Made by a program: the position numbers and the translations under genes. The notes beneath the pieces are model-generated. The model saw only the letters and a list, made by a program, of their open reading frames with translations. It was not told the origin of the DNA and searched no databases. Of a stretch of 64,000 nt of DNA, positions 1 through 64,000 are shown one piece after another. The stretch is from assembly GCA_963764715.1 (NCBI GenBank), contig CAVXTP010000021.1:352001-416000 (forward strand). The letters are read 5' to 3'. Numbering within the stretch: the stretch's first letter is position 1; the number at the start of each line of letters is the position of its first letter. This DNA is from an uncultured Acidobacteriota bacterium (GTDB lineage: Bacteria; Acidobacteriota; Thermoanaerobaculia; UBA5066; Gp7-AA6).

Positions 1-1
1 G

Positions 2-142
2 CACCGCGCCGAGGCGCTCGCCTGGTACCGGCGGAGCGAGGCCGCGTACGTCGCGCTGCGCGAGCGCGGATTGCTCGATCCCCAGGCCGCGACCGAGCTC
101 CAGGCCGTCTCGAAGAAGATCGCGGCCCTCGGCGCCGGCTGA
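2..142 (+). CDS. 3' end of a CDS cut by the window edge; possibly the TPR-like C-terminus of a Ser/Thr kinase
   Basis: Open frame HRAEALAWYRRSEAAYVALRERGLLDPQAATELQAVSKKIAALGAG ends at TGA 140-142, convergent with the next gene. The helical TPR-like character is only an impression. Confidence 0.45.
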   Translation, partial: HRAEALAWYRRSEAAYVALRERGLLDPQAATELQAVSKKIAALGAG

Positions 143-160
143 GAACGGGCCCGGAGTTTC

Positions 161-835
161 TCAGTGCTTCCCGGGAGCCAGCGCGACGCCCTTGCGCGCG
201 GACAGGATGTAGGCCTCGAGCGAGCGCAGTCGCGGGTCGTTTTCGGCCAGGGGCTGTCCCTTGAGCGGGTTCTCGATGCACCAGTTGATCATGTCCCGCA
301 GGAGCGCCATCTTCTTGGTCTGGACCTGGAACTTCGGATAGCTCTCGGGGTGCGTGTTCGAGGCATCCGGGTGGCACATGTCGCAGGAGATGCCGATGGT
401 GCCGCCGAGGGCCTTCGCGTTGTGGAAGTTCTTGTAGCCCTCCTCGATCCACGCCTTCTCCTCTTTGCTCCAGAGCATCTGATCGCGGGCCGTGAACTTC
501 GTGGACTGGCCGGGCCCCGTCGGGGCCGGGGTCGCCGACTGTTGCGTCCCGGCGCCGGCCGGCGCTTCCGCCGACCAGTACGCCCAGCGCTCCTCGCCCT
601 GGGTCCGGCGCCAGGCCTCCAGCATCTCCGCCGCGGCCCGGCGCGCGTCGGCGGGGGAGAGCTCCTGCCCGGGCGCGAGGCCGGGCACGGTCATGCGGCT
701 CTCACCGTCGCAGAGCGAAACCGTCACGCCGGGGGCGGCGGCGGCCTTCGGGTCGTTTTCCGGCGGGGCGGCCAGGGCGAGGGCGGCCACGGGCACCGCG
801 GCCAGGATCCAGAGTCCTCGAACGCTCGTTGCCAT
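161..835 (-). CDS. Exported monoheme c-type cytochrome, SoxA/TsdA-like heme domain
   Basis: Signal peptide, one CxxCH (CDMCH) and a downstream YPKF...LRDMINWC segment resembling the Cys-ligand helix of SoxA/TsdA. RBS GGAGG upstream. Confidence 0.8.
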   Translation of the reverse strand: MATSVRGLWILAAVPVAALALAAPPENDPKAAAAPGVTVSLCDGESRMTVPGLAPGQELSPADARRAAAEMLEAWRRTQGEERWAYWSAEAPAGAGTQQSATPAPTGPGQSTKFTARDQMLWSKEEKAWIEEGYKNFHNAKALGGTIGISCDMCHPDASNTHPESYPKFQVQTKKMALLRDMINWCIENPLKGQPLAENDPRLRSLEAYILSARKGVALAPGKH

Positions 836-845
836 CGTGTCCTCC

Positions 846-1952
846 CTAGTAGTTGACGTCGGTCTCGCGCGGCGGCGCGCCGGTCGCCCCGTTGGAATCG
901 AGGTAGGCGGCCGTGACCGTGACGGGGTTGCGGCTCCAGAGGTTGTAGACCGCGTTGACCCGGCCGTTGCGAAGGACGTCGATCGAGCCGTCGCCGCAGC
1001 CGTCGAGCTCGTCGAAGGGGTCGGCGCGGTTCATGCGCACCGTCAGCGCGGGCAGACCCTGCGGCGCGTAGGGCCAGGGCCACGCCGTGGAGAGCATGCC
1101 GTGGAACTGGATGTTGCCGATGCGGTTGGTCAACACCTGGTGGGTGTGTCCGTGGATGACGGTGACGGTCTGGAAGGGCGCGAGGATCTGCTGGACCTGC
1201 TCGGCGTCGTCGGTCCAGAAGTTCCAGGGCTTGTAGATCTTGTAGAGGGGAGAGTGCGAGAACACGATGATCGGAGTGGCGGGCTTGACCTTGGCCAGGT
1301 CGTTCTTGAGCCAGTCTCGCTGCGCCGCGCCCACCGTGAAGGGCCGGCCGTTGGGGTTGTCGAGCTGGGCCATCGCCAGCATCCGCTCCATCGGCGTCAT
1401 CTTCGGCCCCGACCAGTAGTCCTCGACGATGACCGAGTTGAGGACCACCATGTGCACGCCCTTGTGGTCGAACGAGTAGGTGTCCTTGCCGAACCGCTTG
1501 CGCCACTCGTCGCCCATGTCGAAGTACCAGTCGTGCTCGCCGACCATCATTTTCACGGGGGCCTTGAGGGCCTTCAGAATCTGCGCGCCCTCGGCGATCT
1601 CCGCGGGCTGGCCGAGCTGGGCGAGGTCGCCTCCGTAGAAGACGAAGTCGGGCTGGGGGTCCATGGCGTTGACGTCGTCGACCGCCTTGAGGATTGCGCG
1701 GACGAAACGCTCGTTGAGGGACTTCTGGTACAGGTGACTGTCGGAGATGTAGGCGAACCGGAAGCTCTTTTCGGGCGCGTCGGGGTTCACGACGTCGACC
1801 GGCTGGAAGGAGTGGGGGAACATCTTCCCGGTCGCCATCGCCGTGGCCGCGGCCACGCTCGAGGCCTTCAGGAAGTCGCGGCGGTTCAGCCGAAAGACGC
1901 GGTCGAAGTAGGACTGGCGCCTCTCCAGGTATTTTTCGAAACGGTCCTTCAT
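846..1952 (-). CDS. Tat-exported calcineurin-like metallophosphoesterase
   Basis: Twin-arginine motif NRRDFLK; metal-binding motifs SDSH, GGD, GEHD, HSP and HGHTH; 4-nt ATGA overlap with the upstream gene. Confidence 0.9.
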   Translation of the reverse strand: MKDRFEKYLERRQSYFDRVFRLNRRDFLKASSVAAATAMATGKMFPHSFQPVDVVNPDAPEKSFRFAYISDSHLYQKSLNERFVRAILKAVDDVNAMDPQPDFVFYGGDLAQLGQPAEIAEGAQILKALKAPVKMMVGEHDWYFDMGDEWRKRFGKDTYSFDHKGVHMVVLNSVIVEDYWSGPKMTPMERMLAMAQLDNPNGRPFTVGAAQRDWLKNDLAKVKPATPIIVFSHSPLYKIYKPWNFWTDDAEQVQQILAPFQTVTVIHGHTHQVLTNRIGNIQFHGMLSTAWPWPYAPQGLPALTVRMNRADPFDELDGCGDGSIDVLRNGRVNAVYNLWSRNPVTVTAAYLDSNGATGAPPRETDVNY

Positions 1953-3082
1953 CGCGATCCCTCCTTCTTGGCGGGGTCCTGGAGCTCGGCGCGCGTGGGC
2001 GCGCCCGCGCCCTGTCCGGTCAACGACTCCATGAACGCCACGAGGTCCTGCTTTTCCTGGTCCGTCAGCTTCAGCGGAACGATGCCTCCGTCGAGGTACG
2101 GGTTCGGCTCGCCCCCCTTGTCGTAGAAGATCACGACGTCGAGGAGCGTCGCCTCGCTTCCGTCGTGCATGTAGGGGGCCGAGAGCGCGATGTCGCGCAG
2201 CCCGGGTGTCTTGAACGCGCCGATGTCCTTGGGCTGCTTCGTCACGACGAAGCGACCGAGCTCGGTGAAGTCGGGACTGAAGGCGAGCTCGTCGGGGTTC
2301 GCCATGCCCGCGGCCTTACGGGAAAGCGAGTTGAAGTCTCGGCCCTTGGCGGCCACTCCGATGTTGTGGAACTTGTTGTCGGAGAAGTTGGGCGTGGCAT
2401 TGCCGAAGGGATGACACGTATTGCAGCGGGCCTTGCCGTTCCAGAGGTCCCACCCGCGCTGGGCGGACTCGGAGATGGCGGTCTTGTCTCCGGCGTGAAA
2501 GCGGTCGAAGGCCGAATTCCCGCTGACGACGGTGCGTTCGAAGGTGGCGATGGCTGCCACGATGTCGTCGATCGTGGGCTCGCGGCCGAAGACTTTCTGG
2601 AACGCTTCCCGATACTCCGGCACGCCCCGCACGACCTCGACCACGACGGCGTGGCTGTCCATGGCCATCTCGACGCCGTTCGTCATCGGCCCCTTGGCCT
2701 GCTCCTCGAGGCTCGGGGCGCGGCCGTCCCAGAACTGGAACTCGTTGAAGACCGAGTTCAGCACCGTCGGGCTGTTTCGCGTCCCCTTCTTCCCGCCGAC
2801 GCCTTCGGCCACCTTCTTGCCGTCGGCGAATCCCTTCTCCGGGTCGTGGCAGGTCGCGCAGGAGACCGTTCCGTCCTTCGAGAGCCGCTTGTCGTAATAG
2901 AGCTTGCGGCCGAGCGCCGTCTTCTCGGGAGTCACGGGGTTGCCCGGCGGGATCAGGAGCTCCCAGAGGTCGGCCGGCAACCCTGCCGGCAAGGCCCGCG
3001 CCGGCTCCCCGGCCCGGGCCAGTGCGCCCCAGCCGATGAGCCCCGCGGCGAGAACGCCGAGAGTCGGCCACATCCTTCGCAT
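1949..3082 (-). CDS. Diheme cytochrome c peroxidase / MauG superfamily protein
   Basis: Signal peptide, two CxxCH motifs (CATCH, CNTCH), RNSPT, FWDGRA..LEEQ and FKTPGLR...APYMHDGS. Confidence 0.92.
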   Translation of the reverse strand: MRRMWPTLGVLAAGLIGWGALARAGEPARALPAGLPADLWELLIPPGNPVTPEKTALGRKLYYDKRLSKDGTVSCATCHDPEKGFADGKKVAEGVGGKKGTRNSPTVLNSVFNEFQFWDGRAPSLEEQAKGPMTNGVEMAMDSHAVVVEVVRGVPEYREAFQKVFGREPTIDDIVAAIATFERTVVSGNSAFDRFHAGDKTAISESAQRGWDLWNGKARCNTCHPFGNATPNFSDNKFHNIGVAAKGRDFNSLSRKAAGMANPDELAFSPDFTELGRFVVTKQPKDIGAFKTPGLRDIALSAPYMHDGSEATLLDVVIFYDKGGEPNPYLDGGIVPLKLTDQEKQDLVAFMESLTGQGAGAPTRAELQDPAKKEGSR

Positions 3083-3209
3083 GGGGCGACGATAGGAGGG
3101 AACACCCCGGCGCCGGAATGATGCGCGTGCATCAAATCGCGCGGCGGATCACCCGGTCTCCGACACGAACGAGCCGACCGGCGGTCACTATCCGCTGGCG
3201 CTCGACCGC

Positions 3210-3234
3210 GGGAATCGCGTGTGCGGCGATTCCC
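3210..3234. terminator. Hairpin directly after the last array gene; possible terminator
   Basis: Perfect 9-bp stem GGGAATCGC-N7-GCGATTCCC abutting the stop codon at 3235. No U-tract. Confidence 0.4.
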
Positions 3235-5673
3235 TCACTGAAGAGAGAACGTCTTGACGATGAACACGGCCATCTGACCCCGGGTGTTGGGATTGCCGGG
3301 ACAGTAGTTGCCGCCGCCGCATCCGCCGGTGATCTGCTCGGCTGCGAGCTGCTCGATCCAGTCGGCGAACTGCGACGGGCACTGGACGTCGGCGAAGGTT
3401 CCCGCGCAGGGGGGCGGCGCGTAGCTCGAGCCGTGCCTGGCCTTGAGCAGGAAGACGGCCATCTGGTCGCGGCGGACCGGGTTGCCGGGACAGTACTTGC
3501 CGCCGCCGCAGCCGCCGGTGATCCCCTCGGCCGCCAGCGCCTCGATCCAGTTGGCGAAGGTCGAGGGGCACGCGACGTCCGGGAACGTGCCGGCGCACGG
3601 CGGAGGCGTGTAGCAGAGCCCGTGCTTGCCCTTGAGCAGGAAAACCGCCATCTGCTGGCGCAGCGTGCTCGTGTCCACGGCGTACATGCCGCCGCCGACG
3701 CCGGCCGTGATGGCGTTCGAGACGAGCTTGGAGATGAACGCGTAGAACTGGTTGGCCACGGGGACGTCCAGAAAGTCCGCAACGAATCCCTTGACGAGGG
3801 TGCCCGCGGTGCCGTCCGTGTTGGACAGCGTCACGTCGTGGACGCTGCCCGGGGTCAGGGCCGGGGTTTGCGCCGTGGCGGTCGTGCTTCCCGTGACGTT
3901 GACGTTGGTGGCGGGTAGGCCGCCGACCGTGACCGAGGCTCCGGCAACGAAGTTGCTGCCCGAGAGCGTGATCGTCGTACCGCCGGCCGCCGGGCCGGCC
4001 ACCGGATCGATCGCGTAGACCAGTCTCTGCGAGAACTCGGACGTGTTGCCGTTAGGGTCCGTGGCCGTCGCGGCCACGGGTTGGCCGGGTTGGATGGTCA
4101 TGGGCAGGGTGAGGTCGAAGGTCGCGTCTCCCGAGCCGTCGGTCGTGACCTGGGTCGCCCCGAGGTACGTCTGGCCCTCGAGGAATTCGTGGGGAAAGTT
4201 CGAGCAGGCGGCGTTGGCGTAGAAGTCGAGATCGTAGACGGTCGATGCGGCGGAATGCAGGACGCCGGTCACGTGCGTGCCCGCTCCCTGAGGCAGCGCC
4301 GGCGCCGCGGACGTCAGGATGGGCGAGTTCTGCGAGAGGTTCCCGCCGCCGTCGGCGTCGAGCGGGTCGTTGGGCGTGGGGCCGTCGTTGTTCAGGTCGA
4401 TGCCGAGGCCCCGGTATGCCGAGGCACCGTTGGAGGTGTTGGCGAATATCGAATTGCCGCGAATCGAGTTGTTGACGCGCCCGCCTCCCATCACGTCGAT
4501 GCCGCCGCCGGTCGACGCCGTGGCGCCGTTGTAGGCGATGACGTTGCCCTCGCCCGGATTCGGTCCGCCGATCGTGTTGCTGCTCCCGTAGATGTCGATG
4601 CCCGTGACGCCGTTTCCCAGGGGAGTCGTCCCGTCGGCGCCGACGCCGATGAGGTTGCCCTGGAGGACCGCGCCGTACGTGAGGTACATCCCGCCCCCGT
4701 TGCCCGAGATCACGTTGCCGGCCCCCGGGGCGCTGCCGCCGAGGGTCAGCCCGCCGTCGTTGACCGCCAGTCCGCCGCCGTTTCCGAGAGCGGCCAGCCC
4801 CGTCACATCCGTCCCGATGAAATTCCCCTGGATCGTCGCCGTCACGCCGGCCGGGCCCCCGCTCGCGAACCCGATGCCGTTGATGGTGTTGCCCGAGATG
4901 ACGTTGCGCGCCGCCGGCGTCGTGCCGCCGATCAGCGCGCCCGCGGTCCCCCACGCGAGGTGGACCCCGGTACCGTTACCGAGGGCCGCGAGACCCGAAA
5001 CGTCGGTGCCGATGAGGTTACCCTGGACGACGTGGGCGGAGCCGCCGAATCCGAGCGGCCCGAACTGGACGCCGATCCCGTTGCCCGAGATGAGATTGCG
5101 GGCCGCCGGGGTGACGCCCCCGAAGACCACGCCGACTCCGCCAGCCGTCTGGACCCCCACGGCGTTGCCGTGGATGACCAATCCCGACGGATCCGTGCCG
5201 AAGAAGCAACCCTCGATTGCCTGGCCGGTCCCTCCGCCGACGATGATCGCCGGAGCCGGCGATCGGTTAACGACCAATCCCCGGACGATCGAGCCGTCGC
5301 TCCCGGCGGAGAGCGTCATGCACGAGCCGCCGATGCCTCCCACCGTGGCCGTGCAGTCGATCTCGATGCGAAGCACCGTGTTGAGGCCCTGCCCCGACGG
5401 GAGAGTGTTCGGAGTCGCGCCGGATTGCGTGTACCCGTCCAGCGTCACCGGACTGGCGATCGCGTTCAGGTTCGAGCCGACGACGATCGTGTGGACGCCC
5501 GAGCCCGGGATGTTGAACGCGATCGTGTCGAGCCCGGCGCTCGCGTTGGCGTCGAGGATCGCCTGGCGGAGAGACCCGGCGCCGCTGTCGTTCGTGTTGG
5601 TGACCGTGAAGGTGGCCGCGGACGCCAGGGACGCGAAGACACAGAGGGTGAGAGAGCCGGCCAGGGTTCGCAT
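3235..5673 (-). CDS. Array gene 1: secreted beta-helix + Ig + IPT/TIG + 3x Cys-rich SLH protein (812 aa)
   Basis: C-terminal half of ORF 3235..8088. True start is MRTLAGSLTLC at 5673 after [20 protein letters not shown] cap, GNxIGTD repeats, [16 protein letters not shown] and FxDVx[18 protein letters not shown]..RxQMAVF repeats. Confidence 0.9.
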   Translation of the reverse strand: MRTLAGSLTLCVFASLASAATFTVTNTNDSGAGSLRQAILDANASAGLDTIAFNIPGSGVHTIVVGSNLNAIASPVTLDGYTQSGATPNTLPSGQGLNTVLRIEIDCTATVGGIGGSCMTLSAGSDGSIVRGLVVNRSPAPAIIVGGGTGQAIEGCFFGTDPSGLVIHGNAVGVQTAGGVGVVFGGVTPAARNLISGNGIGVQFGPLGFGGSAHVVQGNLIGTDVSGLAALGNGTGVHLAWGTAGALIGGTTPAARNVISGNTINGIGFASGGPAGVTATIQGNFIGTDVTGLAALGNGGGLAVNDGGLTLGGSAPGAGNVISGNGGGMYLTYGAVLQGNLIGVGADGTTPLGNGVTGIDIYGSSNTIGGPNPGEGNVIAYNGATASTGGGIDVMGGGRVNNSIRGNSIFANTSNGASAYRGLGIDLNNDGPTPNDPLDADGGGNLSQNSPILTSAAPALPQGAGTHVTGVLHSAASTVYDLDFYANAACSNFPHEFLEGQTYLGATQVTTDGSGDATFDLTLPMTIQPGQPVAATATDPNGNTSEFSQRLVYAIDPVAGPAAGGTTITLSGSNFVAGASVTVGGLPATNVNVTGSTTATAQTPALTPGSVHDVTLSNTDGTAGTLVKGFVADFLDVPVANQFYAFISKLVSNAITAGVGGGMYAVDTSTLRQQMAVFLLKGKHGLCYTPPPCAGTFPDVACPSTFANWIEALAAEGITGGCGGGKYCPGNPVRRDQMAVFLLKARHGSSYAPPPCAGTFADVQCPSQFADWIEQLAAEQITGGCGGGNYCPGNPNTRGQMAVFIVKTFSLQ

Positions 5674-5681
5674 GCGCCCTC

Positions 5682-8081
5682 CTACTGAAGCTTGAACGTC
5701 TTGACGATGAAAACCGCCATCTGCCCCCGTGTGTTGTTGGTTTGCGGGCAGTAGTTGCCGCCGCCGCAACCGCCGGTGATCTGCTCGGCCGCCAGGTGCT
5801 CGATCCAGTCGGCGAAGGCCGACGGGCAGGCGACGTCGGGGAATGTCCCCGCGCACGGGGGCGGCACGTAGTTCGAGCCGTGCTCGGCCTTGAGAAGAAA
5901 GACCGCCATCTGGTCGCGCCGCACGGGATTGCCGGGGCAGTAGTTGCCACCGCCGCATCCGCCGGTGATGCCCTCGGCGGCGAGGGCCTCGATCCAGTTG
6001 GCGAAGGTCGACGGGCAGGGTACGTCCGGAAACGTGCCCGTGCAGGCCGGGGGCACGTAGCAGAGGCCGAACTTCGCCTTGAGCAGAAAGACGGCCATCT
6101 GCTGGCGCAGCGTCGGCTGATTCACGCCGTAGAGGCCGCCGCCCACGCCGACGGTGATGGTGTTGGAGACGAGCGTCGTCACGGAGGGATAGAAGATGTT
6201 GGAGGAGGGCACGTCGAGGAAGTCCGAGACGAAGCCCTTCGGGAGCGTCCCGGCGCTGCCGTCGAGATTGACGACGGTGACGTCGTTGACCGTGCCGGCG
6301 GGCAGCGCCGGAGACGTCGCGCCGATCTGCGTGCTCGACCCGACGTTGACGCCCGAGGCCGCCACGCCGCCGATCGTCACCGTCGCGCCGGCCGCGAAGT
6401 CCGTTCCCGCGAGGGCGACCGCGGTGCCCCCGGCCGGCGGGCCGGAGGTCGGCAGGATGGCGAAGACGATGCGCTGCGAGAACTCCGACGTGTTCCCGGC
6501 GGGGTCGGTCGCGGTGGCGGTGACCCGAGCTGCCGGGTCGAGCACGACGGGAAGGGTCACGTCGAAGATGCCCGTGCCCGCGCCATCGGTCGCGACCTGG
6601 CCGAAGCCGAGATACGTCTCGCCCTCGATGAACTCGCGCGGGAAGCGAGCGCAGGCGGGGTTCGCGTAGAAGTCGAGGGTGTAAGTCGTCGACGGCGCCG
6701 AGTGCAGGATGCCCTGGAACCGCGTGTCGGTGCCCTGCGGCCCGACGAGCCCCGTCACCGTGGTCACGATCGGGAAGTTCTGAAACTCGTTGCCGACGCC
6801 GGTGTCGGAATCGCCCGGGTCGTTGGGAGTGACGCCGAGGGTGCCGTCGCTGTTGTCGATCCCGATGCCAAAGTTGTCGTGGATCGAGTTGCCGCGGATC
6901 GTGACACGGAGCCCCAGGTTCCAGATCCCTCCGGTGAACAGGATCCCCCCGAGGCTCGGGTAGCCCTGGTTGAAGGCGATCACGTTGCCCTCGCCCGCCC
7001 CGGGCCCGCCGATCACGACGTTCGTCGTGTCGAGGGTGTTGAGCAGTATGGACAGATTGTTCGGCACCGGCAGTGTTCCCGTCGGGTCGGTGCCGATGAG
7101 GTTGCCTTGAATCACCGAGCCGGCGATGCCGTTGTTCAGGATGATGGCCTGATTGTTGCCCGAGATGACGTTGCCCTCTCCGGGCGCCGGACCTCCGATG
7201 TCGATGCTCTCGGTCAGGGCGGCGTCGATGCCGAAGTTGTTCGGAAGTGCCATCGTCCCGCTGATGTCGGTGCCGATGAAGTTGCCCAGGATTCGGTTTC
7301 CCGCGCCGGACTGCACCACGTAGAGCCCGTTGCCGTTCGTGTTGCCGGAGATCACGTTGCGTGCGCCGGCCGCGGCGCCGCCGACCAGCGTGTTCGTGGC
7401 GAGGACGAGCGTGACTCCGGTGCCGTTCTCGAGCGCGCCGGTTCCGTCGGCCGTCGTCCCGATCCGATTCCCCTGGATCACGTTGGCGTCGCCGGTGATG
7501 ATGTGGACGCCGGAGCCGCCGTTTCCCGAGACGAGGTTTCCGGCCCCGGCCGACGTCCCACCGATCGTGTTGCCGTCGGAGGCCTGGATGTAGACGCCGT
7601 CGCCGACGCTCAAGTCGACCGTCCCCGTCGGGTCCGTGCCGACGTAGCAGCCCTCGACGAGGTTGCCGCCGCCGGTCCCGAGGCTGATCTGCGCCGAGAA
7701 GCCGTTGACGACGAGCGCGCGGACGGTGCTCCCGCCCGCGGTGATCCGGATGCCGTTGCCCAGAGGCGCGCCGGCCGTGATCTCGATGAGCGGGCTGCCC
7801 GCGTAGCCGGGTTGCGTCGTCCCGTCGATGATCACCGGATCGGTGATCGTGGGCGGGCTCGTCGCCAGACTGATCGTGTGGACGCCGCCGCCCGCGATGG
7901 CGAAGGCAATGGTGTCGAAGACTCCGACAGACGCGTTCGAAGCGTCGATTGCGTCGCGGAACGATCCGGCTCCGCCGTCGTTCGTGTTTGTCACCGTGAT
8001 GGTCACGGCAAGGAGTTCGCCTCGGGCGAACGACAGACCGAGGGCAACCAGGAGGAGCCGTGCCGCAAGGACTGGGCGCAT
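5682..8081 (-). CDS. Array gene 2: secreted beta-helix/IPT/SLH protein (799 aa)
   Basis: Signal peptide MRPVLAARLLL, GSFRDAIDASN cap, same domain order as gene 1. Confidence 0.9.
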   Translation of the reverse strand: MRPVLAARLLLVALGLSFARGELLAVTITVTNTNDGGAGSFRDAIDASNASVGVFDTIAFAIAGGGVHTISLATSPPTITDPVIIDGTTQPGYAGSPLIEITAGAPLGNGIRITAGGSTVRALVVNGFSAQISLGTGGGNLVEGCYVGTDPTGTVDLSVGDGVYIQASDGNTIGGTSAGAGNLVSGNGGSGVHIITGDANVIQGNRIGTTADGTGALENGTGVTLVLATNTLVGGAAAGARNVISGNTNGNGLYVVQSGAGNRILGNFIGTDISGTMALPNNFGIDAALTESIDIGGPAPGEGNVISGNNQAIILNNGIAGSVIQGNLIGTDPTGTLPVPNNLSILLNTLDTTNVVIGGPGAGEGNVIAFNQGYPSLGGILFTGGIWNLGLRVTIRGNSIHDNFGIGIDNSDGTLGVTPNDPGDSDTGVGNEFQNFPIVTTVTGLVGPQGTDTRFQGILHSAPSTTYTLDFYANPACARFPREFIEGETYLGFGQVATDGAGTGIFDVTLPVVLDPAARVTATATDPAGNTSEFSQRIVFAILPTSGPPAGGTAVALAGTDFAAGATVTIGGVAASGVNVGSSTQIGATSPALPAGTVNDVTVVNLDGSAGTLPKGFVSDFLDVPSSNIFYPSVTTLVSNTITVGVGGGLYGVNQPTLRQQMAVFLLKAKFGLCYVPPACTGTFPDVPCPSTFANWIEALAAEGITGGCGGGNYCPGNPVRRDQMAVFLLKAEHGSNYVPPPCAGTFPDVACPSAFADWIEHLAAEQITGGCGGGNYCPQTNNTRGQMAVFIVKTFKLQ

Positions 8082-8197
8082 GGACCACCCGCCTTTCCGG
8101 CTTGCCCGCCTGGGGAAGGCGGGCGAGTCTGCAAAAACTCTATCTCAGGAGGGTGCGGACGGGACGGACGAAGGCCGCCGACTGGCCCGACTGGCCC

Positions 8198-8623
8198 TCA
8201 CTCCGACCCCGGGGTGTGGATCCAGCAGGGGATCGAGGTCAGGAACGTGAATCCGGCGCGCTCGTAAAAGCCCTTCGCCGTCTCCCGGCTGTCGAGGTAG
8301 ACCTTCGGGATGCCCTCCTCGGCGGCCCGCCGGCCGAGCCAGCGCAGCATCTGGCCGCCGTGGCCGTGGCCCCGCACGTCTTCGGCCGTGACGAGGTCGT
8401 CCACGAACAGGTGCTCCCCCCGCGACAGGGTGTGGGAGCGCCGAACACCCGCCAGGCAGACGAGCCGCCCGTCCTCGAAGCCGCCGAAGAGCTGGTAGCC
8501 CTCGAGGTGCTGCCGGCGGACCTCGGCGACGAACGTCTCCTCGCGGAGCCGGTCGCGCAGCTGCCGCGCCAGGGGGAAGGCCGCGGCGATGTCGGCGTCG
8601 GTCGAGAGCTCGCGGATGTCCAT
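8198..8623 (-). CDS. GNAT family N-acetyltransferase
   Basis: 141 aa with LFVDDLVT..VRGHGHG acetyl-CoA loop and AKGFYERAGF motif. Confidence 0.88.
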   Translation of the reverse strand: MDIRELSTDADIAAAFPLARQLRDRLREETFVAEVRRQHLEGYQLFGGFEDGRLVCLAGVRRSHTLSRGEHLFVDDLVTAEDVRGHGHGGQMLRWLGRRAAEEGIPKVYLDSRETAKGFYERAGFTFLTSIPCWIHTPGSE

Positions 8624-8658
8624 GGCGCCCGCCGGTCTCCTTATGCCTTATGGAAACT

Positions 8659-8838
8659 GGAGCCGTCCACCAGAGGCGCGCCGACCCCCGAAGGCAGACC
8701 CCCGGCAGTAGGCAACGCCGGGCGAAGCACGGCGGTAACTCAAATGCGACTTCTGGCCAACGCTCATGGAAATTGGAGCCGGCCACCGAAGGCAGACCCC
8801 CGGCAGTAGGCAACGCCGTGCGAAGCACGGTGGTAACT
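8659..8838. repeat. Two tandem copies (98-bp period) of a 64-bp palindromic element, each next to an SLH-gene 3'-end remnant
   Basis: GGAGCCG.CCACC-GAAGGCAGACCCCCGGCAGTAGGCAACGCCG.GCGAAGCACGG.GGTAACT at 8659-8740 (with an 18-nt insert) and at 8775-8838. A third copy is at 41448-41511. Confidence 0.9.
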
Positions 8839-8861
8839 CAAATGCGACTCTTGGCCAACGC

Positions 8862-11252
8862 TCATGGAAATTGGAAGGTGTTGTACAGGAACGCCGCCAT
8901 CTGGTCGCGCCGGACGGGACTGGCTGGGCAGTAGTTGGTACCGCCGCAGCCGCTGGTAATGCCCTCGGCGGCGAGCTGCTCGATCCAGTCGGCGAAAGTC
9001 GACGGGCAGGGCACGTCGGTGAAGTCGCCGCTGCAGACGGGCGGCACGTAGCTCGAGCCGTGCTTGCTCTTCAGGAGGAAGACGGCCATCTGCTGCCGCG
9101 TCACCGGATTGGTCGGGCAATAGTTGCCGCCTCCGCAGCCGCCCGTGATCCCGGCGGCGGCGAGCGCTTCGATCCAGGGCGCGAAGCCGCTCGAGCACGG
9201 GACGTCCGGGAAGACGCCGCTGCACGGCGGCGGCACGTAGCAGAGGCCGTTCTTCGACTTCAAGAGAAACACCGCCATCTGCTGGCGGGTGACCGTGTTC
9301 AACGGGCAGTAGATCCCCGTGCCGCAGCCGACGGTGATGGCGTTGGAGACGAGCTTGGTGATGTAGAAGTAGAACTGCTGGGCGCCGGGCACGTCGCCGA
9401 AGTCCGCGATCCAACCGTTGCGCAGCGTTCCCGCCGTTCCGCTCGGATTGGTGACGACGATGTCGTTGAGCGAGCCGGCCGGCCGGGCCGGCGTGACCGC
9501 CTGGATGCTGTGGTCGTTGTTGACGACGACCCCGGTCGCGGCGGCGCCGCCGACCGTCACCGTCGCCCCGTTTTCGAGGAGCATGCCCGTCAGCGAGACC
9601 GTCGTGCCGCCGGCGGGAGGACCGGCGCCGGGACTGCTCGCGAAGACGATGCGCTGCGAGAACTCGGAGGTGTTCCCGTTCGGGTCGGTCGCCGTCGCCG
9701 TCACGACCTGGCCGGGCTGCAGGACGAACGGCACGTCGGTCGAAAACGTCGCGTTCCCGGAGCCGTCCGTCGTGACCTGGAGAGACCCCAGATAGTTCTC
9801 GCCCTGGACGTACCCCTGGGGGACCGGCACGCAGGCCGCGGTCGAATAGAGGTCGACGTCGAAGGTCGTCGAGGCGGTGCTGTTGAGGATTCCCTGGATG
9901 TTCGTCGTCGACGCGCCCGGCGTGACCGTCTTGACGATGGGGTAGTTCTGGCCGCCGTTGGGGCCGACGTCGGCGTCCCCCGGGTCGTTCGGCGTGACGC
10001 CCCCGCTTCCGCCGACGTAGAGGTCGATTCCGAGCGGGCGGTTGGCGAACATGCGGTTCCCGCGGATGCGCGCGCCCTGCGGCCCGCCGTTGGCGACGCC
10101 TCCGTAGGGAGGCCCGTTGAAGGCGATGACGTTGCCCTCGCCCGGCGAGATTCCGCCGATCGTCCAGTTGTTGCCTCCCACCGCCATCGCGCCGCCCTTG
10201 TTGCCGAGGTCGAGAGTGGCCGAGGCGTCGGTACCGATGAAGTTGCCCTGAATGACCTCTCCGGAGCCGCCCTCGCTGAGAATGCCCTGGTTCGTGCTGG
10301 CGGCGATCACGTTGTGCAGCACGTTGCAGTTCTGGTTCGGGATCGACACGCCGACGCTGTTGCCGAGAGGCAGCGTCCCGGTGACGTCGGTGCCGATGAA
10401 GTTGCCCTGGACCGTCGCCTGGGCGCCCGTGCCTCCGACGGTGTAGCCGATGCCGACGCCGTAACCCGTCCCGCCGGAGATGACGTTGCGCGAGGCCGCC
10501 GTCGGGCCGCCGATGACGACGTTGGTTCCGATGCGGACGTACACGTTGGCGTAGACGAAGCTGCCCGGGATCGTCGCCGTGCCCGCGGCGTTGGTGCCGA
10601 TGAGGTTGCCGCGGATGAGCGCGTTCGTTCCGCCGCTGTCGCCCACGAGGACCTGCGCCGCGTCGTTGCCGGAAATCACGTTCCGGTCCGCGGGATTCGT
10701 GCCGCCGACGCTGACGGCTGTGGTCTCGATGTCGACGCCGTAGCTCTGCGCTCCGGGCCGAGTGGCGCCGGCCGGGTCCGTGCCGATGAAGTTGCCGACG
10801 ATGATGGTGCCGCTCCCGGCCCCGCCCACCTGAATCCCGGCGTTCTTGCAGCGGTTGATCGCGAGCCCGCGGATCGTGACGTTGCCGGCGTTGGATATCA
10901 GGCCGTTGGTCCCGAACCCCAGCGCCGAGCCGTCGATCTCGATCCGGATCACCGCGTTGGTGCCCTGGCCGATGCCGTTCGTGTTCGCCGCCGCGCCGGG
11001 CTGCGTGTAGCCGTCGATGGTCACGGCGTCGGTGATCGCCGGCAGCGCCGTCGCCGGGACGATCGTGTGCACGCCGCTGCCGACGATGGAGAAGGCGACC
11101 GTGTCGTTGCCGGGGCTCCCGTTGGCGTCGAGGATCGCCTGGCGGAGGGACCCCGCGCCCGAATCGGCGGTCGTCGTGACCGTGTAGGTGTTCGCCGAAA
11201 CCACCGCGGCGAGCCCGAAGGCTGCCAGGCCGAGAGCTGACTTGAGACGCAC
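8862..11252 (-). CDS. Array gene 3: secreted beta-helix/IPT/SLH protein
   Basis: ORF 8862..11270; probable GTG start at 11252 after RBS GAGGAGG. Full family architecture, ends FLYNTFQFP. Confidence 0.9.
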   Translation of the reverse strand: MRLKSALGLAAFGLAAVVSANTYTVTTTADSGAGSLRQAILDANGSPGNDTVAFSIVGSGVHTIVPATALPAITDAVTIDGYTQPGAAANTNGIGQGTNAVIRIEIDGSALGFGTNGLISNAGNVTIRGLAINRCKNAGIQVGGAGSGTIIVGNFIGTDPAGATRPGAQSYGVDIETTAVSVGGTNPADRNVISGNDAAQVLVGDSGGTNALIRGNLIGTNAAGTATIPGSFVYANVYVRIGTNVVIGGPTAASRNVISGGTGYGVGIGYTVGGTGAQATVQGNFIGTDVTGTLPLGNSVGVSIPNQNCNVLHNVIAASTNQGILSEGGSGEVIQGNFIGTDASATLDLGNKGGAMAVGGNNWTIGGISPGEGNVIAFNGPPYGGVANGGPQGARIRGNRMFANRPLGIDLYVGGSGGVTPNDPGDADVGPNGGQNYPIVKTVTPGASTTNIQGILNSTASTTFDVDLYSTAACVPVPQGYVQGENYLGSLQVTTDGSGNATFSTDVPFVLQPGQVVTATATDPNGNTSEFSQRIVFASSPGAGPPAGGTTVSLTGMLLENGATVTVGGAAATGVVVNNDHSIQAVTPARPAGSLNDIVVTNPSGTAGTLRNGWIADFGDVPGAQQFYFYITKLVSNAITVGCGTGIYCPLNTVTRQQMAVFLLKSKNGLCYVPPPCSGVFPDVPCSSGFAPWIEALAAAGITGGCGGGNYCPTNPVTRQQMAVFLLKSKHGSSYVPPVCSGDFTDVPCPSTFADWIEQLAAEGITSGCGGTNYCPASPVRRDQMAAFLYNTFQFP

Positions 11253-11292
11253 GTGGACCTCCTCGTTCATGACTGGTCGGATCGCCGAACCC

Positions 11293-13683
11293 TCAAGGAA
11301 AATCGAACGTGTTGTAGAGAAAGGCGGCCATCTGGTCGCGGCGCACGGGGTTCGCCGGGCAGTAATTGCCGCCTCCGCACCCGCCCGTGATCGACTCGGC
11401 CGCGAGCTGCTCGATCCAGTCGGCGAACTGCGACGGGCAGGCCACGTCGAGGAAGTCGCCGGTGCACGGCGGCGGCACGAAGCTCGAGCCGTGGAGCGTC
11501 TTCAGGAGGAACACCGCCATCTGCTGGCGCGTGACGGGGTTGCCGGGACAGTAGTTGCCGTTGCCGCAGCCGCCGGTGATGCCCGCGGCTGCCAGGGCCT
11601 CGATCCACGGGGCGAAGGGGTTCGCGGGGCACGCGACGTCCGGGAACTGCCCCACGCAGGGAGGAGGCACGAAGCAGAGGCCGTTCTTGGACTTCAGCAG
11701 GAAGACGGCCATCTGCCCGCGCGTCACCGAGTTGAGAGGGCAGTAGTTGCCCCCTCCGCATCCGCCCGTGATGCCGTTGGAGACGAGCTTGATGATCTGG
11801 AAGTAGAACTGCTGGGCGTTGGGGACGTCGGTGAAGTTGGCGATCCAGCCGCTCGGCAGCGTCCCGGCCGTGCCGCTCGGATTCGTGACGGTCACCGGAT
11901 TGAGAGTTCCCGCCGGAAGGGCGGGTGTCAGCGCCGTGATCGTCGACGAATTGACGACGTCAACGCCGGTGGCGGCGACCCCCCCGATCGACACCGCGGC
12001 CCCGGCCTCGAAGAGCATGCCCTTGACGGCGATCGCCGTCCCGCCGGCCGCCGGTCCGGACGTCGGATTGTTGAGCGAAAAGACGATGCGCTGCGAGATC
12101 TCCGACGTGTTGCCGTCCGGATCGGTCGCCGTCGCGCTGATGCGTGCCCCCACCTCCGTGATCGCCGGCAGCGTGTGGTCGAACGAGGCGTTCCCGGAAC
12201 CGTCCGTCGTGACCTGGAAGGAGCCGAGGTACTCCTCGGCCTCCAGGAACTCCTGCGGCTGGCTCGCGCACGGAGGATTGGCGTAGACGTCGATGTCGTA
12301 GGTCTTGGAGGCCACGCTGTTCAGCACGCCCTGGACCCTCGTTCCCGTGCCCTGCGGGAGGGCCGGGCCCGCGGACGTGAGGATCGGGTAGTTCTGCAGC
12401 CCGTTGGCGCCGGAATCCCCGTCGCCGGGGTCGTTGACCTGGATCCCGAAGCTGCTGAGCTCGATACCGAGCCCCGGACCGCTCGCGGATCGGTTCTCGT
12501 AGATCCGGTTTCCGCGGATCGTGACCCGCTGGCCGCTGACCGAGACGCCCGCTCCGCTGATCGCTCCGTTGAACGCGATGGTGTTGGCCTCGCCCGGGCC
12601 CGTTCCCCCGATTGCGTTGTCGCTGCCGCTGACGGTGATGCCCGTGGTCTCGTTGCCGAGGTCGATGGTCCCGGTCGCGTCGGTGCCGAGGAAGTTGCCG
12701 CGCACGAGGCTGTTGGAGCCTCCGAGGCTGATTCCCGGCTGCGCGCCGCCGATGACGTTTCCGTCGCCGGCCGCGGTGCTTCCGATCGAATGGCCGCTGC
12801 CCCCCGTCTGGATGCCTTCTCCCTCGATCCCCAGCTCGACCGTGCCGGCGGCGTTCGTGCCGATCCGGTTGCCGCGAACTGCGTGGCCCGTGCCGGCGAG
12901 AACGACTCCCTTTCCGAGGCCCGCGATGGCGTTGTCCTCGATGACGTGGCTCGACCCGTTGACCGACACGCCGGTCGCGGCCGCTCCGCAGGCGGGGGCG
13001 AGGACGGCGTCTCCGGCCGCGGTCAGGCCGATGAGGTTGCCCTGGATCACGTGCGCCGTCGGGGAGCCCGAGTTCACGATGCCGACGCCGGTCTGGCAGC
13101 CGCCGATGAGGTTGCGGGACGCGGGCGTCGGCCCGCCGATGACCACGCCCGACTGGCCGGTGATTTCGATCTGCTTGTCGGGGTTCTGGTCGACGCGCGC
13201 GCCGCCCGCGGCGTCGGTGCCGAGGAAGCATCCCTCGACCTTGCTCGTGTCGAAGGAGCCGGCCGAGAACGAAACGCCGACGTCGCAGTTGTTGATGACG
13301 AGGCCCTTGATGGTCACGTCGCTCGCCGAGACCGTGAAGCAGGCTCCAGTGGCCGCGGCGCCGTTGACGGCCACGCGCAGGACGGTGTTCAGGCCCTGCC
13401 CGGCCGGCAGCGTGTTCACGAGCGCTCCCGTCTGCGTGTATCCGTCGATCGTGACGGCGAACGTGATCGCGGGGAGAGGGGAGGCGATGGCGATCGATTG
13501 CACCCCGCTGCCTGCGAGGTTGAAGGCGATCGTGTCGAGGCCCGCCGCGCCGTTGGCGTCGAGGATGGCCTGCCGGAGCGACCCGGCGCCCGAGTCGCTG
13601 GTGTTCGTCACGGTGAAGGTTGCCGCCGACCCCGCCGCGGCGATTCCGATAGCCACGAGTCCGGTCAGGATTCGGGTGCGCAC
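11293..13683 (-). CDS. Array gene 4: secreted beta-helix/IPT/SLH protein (796 aa)
   Basis: GTG start, signal peptide and full family architecture. Confidence 0.9.
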   Translation of the reverse strand: MRTRILTGLVAIGIAAAGSAATFTVTNTSDSGAGSLRQAILDANGAAGLDTIAFNLAGSGVQSIAIASPLPAITFAVTIDGYTQTGALVNTLPAGQGLNTVLRVAVNGAAATGACFTVSASDVTIKGLVINNCDVGVSFSAGSFDTSKVEGCFLGTDAAGGARVDQNPDKQIEITGQSGVVIGGPTPASRNLIGGCQTGVGIVNSGSPTAHVIQGNLIGLTAAGDAVLAPACGAAATGVSVNGSSHVIEDNAIAGLGKGVVLAGTGHAVRGNRIGTNAAGTVELGIEGEGIQTGGSGHSIGSTAAGDGNVIGGAQPGISLGGSNSLVRGNFLGTDATGTIDLGNETTGITVSGSDNAIGGTGPGEANTIAFNGAISGAGVSVSGQRVTIRGNRIYENRSASGPGLGIELSSFGIQVNDPGDGDSGANGLQNYPILTSAGPALPQGTGTRVQGVLNSVASKTYDIDVYANPPCASQPQEFLEAEEYLGSFQVTTDGSGNASFDHTLPAITEVGARISATATDPDGNTSEISQRIVFSLNNPTSGPAAGGTAIAVKGMLFEAGAAVSIGGVAATGVDVVNSSTITALTPALPAGTLNPVTVTNPSGTAGTLPSGWIANFTDVPNAQQFYFQIIKLVSNGITGGCGGGNYCPLNSVTRGQMAVFLLKSKNGLCFVPPPCVGQFPDVACPANPFAPWIEALAAAGITGGCGNGNYCPGNPVTRQQMAVFLLKTLHGSSFVPPPCTGDFLDVACPSQFADWIEQLAAESITGGCGGGNYCPANPVRRDQMAAFLYNTFDFP

Positions 13684-13710
13684 GCCTTTGCCTCCGCTGA
13701 TGTGGCGGGG

Positions 13711-13716
13711 ATTCTA
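13711..13716 (-). promoter_or_regulatory. Possible sigma70-type -10 element (TAGAAT) upstream of gene 4
   Basis: TAGAAT on the minus strand about 27 nt before the start, in an AT-richer patch. No clear -35. Confidence 0.35.
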
Positions 13717-13775
13717 TCCAAATCGTTCGCGCCAGCTCGGGGCCTCCGGAGCGGCATCGAAGGGCCGCCCGGTCC

Positions 13776-16136
13776 TCAGGGGAACTGGAACGTGTTGTAG
13801 AGAAACGCGGCCATCTGGTCCCGCCGGACAGCCTGGGTCGGGCAGTAGTTGGAGCCGCCGCAGCCGCCCGTGATGCCCTCGGCCGAGAGCTGCTCGATCC
13901 AGTCGGCGAACTGCGACGGGCACGGGACGTCGGCGAAGTCGCCGCTGCACGGCGGGGGCAGGTAGCTCGACCCGTGTTTCGTCTTGAGAAGGAAGACCGC
14001 CATCTGCTGGCGCGTGACCGGGTTCGCCGGGCAGTAGTTGCCGCCGCCGCAGCCGCCGGTGATCCCGGCGGCGGCGAGGGCCTCGATCCAGGGCGCGAAC
14101 CCGCTCGAGCACGGAACGTCGGGAAACGTGCTGACGCACGGCGGCGGCACGTAGCAGAGGCCGTTCTTCGACTTCAGCAGGAAGACCGCCATCTGCGCGC
14201 GCGTGACCGAGTTGAGGGGACAGTAGACGCCGGTGCCGCAGCCGGCCGTGATCCCGTTGGCGACGAGCTTGGTGATGTGGAAATGGAACTGCTGGACGCC
14301 CGGCACGTCGCTGAAGTCGGCGATCCAGCCGTTGGGCAGCGTCCCCGCGGTCCCGCTCGGATTCGCCACGGTGATCGCGTTGAGCGTTCCGGGCGAGAGC
14401 GCCGGGGATTTGGCCGTGATCGATGCGCTGCTCGTGACGTTGACGTCGGTGGCAGGAGCGCCGCCAACCGTGACCGTCGCGCCGTTCTCGAACAGCATGC
14501 CGGCGAGGGTGAAGCTCGTCCCGCCCGCCGGCGGGCCTCCACCGATGTTCGACGAGAACACCAGCCGCTGGGAGAACTCGGACGTATTGCCGTTGGGGTC
14601 GGTCGCGGTGGCGGTGATTCGGGCTCCGACCTCGACCGTCGCGGGCAGCGTGACGTCGAAGCTGGCGTTCCCCGACCCGTCGGTCGTGACCTGGGTCGAG
14701 CCGATGTAGTCCTCGCCTTCGAGGAATTCCTGGGGGCGGTTGGCGCACGCGGGGTTGGAATAGAAATCGAGGTCGAACGTCGTCGAGGCGGTGCTGTTGA
14801 GCACGCCGACGACGTGCGTTCCGGAACCGCCGGCCAGCGCCGGCCCGTCCGAGATCAGAATCGGGAAGTTCTGGAACCCATTGGGCCCCGTGTCGCCGTC
14901 GCCCGGGTCGTTGGGCGTGACACCCGCGTTGCCATTGGAGAGGTCGATCCCGAGGCCGTTGTTGGAGTAGATGCGATTGCCCCGGATGTGGACCTGCTGG
15001 CCGCTGACGGCGATGCCGCCGGTTCCAAAAGTGATGCCGTTGAACGCGATCGTGTTGCCCTCGCCCGCGCCGATGCCGCCGATCGTCATGTTCGTGCCGT
15101 CGACGTTGATGCCGATGCGGTTGCTCCCGAGGTCGATCGTGCCCGTCGGGTCGGTGCCGATGAAGTTGCCGTAGACGACGTGGCCCGAGCCGCCCAACCG
15201 CAATCCTTCGTAGAAGTTGGCCGCGGCGATGACGTTGCCGTCGCCCGGCGCCGTCCCGCCGACCGTGTGGCCGGTGCCGACGAGCGCGAAACCATGCTCG
15301 TACACTTCCAGCCGCACGGTCCCCGTCACATCCGTGCCGATGAAATTGCCCTTGAAAGTGTGCCCGGTCCCGTTCACGCTGATTCCGTTGCTCCCTCCTG
15401 CGATGACGTTGTCCCGGGCGGTGTTTCCGGATCCGTTGAAGTTCAGCGCGAACGACGTTCCCGGGCAGGCCGGGGTCAGCAGCGCGTTTCCGCTTGCCGC
15501 CAGGCCGAACAGATTCCCCTGCACGACGTGAGCCGTTCCGGCTCCGGCGAGCGTGACGCCGGCCTGGCATGCGGCGATGAGGTTGCGCGCGCCGGGCGCG
15601 GCCCCGCCGATCGTCGCGCCCGATTCGCCGGTCACGGTCACCTGGGTGCCGAAGCCCCCGTCGAGCCGCTGCGTTCCGGTCACGTCGGTCCCGATGAAGC
15701 AGCCCTCGACCTTGTTGTTCGAGAACGCGCCGTTGTTGAAGACCACGCTCCCGCCGTGGATCGAGAGGCCCCGGATGGTCGTGTCGCTCGCGGAGACGCC
15801 GAGGGATCCGACGAGCTCGATCGTGAGCACGCTGTTGAGGCCCTGGCCCACGGGATGGGTGTTCGGGCTCGAGCCCGCCTGCGTGAATCCATCGATCGTG
15901 ACCGGAGACGTGATCACCGGCAGGGCGGTCACCGGGGTGATCGTGTGAACTCCCGAGCCCGCGATGTTGAACGCGATCGTGTCGGGCCCGACGTTGGCGT
16001 TGGCGTCGAGGATCGCCTGGCGCAGCGTTCCCGCCCCGGCGTCGGCCGTCGAGGTCACCGTGTAGGTGTTGGCCAGAGCCGGAACGCCGACGAGCAGGGC
16101 CACGAGGGCCACGAGGGCCGATGTAAGACGTCGCAC
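13776..16136 (-). CDS. Array gene 5: secreted beta-helix/IPT/SLH protein (786 aa)
   Basis: C-terminal part of ORF 13776..18236; GTG start ([12 protein letters not shown]) at 16136 after RBS AAGGAGG. Confidence 0.9.
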
Positions 16137-16156
16137 GCGATGCCTCCTTTGCCGGG

Positions 16157-18574
16157 CTACGGAAGACGGAAGGCGAGGAACAGAAACGCCGCCATCTGGC
16201 CGCGCGTGACGGAGTTCGTCGGACAGAAGTTGCCGCCCCCGCAGCCGCCGGTGATGTTTTCGGCCGCGAGCTGCTCGATCCAGTCCGCGAACTGCGAGGG
16301 GCAGGGGACGTCGGGGAAGTCGCCGCTGCAGGGCGGCGGAGCGTAGCTCGCGCCGTGCTTGGCCTTCAGCAGGAAGACCGCCATCTGCTGGCGCAACACG
16401 GGATTGCCGGGGCAGTACTTGCCGCCGCCGCAGCCTCCCGTGATGCCTTCCGCGGCGAGCGCCTCGATCCAGTTCGCGAAAGTCGACGGGCAGGCCACGT
16501 CTCCGAAGGTGCCGGAGCAGGGCGGCGGTGTGTAGCAGACGCCGTACTTTCCTTTGAGGAGGAAGACCGCCATCTGCTGCCGCAGCGTGCTGTCGTTGAC
16601 CCCGTAGTTCCCGCCCCCGACGCCGGCGGTGATGTCGCTCCGGACGAGCTTGATGACGGCGCTGTGGAAGATGTTTGCGGGCGGCACATCGAGGAAGTTC
16701 GCGACCCATCCGTTGAAGAGGGTCCCGGAGGAGCCGCTCGGGTTCGTCACGACGATGTCGCTGACGCTCCCGGGCGGGAGGGCGGGCATGTTCGCGTGGA
16801 TCGCGGTGGCGCTGTCGACGACGACGCTCGAGGCGGCGGCCCCCCCCACCGTGACGGTGGCCCCGGCCTCGAAGAGCATGCCGGCGAGCGCCACGTTGGT
16901 TCCGCCGGCGGCAGGGCCGAAGAAGGGCGTGCTGGCGAAGACCAGCTCCTGCGAGAACTCGGAGGTGTTGCCGGAGGGGTCGGTCGCCGTCGCCGTGACG
17001 CGCTCGCCCGGCGCGATGTTGTCCGGCAGGACCGTGTCGAACACGCCGTTGCCCGAAGCGTCGGTCGTCACGACGATCGAGCCCATGTAGTCCTGGCCTT
17101 CGAGCAGGTCCTGGGGCCGCACGTTGCAGATCCTGTAGAAATCCACGTCGTAGGTGGTCGAGGCCTTGCTGTTCAGCGTGCCCTGGACCCGCGTGCCGTT
17201 GCCCTGCGGGATCTGGAGCGTCGCCGACGTCACGACCGGAAAGTTCTGGCGGCCGTTGGGACCCGTGTCCGCGTCGCCCGCGTCGTTGGGAGTGACGCCC
17301 GCAACGCCTCCCACGACGAGGTCGATTCCGAGGCCGTCGACAGTCGCCACCGGCCGATTGGCGTAGATCGAGTTGCCCCGGATCGTCGCCGTTCCCCCGG
17401 TGACTAAGATGCCTCCCGACGGGCTGGAGTTCTTTCCGTTGAACGCGATGAGGTTGCCTTCGCCGGGCCCGATTCCCCCGATGACCGCGCCGGTGGAGCT
17501 CGAAACCTGGATGCCGTTGCGCTGGGCGCCGAGGTCGAGCGTCCCGGTCGCGTCGGTTCCGATGAAATTTCCCCGGATGATCGGCGCGCCGGCGGCCACC
17601 CCGATGCCGTCGTAGACGCCCGCGATGGTGTTGCCGAGGATCTGGATGTTGCCGCTGCCGACGAGGCTGATCCCGCTGAACCCGTCGTTGACGAAGATCC
17701 CGCGGACGATGGCGCGCTGCCCCGTGACGTCGGTCCCGAAGAAGTTGCCCTGAATCGTGAAGTCCGCGGTGCCGAGGAGCTCGACACCCGCGGAAACGTT
17801 GCCGAAGACGTTCCTCGCGGCGGCCGTGGCGCCGCCCACGACGACTCCAGTTCCCGCGCTCAACAGCACGCCCGAGCTCGTATCCCCGACGGCGCGCAGC
17901 CAGTCCAGGCCCGACGGCTTCATCGCGATGAGGTTGCCCTGGATGACGTGTCCCGAGCCGCCGGCGATCTGAACCTGGCCGAAATTGAATCCGGAGATGA
18001 GATTCCGGTCCGCCGGCGTCGTCCCGCCGACGCGGGCTCCCGTCTGCTGGTTGATCAGCACGCCGGCGGAAATGTTTCCGTTGACGGGGATCGTCACGCC
18101 GTCGGTCTTCGTCCCGAGGAAGTTTCCCGCCACGACGTTGTTCGCCACGGCCGACGTGAGCTCGATCGCTGCGCCGGTGCAGTGGTACACCGCGAGGCCC
18201 CGGATCGTGACGTCGCTCGCCTTCGAGATCAGGCATCCGCCGAGCCCTGCGCCGTCGACCTCGATCTGGAGAACCGTGTCGAGGCCCTGGGCCGTCGAGT
18301 GGGTGTTGGGCGACGCTCCGGACTGCGTATAGCCGTCGATCGTCACCGCGCCGGTGATGTCGGGCAGCGCCGACGCGAGAGTGATCGTGTGCGGACCGGT
18401 TCCGACGATCGCGAACGCGATCGTGTCGGGGCCCGGGTTCCCGTTGGCGTCGAGGATCGCCTGGCGCAGCGTCCCGGCGCCGGAGTCGGCCGTCGACATC
18501 ACGGTGTACGTGTTGCCGGCAGCCGTCGCCGTGAGGGTCAGCAAAGCGAGGGCAAGACCGAGTCGCTGGTTCAT
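16157..18574 (-). CDS. Array gene 6: secreted beta-helix/IPT/SLH protein (805 aa)
   Basis: Start MNQRLGLALALL at 18574 after RBS AGGAGA; full family architecture. Confidence 0.9.
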   Translation of the reverse strand: MNQRLGLALALLTLTATAAGNTYTVMSTADSGAGTLRQAILDANGNPGPDTIAFAIVGTGPHTITLASALPDITGAVTIDGYTQSGASPNTHSTAQGLDTVLQIEVDGAGLGGCLISKASDVTIRGLAVYHCTGAAIELTSAVANNVVAGNFLGTKTDGVTIPVNGNISAGVLINQQTGARVGGTTPADRNLISGFNFGQVQIAGGSGHVIQGNLIAMKPSGLDWLRAVGDTSSGVLLSAGTGVVVGGATAAARNVFGNVSAGVELLGTADFTIQGNFFGTDVTGQRAIVRGIFVNDGFSGISLVGSGNIQILGNTIAGVYDGIGVAAGAPIIRGNFIGTDATGTLDLGAQRNGIQVSSSTGAVIGGIGPGEGNLIAFNGKNSSPSGGILVTGGTATIRGNSIYANRPVATVDGLGIDLVVGGVAGVTPNDAGDADTGPNGRQNFPVVTSATLQIPQGNGTRVQGTLNSKASTTYDVDFYRICNVRPQDLLEGQDYMGSIVVTTDASGNGVFDTVLPDNIAPGERVTATATDPSGNTSEFSQELVFASTPFFGPAAGGTNVALAGMLFEAGATVTVGGAAASSVVVDSATAIHANMPALPPGSVSDIVVTNPSGSSGTLFNGWVANFLDVPPANIFHSAVIKLVRSDITAGVGGGNYGVNDSTLRQQMAVFLLKGKYGVCYTPPPCSGTFGDVACPSTFANWIEALAAEGITGGCGGGKYCPGNPVLRQQMAVFLLKAKHGASYAPPPCSGDFPDVPCPSQFADWIEQLAAENITGGCGGGNFCPTNSVTRGQMAAFLFLAFRLP

Positions 18575-18596
18575 TGGGCGTTCTCCTGTCCCGAAT

Positions 18597-18623
18597 CTCG
18601 ACAAATGGCGGCGGCCGGGGTCA
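18597..18623 (-). promoter_or_regulatory. Putative ECF sigma promoter TGACCC-N12-TTTGTCGAG
   Basis: Same bipartite motif and spacing upstream of genes 6, 8, 9 and 10; here 22 nt before the ATG. Confidence 0.7.
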
Positions 18624-18672
18624 AGCGAAAACGGGCCGTGAGGCCCGTTTTGAAACAGTGGCGGCCGCGGGG

Positions 18673-18705
18673 GGGAGGCGACCCGCCCCCCGGGGCGCGC
18701 CTCCC
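18673..18705. terminator. GC-rich hairpin downstream of gene 7
   Basis: Outer stem GGGAGGCG...CGCCTCCC with inner CGCCCC/GGGGCG, lying between the gene 7 stop and the gene 6 promoter motif. Confidence 0.4.
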
Positions 18706-18724
18706 GGGCGGTCCGGAAGAGGGT

Positions 18725-21127
18725 CTACGGCAGCGAAAAAGCATTGACCAGGAACGCGGCCATCTGGCCTCGGGTGACGTTGTTCTGCGGACAGAAGGTC
18801 GTTCCGCCGCAACCGCCCGTGACGCCCTCCGCCTGCAGCTGTTCGATCCAGTCGGCGAAGGGACCCGGGCAAGGCACGTCCGTGAAGTGGCCGTCGCAGG
18901 GCGGCGGGATGAACTGGGAGCCGTGCTTTCCCTTCAGCAGAAAGACCGCCATCTGGTCGCGCCGCACGGGATTGTCGGGGCAGTAGTTGCCGCCGCCGCA
19001 GCCGCCGGTGATGCCTTCCGCGGCGAGCTGCTCGATCCATGGCGCGAAGTTGTTCGAGCACGGGACATCCGGGAATACGCCGGAGCAGGGCGGCGGCACG
19101 TAGCACGCTCCGTGGGCCGCCTTCAGGAGGAAGACCGCCATCTGCTGGCGCTTCGTGTTCTGGGCCGGGCCGTAGAAGCCCCCGCCGACGCCGGCGGTGA
19201 TGCCGTTGCCGACGAGGCGCATGACGTAGAGGTAGAACTGGTGGCTGGAGGCGACGTCGAGGAAGTCGGTCAGCCAGCCGTTGGGCAGCGTGTCGACCGG
19301 GCCGCCCGGGTTCGACACGACGATCGAGTTCACGGAGCCGGGAGGAAGGCTGGGCGTCTTCAGCGAAAGCGTGTGCACATCGGTCACCTGCACGTTCGAC
19401 GCCGCCGCGCCTCCGACGGTGGCGGTCGCTCCGTCCTCGAACGCGAGGCCGGTCAGGACGATCGTCGCGCCCGACGGTCCGTACGACGGCAGGCCGTAGA
19501 AGATGGCGCGGGGCGAGAGCTCGGAGGTGTTTCCGGCCGGGTCGATCGCGGTCGCTGAAACGGGGGACCCATCGGGGAGCGCGACCGGGAGGATGACGTT
19601 CACGACGGCGTGGCCGGAACCGTCCGTCGTGGCCGTGCTCGAGCCGATGTACGTCCGCGCCTCGGGCAGGTCCTGGGGACGACGCTCGCAGATCGGATCC
19701 GCATAGAAGTCGAGGTCGTAGATCGTCGAGGGCGCGCTGTCCAGCACGCCGGCGACGGTCGTGGTCGAAACGCCGTAGGTGACGGAAGAGAGGACCGGGA
19801 AGTTCTGTAACCCGTTGGGCCCGGCGTCGGCGTCGCCGGCGTCGTTCAGCGTGACTCCGTTGCCGGCGACAAGCAGGTCGATGGCGAGGCCCGAGTGGTA
19901 GTTGCCTCCGGGGTTGTCGAAGATCGCGTTTCCGCGGATCGTTGCCTTGCCGGCGTTCTCGACGCCCACGCCGGCCAGTCCCGAGTTCGAGATGACGTTG
20001 CCTTCTCCCGGATTGACGCCGCCGATGATCGTCCCCGTCGCCAGGACGCGGATGCCGTAGGTCGGGTTGCGAAGGCGGATGAGGCCGGTCTCGTCCGTGC
20101 CGATGAAGTTGCCCTGGATCACCGAACCCGTCGCCGACTGGTACACGGAGATACCCGAGGCATCCGATCCCCCGACGAGGTTACCGGCGCCCGGGGTTGC
20201 GCCTCCCACGGTGTTGTCCGGGTCGTTGAGCGCGATGCACTCGTTGTGACAACCGAACGCGAAGGTCCCGGTGACGTCGATGTCGACGTAGTTGCCCTGG
20301 ATCAAATTGTCGGACGCGACGATCCCGGGAGTGCCGGAGCCGCCGACGTTGATCCCTCCGCTGATGACGTTGCGGGCCGCGGGCGTCGTCCCGCCGATGA
20401 CGTTGTTCGATCCGACGAACAAGGAGAGACCCTTCGAGCCGAACTCGTTCAAGCTCTTCTTTCCCGTGATGTCGGTGCCGATCAGGTTGCCGGCGACGAG
20501 GCTGTCGTGAAACCCGGGCGCTCCGCCCCCGAGCTGTACCAAACCCGCGAAGAGGTTGCGCGCGGCGGGTGTCGTTCCGCCGATCCGGGCGTTGTTCGCG
20601 TCGAGACTGAATCTCAGCGAGCCTTGAAACGGAGCGGGAATCTGCGTTCCGGACGGGTCGGTGCCGAGGAAACAGCCCTCGATGACGAATCCCTGGTGCC
20701 CTCCGGTGACGTCGATCTCGTACTGCGGCGCGCGATTGATGACGAAGCCCTTCAGCGTGACGTCGTCGGCGCTGACGACCATGCAAGTCGCCGCGCCGAC
20801 GTTGGTGCAGTCGATCTCAATCTGCAGGACCGTGTTGAGCCCGAGGCTGGTCGGGTTGGTGTTGACCGAAGACCCGGCCTGCGTATAGCCGTCGACGGTC
20901 GAGGGCCCGGTGATCGCGGGCAGGGGGGAGGCCAGGGAGATCGTGTGGGGGCCGGTTCCCACGACGCCGAAGGCAATTGTGTCGACGCCGGGGTTGCCGT
21001 TGGCATCCAGGATCGCCTGGCGCAGGGTCCCGGCGCCGGAATCGGCCGTCGACGTCACCGTGTAGGTGTTGCCGAGAGCGGCCACGGATGCGAAGGCACC
21101 GACCAGAGCCAGCAGAGTCCGCTTCAT
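18725..21127 (-). CDS. Array gene 7: secreted beta-helix/IPT/SLH protein (800 aa)
   Basis: C-terminal part of ORF 18725..23242; start MKRTLLALVG at 21127 after RBS AGGAGG. Confidence 0.9.
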   Translation of the reverse strand: MKRTLLALVGAFASVAALGNTYTVTSTADSGAGTLRQAILDANGNPGVDTIAFGVVGTGPHTISLASPLPAITGPSTVDGYTQAGSSVNTNPTSLGLNTVLQIEIDCTNVGAATCMVVSADDVTLKGFVINRAPQYEIDVTGGHQGFVIEGCFLGTDPSGTQIPAPFQGSLRFSLDANNARIGGTTPAARNLFAGLVQLGGGAPGFHDSLVAGNLIGTDITGKKSLNEFGSKGLSLFVGSNNVIGGTTPAARNVISGGINVGGSGTPGIVASDNLIQGNYVDIDVTGTFAFGCHNECIALNDPDNTVGGATPGAGNLVGGSDASGISVYQSATGSVIQGNFIGTDETGLIRLRNPTYGIRVLATGTIIGGVNPGEGNVISNSGLAGVGVENAGKATIRGNAIFDNPGGNYHSGLAIDLLVAGNGVTLNDAGDADAGPNGLQNFPVLSSVTYGVSTTTVAGVLDSAPSTIYDLDFYADPICERRPQDLPEARTYIGSSTATTDGSGHAVVNVILPVALPDGSPVSATAIDPAGNTSELSPRAIFYGLPSYGPSGATIVLTGLAFEDGATATVGGAAASNVQVTDVHTLSLKTPSLPPGSVNSIVVSNPGGPVDTLPNGWLTDFLDVASSHQFYLYVMRLVGNGITAGVGGGFYGPAQNTKRQQMAVFLLKAAHGACYVPPPCSGVFPDVPCSNNFAPWIEQLAAEGITGGCGGGNYCPDNPVRRDQMAVFLLKGKHGSQFIPPPCDGHFTDVPCPGPFADWIEQLQAEGVTGGCGGTTFCPQNNVTRGQMAAFLVNAFSLP

Positions 21128-21135
21128 GGTCCCTC

Positions 21136-23586
21136 CTAGGGAAGCTTGAACGTGTTGACGAGGAACGCCGCCATCTGTCCGCGAGTGACGTTGGTGAGAG
21201 GGCAGTAGTTGTTGCCGCCGCAGCCGCCGGTGACACCCTCCGCGGCGAGCTGCTCGATCCAGTTCGCAAAGGTCGAGGGGCAGGCGACGTCGGTGAAGTC
21301 GCCGCTGCACGCCGGCGGAACGAAGGACGAGCCGTGCTTGGCCTTGAGCAGAAATACGGCCATCTGGTCGCGGCGCACGGGGTTGCCGGGGCAGTAATTG
21401 CTGCCGCCGCAGCCGCCCGTGATGCCTTCGGCCGCGAGCGCCTCGATCCACGGCGCGAAGGTCGAGGGGCACGCGACGTCGGAGAAAACTCCGGCGCAGG
21501 GTGGCGGCACGTAGCAGACGCCGTACTTGGACTTGAGGAGGAAGACGGCCATCTGCTGGCGCAGCGTGCTCGAAGCGACGCCGTAGTTCCCGCCGCCCAC
21601 GCCGGCGGTGATGCCGTTGGCGACGAGCTTGGTGACCTGGGTGAGGAACTGGTTTCCCGGGAGGACGTCGTTGAAGTACGCGATCCAGCCGTTCGGAAGG
21701 GTCCCCGAGAGGCCGCCCCCCGGGTTCTGCACGACGACGGAGTTGATCGAGCCGGCCGGCAATGCGGGGATGTTGGCGGTGATCGTGTTCGCGTCGTCCA
21801 CGACGACCCCGGTGGCCGCCACGCCGCCGACCGTCACCGTGGCGCCGGCCACGAAGGCGAGCCCCTTGATCTGCGCGCCAAAGTGTCCGGTGGTCGACCC
21901 TGCCCCCGGCGCCATCGAAAGCACGAAGCGCGGGGTGAATTCCGACGTACTGCCGTTGGGGCTCGTCGCCGTGGCGCTGATGGGCGAGCCGTTCGTGACC
22001 GCGAGCGGCAGGATCGCGTTGAAGGTGGCGTTGCCGGATCCGTCGGTCGTCACCTGCGTCGAGCCGAGATAGGTCTGGCCCTCCGGAAGGTCCTGCGGCC
22101 GCCGCGAGCACGCCGGGTTGGCGTAGAAATCGAGGTCGAAGATCGTGGCCGCACCGCTGTTCAGGGTCCCGGCGACGGTCGTCGTCGAGCCGCCGTACGC
22201 CACCGACGAGATGACCGGAAAATTTTGGAGCCCGTTCGCGCCGGTGTCGGCGTCTCCGGTGTCGTTGAGCGTGACGCCCGCGAAGCCGTCGTGGAGATCG
22301 ATCCCGAGGCCGTCGGTCGACTGGTACGCGTTCGTGTCGTAGATCGAGTTGCCCCGGACGGAAACCCCCTGCCCCCCCGCGACGTAGACGCCGGCGCCGG
22401 GGGCCGTCACGCCGACGGCGGGACCGTTGTTGGCGATGACGTTGGCCTCGCCGGGCCCGGTGCCTCCGACCGTCACGGCGTCCGCGACGACGTAGATGCC
22501 GTTCGAGCCGTTGCCGAGCCGGGCGGTTCGGGTCGAATCCGTGCCGATGAAATTGCCCTGGATGACCGTCGAGTCTCCGTGGACCTCGATTCCGCCGTTG
22601 CCGAGCCCGCCGGCGATGACGTTGCCCGCCCCCGCGGCAGCGCCCCCGATCGTGTTGCCCTGGTTGTTGGCGACGACGCAGCCGCCGTAGCAGCCGAGCG
22701 CAAGCAGGCCCGTGGCATCGGTGCCGAGGAAGTTGCCCCGGACGAAATTGCCGGTCGCGAAGGAATCGTTCCAGCCGCCCCCGAGATTGATCGTGTTGAC
22801 GATCACGTTGGGGGCGCCGGCGGACGTGCCGCCGACGGTGATTCCCGTCCCCATGAAGATGCCGACGGACTGGGTGGCGTTCGTCGCGAGCTTCGCGGTG
22901 CCGGAGGCGTTCGTGCCGATGAGGTTGCCCTGGATGAGGTGGCCGCTGTTGACCCCGAAATTCTCGCCGATGTGGACCTGGTGGTACCCGCTGTCGCCGC
23001 CCGAGATCAGGTTGCGCGCGGCGGGCGTCGTGCCCCCGATGCGCGCGTTCTGGGCGGAGACCAGGTTGACGCCGTTCTGGTAGGGCGAGAGCGCCTGCGT
23101 GCCGTCGGCGCTCGAACCGAGGAAGCAGCCCTCGACGACGAGGTTCTGGTGGGAGGGCGGCGGAGTCTCGATGTCCGGCCCGGCGCAGCGATTGATCGCG
23201 AGGCCGCGGATCGTGACGTTGTCGGCCTGGACCGACAGGCACGGCGTGGCCCCGGCATTCGTGCCGTTGATCTCGATCCGCAAGACGGTGTTCAGCCCCT
23301 GTCCCGTCGGGTTCGTATTGGCCGAGGAGCCCGCCTGCGTGAAGCCGTCGATCGTCACGGGCCCGGTGATCGCGGGCAGCGCCGAGATCGGCGAGATCGT
23401 CTGGACCCCGCTGCCGACGATCCCGAAGGCGATCGTATCGGCCCCCGGGTTGGCGTTGGCGTCGAGGATCGCCTGGCGCAGGGTCCCGGCTCCCGAATCG
23501 GCCGTGGACGTGACGGTGTAAGTGTTCCCGGCGGCGATCGCCGCGGCGGCGAACAGAGCCCAGGCGAGTCCGAGACGCTTATGCAT
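21136..23586 (-). CDS. Array gene 8: secreted beta-helix/IPT/SLH protein (816 aa)
   Basis: Start MHKRLGLAWALF at 23586 after RBS AGGAGA; full family architecture. Confidence 0.9.
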   Translation of the reverse strand: MHKRLGLAWALFAAAAIAAGNTYTVTSTADSGAGTLRQAILDANANPGADTIAFGIVGSGVQTISPISALPAITGPVTIDGFTQAGSSANTNPTGQGLNTVLRIEINGTNAGATPCLSVQADNVTIRGLAINRCAGPDIETPPPSHQNLVVEGCFLGSSADGTQALSPYQNGVNLVSAQNARIGGTTPAARNLISGGDSGYHQVHIGENFGVNSGHLIQGNLIGTNASGTAKLATNATQSVGIFMGTGITVGGTSAGAPNVIVNTINLGGGWNDSFATGNFVRGNFLGTDATGLLALGCYGGCVVANNQGNTIGGAAAGAGNVIAGGLGNGGIEVHGDSTVIQGNFIGTDSTRTARLGNGSNGIYVVADAVTVGGTGPGEANVIANNGPAVGVTAPGAGVYVAGGQGVSVRGNSIYDTNAYQSTDGLGIDLHDGFAGVTLNDTGDADTGANGLQNFPVISSVAYGGSTTTVAGTLNSGAATIFDLDFYANPACSRRPQDLPEGQTYLGSTQVTTDGSGNATFNAILPLAVTNGSPISATATSPNGSTSEFTPRFVLSMAPGAGSTTGHFGAQIKGLAFVAGATVTVGGVAATGVVVDDANTITANIPALPAGSINSVVVQNPGGGLSGTLPNGWIAYFNDVLPGNQFLTQVTKLVANGITAGVGGGNYGVASSTLRQQMAVFLLKSKYGVCYVPPPCAGVFSDVACPSTFAPWIEALAAEGITGGCGGSNYCPGNPVRRDQMAVFLLKAKHGSSFVPPACSGDFTDVACPSTFANWIEQLAAEGVTGGCGGNNYCPLTNVTRGQMAAFLVNTFKLP

Positions 23587-23608
23587 TGAGCTTTCTCCTG
23601 TGGCGTAT

Positions 23609-23635
23609 CTCGACAAAGTGCGGCCTCCGGGGTCA
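23609..23635 (-). promoter_or_regulatory. Putative ECF sigma promoter TGACCC-N12-TTTGTCGAG
   Basis: Motif copy 22 nt upstream of the gene 8 ATG. Confidence 0.7.
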
Positions 23636-23748
23636 AGGAAAAAGAGGTTGGGGACCGCGGCTCCCGGCCGTGCGGCGGACCCGATCCGCCGTTCGGAAGT
23701 CCCGGGAAGGGGCCTCCGGCGCCTCCCGATGGCACGGGCCGGAGACTA

Positions 23749-23770
23749 CGGGCGGGCGCAAGCCCGCCCG
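23749..23770. terminator. Perfect hairpin downstream of gene 9
   Basis: CGGGCGGGC-GCAA-GCCCGCCCG, 9-bp stem with a tetraloop, 23 nt after the gene 9 stop. Confidence 0.5.
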
Positions 23771-23793
23771 AGGGAGTCGAGGAAAGGCTCCCT

Positions 23794-26208
23794 CTACGGG
23801 AGGTCGAACGCGTTGTACAGGAAGGCCGCCATCTGGCCGCGGGTCACGTTGTTGGCCGGGCAGTAGTTGCCGCCGCCGCAGCCGCCGGTGACCCCTTCGG
23901 CCGCGAGCTGCTCGATCCAGGGACTGAAGGGCGATGCGCAACTGACGTCGAGGAAGTCGCCGTCGCAGGGCGGCGGCACGTACGACGCCCCGTGCAGGGC
24001 CTTGAGGATGAAGACCGCCATCTGGTCCCGCCGAACGGGGTTGCCCGGGCAGTAGTTGCCGCCGCCGCAACCGCCCGTGATGCCCTCCTCGGCGAGCTGC
24101 TCGATCCACGGGGCGAAGCCGGAGCCGCACGGAACGTCGCCGAAGACACCCGCGCACGGGGGCGGCGTGTAGCAGATCCCGTACTTGGCCTTCAGGAGGA
24201 AGACCGCCATCTGCTGCCGGAGCGTCGGCTGGCTGATCCCGTAGTTGCCGCCGCCCACGCCGGCCGTGATGCCGTTGGCGACGAGGCTCGTGATCTGCGT
24301 GTAGAACTGGCTGCCGGGGATGTCGTTGAAATTCGAGATCCAGGCGTTCGGAAGCGTCCCCGAAGCCCCGCCGCCGGGATTGGCGACCGTGAGGGCGTTG
24401 ATGCTTCCGGCCGGCAGCGCCGGGATGTTGGCTGTGATCGTCGTCGAATTGTCGACGGTCACTCCGGTCGCGGGGACGCCCCCGACCGTGACCGTCGCGC
24501 CCGGCTCGAACGCGAGGCCGCGGATCTGCGCGCCGGTGACGCCGGTCGGCGAGCCGGACACGGGGTCGAGCGAGAGCACGAACCGCGGCGAAAGCTCGGA
24601 GGTCGCGCCGGACGGGCTCGTGGCCGTGGCCGTGATCGGCGATCCGTTCACGACGACGACCGCGAGAACCTCGTTGAAGGCCGCGTTGCCGGACCCGTCC
24701 GTCGTGACTTCGATCGAGCCGATGTAGGTCTTCGCCTCGTCCTGCTCCTGCGGGCGGCCGTTGCACGCGGGGTTGGAATAGAGGTCGACATCGAAGGTGG
24801 TCGACGGGGTGCTCTGGAGCGTTCCGGCGATCGTGGTATTCGCGCCTCCGTAGGTCACCGAGGAGATCAGCGGATAGTTCTGGTAGCCGTTCGGGCCGCC
24901 ATCCGCGTCTCCGGCATCGTTGATGTTGACGCCCAGCTCGAAGAGATTGCCGCCGGTGAGGTCGATGGCGAGGCCGCTGTTGGCCTGGATCCCGGCGTTG
25001 TCGAAGATCGAGTTCCCGCGCACGGAGGCGTTGACGCCGTGGACCACGACCCCCGCCCAGCCGCGGTTGTACGCGATGATGTTGCCCTCGCCGGGGCCGA
25101 TGCCGCCGATCGTGTTGTTCGAGCCGCCGACCTTGATGCCCCAGTAGCCGTTGGCGAGGCGGACGGTGCCCGTGGCGTCGGTTCCGACCTGGTTGCCCTG
25201 GACGACGTTGCCGTCGCCACTGAGCTCGATTCCCGAGTCGATCGCCCCGCCGACGCGGTTGCCCGCCCCGGCGGCGGAGCCGCCGATCGTGTTGTTGTTG
25301 GAGCCGCTGTTGACGGTGATGCCGACGGAAGTCACGGCGATGACGATCGTGCCCGTGACGTCGAGCCCGACGAAGTTGCCCACGATCTGGTTGCCCGTGC
25401 CGTTGACCAAGATCGGGCCGGCGAACACGTTGCGGGCGCCGGCCGTCGTGCCGCCCACGACGTTGTTGATGCCACCGCCGGTGCCCATCGCCAGCGGACC
25501 GTCCGGGATGAGGAGATGAAGGCCCGTGACGTCCGTGCCGACCAGGTTGCCGGCGACGAGCGAATTCGATACGGGCTCCGTGATCCCCAGCCCGAAAGCG
25601 ATGTGATCGGCGAACAGGCTGTCGCCGGACACCAGGTTGCGGGCGGCCGGTGTCGTGCCGCCGATCCGGGCGTTGGTCTGGGATCGCGGATTGATCCCGC
25701 CGCCGTACGGCGCGAGGGCCACCGCTCCCGCCGCGTCGGTGCCGATGAAGCAGCCCTCGAGGACGAAGTCCGTGTGCGCGCCGGTGGTCGCGACCGCCCT
25801 GTCGGTGCACCGGTTGACGACGAGCCCGCGGATCGTGACGTCGTCGGCAGCGGCGAACAGGCACGGCGCGGCTCCGGCGTTGGTCCCGTCGATCTCGATG
25901 CGGAGGACGGTGTTGAGGCCCTGGCTGGCCGGGTTCGTGTTGGCCGATGCCCCCGACTGGGTGTAGCCGTCGATCGTCACCGGGCCCGTGATCGTGGGCA
26001 GCGCGGACGCCGGCGCGATCGTGTGCACGCCGCTGCCGACGACCGCGAAGGCGATCGTGTCGGCTCCGGGATTGGCGTTGGCGTCCAGGATCGCCTGGCG
26101 AAGGGTCCCGGCTCCCGAGTCGGCGGTCGAGGTCACGGTGTACGTTGTCGCGAACCCGAAGGCGGCGACCCCGGACAGGATGGCGGCGAGGCCGATTCGC
26201 TGGAGCAT
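23794..26208 (-). CDS. Array gene 9: secreted beta-helix/IPT/SLH protein (804 aa)
   Basis: Start MLQRIGLAAILS at 26208 after RBS AGGAGGAG; full family architecture. Confidence 0.9.
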   Translation of the reverse strand: MLQRIGLAAILSGVAAFGFATTYTVTSTADSGAGTLRQAILDANANPGADTIAFAVVGSGVHTIAPASALPTITGPVTIDGYTQSGASANTNPASQGLNTVLRIEIDGTNAGAAPCLFAAADDVTIRGLVVNRCTDRAVATTGAHTDFVLEGCFIGTDAAGAVALAPYGGGINPRSQTNARIGGTTPAARNLVSGDSLFADHIAFGLGITEPVSNSLVAGNLVGTDVTGLHLLIPDGPLAMGTGGGINNVVGGTTAGARNVFAGPILVNGTGNQIVGNFVGLDVTGTIVIAVTSVGITVNSGSNNNTIGGSAAGAGNRVGGAIDSGIELSGDGNVVQGNQVGTDATGTVRLANGYWGIKVGGSNNTIGGIGPGEGNIIAYNRGWAGVVVHGVNASVRGNSIFDNAGIQANSGLAIDLTGGNLFELGVNINDAGDADGGPNGYQNYPLISSVTYGGANTTIAGTLQSTPSTTFDVDLYSNPACNGRPQEQDEAKTYIGSIEVTTDGSGNAAFNEVLAVVVVNGSPITATATSPSGATSELSPRFVLSLDPVSGSPTGVTGAQIRGLAFEPGATVTVGGVPATGVTVDNSTTITANIPALPAGSINALTVANPGGGASGTLPNAWISNFNDIPGSQFYTQITSLVANGITAGVGGGNYGISQPTLRQQMAVFLLKAKYGICYTPPPCAGVFGDVPCGSGFAPWIEQLAEEGITGGCGGGNYCPGNPVRRDQMAVFILKALHGASYVPPPCDGDFLDVSCASPFSPWIEQLAAEGVTGGCGGGNYCPANNVTRGQMAAFLYNAFDLP

Positions 26209-26230
26209 GTAGGACTCCTCCTGACCCTGA

Positions 26231-26257
26231 CTCGACAAAACGCCGGGCCGGGGGCCA
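26231..26257 (-). promoter_or_regulatory. Putative ECF sigma promoter TGGCCC-N12-TTTGTCGAG
   Basis: Motif copy 22 nt upstream of the gene 9 ATG. Confidence 0.65.
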
Positions 26258-26286
26258 GGAGGAAATCCGCGATCGCCGCGGGGTCG

Positions 26287-28698
26287 CTACGGGAGCGAGA
26301 ATGCCTTGACCAAAAACGCCGCCATCTGCCCCCGGGCGACGCTCGTCGTGGGGCAGTAGTTGGCGCCGCCGCACCCGCCCGTGATCTCGTCGGCCGCGAG
26401 CTTTTCGATCCAGTCGGCGAAGGACGACGGGCAGGCCACGTCGTCGAACACCCCGGTGCACGGAGGGGGCGTGAACGTCGAGCCGTACTTGCCCTTCAGC
26501 AGGAACACGGCCATCTGGTCGCGCCGCACGGGGGAGGTCGGGCAGTAGTTGCCTCCTCCGCAACCGCCGGTGATCCCTTCCGCGGCGAACTGCTCGATCC
26601 ACGGCGCGAAGATCGAGTTGCAGGGCACGTCGGGAAAGTCCCCCGAGCAGGGCGGCGGCACGTAGCAGATTCCGTGCTTGGCCTTGAGGACGAAGACCGC
26701 CATCTGCTGGCGCGTGACGCTGACGGCGGGGCAGTAGTTGCCGCCGCTGCACCCCGCCGTGACCCCGGACGCCACGAGTTTGCCGATGAGGCTGTCGAAC
26801 AGGCTGTTCTTCACCACGTCGTTGAAGCGCGAGACGTAGCCGTTGCGAAGCGTGCCCGAGAGGCCGCCGGGATTCGCGACGACGATGTCGTAGACCCCGC
26901 CGGGAGAGAGCGCCGGGCCGGTGAAATCGAGCTTGTACTCGGTGTCGAAGCTGACCGGAACGGGATTCCCGCCGATCGTCATGGTGGCCGCGGGGTCGAA
27001 CAGGTGCCCGCGGACGGACTGGAGGCCGGTGTCCCCCGGGCCGCCGAGGCCGGGAACCGAACGGAAGACGATTTCCTGCCAGAGCTCGGAAGTGTTGCCT
27101 TCGGGCCCGGTCGCCGTCGCGGTGACGGGCGCACCCGCCGCGATCGGCGTCGGGAGAAGGACGTTGAAGGCGACGTTGCCCGAGCCGTCGGTCGTGACCT
27201 GCGCCGTGCCGATGTAGGTCTCGGCCTGGAGGAGAGCCCGCGGCCGGCTGCGGCACGACGGGTTGGCGTAGAAGTCGAGATCGAACACCGTCGAGGCGAG
27301 GCTGTTGAGCGTCCCGATCACGCGCGTCCCGCCGGCCTCCGGGACGGCCGACGTGATGAGCGGGTAGTTCTGGAAGTCGTTCCCGAACTGGATGGTGACG
27401 CTGTCGGCGTCGCCGAGGTCGTTGGGGTTCTGACCGCTGGGCGTGCTGCCGTTGGCCAGATCGATGGCCAGCCCCACACCGTTGGCGCCGACGCCGCCGA
27501 TCCCGTTGTTGAAGATTCGATTCCCCCGGATGGGATTCTCCTGCGCGAAGTCCGTTACGAGGATGCCGACCCACCCGTTGTAGGCGATGACATTGGGCTG
27601 TCCCGGGCCGATGCCGCCAACGGTCTGGGCGTGTGTGCTCAGGAAGATGCCCATGATGCGGTTGCCGAAGTTCTTCGTGGCGGTGGTGTCGGTCCCGATG
27701 AAGTTGCCGTAGAGCGGGGTCAGGAAGCTGTCCAGGAAAATGCCGTAGTCGAAGCCGCCGATCACGTTGCCTTCGCCCGGTCCGGTGCCGCCGACCGTGC
27801 TGCCGCCGGGACCAGGCACCTTGATGCCGCTCGTGCCGCTGGAGATGACTCCCGCCTGGGCCGCATCGACGCCGATGAAGTTGCCCTGCACGGTCGCCAT
27901 CGCCGTGCCGATCCCGACGCCGACGTCCATGCCGGCGACGACGTTGGCCGCGTTCGGGTCGGCCCCCCCGACCGTGATGGGGGAGGAACCCGAGAGGCTG
28001 ATCCCGATGCCGGCGCCGGAGGTCCCGGGCATGGCTCGCGCTCCCGTGATGTCCGTGCCGATGAGATTGCCCTGGATGACACCGCCGTAGCTCATGGCCA
28101 CGCCGATGGACCCTCCATTCGAGATCAGATTGCGCGCGGCGGGGGTCAACCCGCCGATGCGTGCGCCGGGGCTGTCGTTGCTGACGCCATGGCCGCCGAC
28201 GTACCCCTGGAGCCCGTCCGGGCTCGCCCCGACGAAGCAGCCTTCGACGACGAGGTTGGAGTGCAGGAACGAATCGCTCCCGCCGATCTGATCCTGGGAA
28301 AAACGGTTGACCGCAAGGCCCCGGAACGTCACGCCGGGGATGCGGGCCTCGAGGCCGTTCCCGGTCGTTGCCGTGCCGGCGATCTCGATCATCAGGACCG
28401 TGTTCAGCCCGAGGCCCACGGCATTCGTGTTGGGCGACGCGCCCGCCTGCGTGTAGCCGTCGACCGTCACGGCGTCGGTGATGGGCGGCAGAGGCGTCGC
28501 CGGCGCGATCGTGTGCACTCCCGATCCAACGATGGCGAAAGCGATCGTGTCCGCGCCGATAGCGGCGTTGGCGTCGAGGATCGCCTGGCGGAGAGACCCC
28601 GGTCCCGAGTCGGCCGTCGAAGTCACCGTGTACGTGGTCGCGGAGACGACCGCCGCGGCCGCGAAACAGGCGACGGCCATACCGAGTCGGTTGAGCAT
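26287..28698 (-). CDS. Array gene 10: secreted beta-helix/IPT/SLH protein (803 aa)
   Basis: Start MLNRLGMAVACF at 28698 after RBS AGGAGG; divergent from the ECF sigma gene. Confidence 0.9.
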   Translation of the reverse strand: MLNRLGMAVACFAAAAVVSATTYTVTSTADSGPGSLRQAILDANAAIGADTIAFAIVGSGVHTIAPATPLPPITDAVTVDGYTQAGASPNTNAVGLGLNTVLMIEIAGTATTGNGLEARIPGVTFRGLAVNRFSQDQIGGSDSFLHSNLVVEGCFVGASPDGLQGYVGGHGVSNDSPGARIGGLTPAARNLISNGGSIGVAMSYGGVIQGNLIGTDITGARAMPGTSGAGIGISLSGSSPITVGGADPNAANVVAGMDVGVGIGTAMATVQGNFIGVDAAQAGVISSGTSGIKVPGPGGSTVGGTGPGEGNVIGGFDYGIFLDSFLTPLYGNFIGTDTTATKNFGNRIMGIFLSTHAQTVGGIGPGQPNVIAYNGWVGILVTDFAQENPIRGNRIFNNGIGGVGANGVGLAIDLANGSTPSGQNPNDLGDADSVTIQFGNDFQNYPLITSAVPEAGGTRVIGTLNSLASTVFDLDFYANPSCRSRPRALLQAETYIGTAQVTTDGSGNVAFNVLLPTPIAAGAPVTATATGPEGNTSELWQEIVFRSVPGLGGPGDTGLQSVRGHLFDPAATMTIGGNPVPVSFDTEYKLDFTGPALSPGGVYDIVVANPGGLSGTLRNGYVSRFNDVVKNSLFDSLIGKLVASGVTAGCSGGNYCPAVSVTRQQMAVFVLKAKHGICYVPPPCSGDFPDVPCNSIFAPWIEQFAAEGITGGCGGGNYCPTSPVRRDQMAVFLLKGKYGSTFTPPPCTGVFDDVACPSSFADWIEKLAADEITGGCGGANYCPTTSVARGQMAAFLVKAFSLP

Positions 28699-28719
28699 GG
28701 GGATCCTCCTGTCAAAGGA

Positions 28720-28746
28720 CTCGACAAAAAGCAGCGTCAAGGGACA
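28720..28746 (-). promoter_or_regulatory. Putative ECF sigma promoter TGTCCC-N12-TTTGTCGAG
   Basis: Motif copy 21 nt upstream of the gene 10 ATG, in the divergent region shared with the sigma gene. Confidence 0.7.
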
Positions 28747-28831
28747 CGGAACGGCTCGGGTCAATGGGAATTCGGGCTCGGCGTCCTCGGCGGCGGCTCC
28801 CGCCGGCCGGGGGGAGCCGGGGCACCTCCGA

Positions 28832-28837
28832 TACAAT
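28832..28837 (+). promoter_or_regulatory. Sigma70-type -10 element (TACAAT) for the ECF-kinase operon
   Basis: TACAAT 10 nt before ATG 28848 with no SD sequence, consistent with a near-leaderless transcript. Confidence 0.45.
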
Positions 28838-28847
28838 TCGGGCATTC

Positions 28848-29441
28848 ATGACGGAGAATCCACCGGCGCCCAGGCCTGAAGAGGTCACGGGTCTCCTGCG
28901 CGCCGCCGAGGCGGGCGACCGGGAGGCCCTGGACCGCGTGTTCTCCGTGCTTTACGGGGAGTTGCGTGCGATCGCCCACCGCCAGCTCCAGGGGGCTCCC
29001 GCCGAGCAGACCCTGTCGACGACCGCCCTCGTCCACGAGGCCTATCTCAAGCTTTCGCGCGGCGCGGGCTGGACGGCGAAGGACCGCCAGCACTTCTTCT
29101 CGCTCGCCGCGCGGGCGATGCGGATGATCCTCGTTGACCAGGCCCGCTCGCGCACCCGGCAGCGCCGCGGCTCCGGGAAACGGCCCCTCGATCTCGAGAA
29201 CGTCGAGATACCCGTCGAGGAGCGCGCCGCCGAGATCGTTGCGCTCGACGAGGCGCTCGTCCGGCTCGGAGAAGTCGACGGCGAGCTCGCGCAGATCGTC
29301 GAGTGGCGGTTCTTTGCCGGGCTCTCCGTGGAGGAGATCGCGGAGATGTCGGGCCGGTCGGAGCGGACGGTCAAGCGGCACTGGCAGGCGGCGCGGGCGT
29401 TTCTCTACCAGGAGCTCGCGGCGCCGGGATCGGAGGCGTGA
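28848..29441 (+). CDS. ECF sigma factor, TIGR02999 / ECF43-like (phosphorylation-activated type)
   Basis: EVTGLLRA...LYGELRAIAHRQL..QTLSTTALVHEAYLKL...HFFSLAARAMRMILVDQAR...RFFAGLSVEEIAE..SERTVKRHWQAARAFL. STTA replaces the usual DAED motif. Confidence 0.92.
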   Translation: MTENPPAPRPEEVTGLLRAAEAGDREALDRVFSVLYGELRAIAHRQLQGAPAEQTLSTTALVHEAYLKLSRGAGWTAKDRQHFFSLAARAMRMILVDQARSRTRQRRGSGKRPLDLENVEIPVEERAAEIVALDEALVRLGEVDGELAQIVEWRFFAGLSVEEIAEMSGRSERTVKRHWQAARAFLYQELAAPGSEA

Positions 29442-32209
29442 CCACCGGGGGGCGCTGGACCGAGGTCCGCGTGCTCTTCGAAGAGCTCGTCGAGGTTCCG
29501 GCCGAGGAACGCGAGCGCCGGATCGCGGCGCTGCCCGACCCGGACCTGGCCTCGCGTGTCGCACGCCTGCTCGCCGCGGACTCCGAGGCGGGGCGGTTCC
29601 TCGAGACGCCCGCCGTGGCCGTCGCGGGCGGCCTCTTCGACGGCCTCGCCGCCACCGAGAGCGAGGCGCCGCCTCCGGAGCGGATCGGCCCGTACCGGGT
29701 GCTCCGTCGGCTCGGCCGGGGAGGAATGGGGGAGGTGCTCCTCGCCGAGCGCGCGGACGGGCTCTTCGAGCAGAAGGTCGCGATCAAGCTGCTCCGGCGG
29801 GGGATGGCTTCCGACGAGGTCCTCGCGCGCTTCTCGCGCGAGCGCCGGATCCTCGCCCGTCTCGAGCACCCGCACATCGCGCGCCTCCTCGACGGCGGAG
29901 CGACGGAGGACGGGCGGCCGTACTTCGTCATGGAGCTCGTCGAGGGCGAGCCCATCACCGACTACTGCCGCACCCGTGACCTGTCCGTCGAGGAGCGGCT
30001 GCGCCTGCTCGAGGACTGCTGCGACGCCCTGGCGGCGGCGCACCGCAACCTCGTCGTGCATCGGGACCTCAAGCCCTCGAACGTGCTGGTGACCCGCGAC
30101 GGCGAGGTCAAGCTCCTCGACTTCGGCATCGCGAAGCTGCTCGGCCCCGAGGACACGGGCGAGGCCGCGGCCGAGACGCGGACGGAGCTGCGGCTGCTGA
30201 CGCCGGCCTACGCCGCCCCCGAGCAGATCTTCGGGGAGCCCGTCACGACGGCGACGGACGTGTGGGCGCTCGGCGCCCTGGCGTACGAGCTCCTGACCGG
30301 CACGCTGCCGCAGAAGCGGGAGAGCCGGTCGCCCTCCTCGCTCGCCGCGTCTGCCGCCGACGACGTGACGGAGCGCCCCAGCCAGCGCGTCGCCCGCGAG
30401 CCGCTCGCCGCACTGCCGCTCTCCGCGCCGAGGGAGGGAGACCGGCGGCGTCTCGTCAAGCGGCTGCGCGGCGATCTCGACAACGTCGTCCTGGCGGCGC
30501 TTCGCCGGGCGCCCGAGCGCCGCTACGGCTCGGTGACCGCGTTCGCCGGCGACCTGCGCCGCCACCGGGAGGGGCAGCCGGTCAAGGCGCGGCCGGACAC
30601 CGTCGGATATCGCGTCGGCAAGTTCGTCCGGCGCAACCGCGTCGTCGTCGCGGCCGGCATCCTCGTCATCGCGTCCCTCGTGGCGGGGCTCGCGGTCGCG
30701 GCGTGGCAGGCCCGGCGCGCCGAGGCGCACGCGAAGACCGCGGCGGCCGCGGCGCGGCGGGCCGAGAGCGTCAAGGAATTCCTGATCGGCCTCTTCGAGG
30801 TCGCCGATCCGGAGCAGGCCTCGGGCGGGTCGGTCACGGCCAGCGAGCTTCTCGACCAGGCCGGCCGCCGGCTCGAGACGGAGCTCTCCTCCGAGCCCGA
30901 CATCCAGGCGGACCTCCTCGAGGCCGTCGCCCGCATCGACCGGGGCCTCGGCCGGCTCGACACCGCCGGGGACCTCGCGAAGCGCTCGCTCGAGATTCGC
31001 CAGCGCATCCTGCCCTCGGGCGCCGCGGCCATCGGCCGGAGCCTCGCCACGCTCGGCGCCGTCAGCATGTCGAAGGGCCAGCTCGACGAGGCCGAGAAGC
31101 AGATCACCGCGGCGCTCGCGGTCCTGGAGAAGACCGAGCCGCCCGACAGCCTCGCCACGGCGCGCGCGAAGAGCGACTTCGCCCAGGTGCGCTTCTGGAA
31201 AGGCGACGCCATTCCGGCGGAGAAGATCGAGCGCGGCGTCTACGAGACCTACCGGCGCGTGCTGGGCGACGACAACGCGCAGACGGCGATGCACCTGCGC
31301 AACCTCGGCGTGCTTCTCGACGAGCTCGACCGGCTCGACGAGGCCGAGAAGGCGTACCGCGACTCTCAGGCCGTGCTGGTGAAGCGGCTCGGTCCGGACC
31401 ACGTCAACCTCGGGTACAGCTACCTGAACCTCGCGGTCCTGCTCGGGGGGCGGCGCAACCAGTCGGCCGAGGCGGAAGCGCTCTACAAGCGCACGCTCGA
31501 GATCCGCCGCAAAGCGCTCGGCCCGAAGCATCCGACGGTCGGCCAGGCGCTCCAGCTCTCCGGCCTCTTCTACCTGAACCAGGGGCGGCTCGAGGAGTCC
31601 GAGGCTGCCTACGGCGAGGCGCTGGCGCTCTTCTCCGGGATCGACCCGAAGCACTTCGAGGTCGGCAAGTGCAAGAACGGGCTCGCGCTCATCGCCTCCC
31701 GCCGCGGCCGCTACGCCGAGGCCGAGGCCACCATGGCGGAGGTCGAGGCCCTGTTCCGGGAGGTCCTCGGCGAGAAGCATCCCTTCACCTGGCAGGTCCG
31801 CGGAAACCGCGCATCGCAGATCGGGCTGCAGGGCCGGCTCGACGAGGAGGAGTCGCTCGAGCGCGAGGTCGCGGCGAAGCTCGAGGAGCTCAACGGCAAG
31901 GACTCGGGCGAGGCTCTGGACGCGCGCGCGCGGCTGGCGGAAACGCGGCGCAAGCGCGGGCACCCCGACGAGGCCTTGCCCGTGCATCGCGAGGTCCTCG
32001 CGGCCGTCGTCAAGATGGAGGGTGAGGACAGCACCTGGGTCTCACTGCTCCGCTACCAGGTCGCGGCGGACCTCCTCGCGGCGGGCAAACCGGAGGACCG
32101 GGCCGAGGCGAAGGCCTTGCTCGACCGTGCCCTCGCGGTGCTCGAGAAGCAATCGCCGCCGCACCAGCGACTCGCCGAGGTCCAGGCCCTCCGCAAGAGC
32201 GCCGGCTGA
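29438..32209 (+). CDS. Membrane Ser/Thr protein kinase with C-terminal TPR repeats (923 aa)
   Basis: GTG overlaps the sigma stop (GTGA). GRGGMG, VAIK, HRDLKPSN, DFGIAK and YAAPEQ motifs; TM helix VVVAAGILVIASLVAGLAVAAW; TPR-like helical repeats after it. Confidence 0.93.
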   Translation: MTTGGRWTEVRVLFEELVEVPAEERERRIAALPDPDLASRVARLLAADSEAGRFLETPAVAVAGGLFDGLAATESEAPPPERIGPYRVLRRLGRGGMGEVLLAERADGLFEQKVAIKLLRRGMASDEVLARFSRERRILARLEHPHIARLLDGGATEDGRPYFVMELVEGEPITDYCRTRDLSVEERLRLLEDCCDALAAAHRNLVVHRDLKPSNVLVTRDGEVKLLDFGIAKLLGPEDTGEAAAETRTELRLLTPAYAAPEQIFGEPVTTATDVWALGALAYELLTGTLPQKRESRSPSSLAASAADDVTERPSQRVAREPLAALPLSAPREGDRRRLVKRLRGDLDNVVLAALRRAPERRYGSVTAFAGDLRRHREGQPVKARPDTVGYRVGKFVRRNRVVVAAGILVIASLVAGLAVAAWQARRAEAHAKTAAAAARRAESVKEFLIGLFEVADPEQASGGSVTASELLDQAGRRLETELSSEPDIQADLLEAVARIDRGLGRLDTAGDLAKRSLEIRQRILPSGAAAIGRSLATLGAVSMSKGQLDEAEKQITAALAVLEKTEPPDSLATARAKSDFAQVRFWKGDAIPAEKIERGVYETYRRVLGDDNAQTAMHLRNLGVLLDELDRLDEAEKAYRDSQAVLVKRLGPDHVNLGYSYLNLAVLLGGRRNQSAEAEALYKRTLEIRRKALGPKHPTVGQALQLSGLFYLNQGRLEESEAAYGEALALFSGIDPKHFEVGKCKNGLALIASRRGRYAEAEATMAEVEALFREVLGEKHPFTWQVRGNRASQIGLQGRLDEEESLEREVAAKLEELNGKDSGEALDARARLAETRRKRGHPDEALPVHREVLAAVVKMEGEDSTWVSLLRYQVAADLLAAGKPEDRAEAKALLDRALAVLEKQSPPHQRLAEVQALRKSAG

Positions 32210-32218
32210 GGCTCCGCT

Positions 32219-34504
32219 CTACGGGAGCCCCAGCGCCTTGACGAGAAACGTCGCCATCTGCCCCCGCGTGTTCGGGCTCGAGGGACAGTAGACCGTCCCG
32301 TTGCCGCAGCCGGATGTCACGAATTCGAACTTGAGCTGCTCGACCCAGTTGGCGAAGAGGGAGGGGCACGGAACGTCGGCGAAGATCCCGCTGCAGGCGG
32401 GGGCCTGGTAGCTCGAGCCGTGGAGCGCCTTCAGGAGAAAGGGCGCCATCTGGTCGCGGCGGACCGTCGACGTCGGACAGAAATTGCCGCCGCCGCAGCC
32501 ACCCGTGATGCCCTCCGCGAAGAGCGCCTCGATCCAGTCGGCGAAAGGGGACGGGCACGGCACGTCGGCGAAGAGGCCGGGCGGCGCACAGGGCGGAGGC
32601 GTGTAGCACAGCCCGTGCTTGGCCTTCAGCAGGAACACCGCCATCGCCTGGCGCTTGACGGGATCGGAGACGCCGTACAGGCCGCCTCCGATACCGACGG
32701 TGACCTCGTTGGCCACGAGCTTGACGATGTCGCCGTGAAACGGATCCGCGGGCGGGACGTCCGAGAAATCGGCGACCCACCCATTGTCGAGCGTGCCCGA
32801 CAGGCCGCCGGGGTTCGTCACCACGACGTCGTGGATGCTGCCCGCCGGCTTGGCCGGAAACGTGGCGGTGATCGTGTAGGGCGGCGTGACGACGACGCTC
32901 GAAGCGGCTTCGCCGCCGACGGAGACCGTCGCGCCGGCCTCGAACCCCTGACCGAAAAGCGTCACGCTGCCGCCGGACGGAGGGCCCGAGCGGGGATCGA
33001 CCTTGAGCAGGAGGGACAGCGAGTTCTCCGACGTGTTGCCGTCCGGGTCGGTGGCCATCGCCGTGATGCCCTGGCCGACCGTCAGCGGCGCGGCGAGAAT
33101 GTAGTCGATCGTCGCGTTGCCCGAAGCGTTCGTGGTGACCTGCGTCGAACCGACGTAGTCCTGGGCCTGCGGGAAGGCCGTGGGCCGGACCACGCAGGCC
33201 GGATTCGCGTAGAAGTCGACGTCGAAGGTCGTCGACGGCGTGCTGTTGAACGAAGCGTGGACGACGGTCGGCGGACCGTAGTCGACGCCCGTGATCATGG
33301 GCGAATTCTGGAGGTTGTTGGCCCCGGTGTCGGCGTCGCCCGGATCGTTGGGCGCAGGGGCCGCCCACTCCGGCGCGAAGCCGCGCGACACGTTGCCGTA
33401 GATGCGGTTCCCCCGCACCGTGACGCGGTTGCTGCTGAAGCTCAGGATCGTGACTCCGACCGGATACCAGCCTGGCCGGCCGCCGTTGAAGGCGACGACG
33501 TTGCCTTCCCCCGGAGCGATGCCGCCGACGAGCGCGCCGTCGCCGTCGTGCAACGGGGAGACGATCATCCCTCCGGCGCGGTTCCCGAGGTTGCGGGTCC
33601 CGCTCGCGTCCGTTCCGACGATGTTGCCTTGGACGGCGATGAGCCCCGCGCGGTTGCCGACACTGACCCCGAGGCTCGCGTTGCCGCTGATGATGTTGCC
33701 TTCCCCCGGAGCACTGCCTCCGATCTGGATCGGCTGGTCGCCGGTCCCGGCGGCGATGCCGATGCCGTTGGGAAGGGACACCGTCACGGTCCGGTCCGTC
33801 CCGATGATGTTTCCCCGGATCACGGCCGTGGGTATGTCGTCGACGGTCTCGACGATGGCGATGCCGGTCCCGTCGGCGTTCATCTCCTCGACGTTGTTGC
33901 CGGAGATCAGGTTCCGGTCTGCGGGAAGGGGTCCGCCGATCTGGTGGCCGACCCCTCCGAAAACGTAGATGCCGCGAATCTGCCGGGTCACCCCGATTCC
34001 GCGGGGCACGGACAGTCCGTCGGGCGCCGTCCCGATGTAGTTGCCGGCGATCTTGATCCCGTCGCCCGCGCCCGGGTCGACCCAGATTCCGGCGATGTAG
34101 CAGCGGTTGATGGCGAGGCCTCGAACGACGGTGCCGCCGGCCGAGATGCGGAGGCCGACGGAGCTCAGCGCGAGCGGCAGAGGCTGTCCGCTGATCTCGA
34201 TCGTCAGGATGGCGTTGGTTCCCTGGGGAAAGGCGAGGGTATTGGGCGAGGACCCCGCCTGCGTGTAGCCGTCGATCGTCGTCGTCTCCGTGATCGTCGG
34301 CAGGGGCGTCAGAAGCGAGATGGTGTGGACGCCGGAGCCCGGGATCGCGAACTGGATCGTGTGCGGACCGGCGCTCGAGGCCGTGTCGGAGATGGCCTGC
34401 CGCAGCGACCCGGCACCCGAGTCGGCGGTCGTCGTCACGGTGAACGTCGCGGCGACCAACGGCGTCGCGAGGCAGAGAGAGACGATCGCGATCGGAATGC
34501 GCAT
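32219..34504 (-). CDS. Array gene 11: secreted beta-helix/IPT/SLH protein (761 aa)
   Basis: Signal peptide MRIPIAIVSLCLA and full family architecture; convergent with the kinase. Confidence 0.9.
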   Translation of the reverse strand: MRIPIAIVSLCLATPLVAATFTVTTTADSGAGSLRQAISDTASSAGPHTIQFAIPGSGVHTISLLTPLPTITETTTIDGYTQAGSSPNTLAFPQGTNAILTIEISGQPLPLALSSVGLRISAGGTVVRGLAINRCYIAGIWVDPGAGDGIKIAGNYIGTAPDGLSVPRGIGVTRQIRGIYVFGGVGHQIGGPLPADRNLISGNNVEEMNADGTGIAIVETVDDIPTAVIRGNIIGTDRTVTVSLPNGIGIAAGTGDQPIQIGGSAPGEGNIISGNASLGVSVGNRAGLIAVQGNIVGTDASGTRNLGNRAGGMIVSPLHDGDGALVGGIAPGEGNVVAFNGGRPGWYPVGVTILSFSSNRVTVRGNRIYGNVSRGFAPEWAAPAPNDPGDADTGANNLQNSPMITGVDYGPPTVVHASFNSTPSTTFDVDFYANPACVVRPTAFPQAQDYVGSTQVTTNASGNATIDYILAAPLTVGQGITAMATDPDGNTSENSLSLLLKVDPRSGPPSGGSVTLFGQGFEAGATVSVGGEAASSVVVTPPYTITATFPAKPAGSIHDVVVTNPGGLSGTLDNGWVADFSDVPPADPFHGDIVKLVANEVTVGIGGGLYGVSDPVKRQAMAVFLLKAKHGLCYTPPPCAPPGLFADVPCPSPFADWIEALFAEGITGGCGGGNFCPTSTVRRDQMAPFLLKALHGSSYQAPACSGIFADVPCPSLFANWVEQLKFEFVTSGCGNGTVYCPSSPNTRGQMATFLVKALGLP

Positions 34505-34520
34505 GGGAACGAGTCCTCCT

Positions 34521-36752
34521 TCAGGGAAGGCGAAGGGCCTTCACCAGGAAAGTCGCCATCTGGCCGCGGTTGTTCGGGTTCGAGGGACAGTAGTTGCCGC
34601 CGCCGCAGCCGGACGTCACGTACTCGATCGAGAGCTGCTCGACCCAGTCCGCGAAGAGGGACGGGCAGGGCACGTCGGCGAAGATGCCGCTGCAACTCGG
34701 CGGAACGTAGGTCGGGCCGTGGACGGCCTTGAGGAGAAACGGCGCCATCTGGTCTCGGCGCACGACGTCGAGCGGGCAGAACTTGCCGCCGCCGCAGCCG
34801 CCGGTGATGCCCTCGGCGGCCATCGCCTCGATCCAGTCGGCGTACTGCGACGGGCAGGGCACGTCGCTGTAGGTCCCGGGCGGCGTGCACGCGGGCGGCG
34901 TGTAGCAGACGCCGTGCTCGGCCTTCAGCACGAAGACGGCCATGGCCTGCCGCTTCACCGGATTGTCCACGCCGTAGAGGCCGCTGCCGATCCCGGCCGT
35001 GACCTGGTTGGCGACGAGCTTGACGACGTCGTCGTGGAACTGATTGGCCGGCGGAACGTCGAGAAAATCGGCGATGTAGCCGTTGCGAAGCGTTCCGGAG
35101 ACGCCCCCCGGATTCGTGACGACGACGTCGTGGGCCGTTCCCGCTCCGAATGCCGGCATGTCCGCCGTGATCGAGTACGGCGGCGTCACGACGACGTTCG
35201 AAGCCGCGACGCCGCCGACCGAGACGGTCGCGCCGGCCGCGAGGAGCTGCCCCTCGAGCGTGACGCTGCCGCCGCCCGCCGCCGGACCGGAGCGGGGCGC
35301 GGCTTTCAGCAGGATCGTCTGGGAAAACTCCGACGTGTTGCCGGAAGGATCCGTGGCGATCGCCGTAACGAGCCCTCCCGGGGAGAGGGGCGAGGGCAGC
35401 GTGTAGTCGATCGCGACGACGCCCGACGCGTCCGTCGTCTTCTGGACGCTTCCGACCCGCACTTCGCCCTGCGTGGAGAGCACGGGAAACGCGACGCAGC
35501 TCGTGCTGGCGTAGAAGTCGACGTCGAATGTCGTCGAAGGCGTGCTGCTGAGCACGAAGTGCGCGACGGTCGGGGGCCCGTAGTCGATCCCGGTCAACAC
35601 GGGAGCGTTCTGGCGTCCGTTCGGCCCGATGTCTCCGTCGCCGGGATCCGCCGGGTGTGGCGGATCGAGGCCGAGCGCGATGGCCACGGGCCGGTTGTCG
35701 TAGAAGAGGTTGCCGCGCGCCGTGATCTGGCCGCTCGAACCCGACATGAGGAATCCGGCCGGGTAACTGAAGGGGCCGCCCAGCCCGTTGTGCGCGATGA
35801 CGTTGCCTTCACCCGGGCCAAGGCCGCCGAGGACGCCCGTGAACGGTTGACCGCTCGAGTCCATCGAGACGCCGTTGCCGAGGTTGGCCAGGTTCGCGGT
35901 CTGCGTCGGGTTGGTGCCGACGAAGTTCCCCTGGAAGGTCGAAAACCGGCCGTAGAATCCGACCGCGAGGCTTCCCCCGATCACGTTGCCCTCGTTCGCT
36001 CCCGGCCCGCCGATCTGGACTCCGTGCTTCGACGGGCAATACACGCCCATCCCGTTGGTGATGACATAAGACACGGTGGCGTCCGTTCCGATGAGATTCC
36101 CCTGTACCTTGCCGGCGACGTTGTACTCGAGGTAGACGCCGGCCAGGCCCGGATTTCCGGAGATGAGGTTCCGGTCCGCGGGGTCGGGTCCGCCGACCTG
36201 GACGTTGATGGGCGGCTCGTTGCCGAGCGTGCCGAGAGCGAAGACTCCCCAACGCTGGGATGACCCGTCGCCGACCGGCGTTCCCGCCGGCGTCGTGCCG
36301 AGGAAGTTGCCGGTGACCGTCAGGTTCCCTTTGTTGTAGATCGCTCCGTCGCCACACCGGTTGATCACGAGACCCCGGATGTGCGCGTCGGTTGTTTCGA
36401 GCTCCCAGCACGACGCGAGCGAAACGGCCGCCCCGTTGATCTCCACGTTGAGCACGGCGTTGGTCCCCTGCGCCAGCGGCAGCGTGTTGGGGGAGGAGCC
36501 TGGCTGCGTGTATCCGTCCACGGTGATCGGGCCGAACGCCTTCGGAAGCCACGTCGTCAGCGCGATCGTGTGGACGCCCGCACCCGGGATGTTGAAGTGG
36601 ATCGTGTCGGCCCCGGGCGCGGCCTCCGCGTCGAGGATCGCCTGGCGGAGCGACCCCGGGCCGGTGTCGGCGGTCGTCGTCACGGTGAAGGTCGCGGCCG
36701 GAGCCGACGCTGCGGCGGACAGGGCGAGAACGAGGACGGCAGGAAGTCGCAT
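34521..36752 (-). CDS. Array gene 12: secreted beta-helix/IPT/SLH protein (743 aa)
   Basis: C-terminal part of ORF 34521..41486; start MRLPAVLVLALS at 36752 after RBS AAGGAG. Confidence 0.9.
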   Translation of the reverse strand: MRLPAVLVLALSAAASAPAATFTVTTTADTGPGSLRQAILDAEAAPGADTIHFNIPGAGVHTIALTTWLPKAFGPITVDGYTQPGSSPNTLPLAQGTNAVLNVEINGAAVSLASCWELETTDAHIRGLVINRCGDGAIYNKGNLTVTGNFLGTTPAGTPVGDGSSQRWGVFALGTLGNEPPINVQVGGPDPADRNLISGNPGLAGVYLEYNVAGKVQGNLIGTDATVSYVITNGMGVYCPSKHGVQIGGPGANEGNVIGGSLAVGFYGRFSTFQGNFVGTNPTQTANLANLGNGVSMDSSGQPFTGVLGGLGPGEGNVIAHNGLGGPFSYPAGFLMSGSSGQITARGNLFYDNRPVAIALGLDPPHPADPGDGDIGPNGRQNAPVLTGIDYGPPTVAHFVLSSTPSTTFDVDFYASTSCVAFPVLSTQGEVRVGSVQKTTDASGVVAIDYTLPSPLSPGGLVTAIATDPSGNTSEFSQTILLKAAPRSGPAAGGGSVTLEGQLLAAGATVSVGGVAASNVVVTPPYSITADMPAFGAGTAHDVVVTNPGGVSGTLRNGYIADFLDVPPANQFHDDVVKLVANQVTAGIGSGLYGVDNPVKRQAMAVFVLKAEHGVCYTPPACTPPGTYSDVPCPSQYADWIEAMAAEGITGGCGGGKFCPLDVVRRDQMAPFLLKAVHGPTYVPPSCSGIFADVPCPSLFADWVEQLSIEYVTSGCGGGNYCPSNPNNRGQMATFLVKALRLP

Positions 36753-36766
36753 CGTGAATTTCTCCT

Positions 36767-38995
36767 TTAGGGGAGCCGGAGCGCCTTGACGAGAAAGGTC
36801 GCCATCTGTCCCCGCGTGTTGGGGCTGGCCGGACAGTACACCGTGCCGTTGCCGCAGCCGGTCGTGACGTTTTCGGCCTTCAGCTGTTCGATCCAGTCCG
36901 CGAAGAGCGACGGGCAGACGACGTCGGCGAAAATGCCGCTGCACCGCGGCGGCACGTACTGCGGCCCGTGCACGGCCTTGAGAAGAAACGGCGCCATCTG
37001 GTCCCGCCGGACGGTGTTCGTCGGGCAGAAGTTCCCGCCGCCGCATCCGCCGGTGATCCCCTCGGCGGCCATGGCCTCGATCCAGTCGGCGAAGGGCGAC
37101 GGGCAGGGCACGTCGGCGAAGAGCCCGGGCGGCGCGCACGGGGGCGGGGTGTAGCAGACGCCGTGCTCCGCCTTGAGGACGAAGACCGCCATGGCCTGGC
37201 GCTTGACGGGATCGTTGACGCCGTAGAGGCCCCCGCCGATCCCGACCGTGACCTCGCTCGCCACGAGCTTGACGATGTCGTCGTGGAAGAGGTTTGCTGC
37301 CGGGACGTCGAGGAAGTCGGCGACGTAGCCGTTCGCGAGGCTGCCGGTCAGGCCGCCGGGGTTGGTCACGGCCACGTCGTGGACGGTGCCGGGCGGAAAC
37401 GCCGGCATGTCGGCCGTGATCGTGTAGGGCGGCGTCCCGACGACGTTCGAGGGGGCGAGCCCGCCGACGTCGACCGTGGCCCCGGCCTGGAGGAGCTGGC
37501 CCGACAGCGTCACGCTGCCTCCGCCCGCGGCCGGGCCCGAGCGCGGCGCGGTCTTCAGCAGGATGGTCTGCGAGAACTCCGAGGTGTTCCCGGCGGGGTC
37601 GGTGGCGAGCGCCGCCACGCCCTGGCCGGCGAGGAGGGGAGAGGGAAGCGTGAAGTCGATGGTCGCGAGGCCCGACGCGTCGGTCGTCGCCTGGACGGTT
37701 CCGACCATTTCCTCGCCCTCGGCATACGCCGTTGGCCGCGCGGCGCAGAGGAGGTTGGCGTAGAAGTCGACGTCGAACGTCGTCGACGGCGTGCTGCTCA
37801 GGACGGCGTGCGCGACGGTCGGCGGGCCATAGTCGATCCCGGTGATGACCGGCGCGTTCTGAAGACCGTTCGGCCCGGTGTCCGCGTCGCCCGGGTCGGC
37901 GGGGTTCGGCGGATTGATCCCGAGGGAGATCCCGACGGGCCCGTTGCCGTAGAAACGGTTGCCCCGGGCGTTGACGCTTCCGCCGGTGATGACGAGCCCG
38001 CCGGGGTAGCCGCTGACGCCGCCCCCGCCGTTCCAGGCGAAGACGTTGCCTTCGCCTGGCCCGAGTCCTCCGACGGAGCCGCCGCCGACGTTGCCCGTCA
38101 CCAGACCGCCGCCGAGGTTGCCGAGGGCCCGGTCCTCCGCGGCGTTGGTGCCGACGAAGTTGCCCTGGAAGACCTCGAGAGTCCCGAACATGCCGGCGGA
38201 CAGGCTGCCGGCGATCACGTTGCCTTCGTTCGGGCCGGGGCCGCCCACGTGCGGCGGCGGCGTGGCTCCGCTGAAGACGCCGATGCCGTTGGAGATCGCG
38301 TAGGACGCGGTCGCGTCGACGCCGATGAGGTTTCCCTGAAGAGTCATGTGCGTGTAGAACTGGGCCCGGACGCCCTCGGAGAGCTGGAACGATGTGTGGC
38401 CCGAGATGAGGTTGCGGTCCGCGGGGTTCGGTCCTCCGACGACGACCTCCGTCGTCGCGGGTTCGGACTGGGCGCCCAGGGCGTAGATCCCGCGGTTCTG
38501 GCGCGAGCCGTCGGTGAGCGGGCCCCCCTGCGGCGTCGTTCCGAGGAAGTTGCCGGCGATCGTGACCGAGCCCGTGACCTGGATCGTTCCAATCGGGCAG
38601 CGGTTGATCGTGAGGCCCTGGATGCGGCCGCCGCCGGCGGCCCAGGTCAGACACGGCTCCAGCGTGACGGCCGCGCCGCTGACCTCGATGTTCAGGACGG
38701 CGTTCGTGCCCTGCGCGAGCGGCAGGGTGTTCGGCGAGGAGCCGGGCTGCGTGTAGCCGTCGATCGTCGCGATGTCCGTCACGGCGGGCAGCGCCGAGGC
38801 GATCACGAGGGTGTGCACGCCCGGTCCCGGGACGTCGAACGCGATGACGTCGGCGCCCCCCGCGGCATTCGCGTCGAGGATCGCCTGGCGGAGCGACCCC
38901 GCGCCCGAATCGCTCACGTTCGTGACGGTGAACGTGGCGGCGGCCGCGGGGACCGAGGCGGCGAGCAGAGCGGCGGCGAGTTTGGAGGGGCGCAA
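36767..38995 (-). CDS. Array gene 13: secreted beta-helix/IPT/SLH protein (742 aa)
   Basis: TTG start after RBS GGGAGG; full family architecture. Confidence 0.9.
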   Translation of the reverse strand: MRPSKLAAALLAASVPAAAATFTVTNVSDSGAGSLRQAILDANAAGGADVIAFDVPGPGVHTLVIASALPAVTDIATIDGYTQPGSSPNTLPLAQGTNAVLNIEVSGAAVTLEPCLTWAAGGGRIQGLTINRCPIGTIQVTGSVTIAGNFLGTTPQGGPLTDGSRQNRGIYALGAQSEPATTEVVVGGPNPADRNLISGHTSFQLSEGVRAQFYTHMTLQGNLIGVDATASYAISNGIGVFSGATPPPHVGGPGPNEGNVIAGSLSAGMFGTLEVFQGNFVGTNAAEDRALGNLGGGLVTGNVGGGSVGGLGPGEGNVFAWNGGGGVSGYPGGLVITGGSVNARGNRFYGNGPVGISLGINPPNPADPGDADTGPNGLQNAPVITGIDYGPPTVAHAVLSSTPSTTFDVDFYANLLCAARPTAYAEGEEMVGTVQATTDASGLATIDFTLPSPLLAGQGVAALATDPAGNTSEFSQTILLKTAPRSGPAAGGGSVTLSGQLLQAGATVDVGGLAPSNVVGTPPYTITADMPAFPPGTVHDVAVTNPGGLTGSLANGYVADFLDVPAANLFHDDIVKLVASEVTVGIGGGLYGVNDPVKRQAMAVFVLKAEHGVCYTPPPCAPPGLFADVPCPSPFADWIEAMAAEGITGGCGGGNFCPTNTVRRDQMAPFLLKAVHGPQYVPPRCSGIFADVVCPSLFADWIEQLKAENVTTGCGNGTVYCPASPNTRGQMATFLVKALRLP

Positions 38996-39004
38996 GAGAC
39001 CTCC

Positions 39005-41401
39005 CTAGAAGAGGAAGAATGTTTTCGTGACGAACACGGCCATCTGTCCGCGCGTGACGGGATTCAATGGGCAGTACAGGTTCAGGCCGCAGCCGCCGGT
39101 GATGTTCCCGTTGGCCAGCGTCTCGATCCAGTCGGCGAACGTCGACGGGCACGGAACGTCGTCGAACAGGCCGACGCACGGGTCCGGAACGAAGTCGGAT
39201 CCGGCGCGGGCCTTGATCAGAAGCGGCGCCATCTGGTCGCGGCGCACGGGATTCTGCGGGCAGAAATTGCCGCCACCGCAGCCCCCGGCGATGCCCGCGG
39301 CCGCGAGCGCCTCGATCCACGGCGCGAACGTCGACGGGCATGGCACGTCGGCGAAGACGCCGGAGCAGGCCGGCGGCACGTAGCAGATCCCGTGCTTCGC
39401 CTTGAGCAGGAACACCGCCATCTGCTGGCGCGTCGTCGCGACGCCGACGCCGAAGTTCCCTGCGCCCACGCCGGCCGACACCCCGTTCGTTACGAGGCGC
39501 ACGACGTAGTCGTGAAAGGGGTGACCGGCCGGTACGTCGAGGAAGTCGGACAGCCACGCCTTCTCGAGGCTGTAGCCGCCCGAGAGATTGCTCGCGACGA
39601 CGTCGTAAGCGACGCCCGGAGGGAGGGCGGGTGCCGTGCCGGTGATGGTCCCGTAGTCCACCACGGCGAGATTGCCGAGGGGCAGGCCCGAAAAGGCGAC
39701 GGCCGTCGAGGGCCCGAAGTCCATTCCGAGGATCGTCACCGGCGTTCCTCCCTCGGCCGGCCCCGACTTCGGGTCGATCGAGAGGATGATGCGCTGCGAG
39801 AACTCCGAGGTATGTCCCTGGGGGTCGGTCGCCGTCGCCGTGACCTGCTGGCCGGGCTGGATCTGGAAGGGAACCGAGGTCGAGAACGCGGCCTTTCCCC
39901 CGCCGTCCGTCGTCAGCACGATCGAGCCCACGGACTGCTCGCCCTGGGCGTAGCCCCATGGCCAGACGTTGCACGACGGCCCGAAGAAGAGATCGACGTC
40001 GAATGCCGTGGACGGCGTACTGTCGAGATATCCCTGAATCAGGGTCGCACCGGTCGTCGCGCCGACGTTCGTGATGATCGGAAAGTTCTGGCTGAGATTC
40101 GGACCGGTGTCGAGGTCGCCCGGATCGTTGGGCGTCACGGCGCCGCCGGCCCGTCCGTTGAGCAGGTCGATGCCGAGATAGAGGTTGTCGAAGATGCGGT
40201 TGCCGCGGATCGTGACCTTCGGTCCGCGGACGTGGACGCCGCCGATCATCGAGAAGAACGTCCGCCCGTTGTGTGCGATGACGTTGCCCTCGCCGGGCCC
40301 GAGCCCGCCGATCGTGATGTCGCCGTTCTCCTCGAGGGCGTAGATTCCCCCGCCGGTGTTCCCGAGCGCGAGCGTGGCTCCCGCGTCCGTTCCGACGAAG
40401 TTGCCCTGGATGACGGAGCTCGATCGCTCGAGCTCGATTCCGACGCCGCCCTGGGCGGCGATCACGTTCCCGCGGATCTGGGGCGACGCGTCGACGACGT
40501 CGATGCCGACGCCGCCGCCGATCGGCTGCGTGCCGGTCACGTCGGTCCCGATGAAGTTGCCGAGGATCGAGCCCGAGGCGTCGGCGTTGGAGACGCGGAT
40601 GGCCCGGTTGGCGACGCCCGAGATCACGTTGCGCGACGCCGGGTCCGCGCCCCCGACGACGACGCTCGCGGCGACGTCGAGGACGAGCCCGTCGGCCAGC
40701 GGACCGCCGGCGAGCGCCGCGGTCCCGGCGGCATTGGTCCCGATGAGATTCCCGCGAACGCCGAGGAAGGCGGCCGTGTCGGTGACCACGCCCGCGTCCG
40801 TGTGCCCGCTGATGAGGTTTCGCTCGAAGGCCAGCGAGCCTCCGATCCCGACGAAGAGGGCGTTGACGATCCGGATCCCGAACCCCTGCGGGCCCGGGAC
40901 GCTCGTACCCGAGGGGTCGGTCCCGATGTAGTTGCCGACGATGAGCGCCCCGTCGCCGCCGGTCCCGACGTGGATGGCGCCGACGGGGCAGCGATTGATG
41001 ACGAGCCCCTGGATGGCCATGACGAGGAGCTTGTCGTTGCCGGCGAAGACCTGGATGCAGGGCTCCGAGGCCGCGCCCGTCCCGTCGATCTGGATGAGCA
41101 TGCTCGCGTTGAGTCCCTGGCCCGTCGGGTTCGTGTTGAACGTCGCGCCCGGCTGCGTGAACCCGTCGATCAGGACGGGCTGGGTGATCGGCGGGAGCCC
41201 CGACGCCAGAACGATCGTCTGAACGCCCGGGGCCGGGATCGCGAACGCGATGTCGTCGTTGCCCGGGTTCGCGTTCGCGCCGAGGATGGCCTGGCGGAGC
41301 GACCCGGGGCCCGAGTCGGCGGTGTTCGTGACGGTGAACGTCGCGGCGCCCGCCGCCGCGGCGCACGAGACGAATGCGATTGCGAGAGCCGATCGACGCA
41401 T
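39005..41401 (-). CDS. Array gene 14: secreted beta-helix/IPT/SLH protein (798 aa)
   Basis: Signal peptide MRRSALAIAFVSC; RBS GGAGGG; full family architecture. Confidence 0.9.
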   Translation of the reverse strand: MRRSALAIAFVSCAAAAGAATFTVTNTADSGPGSLRQAILGANANPGNDDIAFAIPAPGVQTIVLASGLPPITQPVLIDGFTQPGATFNTNPTGQGLNASMLIQIDGTGAASEPCIQVFAGNDKLLVMAIQGLVINRCPVGAIHVGTGGDGALIVGNYIGTDPSGTSVPGPQGFGIRIVNALFVGIGGSLAFERNLISGHTDAGVVTDTAAFLGVRGNLIGTNAAGTAALAGGPLADGLVLDVAASVVVGGADPASRNVISGVANRAIRVSNADASGSILGNFIGTDVTGTQPIGGGVGIDVVDASPQIRGNVIAAQGGVGIELERSSSVIQGNFVGTDAGATLALGNTGGGIYALEENGDITIGGLGPGEGNVIAHNGRTFFSMIGGVHVRGPKVTIRGNRIFDNLYLGIDLLNGRAGGAVTPNDPGDLDTGPNLSQNFPIITNVGATTGATLIQGYLDSTPSTAFDVDLFFGPSCNVWPWGYAQGEQSVGSIVLTTDGGGKAAFSTSVPFQIQPGQQVTATATDPQGHTSEFSQRIILSIDPKSGPAEGGTPVTILGMDFGPSTAVAFSGLPLGNLAVVDYGTITGTAPALPPGVAYDVVASNLSGGYSLEKAWLSDFLDVPAGHPFHDYVVRLVTNGVSAGVGAGNFGVGVATTRQQMAVFLLKAKHGICYVPPACSGVFADVPCPSTFAPWIEALAAAGIAGGCGGGNFCPQNPVRRDQMAPLLIKARAGSDFVPDPCVGLFDDVPCPSTFADWIETLANGNITGGCGLNLYCPLNPVTRGQMAVFVTKTFFLF

Positions 41402-41421
41402 GAGCCCTCCGTGGAGCGGGT

Positions 41422-41445
41422 CTATTGCAGGTTGAACGTCTTGAC
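41422..41445 (-). pseudogene. Orphan 3'-end remnant of an SLH gene (VKTFNLQ-stop)
   Basis: Reverse complement GTCAAGACGTTCAACCTGCAATAG matches the family C-terminus (gene 15 ends VKTFQLQ) and sits at normal operon spacing from gene 14. Confidence 0.8.
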
Positions 41446-41447
41446 CG

Positions 41448-41511
41448 GGAGCCGCCCACCGAAGGCAGACCCCCGGCAGTAGGCAACGCCGGGCGCAGCC
41501 CGGCGGTAACT
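41448..41511. repeat. Third copy of the 64-bp palindromic element
   Basis: Near-identical to 8775-8838; contains the perfect hairpin CGCCGGGC-GCA-GCCCGGCG preceded by GTAG. Confidence 0.9.
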
Positions 41512-41555
41512 GACGGACGCGGCTTGATCGACGAACTCCACCCGTGGCTTCTCCG

Positions 41556-43817
41556 CTACTGAAGCTGGAACGTCTTGACTAAGAACGTGGCCATCTGGCC
41601 GCGGTTGGCGGCGGTCAGGGGGCAGTAGTTGCCGCCGCCGCAGCCGGCCGTGACGTTGCGGGCGACGAGCTCGTAGATCCAGGGCGCGAAGTTCGAGGAG
41701 CACGGCACGTCGGTGAAGGTCGCCGCCGTGCAGGCGGGCGGTGCGTAGCCGGAGTCCTCGAGAGTCTTGAGCAGAAAGACGGCCATCTGCTGGCGGTTGA
41801 CGGGGTTCGTGGGGCAGAAGACGCCGGTCCCGCAGCCGCCGGTGACGCCCTCGGCGACGAGCTCGTTGATCCAGGGCGCGAAGTTGGACGAGCACGGCAC
41901 GTCCGTGAATACCTGGACAGTGCAGGGAGGGGGCGTGTAGCAGACGCCCTTCTTCGCCTTGAGCAGGAAGACCGCCATCTGCTGCCGCAGGGTGTTCTGC
42001 GCGACGCCGTAGTTGCCGCCGCCGACGCCGGCCGTGATCGCGTTGCGGACGAGGGTGGTCACGAAGGAATAGAACTGATTCGCACCCGGCACGTCCAGGA
42101 AGTCCGCGATCCACCCGTTGGGCAGCGTCCCGATGGTGCCGTCCGTGTTGGTGACGACGATGTCGTTGAGGCTTCCGGGAGGGAGGGACGGCGTCGTCAG
42201 GGTGATCGTACCGTCGTTGACGACGTTGACGTTGGTTGCGGGCGTGCCGCCGACTTTGACCGTCGCACCGGCGAGAAAGTGAAATCCGGCGAGCGTCGTC
42301 GAAACGCCGGAGGGGTTGCCCGAGGAGGGCGTCGCCGTCAGAACGAACCGCTGTGAGAACTCCGAGGTGTTGCCGTCGGGATCCGTTGCGGTGGCCGAGA
42401 CTTTCTCTCCCGCCGCGAGGACGACGCCCGGGAAGACCGCGTGGATCGTGGCATTGCCGCTGCCGTTCGTCGTCACATTCGTGGCGCCGATGTACGTCCG
42501 TCCCTGAAGGAAGTCCTGCGGGCGTCCGACGCAGCCGTCGTTGATGTAGAAATCGATGGCGAACTGGGTGTTCGCCGTGCTGTTCAGGACTCCGTCGATC
42601 GTCGTGTCGCCTCCTGCGGAGACCGCGGACGACAGAAGCGGGAAGTTCTGGAGGAGGTTCGGTCCGATGTCCGCGTCGCCGAGGTCGTTCGGCGTGAGCC
42701 CGCCCTGGCCGACCCCGCCCGGGTTCCCGAGATCGATGCCGAGGGTCGAGCGGAAATTGGTGCCGTTCGCGGTGCCGTTGCCGTAGATGGAGTTGCCGCG
42801 GATCCGATTGTGGAAGGTGTTGATCGTGCTGTACCCCACGAGCACGCCGGCCCCCTGGTTGAACGCGATCACGTTCCCCTCGCCGGGCCCGGTGCCGCCC
42901 ACCTGGATGTCCTTTCCCTGGATGAAGATGCCGATCGACGTCGTGCCGAGATTGATGGTTCCGGTCACGTCCGTACCCACCCAGTTGTGCAGGATCGTCT
43001 GACCGGTCGCGGTGTCGTTGGTGTCTCCGACCTGGAGTCCATTGCCCACGCCTCCGACGACGTTGTCCCGAATTACCGCGCCGGGTGTTTGCCCGAACAC
43101 GCCGATGCCCAAGAGGGCGGTCCCCCCGAACACGGCGGTGCTCGACTTGTCGACACCGACCAGGTTGCCCTGGACGAGAGCGTTGACGCCGTGGCTGATG
43201 GTGATGCCCGACTGGGCGTTTCCCGAAATCAGGTTGCGATCGGCCGGCGCCGGTCCGCCGACCGTGAAATTGTCGCCGAACTGGGAGTCGATCCCGCGGA
43301 TGTTGGGCGAGCCGGGCACCGCAGTGCCTGCGGCGTCGGTGCCGATGAAGCAACCCTTCACCGCGCCGTCGCTGCCGGCGAAGTAGAAGCTGATCGCGTA
43401 GTCCCAGCCCCCGTTCATGACGATCCCGCGGATCGTCGAGCCGGCGGCGCCTGTGGAGGGCTGGAGTCCGGTCGCATGTGTGGTCGCTCCCGACAGCACG
43501 ACCTTGAGCACCGTGTTGAGCGCGCCCTGGGCGTTGGTGTTGACCAGCGAGCCGGGCTGCGTGTAGCCGTCGATGAGGACCGGGCTGGAGATCGTCGGCA
43601 GTTGAGTGGCTGGCGTGATCGTGCAGATGCCGCCGGTGCAGCCCGCGCCCGTGACGTTGAACGCGATCGTGTCGAGGCCCGCGGCGCCGTTGGCGTCCAG
43701 GATCGCCTGGCGCAGCGATCCCGCTCCCGAATCGGCCGTGGTCGTCACGGTGAACGTGGTGGCGGATCCCGCCGCGGCGATAACCAGTCCGATGACAAAG
43801 GCAGCGGAGCGCTTCAT
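41556..43817 (-). CDS. Array gene 15: secreted beta-helix/IPT/SLH protein (753 aa)
   Basis: Start MKRSAAFVIGLV at 43817 after RBS AAGGAGG. Confidence 0.9.
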   Translation of the reverse strand: MKRSAAFVIGLVIAAAGSATTFTVTTTADSGAGSLRQAILDANGAAGLDTIAFNVTGAGCTGGICTITPATQLPTISSPVLIDGYTQPGSLVNTNAQGALNTVLKVVLSGATTHATGLQPSTGAAGSTIRGIVMNGGWDYAISFYFAGSDGAVKGCFIGTDAAGTAVPGSPNIRGIDSQFGDNFTVGGPAPADRNLISGNAQSGITISHGVNALVQGNLVGVDKSSTAVFGGTALLGIGVFGQTPGAVIRDNVVGGVGNGLQVGDTNDTATGQTILHNWVGTDVTGTINLGTTSIGIFIQGKDIQVGGTGPGEGNVIAFNQGAGVLVGYSTINTFHNRIRGNSIYGNGTANGTNFRSTLGIDLGNPGGVGQGGLTPNDLGDADIGPNLLQNFPLLSSAVSAGGDTTIDGVLNSTANTQFAIDFYINDGCVGRPQDFLQGRTYIGATNVTTNGSGNATIHAVFPGVVLAAGEKVSATATDPDGNTSEFSQRFVLTATPSSGNPSGVSTTLAGFHFLAGATVKVGGTPATNVNVVNDGTITLTTPSLPPGSLNDIVVTNTDGTIGTLPNGWIADFLDVPGANQFYSFVTTLVRNAITAGVGGGNYGVAQNTLRQQMAVFLLKAKKGVCYTPPPCTVQVFTDVPCSSNFAPWINELVAEGVTGGCGTGVFCPTNPVNRQQMAVFLLKTLEDSGYAPPACTAATFTDVPCSSNFAPWIYELVARNVTAGCGGGNYCPLTAANRGQMATFLVKTFQLQ

Positions 43818-43846
43818 CGATCCTCCTTTATTGCAGACTTTGGTGC

Positions 43847-44014
43847 TCACTGCAGATTGAAGGTTTTCACCACGAACGTCGCCATCTGGCCGCGGTTGGC
43901 GTTGGTCAGGGGGCAGTCGTTGCCGTCGCCGCAGCCGGCCGTGACGTTGCGCGCCACGAGCTGGACGTGATCCCCGCCAGGACACCGAAAAACGAGAGCG
44001 AGGACGCGCCGCAT
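43847..44014 (-). pseudogene. Internally deleted array gene: signal-peptide start joined to the last SLH half-repeat (55 aa)
   Basis: RBS CAGGAGG followed by MRRVLALVF...QLVARNVTAGCGDGNDCPLTNANRGQMATFVVKTFNLQ; about 2 kb of the normal gene is missing. Confidence 0.85.
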
Positions 44015-44030
44015 GGGAACCTCCTGTTCG

Positions 44031-46277
44031 CTATCGGAGATCGAACGTCTTGACGATGAACGTCGCCATCTGTCCACGGTTCGCGTTGGTCGTCGGGCAG
44101 TAGTTGCCGCTGCCGCAGCCGGCCGTGATGTTGCGCGCAACGAGCTCGTAGATCCAGGGGGCGAACGGATGTCCGCAGGGAACGTCCGTGAACGCGGCGT
44201 TCGTACACGCGGGCGGCGCGTATCCGCTTCCCTCCAGCGTTTTCAGGAGGAAGACCGCCATCTGCTGTCGGTTGACCGGGTTGGTCGGGCAGAAGTTGCC
44301 GCCGCCGCAGCCGGTCGTGATCCCCTTCGCCACGAGATCGTAGATCCAGGGTGCGAAGTTATCCCCGCAGGGCACGTCCGAGAACGTCGGGTTGCTGCAC
44401 GGCGGCGGCGTGTAGCAGATGCCGTACTTCGCCTTCAGGAGGAAGACCGCCATCTGCCGCCGCAGCGTGTTCTGAGACACGCCGTAGTTGCCGCCGCCGA
44501 CGCCGACGGTGATCTCGTTGCGCACGAGCCGGACCACCCACTCGTTGAACTGCTGGCTCTCCGGGACATCCAGGAAATTGACGATCCAGCCGTTGGGCAG
44601 CGTGCCGGCGCTCGTGTCGGCGTTCGTCACCGTGATGTCGTTGATCGTGCCGGGCGGAAGCATGGGCGACGTCAGGGTCATCTGGTTGAAGTTCGTAACG
44701 ACGACGTTCGTCGCCGGGAGACCTCCCACGGTCGCCGTCGCCCCCGGGAGAAAGTTGAAGCCCGACAGCGTCATGGAGCCGTTCCCGGGGGGGTTGATCG
44801 ACGTGGGTGTCGTCGAGACCACGATGCGCTGCGAGAACTCCGAGGTGTTCCCATCGGCGTCCGTGGCCGTGGCGGTCACCGACTGGCCGGCCTGCAGGGT
44901 CACGCCCGTGAGCAGGACGTCGATCGTGGCGTCGCCGCCGGCGTCGGTCGTCAGGGGTGCGCTGCCGATGTACTCCTTGCCCTCGAGGTAGTCCTGCGGC
45001 CGGGCGATGCAGGCGTCGTTGGCGTAGAAGTCGAGGGTGAAGCTCGAGCTGGGTGTGCTGTTGAGCCGGCCCTGGACCGTGGTGTTTCCGCCGGCCGATA
45101 CGGCCGAGGAAATGACCGGGAAATTCTGGCTGCCGTTCGGTCCCGTGTCCGCGTCGTCGAGGTCGTTCGGAGTCAGACCATACGTCAGGTCTGCCGGGGT
45201 GCTCAGATCGATTCCGAGAGTGGGGATGAGCAGGTGAGTCCCCTCGCCGTTCGAGTAGATCGAGTTCCCTCGAATGGTGTTCCTCGAGACGTTGGAGAAG
45301 TCGTACTCGACGGTAATCCCGTTGTAGTCGTTGAACGCGATGACGTTTCCTTCCCCCGGATCCGTTCCGCCGATCACGATGTCCCGCCCCTTGATTCGCA
45401 TGCCGTTCACGACGTTCCCGAGGTCGAGGGTCTCGGTCACGTCGGTGCCGATCCAGTTGCCCTGGATCGTCATCCCGGTGGTCGGGTCGCTCATGTTGCC
45501 GAGAAGGATCCCGTCGCTCGCCCCGCCGATGACGTTGCCGCGGATCAAGGTTCCCTGGGCGTTGGTGGAGACGGCGAGTCCAGTGGTCGTCAGGCCGAAA
45601 ACCGCGGTACTGGAGATGTTAGGACCGATGAGGTTGCTTTCGATCGTCGGGTTGGACGAACTGAAGAACTGGGCGTTGGCCTGTGTGGAACCCGACAGGA
45701 GGTTTCGATCGGCCGGTGCGGGGCCGCCGAGCGCGAAGTTGTTGCTGAAATCGGCTTCGATGCCGAAATTGTTCGGCGCCTTCACCGTGCCGGCGGCATT
45801 GACGCCGATGAAGCAGCCGCGCACGGTGTTGCCGTTCGAGGATTGCGAGAAGATGCCGTTGTTGAAACCGTTGATGACGAGCCCCCGGATTGTCGAGCCG
45901 GCCCCGCCCGCGACGATGGTGAGCCCGTTCGCGCCCGGGACGTTGGTCCCGGAAATCACGATCTTCAGGACGGTGTTCAGCGCGCCCTGTGTGACGGTGT
46001 TGGCCAAAGAGCCGGGCTGGGTGTAGCCGTCGATGAGGACGGGAGAAGCGAGGAACGGCAGCTGCGTCGTGGGTGCGATCGTGCAGACGCCCCCGCCGTC
46101 GCAGCCCGCGCCCGACACGTTGAACTGGATCGTGTCCGCGCCGGCGGCCGCGTTCGCGTCGAGGATCGCCTGGCGGAGGGATCCGACGCCGGAATCGCTG
46201 GTGTTGGTGACGGTGTAGGTTGCGGCGGCCGCCGTCGAAGCGGTCGCCGCGAGGATCAGAACCGCGAGTCTGCGCAT
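44031..46277 (-). CDS. Array gene 16: secreted beta-helix/IPT/SLH protein (748 aa)
   Basis: Start MRRLAVLILAAT at 46277 after RBS CAGGAGG. Confidence 0.9.
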   Translation of the reverse strand: MRRLAVLILAATASTAAAATYTVTNTSDSGVGSLRQAILDANAAAGADTIQFNVSGAGCDGGGVCTIAPTTQLPFLASPVLIDGYTQPGSLANTVTQGALNTVLKIVISGTNVPGANGLTIVAGGAGSTIRGLVINGFNNGIFSQSSNGNTVRGCFIGVNAAGTVKAPNNFGIEADFSNNFALGGPAPADRNLLSGSTQANAQFFSSSNPTIESNLIGPNISSTAVFGLTTTGLAVSTNAQGTLIRGNVIGGASDGILLGNMSDPTTGMTIQGNWIGTDVTETLDLGNVVNGMRIKGRDIVIGGTDPGEGNVIAFNDYNGITVEYDFSNVSRNTIRGNSIYSNGEGTHLLIPTLGIDLSTPADLTYGLTPNDLDDADTGPNGSQNFPVISSAVSAGGNTTVQGRLNSTPSSSFTLDFYANDACIARPQDYLEGKEYIGSAPLTTDAGGDATIDVLLTGVTLQAGQSVTATATDADGNTSEFSQRIVVSTTPTSINPPGNGSMTLSGFNFLPGATATVGGLPATNVVVTNFNQMTLTSPMLPPGTINDITVTNADTSAGTLPNGWIVNFLDVPESQQFNEWVVRLVRNEITVGVGGGNYGVSQNTLRRQMAVFLLKAKYGICYTPPPCSNPTFSDVPCGDNFAPWIYDLVAKGITTGCGGGNFCPTNPVNRQQMAVFLLKTLEGSGYAPPACTNAAFTDVPCGHPFAPWIYELVARNITAGCGSGNYCPTTNANRGQMATFIVKTFDLR

Positions 46278-46294
46278 ACCCGCCTCCTGTGGGT

Positions 46295-48568
46295 CTACTG
46301 CAATCCGAACGTCCTGACCAGGAACGTCGCCATCTGTCCGCGGTTGGCGTTGGTCGAGGGGCAGTAGTTGCCGCCGCCGCAGCCGGCGGTGACGTTGCGC
46401 GCGACGAGCTCGTAGATCCAGGGGGCGAACTGGCCTCCGCAGGGCACGTCGGTGAAGGTGGCCGCGGAGCAGGCCGGCGGGGCGTAGGCGCCGCCCTCGA
46501 AGGTCTTGAGGAGGAACACCGCCATCTGCTGTCGGTTGACGGGGTTGGCGGGGCAGTAGAGCCCGCCGCCGCAGCCCCCGGTGATTCCTTCCGCCACGAG
46601 CTCGTTGATCCACGGTGCGAAGCCCGAGGCGCACGGGACGTCGGGGAAGGCCTGGACGGTGCACGGGGGCGGGGTGTAGCAGACGCCGTGCTTGGACTTG
46701 AGCAGGAAGACGGCCATCTGCTGGCGGAGCGTGTTCTGCAGGCCGCCGTAGTTGCCGCCGCCGACACCCACCGTGATCGCGTTGCGGACGAGCGTCGTGA
46801 CGTTCGTGTAGAACTGGTCGTTGCCGGGCACGTCGAGGAAGTCGGCGATCCAGCCGTTGGGCAGGGTCCCGAGGCTCCCGTCCGTGTTGGTCACGGTGAC
46901 GTCGTTGAGACTGCCGGGAGGCAGCGAAGGGGTGGTCGCCGTGATCTGGTTGTAGCTCGCGACGTTGACGCCGGTCGCGGGCTGGCCGCCGACGGTCACG
47001 GTGGCGCCGGGGAGGAAGTTGAACCCGTCGAGCGTCGTCTGAGCGCCCGTCGGGTTGCCCGAGCCGGGCGTCGACGAGACCACGATCCGCTGCGAGAACT
47101 CCGAGGTGTTCCCGTTCGGGTCGGTCGCGGTGGCCGTGACCTTCTCGCCGGCGCCGAGCGTGACCGGCAGGACGACGTCGATGGAGACGTCACCCCCGGA
47201 ATCGGTCGTGACGTTCGACGAGCCGAGATAGGTCCGGCCCTGCAGGAAGTCCTGGGGGCGGCCGAGGCACGAAGCGTTCGAGTAGAAGTCGAGCGCGAAC
47301 TGCGTGCTCGGCGTGCTGTTGAGGCGGCCCTGGATCGTCGTGCTCGCGTTGGGTCCGGCGACGTTCGGCGTCGCGAAGGCGGCCGTGATCACGGGAAAAT
47401 TCTGGTTGAGGTTCGGACCGGGGTCGCCGTCGTCGAGGTCGTTGGGCGTGAAACCGCCGTCTCCGTACCCGCCGATGTTGCCGAGGTCGATGCCGAGGGG
47501 CGAGGTGCCGGCAACGCCGTGCCTGGCGGCGTTGCCGTAGATCGAATTGCCCCGGATCGGGTTGTTGAGAATTCCGATGGTGCTGTAGAAGACGAGAACG
47601 CCGGCGCCCCCGTTGAAGGCGATGACGTTTCCTTCGCCGGGGCCGATGCCGCCGACCGCGACGTTCCGGCCCTGAACTTCGACCCCGGCGAAGGGATTGC
47701 CGAGATCGACCGTCCCGGTCACGTCGGTGCCGATCCAGTTGCCCTGGACGACCGCGCCGTAAACGGTGTCGTTGGCGGTCCCCACCGTCATGCCGATCTG
47801 CGTTTGCCCGCCGACGACGTTCCCGCGGATGACGAGGCCGGGCGAGTTGGCCCCTCCGAAGATGCCGGTGTTCGCGACGCGGAGAGGAACGGTCCCGGAG
47901 ACGTCGGTGCCGATCAGGTTGCCTTCGATCGTCGCGTTGGAAGTCAACTGGATGCCGACGCCGTAAACCCAGTTCCCCGAGATGAGGTTGCGGTCCGCCG
48001 GCAACGGGCCGCCGACGCGGAAGGTGCTGCTGTACTGGACTTCGATGCCCCGGCCGTTCTGGACGTCGGCCGTCCCGGCCGCGTTCGTGCCGACGAAACA
48101 GCCGGTCACGACGTTGTTGTTCGAGAAGTAGGCTTCGATCGTGTAGTCGAATCCCCCGTTCAGCACGAGGCCCCGGATGGTGGAGCCGTCGCCGCCGGTC
48201 GCGATGACCAGCGCCTGGACCCCGGGGATGCCGGTCCCGGAGAGCACGATCTTGAGAACCGTGTTCAGCGCGCCCTCCGCGATCGTGTTCACCGACGCGC
48301 CGGCCTGGGTGTAACCGTCGATCAGGACGGGACTCGTGATGTACGGCAGGGCCGACGCCGGAGTGATCGTGCAGACGCCGGAGCCGTCGCAGCCCGCGCC
48401 GGAGACGTTGAACGCGATCGTGTCGAGTCCCGCCGCGCCGTTGGCGCTGGTGATCGCCTGGCGGAGCGACCCGGCGCCGGAGTCGGCGGTGCTAGTCACG
48501 GTGAAGATGGAGGCGCCGAGTGGCACCGACGCGAGAAGCAGGCAGACGGCGATGGAGTTTCGGCGCAC
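46295..48568 (-). CDS. Array gene 17: secreted beta-helix/IPT/SLH protein (757 aa)
   Basis: GTG start after RBS AAGGAG; full family architecture. Confidence 0.9.
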   Translation of the reverse strand: MRRNSIAVCLLLASVPLGASIFTVTSTADSGAGSLRQAITSANGAAGLDTIAFNVSGAGCDGSGVCTITPASALPYITSPVLIDGYTQAGASVNTIAEGALNTVLKIVLSGTGIPGVQALVIATGGDGSTIRGLVLNGGFDYTIEAYFSNNNVVTGCFVGTNAAGTADVQNGRGIEVQYSSTFRVGGPLPADRNLISGNWVYGVGIQLTSNATIEGNLIGTDVSGTVPLRVANTGIFGGANSPGLVIRGNVVGGQTQIGMTVGTANDTVYGAVVQGNWIGTDVTGTVDLGNPFAGVEVQGRNVAVGGIGPGEGNVIAFNGGAGVLVFYSTIGILNNPIRGNSIYGNAARHGVAGTSPLGIDLGNIGGYGDGGFTPNDLDDGDPGPNLNQNFPVITAAFATPNVAGPNASTTIQGRLNSTPSTQFALDFYSNASCLGRPQDFLQGRTYLGSSNVTTDSGGDVSIDVVLPVTLGAGEKVTATATDPNGNTSEFSQRIVVSSTPGSGNPTGAQTTLDGFNFLPGATVTVGGQPATGVNVASYNQITATTPSLPPGSLNDVTVTNTDGSLGTLPNGWIADFLDVPGNDQFYTNVTTLVRNAITVGVGGGNYGGLQNTLRQQMAVFLLKSKHGVCYTPPPCTVQAFPDVPCASGFAPWINELVAEGITGGCGGGLYCPANPVNRQQMAVFLLKTFEGGAYAPPACSAATFTDVPCGGQFAPWIYELVARNVTAGCGGGNYCPSTNANRGQMATFLVRTFGLQ

Positions 48569-48598
48569 GGGGTCTCCTTGGGGAATTCGAAGGTTTCG

Positions 48599-51042
48599 CT
48601 ATTGAAGGTTGAAAGTCTTGGTGATGAAGACCGCCATCTGGCCGCGCGTGTTGTTCGCGCTCGGACAGTAGTTGCCGCCGCCGCAGCCGCCGGTGATCTG
48701 CTCGGCGGCAAGCTGCTCGATCCACGGGGCGAACGGCGACGAACAAGGCACGTCCGGGAAGGTCCCGACGCAGGCCGGCGGCACGTGCGCAGAGCCGTAC
48801 TTGGCCTTCAGCAGAAAGACGGCCATCTGGTCGCGGCGGACCGGGTTCTGCGGGCAGTAGTTGCCCCCGCCGCAGCCGCCGGTGATGCCGCGGTCGGCGA
48901 GGTCCTCGATCCAGTTGGCGAATGTCGACGGGCAGGGCACATCGGGGAAGTCGCCCGCGCACGCCGGCGGCACGTAGCAGATCCCGAACTTCGCCTTCAG
49001 GAGGAAGACGGCCATCTGCTGGCGCAGCGTCGGCTGATCGACGCCGTACAGCCCGCCGCCGACGCCGGCGGTGATCGCGTTGGTCACGAGGGTCGTAACG
49101 TAGCTGTAGAACTGCTGGACCGGCGGGCACGTCCAGGAAGTTCGAAACGAAGCCTTTCTCGAGCGTGCCGGTCGTGCCGTCGGTGTTGGTCACGACGACG
49201 TCGTTGAGCGAGCCGGCGGCGAGGGGCGGCGAGGTCGCCGTGATCTGGTTGAAGTTGGTCACGACGACGTTCGTCGCCGGCTGGCCGCCGATCGCGACAG
49301 TGGCGCCGGCCCCGAAGTCCGTGCCGGCGATCGTGACGCCGGTGCCTCCGGCCGACGGGCTCGAGGCCGGGTTGATGGTGAACGGAAGACGCTGCGAGAA
49401 CTCGGAGGTGTTGCCCGACGGGCCCGTCGCGGTCAGGCTGACGCGCTCGCCGGGCTGGATTCCGGCCGGCACCGCGATGTCGATGACGCCTTCGCCCAGG
49501 CCGTCGGTCGTGACCTGCCCCGACCCGAGGTACGTCCGGCCTTCGACGAAGTCCTTCGGGAACCGGGCGCACGCGTCGTTGGCGAAGACGTCGAGGTCGT
49601 ACGTCGTCGACGGGGCGGAGTGGAGTATTCCCTGGACGCGCGTGCCGACCGAGGGCGCGTGGGGAAACGTCTGCAGTCACCGCGATCAGCACGGGGAAGT
49701 TCTGGAGCGCATTCGCGCCCGCGTCGCCATCGCCTTCGTCGTTGGCGTTCACGCCGACCGGCGACAGATCGATCCCGAGCCCGGCGTTGTCGTGGATCGA
49801 GTTGTGACGAATCGAGTTGTCGGATCCGCCTTCGATGAAGACGCCGCCCGTGTTCGCCGTGCCGTTGTAGGCGATCGTATTGGCCTCTCCCGGTGCGGTT
49901 CCGCCGACCTGGACGCTTCCAGCCAGAACGTGAACACCCCAGCCGAGGTTCGGCACCGGAAGGAGGCCCGAGGCATCGGTTCCGATGCGGTTGCCCTGGA
50001 CCCGCGCCCCGTCCGTCGGGCTGCCGGAGCCGACGACGACCCCCTCCCCGAGATTGCCGGAGATGACGTTATCGAGGACATCGTTGCCGACCGTGTTGAT
50101 GTTGACGGCTTGAACGCCGTTGCCGAGGGCCAGGGTACCGGTCACGTCGGTGCCGATGTAGTTGCCCTGGACCGTGACGTCGGTGACGCAGGCGCCGCAG
50201 TAGCTGCTGGAGATGCGGATGCCGAGAAACGTGTTGCCGGAGATGATGTTGCGTTCCGCCGCGGTCGCCCCGCCGATCGTCACGTTCGTGACGTTGTAGC
50301 AGAGGATGATGCCCGAGTTCGTGCCCGGGGCAGCGGGAAGAGGCACCGCGGCTCCCGTGGCATTCGGGCCGATGAAATTGCCCTGGATGACATGGCCCGT
50401 TCCTCCGGCGCTGTAGCAGCCGAAGGCGAGCTGGACGCCGGAGTTGCCCGAAATGACGTTGCGCTGCGCGGGGAGCGGGCCGCCGATCTGGACGCCGGAA
50501 CTGGCCTCGACGTCGACGCCGTAGTAGTTGGGCGACGCGCCGATTCCCGTCGGGTCGGTTCCGATGAGGCATCCCTCGATCGTCCCGGTCGCGGTGCCGA
50601 CCTGCACGGCGGCCGCGCGCGCGCGGTTGATCACCAGGCCCCGAAGCGTGAACGAGAAGCTTCCCGAGATCCCGAGCACGTACCCGCCGTTGCCGGGGTA
50701 GGTATTGGTCCCGTCGATCTCGATCTGATGAACGGAATTGTCGGGAAGCCCCGGTCCGTTCGTGTTGGGGCTCGAGCCCGGTTGCGTGTAGCCGTCGATC
50801 GTGACGGGCCCGGTGATCGAGGGAAGATCGGTCACCGGCGTGATCGTATGAACGCCGGCGCCGGGGATGTTGAAGTCGATCGTGTCGGCCCCGGCGGCGC
50901 CGTTGGCGTCGAGGATCGCCTGGCGCAGCGAACCGGCACCCGAGTCGTTCGTGTTGGTGACGGTGAACGTCGCGGCGTGAACCCGCGCATGGAGGAGGAA
51001 TGCGACGGCGAGCCCAAAGCCGATTCGGGATTGGGTTTTCAC
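48599..51042 (-). pseudogene. Array gene 18 with two +1 frameshifts (pseudogene or sequencing error)
   Basis: Family sequence is split across ORFs 49084..51042, 48492..49472 and 48599..49087. Removing one base near 49661-49664 and one near 49125 restores an 813-aa protein. Confidence 0.85.
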
Positions 51043-51112
51043 GAGACCTCCCTGTTTCCGGTGCGCGGGAGTCTATCGCGGCACTGGCGTCATGGGGCCT
51101 CCAAGCCGAACG

Positions 51113-51153
51113 TCCGGGCCTTCCCGGACGGTGATCTCGGCGACCCGGGACCA
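51113..51153. repeat. Diverged duplicate of the 3' region of the PTPS gene (53136-53176)
   Basis: 38/41 nt identical; encodes WSRVAEITVREGP versus WSRVAEVTVWEGP. Confidence 0.85.
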
Positions 51154-51194
51154 CCCCGGCGCCGAAACGAAGCGACCCGGAACGACCCCGGGCC

Positions 51195-52955
51195 TCAGGG
51201 CCCGGCGCAGCCGGCCGTTATGTCTTCGGCGTAGAGCGCTTCGACCCAGTTGGCGAACTGGGACGGACAGGCGACGTCGGTGAAGATGTATTGACACGCC
51301 GGGGGCGCGAACGCCGGGCCGTGCTCGATCTTGAGCAGGAACACCGCCATCTGCGCGCGCGTCACGGGAGCGTCGGGACAGAAGTTCCCAAGACCGCATC
51401 CGGCGGTGATTCCCTCGGCGGCGAGCTGCTCGATCCAGGCCCCGAACAGGGAAGGGCAGGCAACGTCCGGAAACGCTCCGGAGCAGGGGGGCGGCGCGTA
51501 GGCCGTGCCGTGCTCGGTCTTCAGGAGGAAGACGGCCATCTGGGCGCGTGTGATGGCGGAGAGCGGGCAGTAGTCGCCGCCGCCGCATCCCGCGGTGATT
51601 CCTTCCGCGGCGAGCTCCTCGACCCAGTCGGCGAAGAGGCCGGGGCAGGCGACATCGGGGAACTGACCGGTGCAGGGGGGAGGGACGTAGGCGGCGCCGT
51701 GCTCGATTTTCAGGAGAAATACGGCCATCTGGTCTCGCCGGACGAAATCCGCAGCGCAGAAGAAGCGCGGCGGGGAGCCGGGCAGCATGATCCGGTAGGC
51801 CACGCCGAACTCAGTACCACCGTCGCCACCGTGGTAGGTCGTCGAATAGAGCCTCCCGTCGGCGGCCTGCATCAGTCCTGCCTGAGGCGTGCGGCCGTCG
51901 GGGTCGCCACCGAAGTCGTGAATGACCGTGAAGTTTCCGTTCTCGCCGAGCCGAAACACCGTCCCTTTATTGTTCAATCCGCCCTGGTTGGCCGTGCCAT
52001 AGAAGAAGCCGTCGTCGGCCTGCAGAAGCCTGGAGACATGTTGAGACCCTTCGTGGCCGTCGGAGGCGAAGGCGTGAAGGACCTGGACGTCTCCGTCGAG
52101 AGTGATCCGATAGACCCCTCCTCGGTCAGCGCCCGAGAGTGTTCCGATGTACTGCGCGATGAGGTTTCCGCTGCTGGATTGGATGAGCTCTCGGGGGGCG
52201 TTACCTCCGGTGAACTCGTGGAGAACCGTCAGATTCCCATTGAGCGTGATTCGGAAGAGGTTTCCGCTATCGGCGGATCCACCGAGGAAAGTCGATCCGT
52301 AGAGGTTCCCGTCGTCGGCCAGAAGGAGCGACTTCGACGGCAGACTGCCGTCGCTACCGCTGAACTCATGCATGGTTTCCAGATCGCCGTTGAAGTGCAT
52401 ACGAAAGATCGTTCCGTCGCCACCCGTCGGCCACCCGCTGCCTCCGGCACCGGTCGTTCCCCAGAGGTCTCCCGGTTGGGGCTCGATGAGTGAACCGGCG
52501 GGCAAGTCGCCATCCGTCCCTACGAAGGTGTGCACCGTCGTGAAAATGCCGTTCGAGTCGATCCGGAAGATCGTGCCGCAAAGACAGGGCCCGCCATAGA
52601 TGGTCGTGCCGTAAAGATCCCCGTTGCTCGCCCGGAGCAATCGAGCGAGCGGGAAAAACCCCCCCGGGCTGGAGCCGTCGTCATCATTGCGAGTGAACTC
52701 GTGGAGAATCGTCACGGCGCCGTCGCCGTCCATTCGATAGACCGTACCGCAGCCAGCGATGCAGAAGGGGCTGACTGTACCGCCGTCCTGCGACACGCCA
52801 TAGAAGCTGCCGTCGCTATCCTGGATGAGCTCGTCCGGTCCGCCCGGGCCAGGCAGGTCGAACTGGTGGAAGACTTCGAAGGTCTGCCCGCGAAGAGCTG
52901 CGGATGAGGACAGGGCGAGGGCGAGAATCACCAGGCGACCGGCGGTCGGCTTCAC
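51195..52955 (-). CDS. Array gene 19: secreted GloVer-repeat (choice-of-anchor) beta-propeller + circularly permuted SLH module (586 aa)
   Basis: GTG start after RBS GAGGAG. Repeats L..a.DG.lYGtT..GG...GT(V/I)FR....G..tvlH.F; no IPT domain; the SLH module starts and ends mid-repeat. Confidence 0.85.
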   Translation of the reverse strand: MKPTAGRLVILALALSSSAALRGQTFEVFHQFDLPGPGGPDELIQDSDGSFYGVSQDGGTVSPFCIAGCGTVYRMDGDGAVTILHEFTRNDDDGSSPGGFFPLARLLRASNGDLYGTTIYGGPCLCGTIFRIDSNGIFTTVHTFVGTDGDLPAGSLIEPQPGDLWGTTGAGGSGWPTGGDGTIFRMHFNGDLETMHEFSGSDGSLPSKSLLLADDGNLYGSTFLGGSADSGNLFRITLNGNLTVLHEFTGGNAPRELIQSSSGNLIAQYIGTLSGADRGGVYRITLDGDVQVLHAFASDGHEGSQHVSRLLQADDGFFYGTANQGGLNNKGTVFRLGENGNFTVIHDFGGDPDGRTPQAGLMQAADGRLYSTTYHGGDGGTEFGVAYRIMLPGSPPRFFCAADFVRRDQMAVFLLKIEHGAAYVPPPCTGQFPDVACPGLFADWVEELAAEGITAGCGGGDYCPLSAITRAQMAVFLLKTEHGTAYAPPPCSGAFPDVACPSLFGAWIEQLAAEGITAGCGLGNFCPDAPVTRAQMAVFLLKIEHGPAFAPPACQYIFTDVACPSQFANWVEALYAEDITAGCAGP

Positions 52956-53054
52956 GTGGACTCCTCGAGATTCGGTCCGGGCCCCCCGCGGCGGAAGACC
53001 CGGCCGGCTCTCTTTCGGAGAGGAGCCGAGGCTCGCCCCTCCCCTGAAAGGAAC

Positions 53055-53081
53055 CGCGAGAATCCCGGGCCAAACGGGTCA
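53055..53081 (-). promoter_or_regulatory. Related ECF-like motif TGACCC-N12-ATTCTCGCG upstream of gene 19
   Basis: Same first box and spacing as the four-copy motif, with a diverged second box; about 100 nt before the start. Confidence 0.4.
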
Positions 53082-53101
53082 ACGGGCCCGCAACAGCGGG
53101 T

Positions 53102-53482
53102 TTATCGCAAGGGCGGCCGGAACGTCGCCCGGTTTTCCGGGCCTTCCCAGACGGTCACCTCGGCGACCCGGGACCAGCCCAGGGCGCCGGAGGCATCGAG
53201 CCTTTCGGCGAAGTAGCGGGCCAGGTTTTCGGCCGACGTGTTGCGGCCGCGGAAGGCGGCGTGTTCGTTGACGTAGCCGTAGTCGAACTCGGCGGCGATC
53301 GCCGCCAGGGCCTTCTTGGCCGGGACGAAATCGACCGCGAGATCGTACTGCTGGAGCTTGTCGGCCTCGAGCACGGCTTCGACCCGGTAGGAGTGTCCGT
53401 GGAGAGGCTCTGGGCCGCCGGCGTAGTCGATCAGGTTGTGCGCGGCCTCGAAGCGGGCGGTGACCGTGACGCGATAGCTCAT
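53102..53482 (-). CDS. 6-pyruvoyl-tetrahydropterin synthase family (QueD-like T-fold), PTPS-III-type motif (126 aa)
   Basis: C-terminal part of ORF 53102..57109; ATG overlaps the radical SAM stop. FEAAH, EPLHGHSYRV, VDF, TSAENLA and VWEGP motifs. Confidence 0.88.
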   Translation of the reverse strand: MSYRVTVTARFEAAHNLIDYAGGPEPLHGHSYRVEAVLEADKLQQYDLAVDFVPAKKALAAIAAEFDYGYVNEHAAFRGRNTSAENLARYFAERLDASGALGWSRVAEVTVWEGPENRATFRPPLR

Positions 53483-56073
53483 GCCTGCAGGAGCGTCGCC
53501 TCGCGGGTGATCGACATCCCGGCCTGCTCCGCGGGAGGGATCGCGAGCAGGGCCTCGAGGACCTTCTTCGCCGTCGCGGTTTCGCCCGCGGCCTGATCGA
53601 GGTTGACCTCGAAGACGAGGCTTGCGCCCGTCGCGTCGGACTCGAGCGCGAGGGAGCGCAGGGCCGGCATGGACCGTCTCCAGCCGTCGACGAGGGCCTC
53701 GCTCGCGCGGTTCATGTGCTCCTGCGAGTCGAGGCGCACGGCGTAGCGCGCGCCCTTGACGGCCTTCGCGAGGGAAGGCTCTCCGGCCGCCAGCGCGCGG
53801 ACCTCGAGGACCTCGATCCCGTCCGGGAGCTTCGCGTTGATGCGCTGGGCGGCGTCGTCGGGGAAGGGGGAGCGTCCGTCGACGTCGAAGACCTCGTGCC
53901 GGCTCTCGAGCCCCAGCGCGAGGGCCGGACCCATGGAGAGCTTCATGTGCGGGTTGAAGCCTTCCGTGTACCGGGCCGGCAGGCCCGCGGAGCGGATCGC
54001 GCGCTCGAGGACGTCCATCGTGTTGCGGTGAGACAGCAGGCGCGCGTCGCCGGTCTTCGTGAATGAAACGCGGTGGCGGAACACCTGGTCGCCCTGGGCG
54101 CCCCGGCGCGAGGCGGCGGGAAGGTCCGGCATCGCCTTCTGGCGGTAGGCCGCCCCTTTGGCGACGTCGCGGTAGGCGGCGGGATCGCTCGCGGGTGCCG
54201 CCGCCGCGTCGAATGCTGGAAGATCGGTCATCCCCTTGGCGAGTACGGTGTCCTCGCCGTTGCCCGGGACGCCGCAGGCGTAGCAGTGGCCCCACTTGCA
54301 GTCCTCGGTCCGCATCTCCTTCTTCGCCTTGATCAGCTCGATCTGGAGCCAGCGCTTCTTGATCGAGACGTCGAGGACGTCCCACGGCAGGATCTCGTCG
54401 AGGTCGTAGGCCCGCAGGTACGACTCCTTCGGGATGCCCTCGGTTTCGAAGGCCTTCGTCCAGAGGTCGTAGCGGAAGTGCTCGGTCCAGCCGTCGAACC
54501 GCACGCCCGACTTCCAGGCCGTGTGGAGGATCCGCCCGGCGCGCCGGTCGCCCCGGGACAGCACGCACTCGATCTCGGCCTCGCGCGGCTCGTGCCACTT
54601 CATCTTCGCGCCGCGCACGCGCCGGAACCGGTCCTTCAGGTACGCGAGCTTCGACTCGAGCACGTCGACGCCGTCGAACGGCGCCCACTGGAACGGCGTC
54701 CAGGACTTCGGCACGAACGACCCGACGGAGACGTTCACGTTCTTGCGGCCGTGCTTCCTTCCCTGCGCGAGGATGCCTTCGACGAGCGTGACGAGCTCGT
54801 CGAGATCGGCTTCGGTCTCGGTCGGCAGCCCGATCATCGTGTAGACCTTGATGAGGTCCCAGCCGCGGGCGAAGGCGACGTCGGCCGCCGCGATCATGTC
54901 GGCGTTGGTGAACGTCTTGTTGATGACGCGGCGCAGCCGGTCGGAGCCCGTCTCCGGCGCGAACGTGAAGCCGGACTTGCGGACCTCCGAGACGGCGTCG
55001 GCGAGGCCGACGGAGAAGGCCTCCGCGCGGAGCGACGGCAGCGAGATCGACACGCGCTGGTCCGCGAGGGCCGGCGCGAGGCACTTCACGAGCGGTTCGA
55101 TCTGGGAATAGTCGGCGGTCGAGAGCGAGAGCAGGCCGACCTCGCTCCAGCCCGACTCGGCGATGAATTTCTTCGTCATGTCGGCGACGTCGCCCGGGTC
55201 GAGCTCGCGCACGGGCCGGTACCAGTAGCCGGCCTGGCAGAAGCGACAGCCCTGGGTGCAGCCGCGCATCACCTCGAGGCCCAGCCGGTCCTGCACGATC
55301 TCGACCGACGGGACCATGGGCTTCTCGGGGTAGTACTCGGGCTTGAGCCGCGGCACCCACGTGCGGCGCGCCCGTTCCGGCGCCCGCGGGTCGTTTCTCT
55401 CGATCGAGGCGATGCGGCCGTCCTCGCGGTACGTCACGTCGTAGAACGACGGGACGTAGATGCCGTCGACCTGCGCGAGCGCGGCGAGGAGGTCGCGGCG
55501 GGAGAGCCCGCGCGCCCGAGCCTCGCGGTAGGCGTCGAGGAAGACCGGCAAGGCCTCCTCGGCGTCGCCGACGAGGAAGGCGTCGAAGAAGTCGGCGATC
55601 GGCTCGGGATTCGCCGTGCAGGGGCCGCCGCCGAGCACGATCGGGTCCGTCTCGCGGCGGTCGCGCTGCCAGACCGGCAGGCCCGCGAGATCCAGCATGT
55701 TGAGGATGTTCGAATAGTTGAGCTCCGCCTGGAGCGAGAACCCCAGGACGTCGAAGTCGGCGGCCGGCGCGAAGGACTCCGTCGAGAAGAGGGGAATTCC
55801 GTTGTCTCGCATCCGGGCCTCGAGGTCCGTCCACGGCGCGTACACCCTCTCGCAGGCGAAATCCTCGCGGCGGTTGACGATCTCGTAGAGGATCTTCAGC
55901 CCCGTGTGGCTCATCCCGATCTCGTAGGTGTCGGGGAAGGCGAGGGCCAGCGTCACCGAGGCCTTCGCGAGGTCCTTGCGCGTGACGTTGCGCTCGAGGC
56001 CGACGTACCGGCCCGGCTTCTCGACGAAGGGCAGGTGCGGGTCGAGGAGCGGGCGGAGAGAGCCGTATCGCAT
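53479..56073 (-). CDS. TIGR03960-family radical SAM protein fused to a TIGR03936/DUF2344 domain (864 aa)
   Basis: VEKPGRYVG, FPDTYEIGMSH, RGCTQGCRFC (CxxxCxxC) and TFAPETGSDRLR; C-terminal FTKTG..RLLSH...YTEGFNPH.KLS..PALALG. Confidence 0.9.
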   Translation of the reverse strand: MRYGSLRPLLDPHLPFVEKPGRYVGLERNVTRKDLAKASVTLALAFPDTYEIGMSHTGLKILYEIVNRREDFACERVYAPWTDLEARMRDNGIPLFSTESFAPAADFDVLGFSLQAELNYSNILNMLDLAGLPVWQRDRRETDPIVLGGGPCTANPEPIADFFDAFLVGDAEEALPVFLDAYREARARGLSRRDLLAALAQVDGIYVPSFYDVTYREDGRIASIERNDPRAPERARRTWVPRLKPEYYPEKPMVPSVEIVQDRLGLEVMRGCTQGCRFCQAGYWYRPVRELDPGDVADMTKKFIAESGWSEVGLLSLSTADYSQIEPLVKCLAPALADQRVSISLPSLRAEAFSVGLADAVSEVRKSGFTFAPETGSDRLRRVINKTFTNADMIAAADVAFARGWDLIKVYTMIGLPTETEADLDELVTLVEGILAQGRKHGRKNVNVSVGSFVPKSWTPFQWAPFDGVDVLESKLAYLKDRFRRVRGAKMKWHEPREAEIECVLSRGDRRAGRILHTAWKSGVRFDGWTEHFRYDLWTKAFETEGIPKESYLRAYDLDEILPWDVLDVSIKKRWLQIELIKAKKEMRTEDCKWGHCYACGVPGNGEDTVLAKGMTDLPAFDAAAAPASDPAAYRDVAKGAAYRQKAMPDLPAASRRGAQGDQVFRHRVSFTKTGDARLLSHRNTMDVLERAIRSAGLPARYTEGFNPHMKLSMGPALALGLESRHEVFDVDGRSPFPDDAAQRINAKLPDGIEVLEVRALAAGEPSLAKAVKGARYAVRLDSQEHMNRASEALVDGWRRSMPALRSLALESDATGASLVFEVNLDQAAGETATAKKVLEALLAIPPAEQAGMSITREATLLQA

Positions 56074-56103
56074 AGGAACCGGGAATCCTATCGCGGTCGG
56101 CCG

Positions 56104-58464
56104 CTAGGGCAGCTGGAAGGTCTTGACCAGGAACACCGCCATCTGGCCGCGCGTGTTGTTGTTGCCCGGGCAGTAGTTGCCGCCGCCGCATCCGCCGGTG
56201 ATCTGTTCCGCCGCAAGCTGCTCGATCCAGTCGGCGAAGAGCGAGGGGCACTGCACGTCGGCGAACACGCCCGTGCAGGCGGGAGGCGCGTAGGTGGCGC
56301 CGTGTTCGGCCTTCAAGAGGAACGCCGCCATCTGGTCGCGGCGGACCGGGTTCTGCGGGCAGTAGTTGCCGCCGCCGCAGCCGCCGGTGATGCCCTCCGC
56401 GGCCAGCGCCTCGATCCAGTCGGCGAAGAGCGAGGGGCACGGCACATCGGAGAAGGTCCCGGTGCATGGCGGGGGTGCGTAACAGATGCCATGCCGTGCC
56501 TTCAGCAGGAAAACGGCCATCTGCTGGCGGAGCACCGACTGCACGACGCCGTAGTTGCCGCCTCCGATGCCGCCCGTGATTCCGTCCGACGCGAGCGTGA
56601 CGACGAAGTCGTGAAAGGGGTTCGACGGCGGCACGTCCAGGTAATCGGCGACGAATCCGAGGGGGAGGATCCCGTGCGTGCCGTCCGTGTTCGTTACGGT
56701 CAGGTCGTAGGCAGCTCCGGGGGCGAGCGCCGGTGTATCGACCTGGATGTGCGTGGCGTCCGACACGACAAGACCCGTTCCGGACAGGCCCCCGAACTTC
56801 ACAGTCGCTCCATCCGCGAAGCTCGTGCCGGAGATCGAAACGGACACGCCGCCCGCGGGGTCGCCGCTCGCCGGTGTCGACGAGAACGGCAGCCGCTGCG
56901 AGAAGCCGGAGGTGTGGAAAGTCGGGATGGGGAAGCCGTCCTGAAGCGTGTACAGAGTCGTCGTCGCCGTCGCGGTCACGATCTCGTCCGACAGCACGAC
57001 GGGCAGATCCACGCTGAAGGAACCGTTTCCACCGAAGTCCGTCGAGACGGAGCCTTGGCCGATGAACGTGGTGCCCTCGTCGAACTGCCTCGGGAACTCT
57101 TTCGAACACGCAGGGCTCGAGAAAAACTCGAGCGTGACCGTCTGGCTCGCCGGACCGTTGTAGACGCCTTCGACGGTGGTGGTGCTGGTGCCGGGGACGA
57201 CCGAAGTGATCAAGGGGAAGTTCAGGTAGTCGCCGGGCGTGTTCGGGCGGATCGTTCCCGCGGCGCCGATGACGATCCCCAGACCGTGGTTCGAATGAAT
57301 CGAGTTGGCACGGAAGGTCCGCCTCGACCCGGTCGACCAGATCCCCTGGCTGTTGTATGCGATCGTGTTTTCGTGAACCCAGAGTCCGGGGGCGGACTCG
57401 GCCAGGACGCCGGCTCCGCCATTTCCGAGCGGCAGCGTTCCGGTCGCGTCCGTCCCGATGAAGTTCGCCGAGACCTGGGGCTGGACGATGGGACCAAAGT
57501 ATTCGATATAGTTGAACGAGAGGCCGTCACCGGTGTTTCCGGAGATGACGTTGTCGAGGAAGTCGACGAAGATCACCGAGCCCTCGACGCGGGCTCCCCG
57601 TCCGTTTCCGAGCTTCGACGTGCCGGCCGCGTCGGTCCCGATACGATTGTGCTGGACGAGTCCGGACGACACACTGATGAACCGGATTCCCTCCGACGTG
57701 TTCCCCGAGATGACGTTGCCGTCTTCCCAGTTGAGCCCTCCGATCTGCGAATTCGAAGTGGTCAAGAGCTCGACGCCGATGCCGTTGCCCGCCGCGTCGT
57801 GGCCATTGGGCGCCGTGCCGATGAGGTTTCCGCGGATCTGCTTTTGGTTGACGAAGTCCAGGACGATGCCCGCCGTGGAGTTGCCCGAGATGACGTTGCG
57901 CGCCGCCGGATTCGAGTCGCCGATGCGGTCGAGACCGCTCGTGCCCGTGATCGTCACGCCGACGACGTTGCCGGATGTTACGGACCCGGAGGCGGTCGGC
58001 CCGATGAAGTTGCCCTGAATCAGGTTGTCCACCGCAGTCGTCAGCGCGATCGCCGTCTGGAAGCCGTAGAGCGCTAGGCCCTGCACGATCGAGGAACCTC
58101 CGGTGATCGTCAGTCCGTCGGTGCCGCTGCCGAGCAGCTCGATCTGGAGGACCGCATCGTCGCCGAGAGGGTCCGAGTTCCACGCGGAGCCCGGCTGCGA
58201 GTAGCCGTCGATCAGGACCGATTCGATGATGTCCGGCAGCGCCGCGGGCACGAGGATGGTGTGCGGGCCGGCCCCGGGGATGGCGAACGCGATCCCGTCG
58301 GGGCCGGGCGAGGCGTTGGCGTCGAGGATCGCCTGCCGCAACGATCCCGGACCGCTGTCCCCGATGTTCGTCACGGTATAGATGGCGGCCCGGGCGTCCG
58401 GCGGCCCGAGGAGGGCGAGGAGTGCGGCGGCGGCGGCGAGTTTCGGCGTAGGACGCTTCCACAT
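56104..58464 (-). CDS. Array gene 20: secreted beta-helix/IPT/SLH protein (786 aa)
   Basis: Start MWKRPTPKLAAAAALL at 58464 after RBS AAGGAG; full family architecture. Confidence 0.88.
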   Translation of the reverse strand: MWKRPTPKLAAAAALLALLGPPDARAAIYTVTNIGDSGPGSLRQAILDANASPGPDGIAFAIPGAGPHTILVPAALPDIIESVLIDGYSQPGSAWNSDPLGDDAVLQIELLGSGTDGLTITGGSSIVQGLALYGFQTAIALTTAVDNLIQGNFIGPTASGSVTSGNVVGVTITGTSGLDRIGDSNPAARNVISGNSTAGIVLDFVNQKQIRGNLIGTAPNGHDAAGNGIGVELLTTSNSQIGGLNWEDGNVISGNTSEGIRFISVSSGLVQHNRIGTDAAGTSKLGNGRGARVEGSVIFVDFLDNVISGNTGDGLSFNYIEYFGPIVQPQVSANFIGTDATGTLPLGNGGAGVLAESAPGLWVHENTIAYNSQGIWSTGSRRTFRANSIHSNHGLGIVIGAAGTIRPNTPGDYLNFPLITSVVPGTSTTTVEGVYNGPASQTVTLEFFSSPACSKEFPRQFDEGTTFIGQGSVSTDFGGNGSFSVDLPVVLSDEIVTATATTTLYTLQDGFPIPTFHTSGFSQRLPFSSTPASGDPAGGVSVSISGTSFADGATVKFGGLSGTGLVVSDATHIQVDTPALAPGAAYDLTVTNTDGTHGILPLGFVADYLDVPPSNPFHDFVVTLASDGITGGIGGGNYGVVQSVLRQQMAVFLLKARHGICYAPPPCTGTFSDVPCPSLFADWIEALAAEGITGGCGGGNYCPQNPVRRDQMAAFLLKAEHGATYAPPACTGVFADVQCPSLFADWIEQLAAEQITGGCGGGNYCPGNNNTRGQMAVFLVKTFQLP

Positions 58465-58484
58465 GGGCTTGCCCTTCTCCTTCA

Positions 58485-58511
58485 CGCGCGAAAACCGCCC
58501 AAACGGGATCA
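58485..58511 (-). promoter_or_regulatory. Related ECF-like motif TGATCC-N12-TTTCGCGCG upstream of gene 20
   Basis: Same length as the four-copy motif and 20 nt before the ATG; shares CCCGTTTGG with the 53055 site. Confidence 0.4.
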
Positions 58512-58583
58512 CGCTCCGACCCGGAGCGGATGGGTCATCACATCGGGAGCCGGACCTCGAATCCTGCCAGCGGGCCGCGGTGA

Positions 58584-60530
58584 TTATGGCGCGAGGAACG
58601 TCTTCGTCAGGAAGACCGCCATCTGTCCGCGGGTATTCGGGAACGTCGGGCAGTAGTTCGGCCCGCCGCAGCCGGCCGTGATGTTCAGGGCGACCAGTTC
58701 GCCGATCCAGTCGGCAAACAGGGACGGACACACCACGTCGGCGAAGACCGGTGTGCACGCCGGCGGCACGTGGCTCGAACCGAACTTCGCCTTCAGCAGG
58801 AAGACGGCCATCTGTGCCCGCGTGACCGGGTTGGCGGGGCAGTAGTTGTTGCCGCCGCAGCCGACGGTGATGCTCTCGGCCACGAGCTGCTCGATCCAGT
58901 CGGCGAACTGCGAAGGGCACGTGACGTCGTCGAAGACGCCCGAGCAGTCGGGCGGCAGGTAGAACTGCCCGTGCTTGGCCTTGAGCAGGAAGACCGCCAT
59001 CTGCGCGCGCGTGACCGACGCGTTTCGGCAGTAGTTGCCGCCGCCGCAGCCCGCCGTGATTCCCGCTCGGACGATCGCCTCGACATAGTCGTGGAAGGTG
59101 TCGGCCTGCGGCACGTCCAGAAAGTCGGCGAGCCAGGCGCGCTCCAGGAAGCCGATGCTCGTGTCGGTGTTGACGACGGAGAGGTCGTGGAGCAGTCCGG
59201 GCGCCAGGTTCGGCGTCGTGGCCGTGATCGTCGTTGGGTCCACGACGTCGACGGACGTCGCCATGGATCCGGAAAGCGAGACGGTGGCCTGGTTCGCGAA
59301 GCCCGAACCGGAGATCGTGACGTCCGTGCCGCCGGCCGCGGGGCCCGAGTCGGGCGTGATCGAGAGGACGGACGGGGTCGTCAGCTTCCAGATCGCGCCC
59401 ACGTTGTTGGCGCCGCCGCCCGAGGCCGTGCCGTAGAGGGCACCGTCGAGTCCCTGGAGAACGGCGCCGTGGGGCGCGGAGCCGCTCACCGAGGTGAAGT
59501 CGTGCGCGGAGGCGACGAGCTGGCCGGCCATCGTCATCCGGTACACCGTGCCGGCGCCGGTCCCGCCGCCCGACGCGGTGCCGTACAGCAGGCCGCCGAC
59601 GATCCGGATCAGGGAGGAGCGCGGATCCGTGCCCTCGTCGCCCGAGAACGCGTGAACGATCTGGAAGTCCGTGCCGTCCCGCCGCAGCTTGTAGACCGTT
59701 CCCTGCCCGGCGGTGCCGCCGAGGATCGTCGTGCCGTAGAGAAACCCGTCGGGCGTCTCGAACATGGGCGCGAGGGGTTGCCGGCCGCCGTTGCCCCCCG
59801 CGAAGGTGTGAATGGTCTCGAAGTTGCCGCCGTCGGTGTCGATCCGGAAGACCGTCCCGTTGCCGGAGCCGTTGTGGCCGGTCTCGGTCGTGCCGTAGAG
59901 CTTTCCATCGGTGGCGAGGAAGAGGCCGCCGTAGGGGTTCGATCCGTCGGTCGCCACGGAGCCGAAGGTGTGCAGAACGTCGAAGTTCTGGCCGCCCGGA
60001 TCGATGCTGAAAACCGTCCCGAAGCCATTCGGGCCCTCGTTGCGCGCGACGCCGTAGAGGATCGTGTCGGGCCCCTGGACGAGACGGCCGAAGGGGTTCG
60101 CGCCGTCCATGGCGCCGTCGAAGTGGTGGATCACGGCGAAGTTGTTGCCGTTCGTATCGACCTTGTAGACGACGCCCGAGCTGTCGCTGCCGCCGTCCGA
60201 GGCGACTCCGAAAAGGAAGCCCGCACCGAGAATCGGTCCGGCGTACGGATCGTCGCCGTCGGTCAGGTCGAACGAATGAAGGACGACGAAGTTGTCCCCG
60301 TCAGGCTCGAGCTTGAAGACGGATCCGTTGCCGTTCTCGCCACCGAAGACCGCCGTGCCGTAGAGGTTTCCCTGGGCATCCTGGACGAGAGCCGAGCGCG
60401 GGTTGTTGCCCTCGCTCAACTCGAGGCTGTGGATGACCAGGTACTGCGCGGCAAGCGAGGCGGGGAGGGACGCGCTCAGGGCCAGGGCGGCGAATACCGA
60501 CACCGAGGAGCGGCGGCTTGCGATGGCCAT
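58584..60530 (-). CDS. Array gene 21: secreted GloVer-repeat beta-propeller + IPT/TIG + 3x SLH (648 aa)
   Basis: Signal peptide, about seven LYG....GG..G.GTVF/YK repeats, SITPDSGPAAGGTDVTISGSGF (IPT) and SLH repeats. Confidence 0.9.
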   Translation of the reverse strand: MAIASRRSSVSVFAALALSASLPASLAAQYLVIHSLELSEGNNPRSALVQDAQGNLYGTAVFGGENGNGSVFKLEPDGDNFVVLHSFDLTDGDDPYAGPILGAGFLFGVASDGGSDSSGVVYKVDTNGNNFAVIHHFDGAMDGANPFGRLVQGPDTILYGVARNEGPNGFGTVFSIDPGGQNFDVLHTFGSVATDGSNPYGGLFLATDGKLYGTTETGHNGSGNGTVFRIDTDGGNFETIHTFAGGNGGRQPLAPMFETPDGFLYGTTILGGTAGQGTVYKLRRDGTDFQIVHAFSGDEGTDPRSSLIRIVGGLLYGTASGGGTGAGTVYRMTMAGQLVASAHDFTSVSGSAPHGAVLQGLDGALYGTASGGGANNVGAIWKLTTPSVLSITPDSGPAAGGTDVTISGSGFANQATVSLSGSMATSVDVVDPTTITATTPNLAPGLLHDLSVVNTDTSIGFLERAWLADFLDVPQADTFHDYVEAIVRAGITAGCGGGNYCRNASVTRAQMAVFLLKAKHGQFYLPPDCSGVFDDVTCPSQFADWIEQLVAESITVGCGGNNYCPANPVTRAQMAVFLLKAKFGSSHVPPACTPVFADVVCPSLFADWIGELVALNITAGCGGPNYCPTFPNTRGQMAVFLTKTFLAP

Positions 60531-60623
60531 GGAGCCCTCCTGAAATTTTGGCGGATTCTGTCACAACGGGGAACCGGCCCCTGACCGCCTCTCGTCCCAA
60601 TCCAGCGAAAGGCGGAACCAACG

Positions 60624-63002
60624 CTACGGGAGCGCGAAGGTCTTGGTCAGAAAGACGGCCATCTGCCCGCGCGTGTTGTTGTTGGCCGGGCAGTAGTTTC
60701 CGCCCCCGCAGCCCCCCGTCACGTTCTCGGCCGCGAGCTGCTCGATCCAGTCGGCGAAGAGCCCCGGGCACGTCACGTCGGGAAAGACGCCGGTACATGG
60801 CGGCGGCAGGTACGCCGAGCCGTGCTTGGCCTTCAGGAGAAAGACCGCCATCTGGTCGCGCCGGACCGGATTCTGAGGACAGTAGTTGCCCGCACCCTCG
60901 CGGACGGCGGAGCCGCAACCCCCGGTGATGCCCTCGAAATAGAGGGCCTCGATCCAGGGCGCGAACGGCGTCGCGCAAAGCACGTCCGCGAAAATTCCGA
61001 TACACGGCGGCGGGACGTAGCAGATGCCGTGCTTGCCCTTGAGAAGGAAGACCGCCATCTGTTGACGGAGGACGGGATTCGCGACGCCGTAGAGGCCGCC
61101 GCCGATGCCTCCGGTGATCGCGTTGGCGGTGAGAGCGACAACGGAGTCGTGGAACAGGTTCGACGGCGGGACGTCGTCGAAGTCGGCGACCCAGCCCCGG
61201 GAGAGCGTTCCCCTCGTTCCGTCGGAATTGGTCACGGTGACGTCGTGGGCGCCGGGGACGAGCGCGGGCGTCGTGGCGGAGACTTGCCAGAAGCTGTCGA
61301 CGGAAACGCCGGAGGCGGCCTGGCCGCCGACGGACACCGTCGCGCCGGCTGCGAAGTCCGTGCCCGAGATCGCGACGGCCGTCCCGCCGCCCGAGGGCCC
61401 CGACCGCGGGGTGATCGAGAACGGAAGGCGCTGGGAAAAGCCGGAGGTCTGGTGGGTGGGGAAGCCGCCCGTGGGAACGGACGGATTGAAGGTCACGGTG
61501 GCGGTCGCCGTGACGCGCCGGCCCGTGACGTCGAGGATGGAATCGGCGTGGAACGCCAGGTGCCCGCTTGCGTCGGTGACGCCGCTCGTGGTCGCGAAGA
61601 AGTTCATGCCCTCGTCGAAGTCCGAGGGCCACTTCGCAGAGCACGCCGGACCGTAGAACAGCTCGATCGAGACGAAATCGTTCGGACTGCCCGAGTAGAC
61701 GCCGTCGATCGCGCTTCCCGCGGCGCCCGAGACGACGGAGGTGATGATGGGAAAGTTGAACGGGCTCAGCGGCAAGTTCGCCCCGATCGCCTCGGCCTGC
61801 CCGAGCACGATTCCGAGGCCGTGGTTGTCATGGATCGAGTTCTCGGTGATGGTGACGCTGCTGTTGATGGAGATCTGGAGCCGCCAGATCCCCGACCGGT
61901 TGAAGGCGATCGCGTTGTAGGAGATGGCGAGCGCGTCGCCGACCTCGATGCGGATTCCGGTCCCGCCGTTGCCGATCGGGGACGTGCCGAGAACGTCGGC
62001 ACCGATGACGTTGATGGCGACGATGTTCTGCACGGCGCCGATGTTGGCCGTCGAGTAGGAGAGGTCGACGCCGTTGCCGGCGTTGCCCGAGATGACGTTG
62101 GAGAAGATGCTGAAGTTTTCCGAGACGCCCTCGACGCGGATCCCGTGGCCGCCGTTTCCGAGCATTGCCATGCCCGTGGCGTCGGTTCCGATGAGGTTGC
62201 CCTGGACGGAGTTCGCGTTGCCATCGGTGATGGCGACGCCGGTCCCGAAGTTGCCCGAGATGACGTTTCGCTCCTCGGGAGTCGGGCCGCCGACCTGGAT
62301 GTTCGAGGAACCGGTCACTTGGATTCCGGCCCCGTTCGGAAGAGCCGCGGCGCCGGTCTTGTCGGTCCCGATCAGGTTTCCGCGGATCAGCTTGCCGTCG
62401 CACCCGGAGATCACGACGCCGGCCGACGAATTCCCCGCGATGAGGTTCCGCGCCGCCGGGTAATTGTCGCCGATCTTGTCCTGCCCCGTCGTGCCGGTGA
62501 TGGAGACACCCGTGACGTTGCCCGGGAACGTCTCGTTTCCGGCCGCATCAGTGCCGATGAAGTTGCCGATGACCCAGAGGCCGGGCGCGCCGGAGACCGC
62601 GATGGCCGTCTGGAAGCCGTGGAGGGCGAGGCCCTGGACGATCGCTGCGCCGCCCGTGATCACGAGGCCGTCGGTCCCCTGGCCTAGCAGCTCGACCTGG
62701 AGCACGGCGTTGTCGCCGACCGGGTCGGTGTTCCACACGGAGCCGGGCTGGGAATAGCCGTCGATGAGAGTCGAGCCCGTGATGGTCAGGGGAGTGAACG
62801 TCACGATCGTGTGCGGGCCCGTGCCGGGGATCGCGAAATCGATCAGGTCGCCTTCCACCGTCCCGTTGGCGTCGAGGATGGCCTGGCGGAAGGAGCCCGC
62901 GCCGCCGTCGTTGGTGTTGGTGACGGTGAAGGTGGCGGCGCCCAGGGGCTGAGCGGCGAGGCCGAGAAGCAGAAACGGGCCCAAACGCGGTTTGACTCGC
63001 AT
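60624..63002 (-). CDS. Array gene 22: secreted beta-helix/IPT/SLH protein (792 aa)
   Basis: Start MRVKPRLGPFLLL at 63002 after RBS GAGGT; full family architecture. Confidence 0.88.
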   Translation of the reverse strand: MRVKPRLGPFLLLGLAAQPLGAATFTVTNTNDGGAGSFRQAILDANGTVEGDLIDFAIPGTGPHTIVTFTPLTITGSTLIDGYSQPGSVWNTDPVGDNAVLQVELLGQGTDGLVITGGAAIVQGLALHGFQTAIAVSGAPGLWVIGNFIGTDAAGNETFPGNVTGVSITGTTGQDKIGDNYPAARNLIAGNSSAGVVISGCDGKLIRGNLIGTDKTGAAALPNGAGIQVTGSSNIQVGGPTPEERNVISGNFGTGVAITDGNANSVQGNLIGTDATGMAMLGNGGHGIRVEGVSENFSIFSNVISGNAGNGVDLSYSTANIGAVQNIVAINVIGADVLGTSPIGNGGTGIRIEVGDALAISYNAIAFNRSGIWRLQISINSSVTITENSIHDNHGLGIVLGQAEAIGANLPLSPFNFPIITSVVSGAAGSAIDGVYSGSPNDFVSIELFYGPACSAKWPSDFDEGMNFFATTSGVTDASGHLAFHADSILDVTGRRVTATATVTFNPSVPTGGFPTHQTSGFSQRLPFSITPRSGPSGGGTAVAISGTDFAAGATVSVGGQAASGVSVDSFWQVSATTPALVPGAHDVTVTNSDGTRGTLSRGWVADFDDVPPSNLFHDSVVALTANAITGGIGGGLYGVANPVLRQQMAVFLLKGKHGICYVPPPCIGIFADVLCATPFAPWIEALYFEGITGGCGSAVREGAGNYCPQNPVRRDQMAVFLLKAKHGSAYLPPPCTGVFPDVTCPGLFADWIEQLAAENVTGGCGGGNYCPANNNTRGQMAVFLTKTFALP

Positions 63003-63051
63003 TGGTGCACCTCTCGAAACTGCGCCGAGTCTATTCCCCTCGAGGCTCCCG

Positions 63052-64000
63052 CTACTGCAGGTTGAAGGTCTTGACGATGAACACGGCCATCTGCCCGCGG
63101 GTGTTGGGGTTGGCCGGGCAGTAGTTGCCGCCGCCGCAGCCGCCCGTAATGCCCTCGGCTGCGAGCCGCTCGATCCAGTCGGCGAATGCCGATGGGCAGG
63201 GAACGTCCGCGAATGTCCCCCCGCAGGCGGGCGGCACGTAACCGGGGCCGTGCTCGGCCTTGAGGAGGAAAACGGCCATCTGGTCGCGGCGCACGGGGCT
63301 TCCCGGACAGAAGTTGCCACCGCCGCAGCCGCCGGTGATGCCTTCGGCGAGGAGCGCTTCGATCCAGTCGGCGAAGGCGGATGGACAGGGGACGTCGCCG
63401 AAAATGCCCGTGCACGGGGGCGGCACGTAGCACAGGCCGTGCTTGCCCTTGAGAAGGAAGACCGCCATCTGCTGGCGCAGCGTGGGGGAATCGACGCCGT
63501 AGAGGCCGCCTCCGACGCCGCCCGTGATGCCGTTCGCGAAGAGCGTCACGACGTCGGCGTGGAAGGGGTGGGCCGCCGGGACGTCCAGGAAATCCGAAAC
63601 CCATCCCATCCTCAACGTCCCGCGGGTCCCGTCGAGATTGACCACCGTGATGTCGCTGGCCGAGCCGGCCGGCAGCGGGGGCGTGGCGCACGTGATCAGA
63701 GTGCGGTTCTGGACGGTGATGAAGTTCGGTGTCAATCCGCCGATCGTGATCGTCGCGCCCGGAAGGAAATCGGTGCCCGAGACGAAGACGGGCGTTCCCC
63801 CGGCCGCCGGTCCCGAGGAGGGCGAGACCGAAAAGGGCAACCGCTGCGAGAAGGCCGACGTGTGGTAGCTCCCCAGGAGGCCCCCGTCCGCGATCGCGAA
63901 CGGCGGGGTAAAGACTTCGGCGATCGTCGTGACGCGCTCGTCCGTCAGCGTCACCGGAAGCTGGTCGGTGAACGCTGCGTCGCCGTTGCCGTCGGTGACG
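63052..64000 (-). CDS. Array gene 23 (5' end outside the window): Ig + IPT/TIG + 3x SLH
   Basis: HTSAFSQRLPF, IPT domain and SLH repeats ending VKTFNLQ; the frame stays open to the window edge. Confidence 0.88.
   Translation of the reverse strand, partial: VTDGNGDAAFTDQLPVTLTDERVTTIAEVFTPPFAIADGGLLGSYHTSAFSQRLPFSVSPSSGPAAGGTPVFVSGTDFLPGATITIGGLTPNFITVQNRTLITCATPPLPAGSASDITVVNLDGTRGTLRMGWVSDFLDVPAAHPFHADVVTLFANGITGGVGGGLYGVDSPTLRQQMAVFLLKGKHGLCYVPPPCTGIFGDVPCPSAFADWIEALLAEGITGGCGGGNFCPGSPVRRDQMAVFLLKAEHGPGYVPPACGGTFADVPCPSAFADWIERLAAEGITGGCGGGNYCPANPNTRGQMAVFIVKTFNLQ

Follow-up and report, generated by a model that had tools for sequence, protein, structure and literature searches.

A tandem array of SLH-anchored beta-helix proteins with one variable face in an uncultured soil Acidobacteriota genome

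The genome of an uncultured soil Acidobacteriota bacterium (Thermoanaerobaculia) carries dozens of neighbouring gene copies for exported proteins with a common cell-wall anchor. The window analysed here, a stretch of 64,000 nucleotides, is the middle of an array of about 105 kb (G000:C21:314961-419830) that comprises 35 beta-helix copies. The first-pass annotation had described a giant tandem array of SLH-anchored proteins continuing past the window edge. The array is confirmed and turns out to be larger, with 23 members in the window, and it runs beyond both ends. The accompanying idea of a chromosomal repertoire of exported proteins, in which a constant SLH anchor carries a variable beta-helix, is supported as well. 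We give about an even chance to the reading that the array encodes a set of modules that are tethered to the wall and bind or process glycans. The beta-helix/SLH family is unstudied but very common and every part of it is of a known kind; our literature search found no description of the array layout.

GC3 frame analysis shows that the minus strand codes almost the entire window. All 23 genes with triple-SLH anchors lie on the same strand; 21 of them are beta-helix copies (19 intact, at 742-816 aa, one broken and one truncated at the window edge) and two have a GloVer beta-propeller head. A signal-peptide-like N-terminus is found in 22 of the window genes, a GGAGG-like site precedes most of them, and the signal peptides of the array genes are of the Sec type only. 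Genome-wide, there are 98 triple-SLH loci and 45 beta-helix heads of the array type, 35 of which sit in this single tandem array. The co-oriented array proposed for positions 3235-64000 stands, except that an ECF sigma factor, a Ser/Thr kinase, a radical SAM protein and a small GNAT gene are non-members inside it. Features are listed below by window position; G013 and G006 are two congeners in which the locus is syntenic.

G000:C21:349102-349698, just left of the window: ECF sigma partner of the first kinase
1..139, plus strand: 3' end of the first TPR Ser/Thr kinase gene (ORF C21:348900-352139; 82% identical to the syntenic G013 gene)
161..3082, minus strand: three non-family genes interrupting the array (NCBIfam matches; order kept in G013), as follows
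161-835, minus strand: SoxA-like cytochrome c (NCBIfam)
846-1952, minus strand: TAT-signal metallophosphoesterase (NCBIfam)
1949-3082, minus strand: MauG/MbnH-like di-haem enzyme (NCBIfam)
3235..5673, minus strand: beta-helix/TIG/SLH paralog, 812 aa (Pfam TIG, SLH)
5682..8081, minus strand: beta-helix/TIG/SLH paralog, 799 aa, the folded reference copy (Pfam TIG, SLH; AF2 pLDDT 92.3; G013 ortholog 82% identical)
8082..8861, minus strand: gap, not family; small GNAT-like gene at 8198-8647; dispersed repeat of about 95 nt, here in two tandem copies
8862..11270, minus strand: beta-helix paralog, 802 aa
11293..13683, minus strand: beta-helix paralog, 796 aa
13776..16136, minus strand: beta-helix paralog, 786 aa
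16157..18574, minus strand: beta-helix paralog, 805 aa
18725..21127, minus strand: beta-helix paralog, 800 aa
21136..23586, minus strand: beta-helix paralog, 816 aa
23794..26208, minus strand: beta-helix paralog, 804 aa (G013 ortholog 84% identical)
26287..28698, minus strand: beta-helix paralog, 803 aa, first gene of its block, divergent from the sigma gene
28764..29441, plus strand: ECF-type sigma factor (TIGR02999, 195.7 bits; cut-off 126.15)
29303..32209, plus strand: Ser/Thr protein kinase with TM segment and TPR repeats (NCBIfam kinase, TPR; ORF as listed, its true start probably near the stop of the sigma gene)
32219..34504, minus strand: beta-helix paralog, 761 aa
34521..36752, minus strand: beta-helix paralog, 743 aa (G013 ortholog 91% identical)
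36767..38995, minus strand: beta-helix paralog, 742 aa
39005..41401, minus strand: beta-helix paralog, 798 aa
41556..43817, minus strand: beta-helix paralog, 753 aa
44031..46277, minus strand: beta-helix paralog, 748 aa (Pfam NosD, SLH)
46295..48568, minus strand: beta-helix paralog, 757 aa
48599..51042, minus strand: broken beta-helix paralog; head, stalk plus TIG, and SLH parts in three frames, the frameshifts lying near 49650 and 49125 (may be either a genuine pseudogene or a product of misassembly)
51195..52955, minus strand: GloVer-repeat head on SLH anchor, 586 aa (TIGR03803, 269.6 bits; SLH; no TIG match)
53479..56073, minus strand: B12-binding radical SAM fusion TIGR03960/TIGR03936, a non-member (713.5 bits; 96% identical to G013 over residues 472-721, 86% to G006)
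56104..58464, minus strand: beta-helix paralog, 786 aa
58584..60530, minus strand: GloVer beta-propeller, TIG and triple SLH, 648 aa (TIGR03803, 307.8 bits; AF2 pLDDT 89.9; propeller fold matches; homologs up to 94% identical)
60624..63002, minus strand: beta-helix paralog, 792 aa (Beta_helix, NosD, TIG, SLH)
63052..64000, minus strand: C-terminal part of a beta-helix paralog (full gene C21:415052-417433)

In our best reading, each beta-helix protein consists of a Sec-type signal peptide, an N-terminal cap, a right-handed beta-helix of three or four double coils of about 60 residues, a beta-sandwich stalk, an IPT/TIG domain and a cysteine-braced triple SLH, in that order. Pfam SLH was matched in nine of ten scanned proteins; the one exception is the head piece of the broken copy, which has its anchor on a separate, SLH-positive protein. 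TIG was matched in five of the ten, and Beta_helix or NosD scored above cut-off in three of the seven beta-helix heads scanned. In the AF2 model of the reference copy (pTM 0.87), the head is closest in fold to the A-modules of the alginate epimerases AlgE6 and AlgE4 (Z 33.8 and 33.6, rmsd 2.1-2.2 over 312-314 residues). Next come the polysaccharide lyase RbmB (Z 30.4), NosD (30.3), phage tailspike depolymerases (about 30) and the adhesin PfbA (26.8), and inulin fructotransferases and polygalacturonases also match.

The anchor model superposes on the SLH domain of Bacillus anthracis Sap (3pyw, TMt 0.83, rmsd 3.2) and on that of Paenibacillus alvei SpaA, so that the triple SLH fold is the one known from Bacillota (3pyw, 6bt4, 6cwc). 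All three repeats have one invariant Arg each (60 sequences), which corresponds in the alignment to the TRAE Arg of Sap and SbsB, although the motif here reads LRQQ/RRDQ/TRGQ rather than TRAE. A CsaB-like pyruvyl transferase is also encoded (211.6 bits, 1.5 bits under the curated cut-off of 213.1). As among Sap, EA1 and the BSL proteins of B. anthracis, one anchor carries many different heads: GSDH, M12 peptidase and Vgb-lyase-like propeller heads occur on triple SLH elsewhere in the genome, where SLH is a general tether. The anchor here, unlike the Bacillota one, sits at the C-terminus and has invariant cysteines that brace it. The BSL genes number only about two dozen and are dispersed, whereas here one head type has been amplified to 45 copies, most of them in tandem.

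Conservation follows the domains. Mean identity is 0.61 for the cap, 0.42 for the helix, 0.52 for the stalk, 0.46 for TIG and 0.68 for SLH (150 random pairs, 42 copies). A strong contrast between conserved cap, stalk and anchor and a variable helix had been proposed; the gradient is real but softer than that, since IPT/TIG is barely more conserved than the helix. The coils were also expected to differ in every copy in length and aromatic residues. Length does vary (226-353 aa, with 21% gaps in the alignments), in a bimodal distribution whose modes lie about one 60-residue double coil apart, but aromatic content is low (2.7-8.3%) and is no distinguishing feature. Of the helix columns, 21% are hypervariable (at least 3 bits), compared to 0-5% in the other domains. 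These columns fall mostly on one face, as had been anticipated: 51% of residues in the longest strand of each coil are hypervariable, compared to 28% in the turn that follows and 10% in the rest of the helix.

Purifying selection keeps the cap and the anchor. Compared over 861 pairs of paralogs, the head has a higher median dN than SLH (0.53 against 0.27) at a similar median dS (0.80 and 0.73). dN/dS is below 1 everywhere (0.06-0.57 over the domains; helix 0.18-0.57). Even the most variable helix columns reach only 0.71, so diversifying selection is not established; their variability may come from a loosened constraint and not from selection for new specificities.

Local tandem duplication, with slow divergence of the copies, gave rise to the repertoire. 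For 22 of the 35 array copies the nearest paralog lies within two gene ranks (shuffled mean 4.0, maximum 13), paralogs are at most 71% identical, and a gene-conversion tract was detected in only one of the 861 pairs. Copies from the three genomes interleave in the tree, and the expansion predates the three species compared. A counterpart at least 70% identical is present in G013 for 14 of the 35 array copies. With one broken copy and one conversion tract, the active turnover suggested earlier comes down to a moderate one. The broken copy, with its two frameshifts, and the many frame breaks in the G013 array could be taken as signs of an assembly artefact or of mostly dead genes, an explanation to which we attach almost no weight. 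The paralogs are too diverged for mis-assembled repeats, gene order and embedded non-family genes are common to G013 and G006, the 19 intact window copies have start sites and signal peptides, and the dN/dS values indicate selection on every domain.

Two ECF-sigma/Ser-Thr-kinase pairs are embedded in the array, and both are syntenic in G013. The pairing recurs two, two and four times in the three arrays compared, the four being in G006. The window sigma factor is 91% identical to its syntenic G013 gene, and the adjacent kinase is 81.5% and 70% identical to those of G013 and G006. As in ECF sigma/Ser-Thr-kinase systems of the TIGR02999 type, which we take to be 'ECF43', the sigma gene lies directly upstream of a kinase with TM segment and TPR repeats; the difference is that no target promoter was identified here, and no common promoter motif ties the sigma factor to the array genes. 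In Vibrio, a sigma factor is reportedly regulated by phosphorylation. Of the claim that the array has its own regulator, the genes and their retention in two congeners hold, while control of the array by them is only inferred. Among RNA runs, none contains the locus.

How might such proteins work? After export, the SLH trimer would dock non-covalently on a pyruvylated wall polymer and the stalk would keep the helix off the wall. The longest-strand sheet, which differs in every copy, could then bind a separate ligand in each paralog, most likely a glycan, which some copies might also cleave or modify. The sigma/kinase pairs would probably switch on blocks of the array. The suggestion of a glycan ligand comes only from the fold relatives, and two points count against it: the helix is poor in aromatics, which is atypical of sugar-binding faces, and the nearest solved relative in sequence, 8wm1, is annotated as a small-molecule enzyme. 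An unlikely but substantial contender is that the proteins do not bind but are enzymes on a wall tether (polysaccharide lyases, hydrolases, epimerases or small-sugar-acid dehydratases), each copy with an active site of its own on the variable face and a different substrate. The best fold matches are indeed enzymes, and so are 8wm1, by its annotation, and heads on other SLH-anchored proteins of the genome. However, the AlgE4/AlgE6 and tailspike matches (Z 33.8-29.4, rmsd 2.0-3.5 over about 310 residues) share only 13-21% sequence identity with the head, and common fold is no proof of common function; the adhesin PfbA has it too. 8wm1, a 3-dehydroshikimate dehydratase by annotation and perhaps an Acinetobacter QuiC-type periplasmic enzyme, is the closest solved relative both in sequence (E 5.6e-19) and by Foldseek (E 5.5e-17); it has the cap motif at its N-terminus and the beta-sandwich stalk at its C-terminus. 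It has 484 aa, without TIG or SLH, and its helix region barely aligns (7.7 bits); our literature search found no paper on it. Pfam enzyme families were not matched beyond the generic Beta_helix and NosD. Finally, no acidic, basic or His residue of the helix is conserved across 42 paralogs, except R396 and an NDxxDxDxG motif near the end, which makes a shared catalytic site unlikely.

Binders or enzymes, the proteins may never reach the surface but stay in the periplasm, tethered to a peptidoglycan-bound polymer under the outer membrane, where they would act on oligosaccharides that the cell imports or on its own envelope or exopolysaccharides. We regard this as quite possible, if short of an even chance. 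The genome encodes BamA (478 bits) and LpxC (329 bits), so the host is a diderm, unlike the Bacillota; this argues for an anchor site under the outer membrane, and surface exposure is unproven. In the diderms Thermus, Deinococcus and cyanobacteria, SLH binds a wall polymer under the outer membrane, and the four control genomes with Pfam SLH matches (Synechococcus, Thermus, Deinococcus and Thermotoga) are all diderms. The Sec-only signal peptides fit as well, and NosD and, in E. coli, the GSDH-type enzyme are periplasmic proteins. On the other hand, two secretins are present and export across the outer membrane is therefore possible, and a hypervariable face is easier to explain if the proteins meet the outside world. 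An antigenic or phage/predator-evasion coat, with one or few copies expressed and switched, would account for many paralogs with one hypervariable face, and the sigma/kinase pairs could gate gene blocks. We consider such a coat improbable: no switching device was seen in the array, nor any promoter or terminator pattern above chance, the copies are old and partly retained in a congener, dN/dS is below 1, gene conversion is rare, and a diderm envelope may hide the proteins. Chlamydia Pmps, some of which are phase-variable, resemble the array by analogy only, as paralogous beta-helix-type passengers on a constant anchor. Their genes are partly clustered in the genome, but the proteins are autotransporters, anchored by a beta-barrel and carrying GGAI/FxxN repeats, whereas the array proteins have an SLH anchor and xGNxIGTD/NxISGN double coils.

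The two members proposed to carry a beta-propeller on the same anchor were confirmed: both score far above the TIGR03803 GloVer cut-off (44 bits), and a propeller fold was obtained for one. They differ from other choice-of-anchor GloVer proteins in lying inside a beta-helix array and in their TIG plus triple-SLH anchor. Among public sequences, one relative bears the name 'choice-of-anchor tandem repeat GloVer-containing protein [Thermoanaerobaculia bacterium]'.

The minus strand is the coding strand of nearly the whole window (G+C 0.64-0.73), as judged from third-position GC. We placed 22 genes on it; all have a signal-peptide-like N-terminus, and a GGAGG-like site precedes most of them. The window contains 19 intact beta-helix genes of 742-816 aa, which share a common motif (23 residues, not shown) directly after the signal peptide. 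The other features are as follows.

Features of the window other than the intact beta-helix genes
161-3082: cytochrome c, metallophosphoesterase and MauG-like gene
8198-8647, minus strand: small GNAT-like acetyltransferase gene (~149 aa), not a family member; weak ArsN2 and RimI matches
28764-29441, plus strand: ECF sigma gene, a non-member inside the array
ending at 32209, plus strand: TPR Ser/Thr kinase gene, a non-member
48599-51042: broken beta-helix copy, in three frames
51195-52955 and 58584-60530: two genes with another (GloVer) head
53479-56073: radical-SAM fusion (TIGR03960/TIGR03936, NCBIfam), a non-member inside the array
63052-64000: beta-helix copy cut by the right edge of the window

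The GNAT-like gene lies in a 780-bp gap (8082-8861), the sole large gap of the left block. A ~95-nt repeat is present twice in tandem in the same gap; it is found dozens of times in the genome, in some cases upstream of other array genes.

Hidden Markov models built from the window copies were searched against all six frames of the genome. This search identified 45 cap-bearing genes, 35 of which form one same-strand array at C21:314961-419830 on the contig of the window, with the window at its middle; the other 10 are on other contigs. Triple-SLH loci number 98 genome-wide (38 within the array, 23 within the window). The tandem array of SLH-anchored paralogs described in the first-pass annotation is therefore real, and it reaches past the window. 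The claim that two members carry a beta-propeller on the same anchor also held. Both match the GloVer model TIGR03803 (269.6 and 307.8 bits, cut-off 44, in 7 stretches each; NCBIfam), and for one of them, modelled with AF2 at pLDDT 89.9, the fold matches of the head are beta-propellers (2z2o, TMt 0.80; 2qc5, 0.78; Photorhabdus lectins, 0.64-0.66). Other SLH-tethered heads in the genome include a glucose/sorbosone dehydrogenase, an M12 metallopeptidase, Vgb-lyase-like propellers and CarboxypepD_reg/MAM proteins. A further 31 loci have a single SLH repeat. These are small open frames of 215-352 aa with the repeat at the C-terminus, clustered on two other contigs (C4 and C16); one that was scanned with Pfam (C16:25425-26480) had no further Pfam domain.

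A sequencing-run search found four soil-metagenome DNA runs, and no RNA run, that contain the locus. Reads and contigs of these four runs did not bridge either of the two frameshift sites of the broken copy. The contigs that matched this copy were all short, lay mostly on the conserved SLH part and came from many organisms.

To compare divergence between domains, we measured identity in 150 random pairs among 42 intact copies. Mean identity was highest for the SLH anchor (0.68) and the cap (0.61) and lowest for the helix (0.42; 21% gapped, 226-353 aa), with the stalk at 0.52. The proposed pattern of a conserved cap and anchor around a variable helix thus stands for these domains, but not for the TIG domain, which reaches just 0.46. 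The helix consists of double coils of ~60 residues each (xGNxIGTDxxGT ... NxISGN), and its length distribution is bimodal, with the modes separated by about one double coil. Entropy reaches at least 3 bits in 21% of helix columns compared to 0-5% of the columns in the other domains. When mapped onto the secondary structure of the model, high-entropy residues account for 51% of the longest strand of each coil, 28% of the turn that follows and 10% of the remaining helix. From the geometry of a beta-helix, the long strands of the coils would be expected to stack into one sheet.

The reference copy (799 aa, window 5682-8081, minus strand) was modelled with AF2 at pLDDT 92.3 and pTM 0.87. The model has a one-helix cap, followed by a beta-helix to about residue 400, two beta-sandwich domains and three helix-rich C-terminal repeats. 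Pfam recognizes the TIG domain in five of ten proteins scanned, and Beta_helix (PF13229) or NosD (PF05048) exceeds its cut-off in three of seven heads scanned (44031, 60624 and 49084), with no match to either in the other four. NCBIfam has no family for these heads; its sole matches were weak and fell on the SLH end of an unrelated model. The ESM Atlas returned generic Beta_helix/NosD clusters from several phyla, which we treat as leads only. By structure, the head is closest to the A-modules of the AlgE6 and AlgE4 epimerases (Z 33.8 and 33.6, rmsd 2.1-2.2 over 312-314 residues; VIA-align), followed by phage tailspikes (Z ~30), RbmB lyase (30.4), NosD (30.3) and the PfbA adhesin (26.8); 295 of 993 chains reach Z ≥ 8 in VIA.

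These structural matches include enzymes as well as an adhesin. The closest solved sequence relative, 8wm1, has been deposited under the name 3-dehydroshikimate dehydratase. It matches the cap (36.3 bits) and stalk (31.5 bits), whereas the helix stretch, which would carry the active site, scores only 7.7 bits. As the similarity is not full-length, the family does not fit a dehydratase of this type. We found no paper on 8wm1 in the literature searched; in the passages of PMC7442255 consulted, DHS dehydratases fall into four groups, with no mention of a beta-helix type. Across 42 paralogs, conservation of ≥80% on the helix is confined to G, N, L, I, F, T, A and P, two Arg columns (181 and 396 in the reference copy) and, within a helix-terminal NDxxDxDxG..QNxP motif, its N, D, Q and P. 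Because the conserved residues are of these kinds, there is no obvious catalytic site common to the family, and a family-wide lyase, hydrolase or epimerase class is unlikely, since no catalytic constellation is conserved on the helix. Single copies could be enzymes. The terminal motif, with the consensus NDPGDxDTGxNxxQNFP, closes the helix in at least 81% of copies (residues 419-437 of the reference copy; window ~6771-6827, minus strand) and presumably resembles a calcium site of the DxDxDG type. The combination of a constant anchor and a variable beta-helix in many paralogs recalls the chlamydial Pmp family, by analogy only. No description of the family or of its head module was found in the literature searched.

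No two paralogs of the genome exceed 71% identity. A tree of 87 copies from this genome and two congeners (G013 and G006) shows the genomes interleaved, with 29 changes of the source-genome label compared to a mean of 29.3 after shuffling; most duplications are therefore older than these species. The nearest paralog lies no more than two gene ranks away for 22 of 35 copies (shuffled mean 4.0, maximum 13), which shows that local tandem duplication enlarged the array. The cytochrome cluster, both kinases and the radical-SAM gene occupy the same relative places in G013, where the kinase that ends at 32209 has a counterpart with 81.5% identity. The radical-SAM gene is 96% identical to its G013 counterpart (residues 472-721) and 86% identical to that of G006. 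This high identity suggests that the array has grown around older resident genes. For the beta-helix copies themselves, counterparts with at least 70% identity exist in G013 for 14 of 35 (70.5-91.5%), and identity does not exceed 68% for the remaining 21; only 2 of 35 have such a counterpart in G006. Orthology is thus not 1:1 for every copy, the pattern that would have argued against a changing repertoire. The active turnover proposed in the first-pass annotation survives in a weaker form. The array evolves by birth and death at moderate turnover, with neither strict 1:1 orthology nor rapid churning. In the sister array of G013 (C2:611560-708026 of that genome, which is 67% complete), many copies are split into short frames, and the breaks resemble indels from assembly more than gene decay.

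A variable helix on a constant anchor could reflect positive selection on the helix, gene conversion of the anchor, or simply different levels of constraint. NG86 dN/dS was below 1 in every domain of 17 pairs (helix 0.18-0.57, cap 0.11-0.43, and SLH 0.06-0.21 for pairs with both anchors intact). When 14 ortholog pairs were pooled by helix column class, dN/dS was 0.71 for the most variable columns, 0.38 for the middle class and 0.12 for conserved columns. As even the highest value stays below 1 in this analysis by column class, we do not invoke positive selection on the helix. Among 861 paralog pairs, median dN was lower for SLH (0.27) than for the head (0.53) and TIG (0.54), and median dS was 0.73, 0.80 and 0.82 in the same order, although NG86 dS is near saturation at a GC3 of ~0.9 and old conversion could escape detection. 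Since SLH dN is low and its dS is hardly lower than that of the head, the anchor is kept constant mainly by purifying selection. Gene conversion is not supported as the main cause, as anchor dS is not lowered and a tract was found in only one of the 861 pairs. That tract joins two adjacent copies outside the window, C21:328277 and C21:330573 (TIG dS 0.18, SLH 0.25, head 0.92), and the pair (C21:328277-332987) has 93% nucleotide identity across the SLH region. The nearest partner differs between anchor and head for 32 of 42 copies; this could stem from old exchanges or from the limited resolution that a short conserved region gives. With conversion this rare, there was no sign of silent cassettes with frequent conversion. 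Nor was any invertible promoter or repeat-tract pattern of the kind expected for a phase or antigen switching device seen in the intergenic regions.

We next consider regulation. The sigma gene beside the kinase matches TIGR02999 (195.7 bits, cut-off 126.15); the two genes are co-oriented, and the sigma gene diverges from the gene at 26287-28698, with which a block of ten genes begins that runs down to 3235. Another sigma/kinase pair, at C21:349102-352139 just to the left of the window, diverges from a block of 13 genes on its far side. G013 and G006 retain both pairs in the same place, with sigmas 91-92% and 82-85% identical, respectively, and the sigmas are much better conserved (82-92%) than the surrounding beta-helix genes. 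The arrays of the source genome, G013 and G006 have 2, 2 and 4 embedded pairs, respectively, in which the kinase carries a TM segment as well as TPR repeats. No promoter motif shared between the sigma factors and the beta-helix genes was found, nor do the regions upstream of the sigma genes in the three genomes have a common box. A scan of window 3000-22900 detected no sigma-70-like sites (0.8 in shuffles) and 13 terminator-like sites (9.9 in shuffles). A TAGAnT-like box is present upstream of some genes, but GATAGACTC with at most one mismatch has 9 matches compared to 6.8 expected and is not enriched, so we reject it as a promoter motif. Four neighbouring copies have a TTGAC-N-TTTGTCGAG box upstream, with three strict matches in the genome, two of them at these genes; this box reflects shared ancestry rather than a regulon. 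Of the claim that the array has its own regulator, the embedded sigma/kinase pairs are established; their divergent placement and synteny suggest that they may control the array.

Membership of the SLH family was defined as three tandem ~60-residue repeats above the Pfam gathering cut-off. PF00395 scored 22.9-57.6 bits (cut-off 20.8) in nine of ten proteins, and the triple repeat is visible both in the sequence and in the AF2 model. The one negative protein corresponds to the head of the broken copy; the anchor of that copy is on a separate, SLH-positive protein. The modelled anchor superposes on solved SLH trimers (3pyw, TMt 0.83, rmsd 3.2; 6bt4, 0.80; 6cwc, 0.79). Among 60 aligned family members, R659, R722 and R785, one per repeat, are invariant, as is a set of cysteines around them. 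These arginines align with the Arg of the TRAE, TRVE and TRGD motifs of Sap and SbsB. The Arg is common to both, but the rest of the motif differs here (LRQQ, RRDQ and TRGQ). The anchor of the family presumably works in the same way as that of Bacillota SLH proteins, for which pyruvylated secondary cell-wall polymer would be the expected binding partner. The genome also encodes a CsaB-like pyruvyl transferase (C7:20052-21041), which scores 211.6 bits, 1.5 under the curated cut-off of 213.1. It lies a few kb from several SLH-anchored genes (C7:24861-32389), including one with an M12 peptidase head.

The genome contains BamA (478 bits), LpxC (329 bits) and two secretins, so we take the organism to be diderm. 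In known diderm users of SLH domains, such as Thermus, Deinococcus and cyanobacteria, the domain binds wall polymer in the periplasm. For these two reasons, a surface location of the family is a candidate only.

Taken together, the array is real, striking in scale and built from known parts. Its domains and the birth-and-death mode of evolution are all known already, so no new principle is involved. Its scale is such that the genus devotes more than 100 kb of a 4.4-Mb genome to a single tandem family, and ~98 exported proteins are tagged with one type of SLH anchor. We also considered a more far-reaching reading, which we regard as improbable, in which the array is a block-wise regulated receptor repertoire and part of an undescribed SLH-based display system in a diderm soil phylum. 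Under this reading, each sigma/TPR-kinase pair would respond to a signal from the envelope or a substrate by activating the block next to it, with ~7-13 wall-tethered beta-helix proteins. Different polymers would be recognized by the hypervariable sheets of these proteins, and the array together with ~50 other SLH-tethered heads would form one display system. The phylum in question dominates soils. Thermoanaerobaculia and other Acidobacteriota are abundant there and almost all uncultured. Should ligand specificity be set by the variable face, the family would be a natural library of binding or degrading modules and would allow the meaning of SLH anchoring to be examined where an outer membrane is present.

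A public word-indexed search returned 7913 matches at E ≤ 1e-10 among 8000 candidates scored, and the head alone matched 37,790 cluster representatives at E ≤ 0.001 (13,156 at ≤ 1e-30). Among the matches listed, the 79 reference-genome loci are all from metagenome-assembled genomes titled uncultured Acidobacteriota, Acidobacteria or Thermoanaerobaculia. Of the 15 other genomes of the genus, 14 have at least 22-48 matches each, with at most 39 candidates scored per genome; among ten genomes from two further families of the order, four have one or two matches. The best-scoring head matches are giant proteins of 1,142-7,899 aa, many with several whole copies of the module. The module is thus repeated within a single chain in the giant proteins and across separate genes in the array studied here. 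Among the matches listed (P0241-P0390), each giant protein has 4-40 matched cap-helix-stalk stretches, many of which span the whole module.

Follow-up and report, generated by a model that had tools for sequence, protein, structure and literature searches.

A predicted two-part promoter ahead of four surface-protein units beside an ECF43-like sigma factor in an uncultured acidobacterial lineage

A two-part motif upstream of paralogous surface-protein genes

Which form of RNA polymerase reads the surface-protein genes that run away from a divergent sigma factor gene in this uncultured acidobacterium, and from which sites? In the window, meaning the whole stretch of 64,000 nucleotides that was analysed, the initial annotation had described a two-part motif at four positions, with a constant 12-nt spacer of differing sequence and 21 to 22 nt between the second box and the ATG, and all of these particulars were borne out. 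A pattern scan for TG(A/G/T)CCC-N12-TTTGTCGAG returned exactly four matches in the window, all on the minus strand and with none expected, and TGDCCC-N12-TTTGTCGAG was absent from shuffled sequence (0/100 shuffles). By itself, TTTGTCGAG had no window copies other than these four sites (0.44 expected). The spacer is 12 nt in 4/4 sites and differs in its letters, and a CAGGAG Shine-Dalgarno sequence lies between the second box and the ATG at each of them.

Predicted promoter site 4 (28720..28746, minus strand; TGTCCC-N12-TTTGTCGAG) is separated from the g10 ATG by 21 nt and falls within the intergenic region common to g10 and the divergent sigma gene. The remaining three are each 22 nt from an ATG. 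Site 3 (26231..26257, minus strand; TGGCCC-N12-TTTGTCGAG) precedes g9 and begins 29 nt past the g10 stop, with no terminator in between as judged by folding, while site 2 (23609..23635) and site 1 (18597..18623), both on the minus strand and both TGACCC-N12-TTTGTCGAG, precede g8 and g6, respectively. These four motif-bearing genes are paralogs encoding secreted SLH/beta-helix proteins of ~800 aa. On the minus strand, g10 (26287..28698; an 803-aa secreted SLH-domain paralog in which an N-terminal 11-residue stretch was noted) and g9 (23794..26208; 804 aa) are single-gene units. g8 (21136..23586; 816 aa) is followed after 8 nt by the paralog g7 (18725..21127; 800 aa, SLH E 2e-18), and g6 (16157..18574; 805 aa, with SLH, IPT/TIG, Beta_helix, and NosD domains) is followed after 20 nt by the GTG start of the paralog g5 (13776..16136; 786 aa), neither g7 nor g5 having a motif of its own. 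The gene coordinates hence agree with the proposal of six genes in four units (g10; g9; g8-g7; g6-g5), each headed by a site.

Downstream of g7, an intrinsic-terminator-like hairpin (18628..18651, minus strand; AAAACGGGCC-UCAC-GGCCCGUUUU), missed by a consensus terminator scan and clear in folding, formed a 10-bp stem in both the MFE and centroid structures and ended 4 nt before the TTGACCCC of site 1. In these modelled structures, it marks the unit boundary. On either side of g9, whether toward g10 or past its end, folding gave no convincing terminator.

Scanning the genome for the motif had also been suggested, and the scan confined it to this locus. Across the whole genome, TTTGTCGAG occurred 19 times compared with 8 for a reversed control, and its bipartite form with a start codon downstream was limited to the four window copies. 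The loose core, TGNCCC-N17-CGAG, gave 66 matches genome-wide versus 82 for the reversed control, and only the four window sites had a Shine-Dalgarno sequence, a start codon, and an open reading frame downstream of it. All four sites are located no more than 10.3 kb from the sigma gene, hereafter sigA.

The adjacent sigma factor and its paralogs

The gene sigA (28848..29441, plus strand) encodes an ECF sigma factor of 197 aa from the ATG at 28848, an in-frame ATG upstream at 28764 being a less likely start. Its product, of the Sigma70_ECF/Sig-70_X6 type with no more than regions 2 and 4, matched PF07638 (E 9.3e-48; 163 bits, cut-off 21.1) and TIGR02999 (196.7 bits, cut-off 126.15), and the acidic DAED of region 2.2 is replaced by an uncharged STTA patch (...EQTLSTTALVHEAY...), read by eye without alignment to EcfP. 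A Hanks-type Ser/Thr kinase gene (29438..32209, plus strand; 923 aa, Pkinase E 1.2e-41) follows, its start overlapping the sigma stop by 4 nt (GTGA), and its product has one TM helix at approximately residues 400 to 420 and then a TPR domain. sigA is flanked only by this gene and the divergent surface-protein gene, and no adjoining anti-sigma gene was present among the immediate neighbours examined. The two family matches, STTA in place of DAED, the co-encoded Hanks kinase, and the lack of an adjacent anti-sigma gene are all shared with the reviewed ECF43 sigma factors and support the prediction that this sigma is of the ECF43-like, kinase-activated type.

For comparison, we assembled 17 loci, comprising the window and 16 orthologous sigma loci (67 to 96% identity) from other Thermoanaerobaculia MAGs. 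A TACAAT box (28832..28837, plus strand), situated 10 nt before the sigma ATG and appearing as TAnAAT in orthologs, is probably the housekeeping-type -10 element of the sigma gene itself, which would give a nearly leaderless mRNA. Since the sigma gene has this conserved box of its own, autoregulation is probably absent; the A-type motif, that of the four sites, was absent from the sigma strand in 17/17 loci.

Two paralogous sigma/kinase modules, sigB and sigC, carry their own variants, with CGCGG or GCGCGT as the -10 box. When the ~300 to 420 nt upstream of each sigma were scored on the divergent strand, the A type was found at 13/17 sigA loci and at no sigB (0/16) or sigC (0/28) locus, the B type (TGNNNC-N17-CGCGG) at 13/16 sigB loci and at none of the other two sets, and the C type (TGANCC-N13-18-GCGCGT) at 18/28 sigC loci and likewise at none of the other two; all three patterns were defined after viewing these same sets, which makes the diagonal of the comparison partly a matter of construction, but not the off-diagonal zeros at fixed spacing. 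Once relaxed to allow a variable spacer, the B pattern does cross over: on the divergent strand it matched at 3/28 loci of the sigC set, and on the sigma strand at 6/16 and 2/28 loci. Next to sigC orthologs, the motif is kept even as the target genes change from species to species. Because the neighbouring -10 box differs from one paralogous sigma clade to the next, the motif appears tied to the sigma and not to the target gene family, and these clade-specific variants argue for promoters that are sigma-cognate.

The exact motif was missing beside sigA in 4/17 loci. At L030 it departs from the pattern by a single mismatch. A box of the TAGAAT/TAGGAT type stands next to the sigma at L033 and L043, which carry the motif further along, and at L036 the adjoining gene is a different one and the motif, absent next to the sigma, occurs ~3 kb along before a family gene. 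By eye, no A-type motif was seen beside the more distant sigma homologs L045 to L053 (41 to 52% identity), which have other neighbours.

Could another factor read the sites, whether as promoter or operator? Candidates would be a paralogous PF07638 sigma (of which there are four, sigB above all), another ECF sigma, or a DNA-binding regulator. The genome encodes 13 PF07638-matching ORFs, 5 strong and 8 weaker, and only adjacency and co-variation link the motif to sigA in particular. Moreover, the TGNCCC-like -35 box is nearly the same in all three sigma clades, a T-rich stretch ahead of the -10 element is common to all three, and the sigA and sigB boxes differ by 1 to 2 bases; given this near-identity at -35 and the small difference between the boxes, cross-recognition between sigA and sigB is possible. 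Against another factor stand the restriction of the A-type box to the sigA set and the position of all four sites within reach of sigA, and against an operator, the two boxes are asymmetric and bear no relation to one another, in contrast to the usual dimeric operator site. On balance, we consider it unlikely that a different factor is the one that reads them. The B-type pattern had 334 matches genome-wide and is too loose to define a regulon, only the sigB-adjacent match being credible. In the region-2 loop, sigA has SRGAGWTAKDRQ, sigB IDQTRVTWRNRG, and sigC TNQRDVVWQNRA.

Conservation of the boxes across Thermoanaerobaculia

Housekeeping (sigma-70/RpoD) promoters, with the TTGACC of sites 1 and 2 as their -35 element, are a very improbable identity for the sites. 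While the cTTGACCcc at 18597 and 23609 matches TTGACA at 5/6 positions, the corresponding letters are CTGGCC at site 3 and GTGTCC at site 4, no TAnnnT box lies 16 to 18 nt downstream, and clear TACAAT/TAGAAT boxes occur elsewhere in the same taxon, for example at the sigma gene. In agreement, a consensus scan of positions 13000-30000 for a sigma-70-type promoter (TTGACA, 16 to 18 nt, TATAAT with A2 and T6) recovered none, with 0.9 expected.

Across the orthologous loci, TGNCCC-N17-CGAG is kept and the spacer and flanks differ. Exact core matches numbered 29 in the 624,504 positions of the 17 loci, and 22/29 sit 18 to 38 nt before the ATG of a family gene, all 22 on the strand divergent from the sigma, the related genomes compared being non-independent samples. 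The site at 23609 is a 23rd gene-proximal match, not counted among the 22 since an in-box TTG was taken as the gene start. When the intergenic regions next to the sigma from 10 of the 17 loci were aligned with MAFFT, GGCCC and CGAG were invariant (10/10) with a variable spacer between them. The only positions conserved across species are TGNCCC, CGAG, and the G two bases before CGAG, the last of these present in 22/23 unique instances (counted by eye) although it was not used for selection. Thus, the second box, which had been called invariant, is so among the four window copies but not across species, its TTTGT part being confined to this genome and a handful of near relatives. A pattern-only search also recovered congeneric genomes in which members of this gene family have the motif 19 to 25 nt ahead of them, and in two of these genomes a sigma ortholog lies ~100 to 150 nt from the motif.

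The persistence of the boxes while spacer and flanks change, both within the window and across species, supports their maintenance by selection rather than by descent alone. Were recent tandem duplication or gene conversion the sole source of the likeness among the four copies, no function of their own would be expected of the boxes. The motif-bearing genes are indeed paralogs, with a leader, a Shine-Dalgarno sequence, and an M-x-x-R-L-G-L-A signal-peptide start in common, and since all four copies share an identical 9-mer whose first five bases vary in orthologs, some homogenisation of the 9-mer within this genome is likely. However, the flanks upstream of the -35 box are unalignable among the four copies and the spacer is variable, so the refuting condition set by the initial annotation, equal conservation of the flanking DNA as a sign of simple descent by duplication, does not hold. 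Furthermore, the boxes keep their fixed spacing across species amid unrelated spacers and different signal peptides, and the greater part of the exact matches (22/29) occupy the same place before the gene. These comparisons largely refute pure duplication, to which we assign a chance slimmer still than that of housekeeping promoters.

Least probable of all is that the second box acts in the mRNA, with UCGAG pairing to CUCGG in codons 5-6 and masking the ribosome-binding site as a form of translational control: RNAalifold gave a 7-bp stem on the four copies, but at -4.2 kcal/mol, and with a covariation term of 0, this stem is weak and needs a transcription start upstream of the box, and CGAG persists in orthologs with other signal peptides, where the CTCG partner shifts or is missing (3/23), albeit a weak test as CTCG is common in Leu-Ala-rich, GC-rich leaders. 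The hairpin between the box and codons 5-6 was rejected as weak and unsupported by the ortholog comparison. An Rfam search of 13000-33000 in E-value mode returned only a chance miRNA match (E 0.32).

A candidate kinase-gated switch and its relation to known systems

Our preferred reading, which we regard as probable, is that all four sites serve as promoters of the ECF type for RNA polymerase equipped with the adjacent ECF43-like sigma (28848-29441). The initial annotation had proposed the boxes as the -35/-10 elements of this sigma, and the proposal gains support from their conservation across species, the ECF43 features, the clade-specific -10 boxes, and the motif geometry (hexamer, 17 nt, CGAG), which is that of ECF promoters, with their two short asymmetric boxes set about 16 to 17 nt apart. 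From these data we infer the transcription start, the sigma dependence, and the phosphorylation set out below. A search of sequencing runs for this sequence turned up none from RNA and only soil DNA runs with a small share of it (at most 0.13 of the words). The genes for the sigma and the membrane Ser/Thr kinase would be co-transcribed from the housekeeping-type promoter (TACAAT) of the former. By analogy with EcfP/PknT, a signal sensed by the kinase would lead to phosphorylation of the sigma in its uncharged STTA patch, and the phosphorylated sigma would then be able to bind core polymerase. The holoenzyme would recognise TGNCCC (-35) and GnCGAG (-10), 17 nt apart, and start a few bases downstream, giving leaders of ~13 to 18 nt that carry the Shine-Dalgarno sequence. 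As an outcome, the four units would be switched on, and with them all six paralogous surface proteins of the SLH/beta-helix family.

More tentatively, and with rather more doubt than confidence, at least three paralogous kinase-gated sigmas (sigA, sigB, and sigC) may share one -35 box, be separated only by 1 to 3 bases of the -10 box (GnCGAG, CGCGG, and GCGCGT), and split a ~100-kb array of ~28 SLH/beta-helix genes into sets switched on separately by different external signals. If true, an acidobacterial lineage without cultured members would change its outer coat on a programme set by such signals. Kinase-activated ECF sigmas are widespread, and in the parts of the literature found only two have been studied, with the target promoter undescribed. 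The present locus offers a concrete predicted promoter code, TGNCCC-N17-CGAG, together with two natural variants from paralogous modules of the same genome, a system for considering how close sigmas avoid cross-talk. In Thermoanaerobaculia, soil bacteria for which there is no genetics, it also ties a predicted kinase-sigma switch to surface proteins anchored by SLH domains. As a regulon prediction it is ordinary in kind, and appears solid at the level of sequence.

ECF43 comprises ECF sigma factors activated through phosphorylation by a Hanks-type Ser/Thr kinase, and the nearest counterparts of the present pair are two of its members with their kinases, EcfP/PknT in Vibrio parahaemolyticus and EcfK/PknS in Xanthomonas citri. 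In region 2.2 of this type, uncharged residues that include a conserved Thr take the place of DAED, the consensus being QTTA and the EcfP version STTA (PMC8999054, PMC8103513, PMC13147305). Like these pairs, the locus encodes a PF07638/TIGR02999-type sigma, with an STTA identical to that of EcfP, and a co-encoded membrane Hanks kinase, lacks an adjacent anti-sigma gene, and has its target cluster adjoining the pair. Unlike them, it belongs to the phylum Acidobacteriota (Thermoanaerobaculia), its kinase has a TPR domain after the TM helix, several paralogous modules occur in this one genome, and its cargo is SLH/beta-helix surface proteins, where theirs is polymyxin-resistance genes or a T6SS. 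The portions of the literature found gave no ECF43 promoter consensus, although Text S2/Table S2 of the supplement to PMC7826278 may contain a predicted motif, and a search on sigma factors in Thermoanaerobaculia found nothing. The Bacillus subtilis sigW, sigX, sigM, and sigV promoters, as given in PMC5758882, read TGAAAC ... CGTA/CGTC with a -35-proximal T-tract. In contrast to these, the -35 box here is TGNCCC and not of the AAC type, the -10 box is GnCGAG, and both are known from sequence alone. A T-run directly after the -35 box in 12/23 orthologous instances (counted by eye) parallels the B. subtilis T-tract, which the four window sites lack. Like the B. subtilis ECF promoters, the predicted promoters are bipartite and asymmetric, with fixed spacing and a -10 box that begins with CG, and, as in that system, paralogous sigmas would be told apart by one or two -10 bases.

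The motif and the genes it precedes

To re-examine the bipartite motif of the initial annotation, we scanned the window for TG(A/G/T)CCC-N12-TTTGTCGAG and recovered four matches, at 18597-18623, 23609-23635, 26231-26257 and 28720-28746, all on the minus strand, with none in 100 shuffles of the window, confirming a four-copy element with a variable 12-nt spacer. TTTGTCGAG by itself was confined, within the window, to these four sites. At each site the spacer measured 12 nt and differed in sequence, a CAGGAG Shine-Dalgarno lay between the second box and the ATG, and the box-to-ATG distance was 22 nt, or 21 nt at site 28720. Across the whole 4.36-Mb genome, the 9-mer TTTGTCGAG occurred 19 times versus 8 for its reversed control, and only four of these copies, all in the window, combined the bipartite form with a place before a start codon. 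The loose core of the A type (TGNCCC-N17-CGAG) gave 66 genomic matches versus 82 for the reversed control, among which only the four window sites were followed by a Shine-Dalgarno, start codon and ORF.

In this window of 68% G+C, third-position G+C plots and N-terminal motifs identified six genes on the minus strand to the left of the sigma gene, namely g10 (28698-26287), g9 (26208-23794), g8 (23586-21136), g7 (21127-18725, 8 nt past g8), g6 (18574-16157) and g5 (16136-13776, 20 nt past g6). Hence, four promoter candidates head six genes, in the units g10, g9, g8-g7 and g6-g5 proposed earlier. Their products (786 to 816 aa) carry a signal peptide, an N-terminal 11-residue block and C-terminal SLH domains, with Beta_helix/NosD and IPT/TIG domains found in g6. 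RNA folding placed a 10-bp hairpin followed by UUUU at 18628-18651 (minus strand), between g7 and site 18597. Left of g5, the neighbouring ORF 13713-11293 lacks the A-type motif, and the 62-nt gap upstream of it (window ~13714-13775, minus strand) holds tttGGATAGAAT, a housekeeping-like extended -10 box, so units of this type end at g5.

The genome encodes at least 33 members of this secreted SLH/beta-helix family, 27 of them on the window's contig at ~317-420 kb according to a regular expression that missed g6. These ~27-28 paralogs share one strand and make up an array of ~100 kb that is interrupted by two sigma/kinase modules.

Conservation across orthologous loci

Equally conserved flanks had been named as a sign of simple duplication; instead, the invariant columns of the four window copies group in TG-CCC, TTTGTCGAG, the Shine-Dalgarno and the ATG, and the sequence preceding the first box could not be aligned. 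A related-locus search returned 16 loci with a sigma 67 to 96% identical, all from Acidobacteriota/Thermoanaerobaculia MAGs, and listing the 75 nt upstream of every family gene in them gave the broader consensus TG(G/T/A)CCC-N17-CGAG. Both strands of these loci and of 20 kb of the window (624,504 positions) were scanned for the A type, which yielded 29 exact matches, 22 of which lay 18 to 38 nt before a family-gene ATG, all on the strand divergent from that of the sigma gene. Site 23609 also matches exactly but is not among the 22, the script having taken an in-box TTG for the gene start. Another seven instances had one mismatch, of which the one in L044 is spurious.

Ten of 17 sigma-adjacent intergenic regions were aligned with MAFFT, leaving out the longer regions (L032, L041, L042 and the window) and those in which the gene beside the sigma has no motif (L033, L036 and L043). 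GGCCC and CGAG were invariant in all ten, and the spacer was variable. Among 23 unique instances counted by eye, from which a filter had dropped window site 18597, a G stood two bases before CGAG in 22, the three positions preceding it were T (15/23), T (17/23) and T or C (12 T and 11 C), and 12 had a run of at least three T within 6 nt past the -35 box. TTTGT is thus the local version of TTYGn, and the second box, previously described as invariant, is so in the four window copies but not across species. Searching 40 relatives by pattern alone added seven congeneric genomes in which the motif stands 19 to 25 nt before genes of the SLH/beta-helix family. Genome G030 gave a chance match only.

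Several loci showed individual features. At L033:7447, L036:6995 and L043:7392, the TGTCCC -35 box doubles as the 3' half of a terminator hairpin belonging to the gene upstream, and a run of T comes next, so that terminator and promoter overlap. L026 and L044 each carry a frameshift in the family gene that follows the motif. Between the sigma's own -10 box and site 28720 (window ~28780-28825, minus strand), GTGCCCC, 12 nt and ...GGGAG look like a decayed second motif copy; a similar relic adjoins the sigma in L032, L041 and L042, with the working copy further along.

Paralogous sigma factors and alternative readings

The genome encodes five strong PF07638 sigmas, each carrying a Thr at the corresponding position and each followed by a gene of ~900-1000 aa. 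Besides the window sigma (sigA), we compared two paralogous modules: sigB, immediately to the left of the window (the genome's own copy and 15 orthologous loci), and sigC (28 loci, 68 to 100% identity, including the genome's own copy on contig C13). SigB loci show TGACCC-N12-TTTCTCGCGG. Unlike the A type, the divergent sigC motif reads GTGA(T/G)CCC-N12-13-yTGCGCGTG, and it is oriented away from the sigma, facing genes that vary from species to species. On the divergent strand ~300-420 nt upstream of each sigma, pattern counts gave the A type in 13 of 17 sigA loci, the B type (TGNNNC-N17-CGCGG) in 13 of 16 sigB loci and the C type (TGANCC-N13-18-GCGCGT) in 18 of 28 sigC loci, with zero in every other combination; because these sets had been inspected before the patterns were drawn up, only the fixed-spacing off-diagonal zeros are independent. 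A looser B pattern with variable spacer also matched 3/28 sigC loci on the divergent strand and, on the sigma strand, 6/16 sigB and 2/28 sigC loci. The three sets resemble one another in the -35 box and diverge in the -10 box. Read by eye, the three sigmas seem to have similar region-4 recognition helices and to differ in a region-2 loop.

The genome's sigB module (contig C21:349102-352142, ending at about window 142) is divergent from three more family genes, with TGACAC-N17-CGCGG at C21:349015, the same variant as in 13 of the 16 sigB loci compared. The C-type pattern matched 32 times genome-wide, five times before secreted-protein genes. One of these lies in the window (58484-58511, minus strand; TGATCCC...CGCGCGT), 19 nt before a family-paralog ATG (gene start 58464), and the corresponding sigma is encoded on a different contig (C13:119245-119802).

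Comparative evidence supports the earlier reading of the sites as sigma-factor -35/-10 elements, and the four are probably promoters of the adjacent ECF sigma. A less likely possibility is that another sigma, especially sigB, reads the predicted promoters instead. The mRNA hairpin that the second box could form is weak, and its position is not conserved; Rfam families gave no match. A sigma-70 promoter at the four sites is unlikely, with zero consensus sites in 13000-30000.

The adjacent sigma/kinase pair

The sigA gene (28848-29441, plus strand) matched PF07638 (E 9e-48) and TIGR02999 (196.7 bits versus a cut-off of 126). The Hanks kinase gene behind it (29438-32209, plus strand) overlaps its stop by GTGA; the kinase has a single TM helix at about residues 400-420 as well as a TPR domain. 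ATG 28848 is the likely sigma start, because, in the longer ORF, the Pfam match begins at residue 39 and because GATACAAT (28830-28837, plus strand), 10 nt before this ATG, is conserved in orthologs. The box is kept as TAnAAT (ATTnTA on the opposite strand) in 10/10 aligned orthologous loci, which suggests that the sigma gene has a promoter of the housekeeping type and that its mRNA is nearly leaderless, lacking a Shine-Dalgarno. No A-type motif was found on the sigma strand in the 17 sigA loci, which fits control of the sigma by phosphorylation, not autoregulation.

The literature passages searched yielded no published ECF43 promoter consensus. In ECF sigmas, an acidic DAED patch is described as contacting core polymerase, and EcfP, the ECF43 sigma studied in Vibrio parahaemolyticus, as having STTA there (PMC8999054, PMC8103513); QTTA is given as the consensus at the patch (PMC13147305). 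The window sigma reads LSTTALVHEAY, placing STTA at the position of the DAED patch, exactly as described for EcfP (PMC8999054, PMC8103513).
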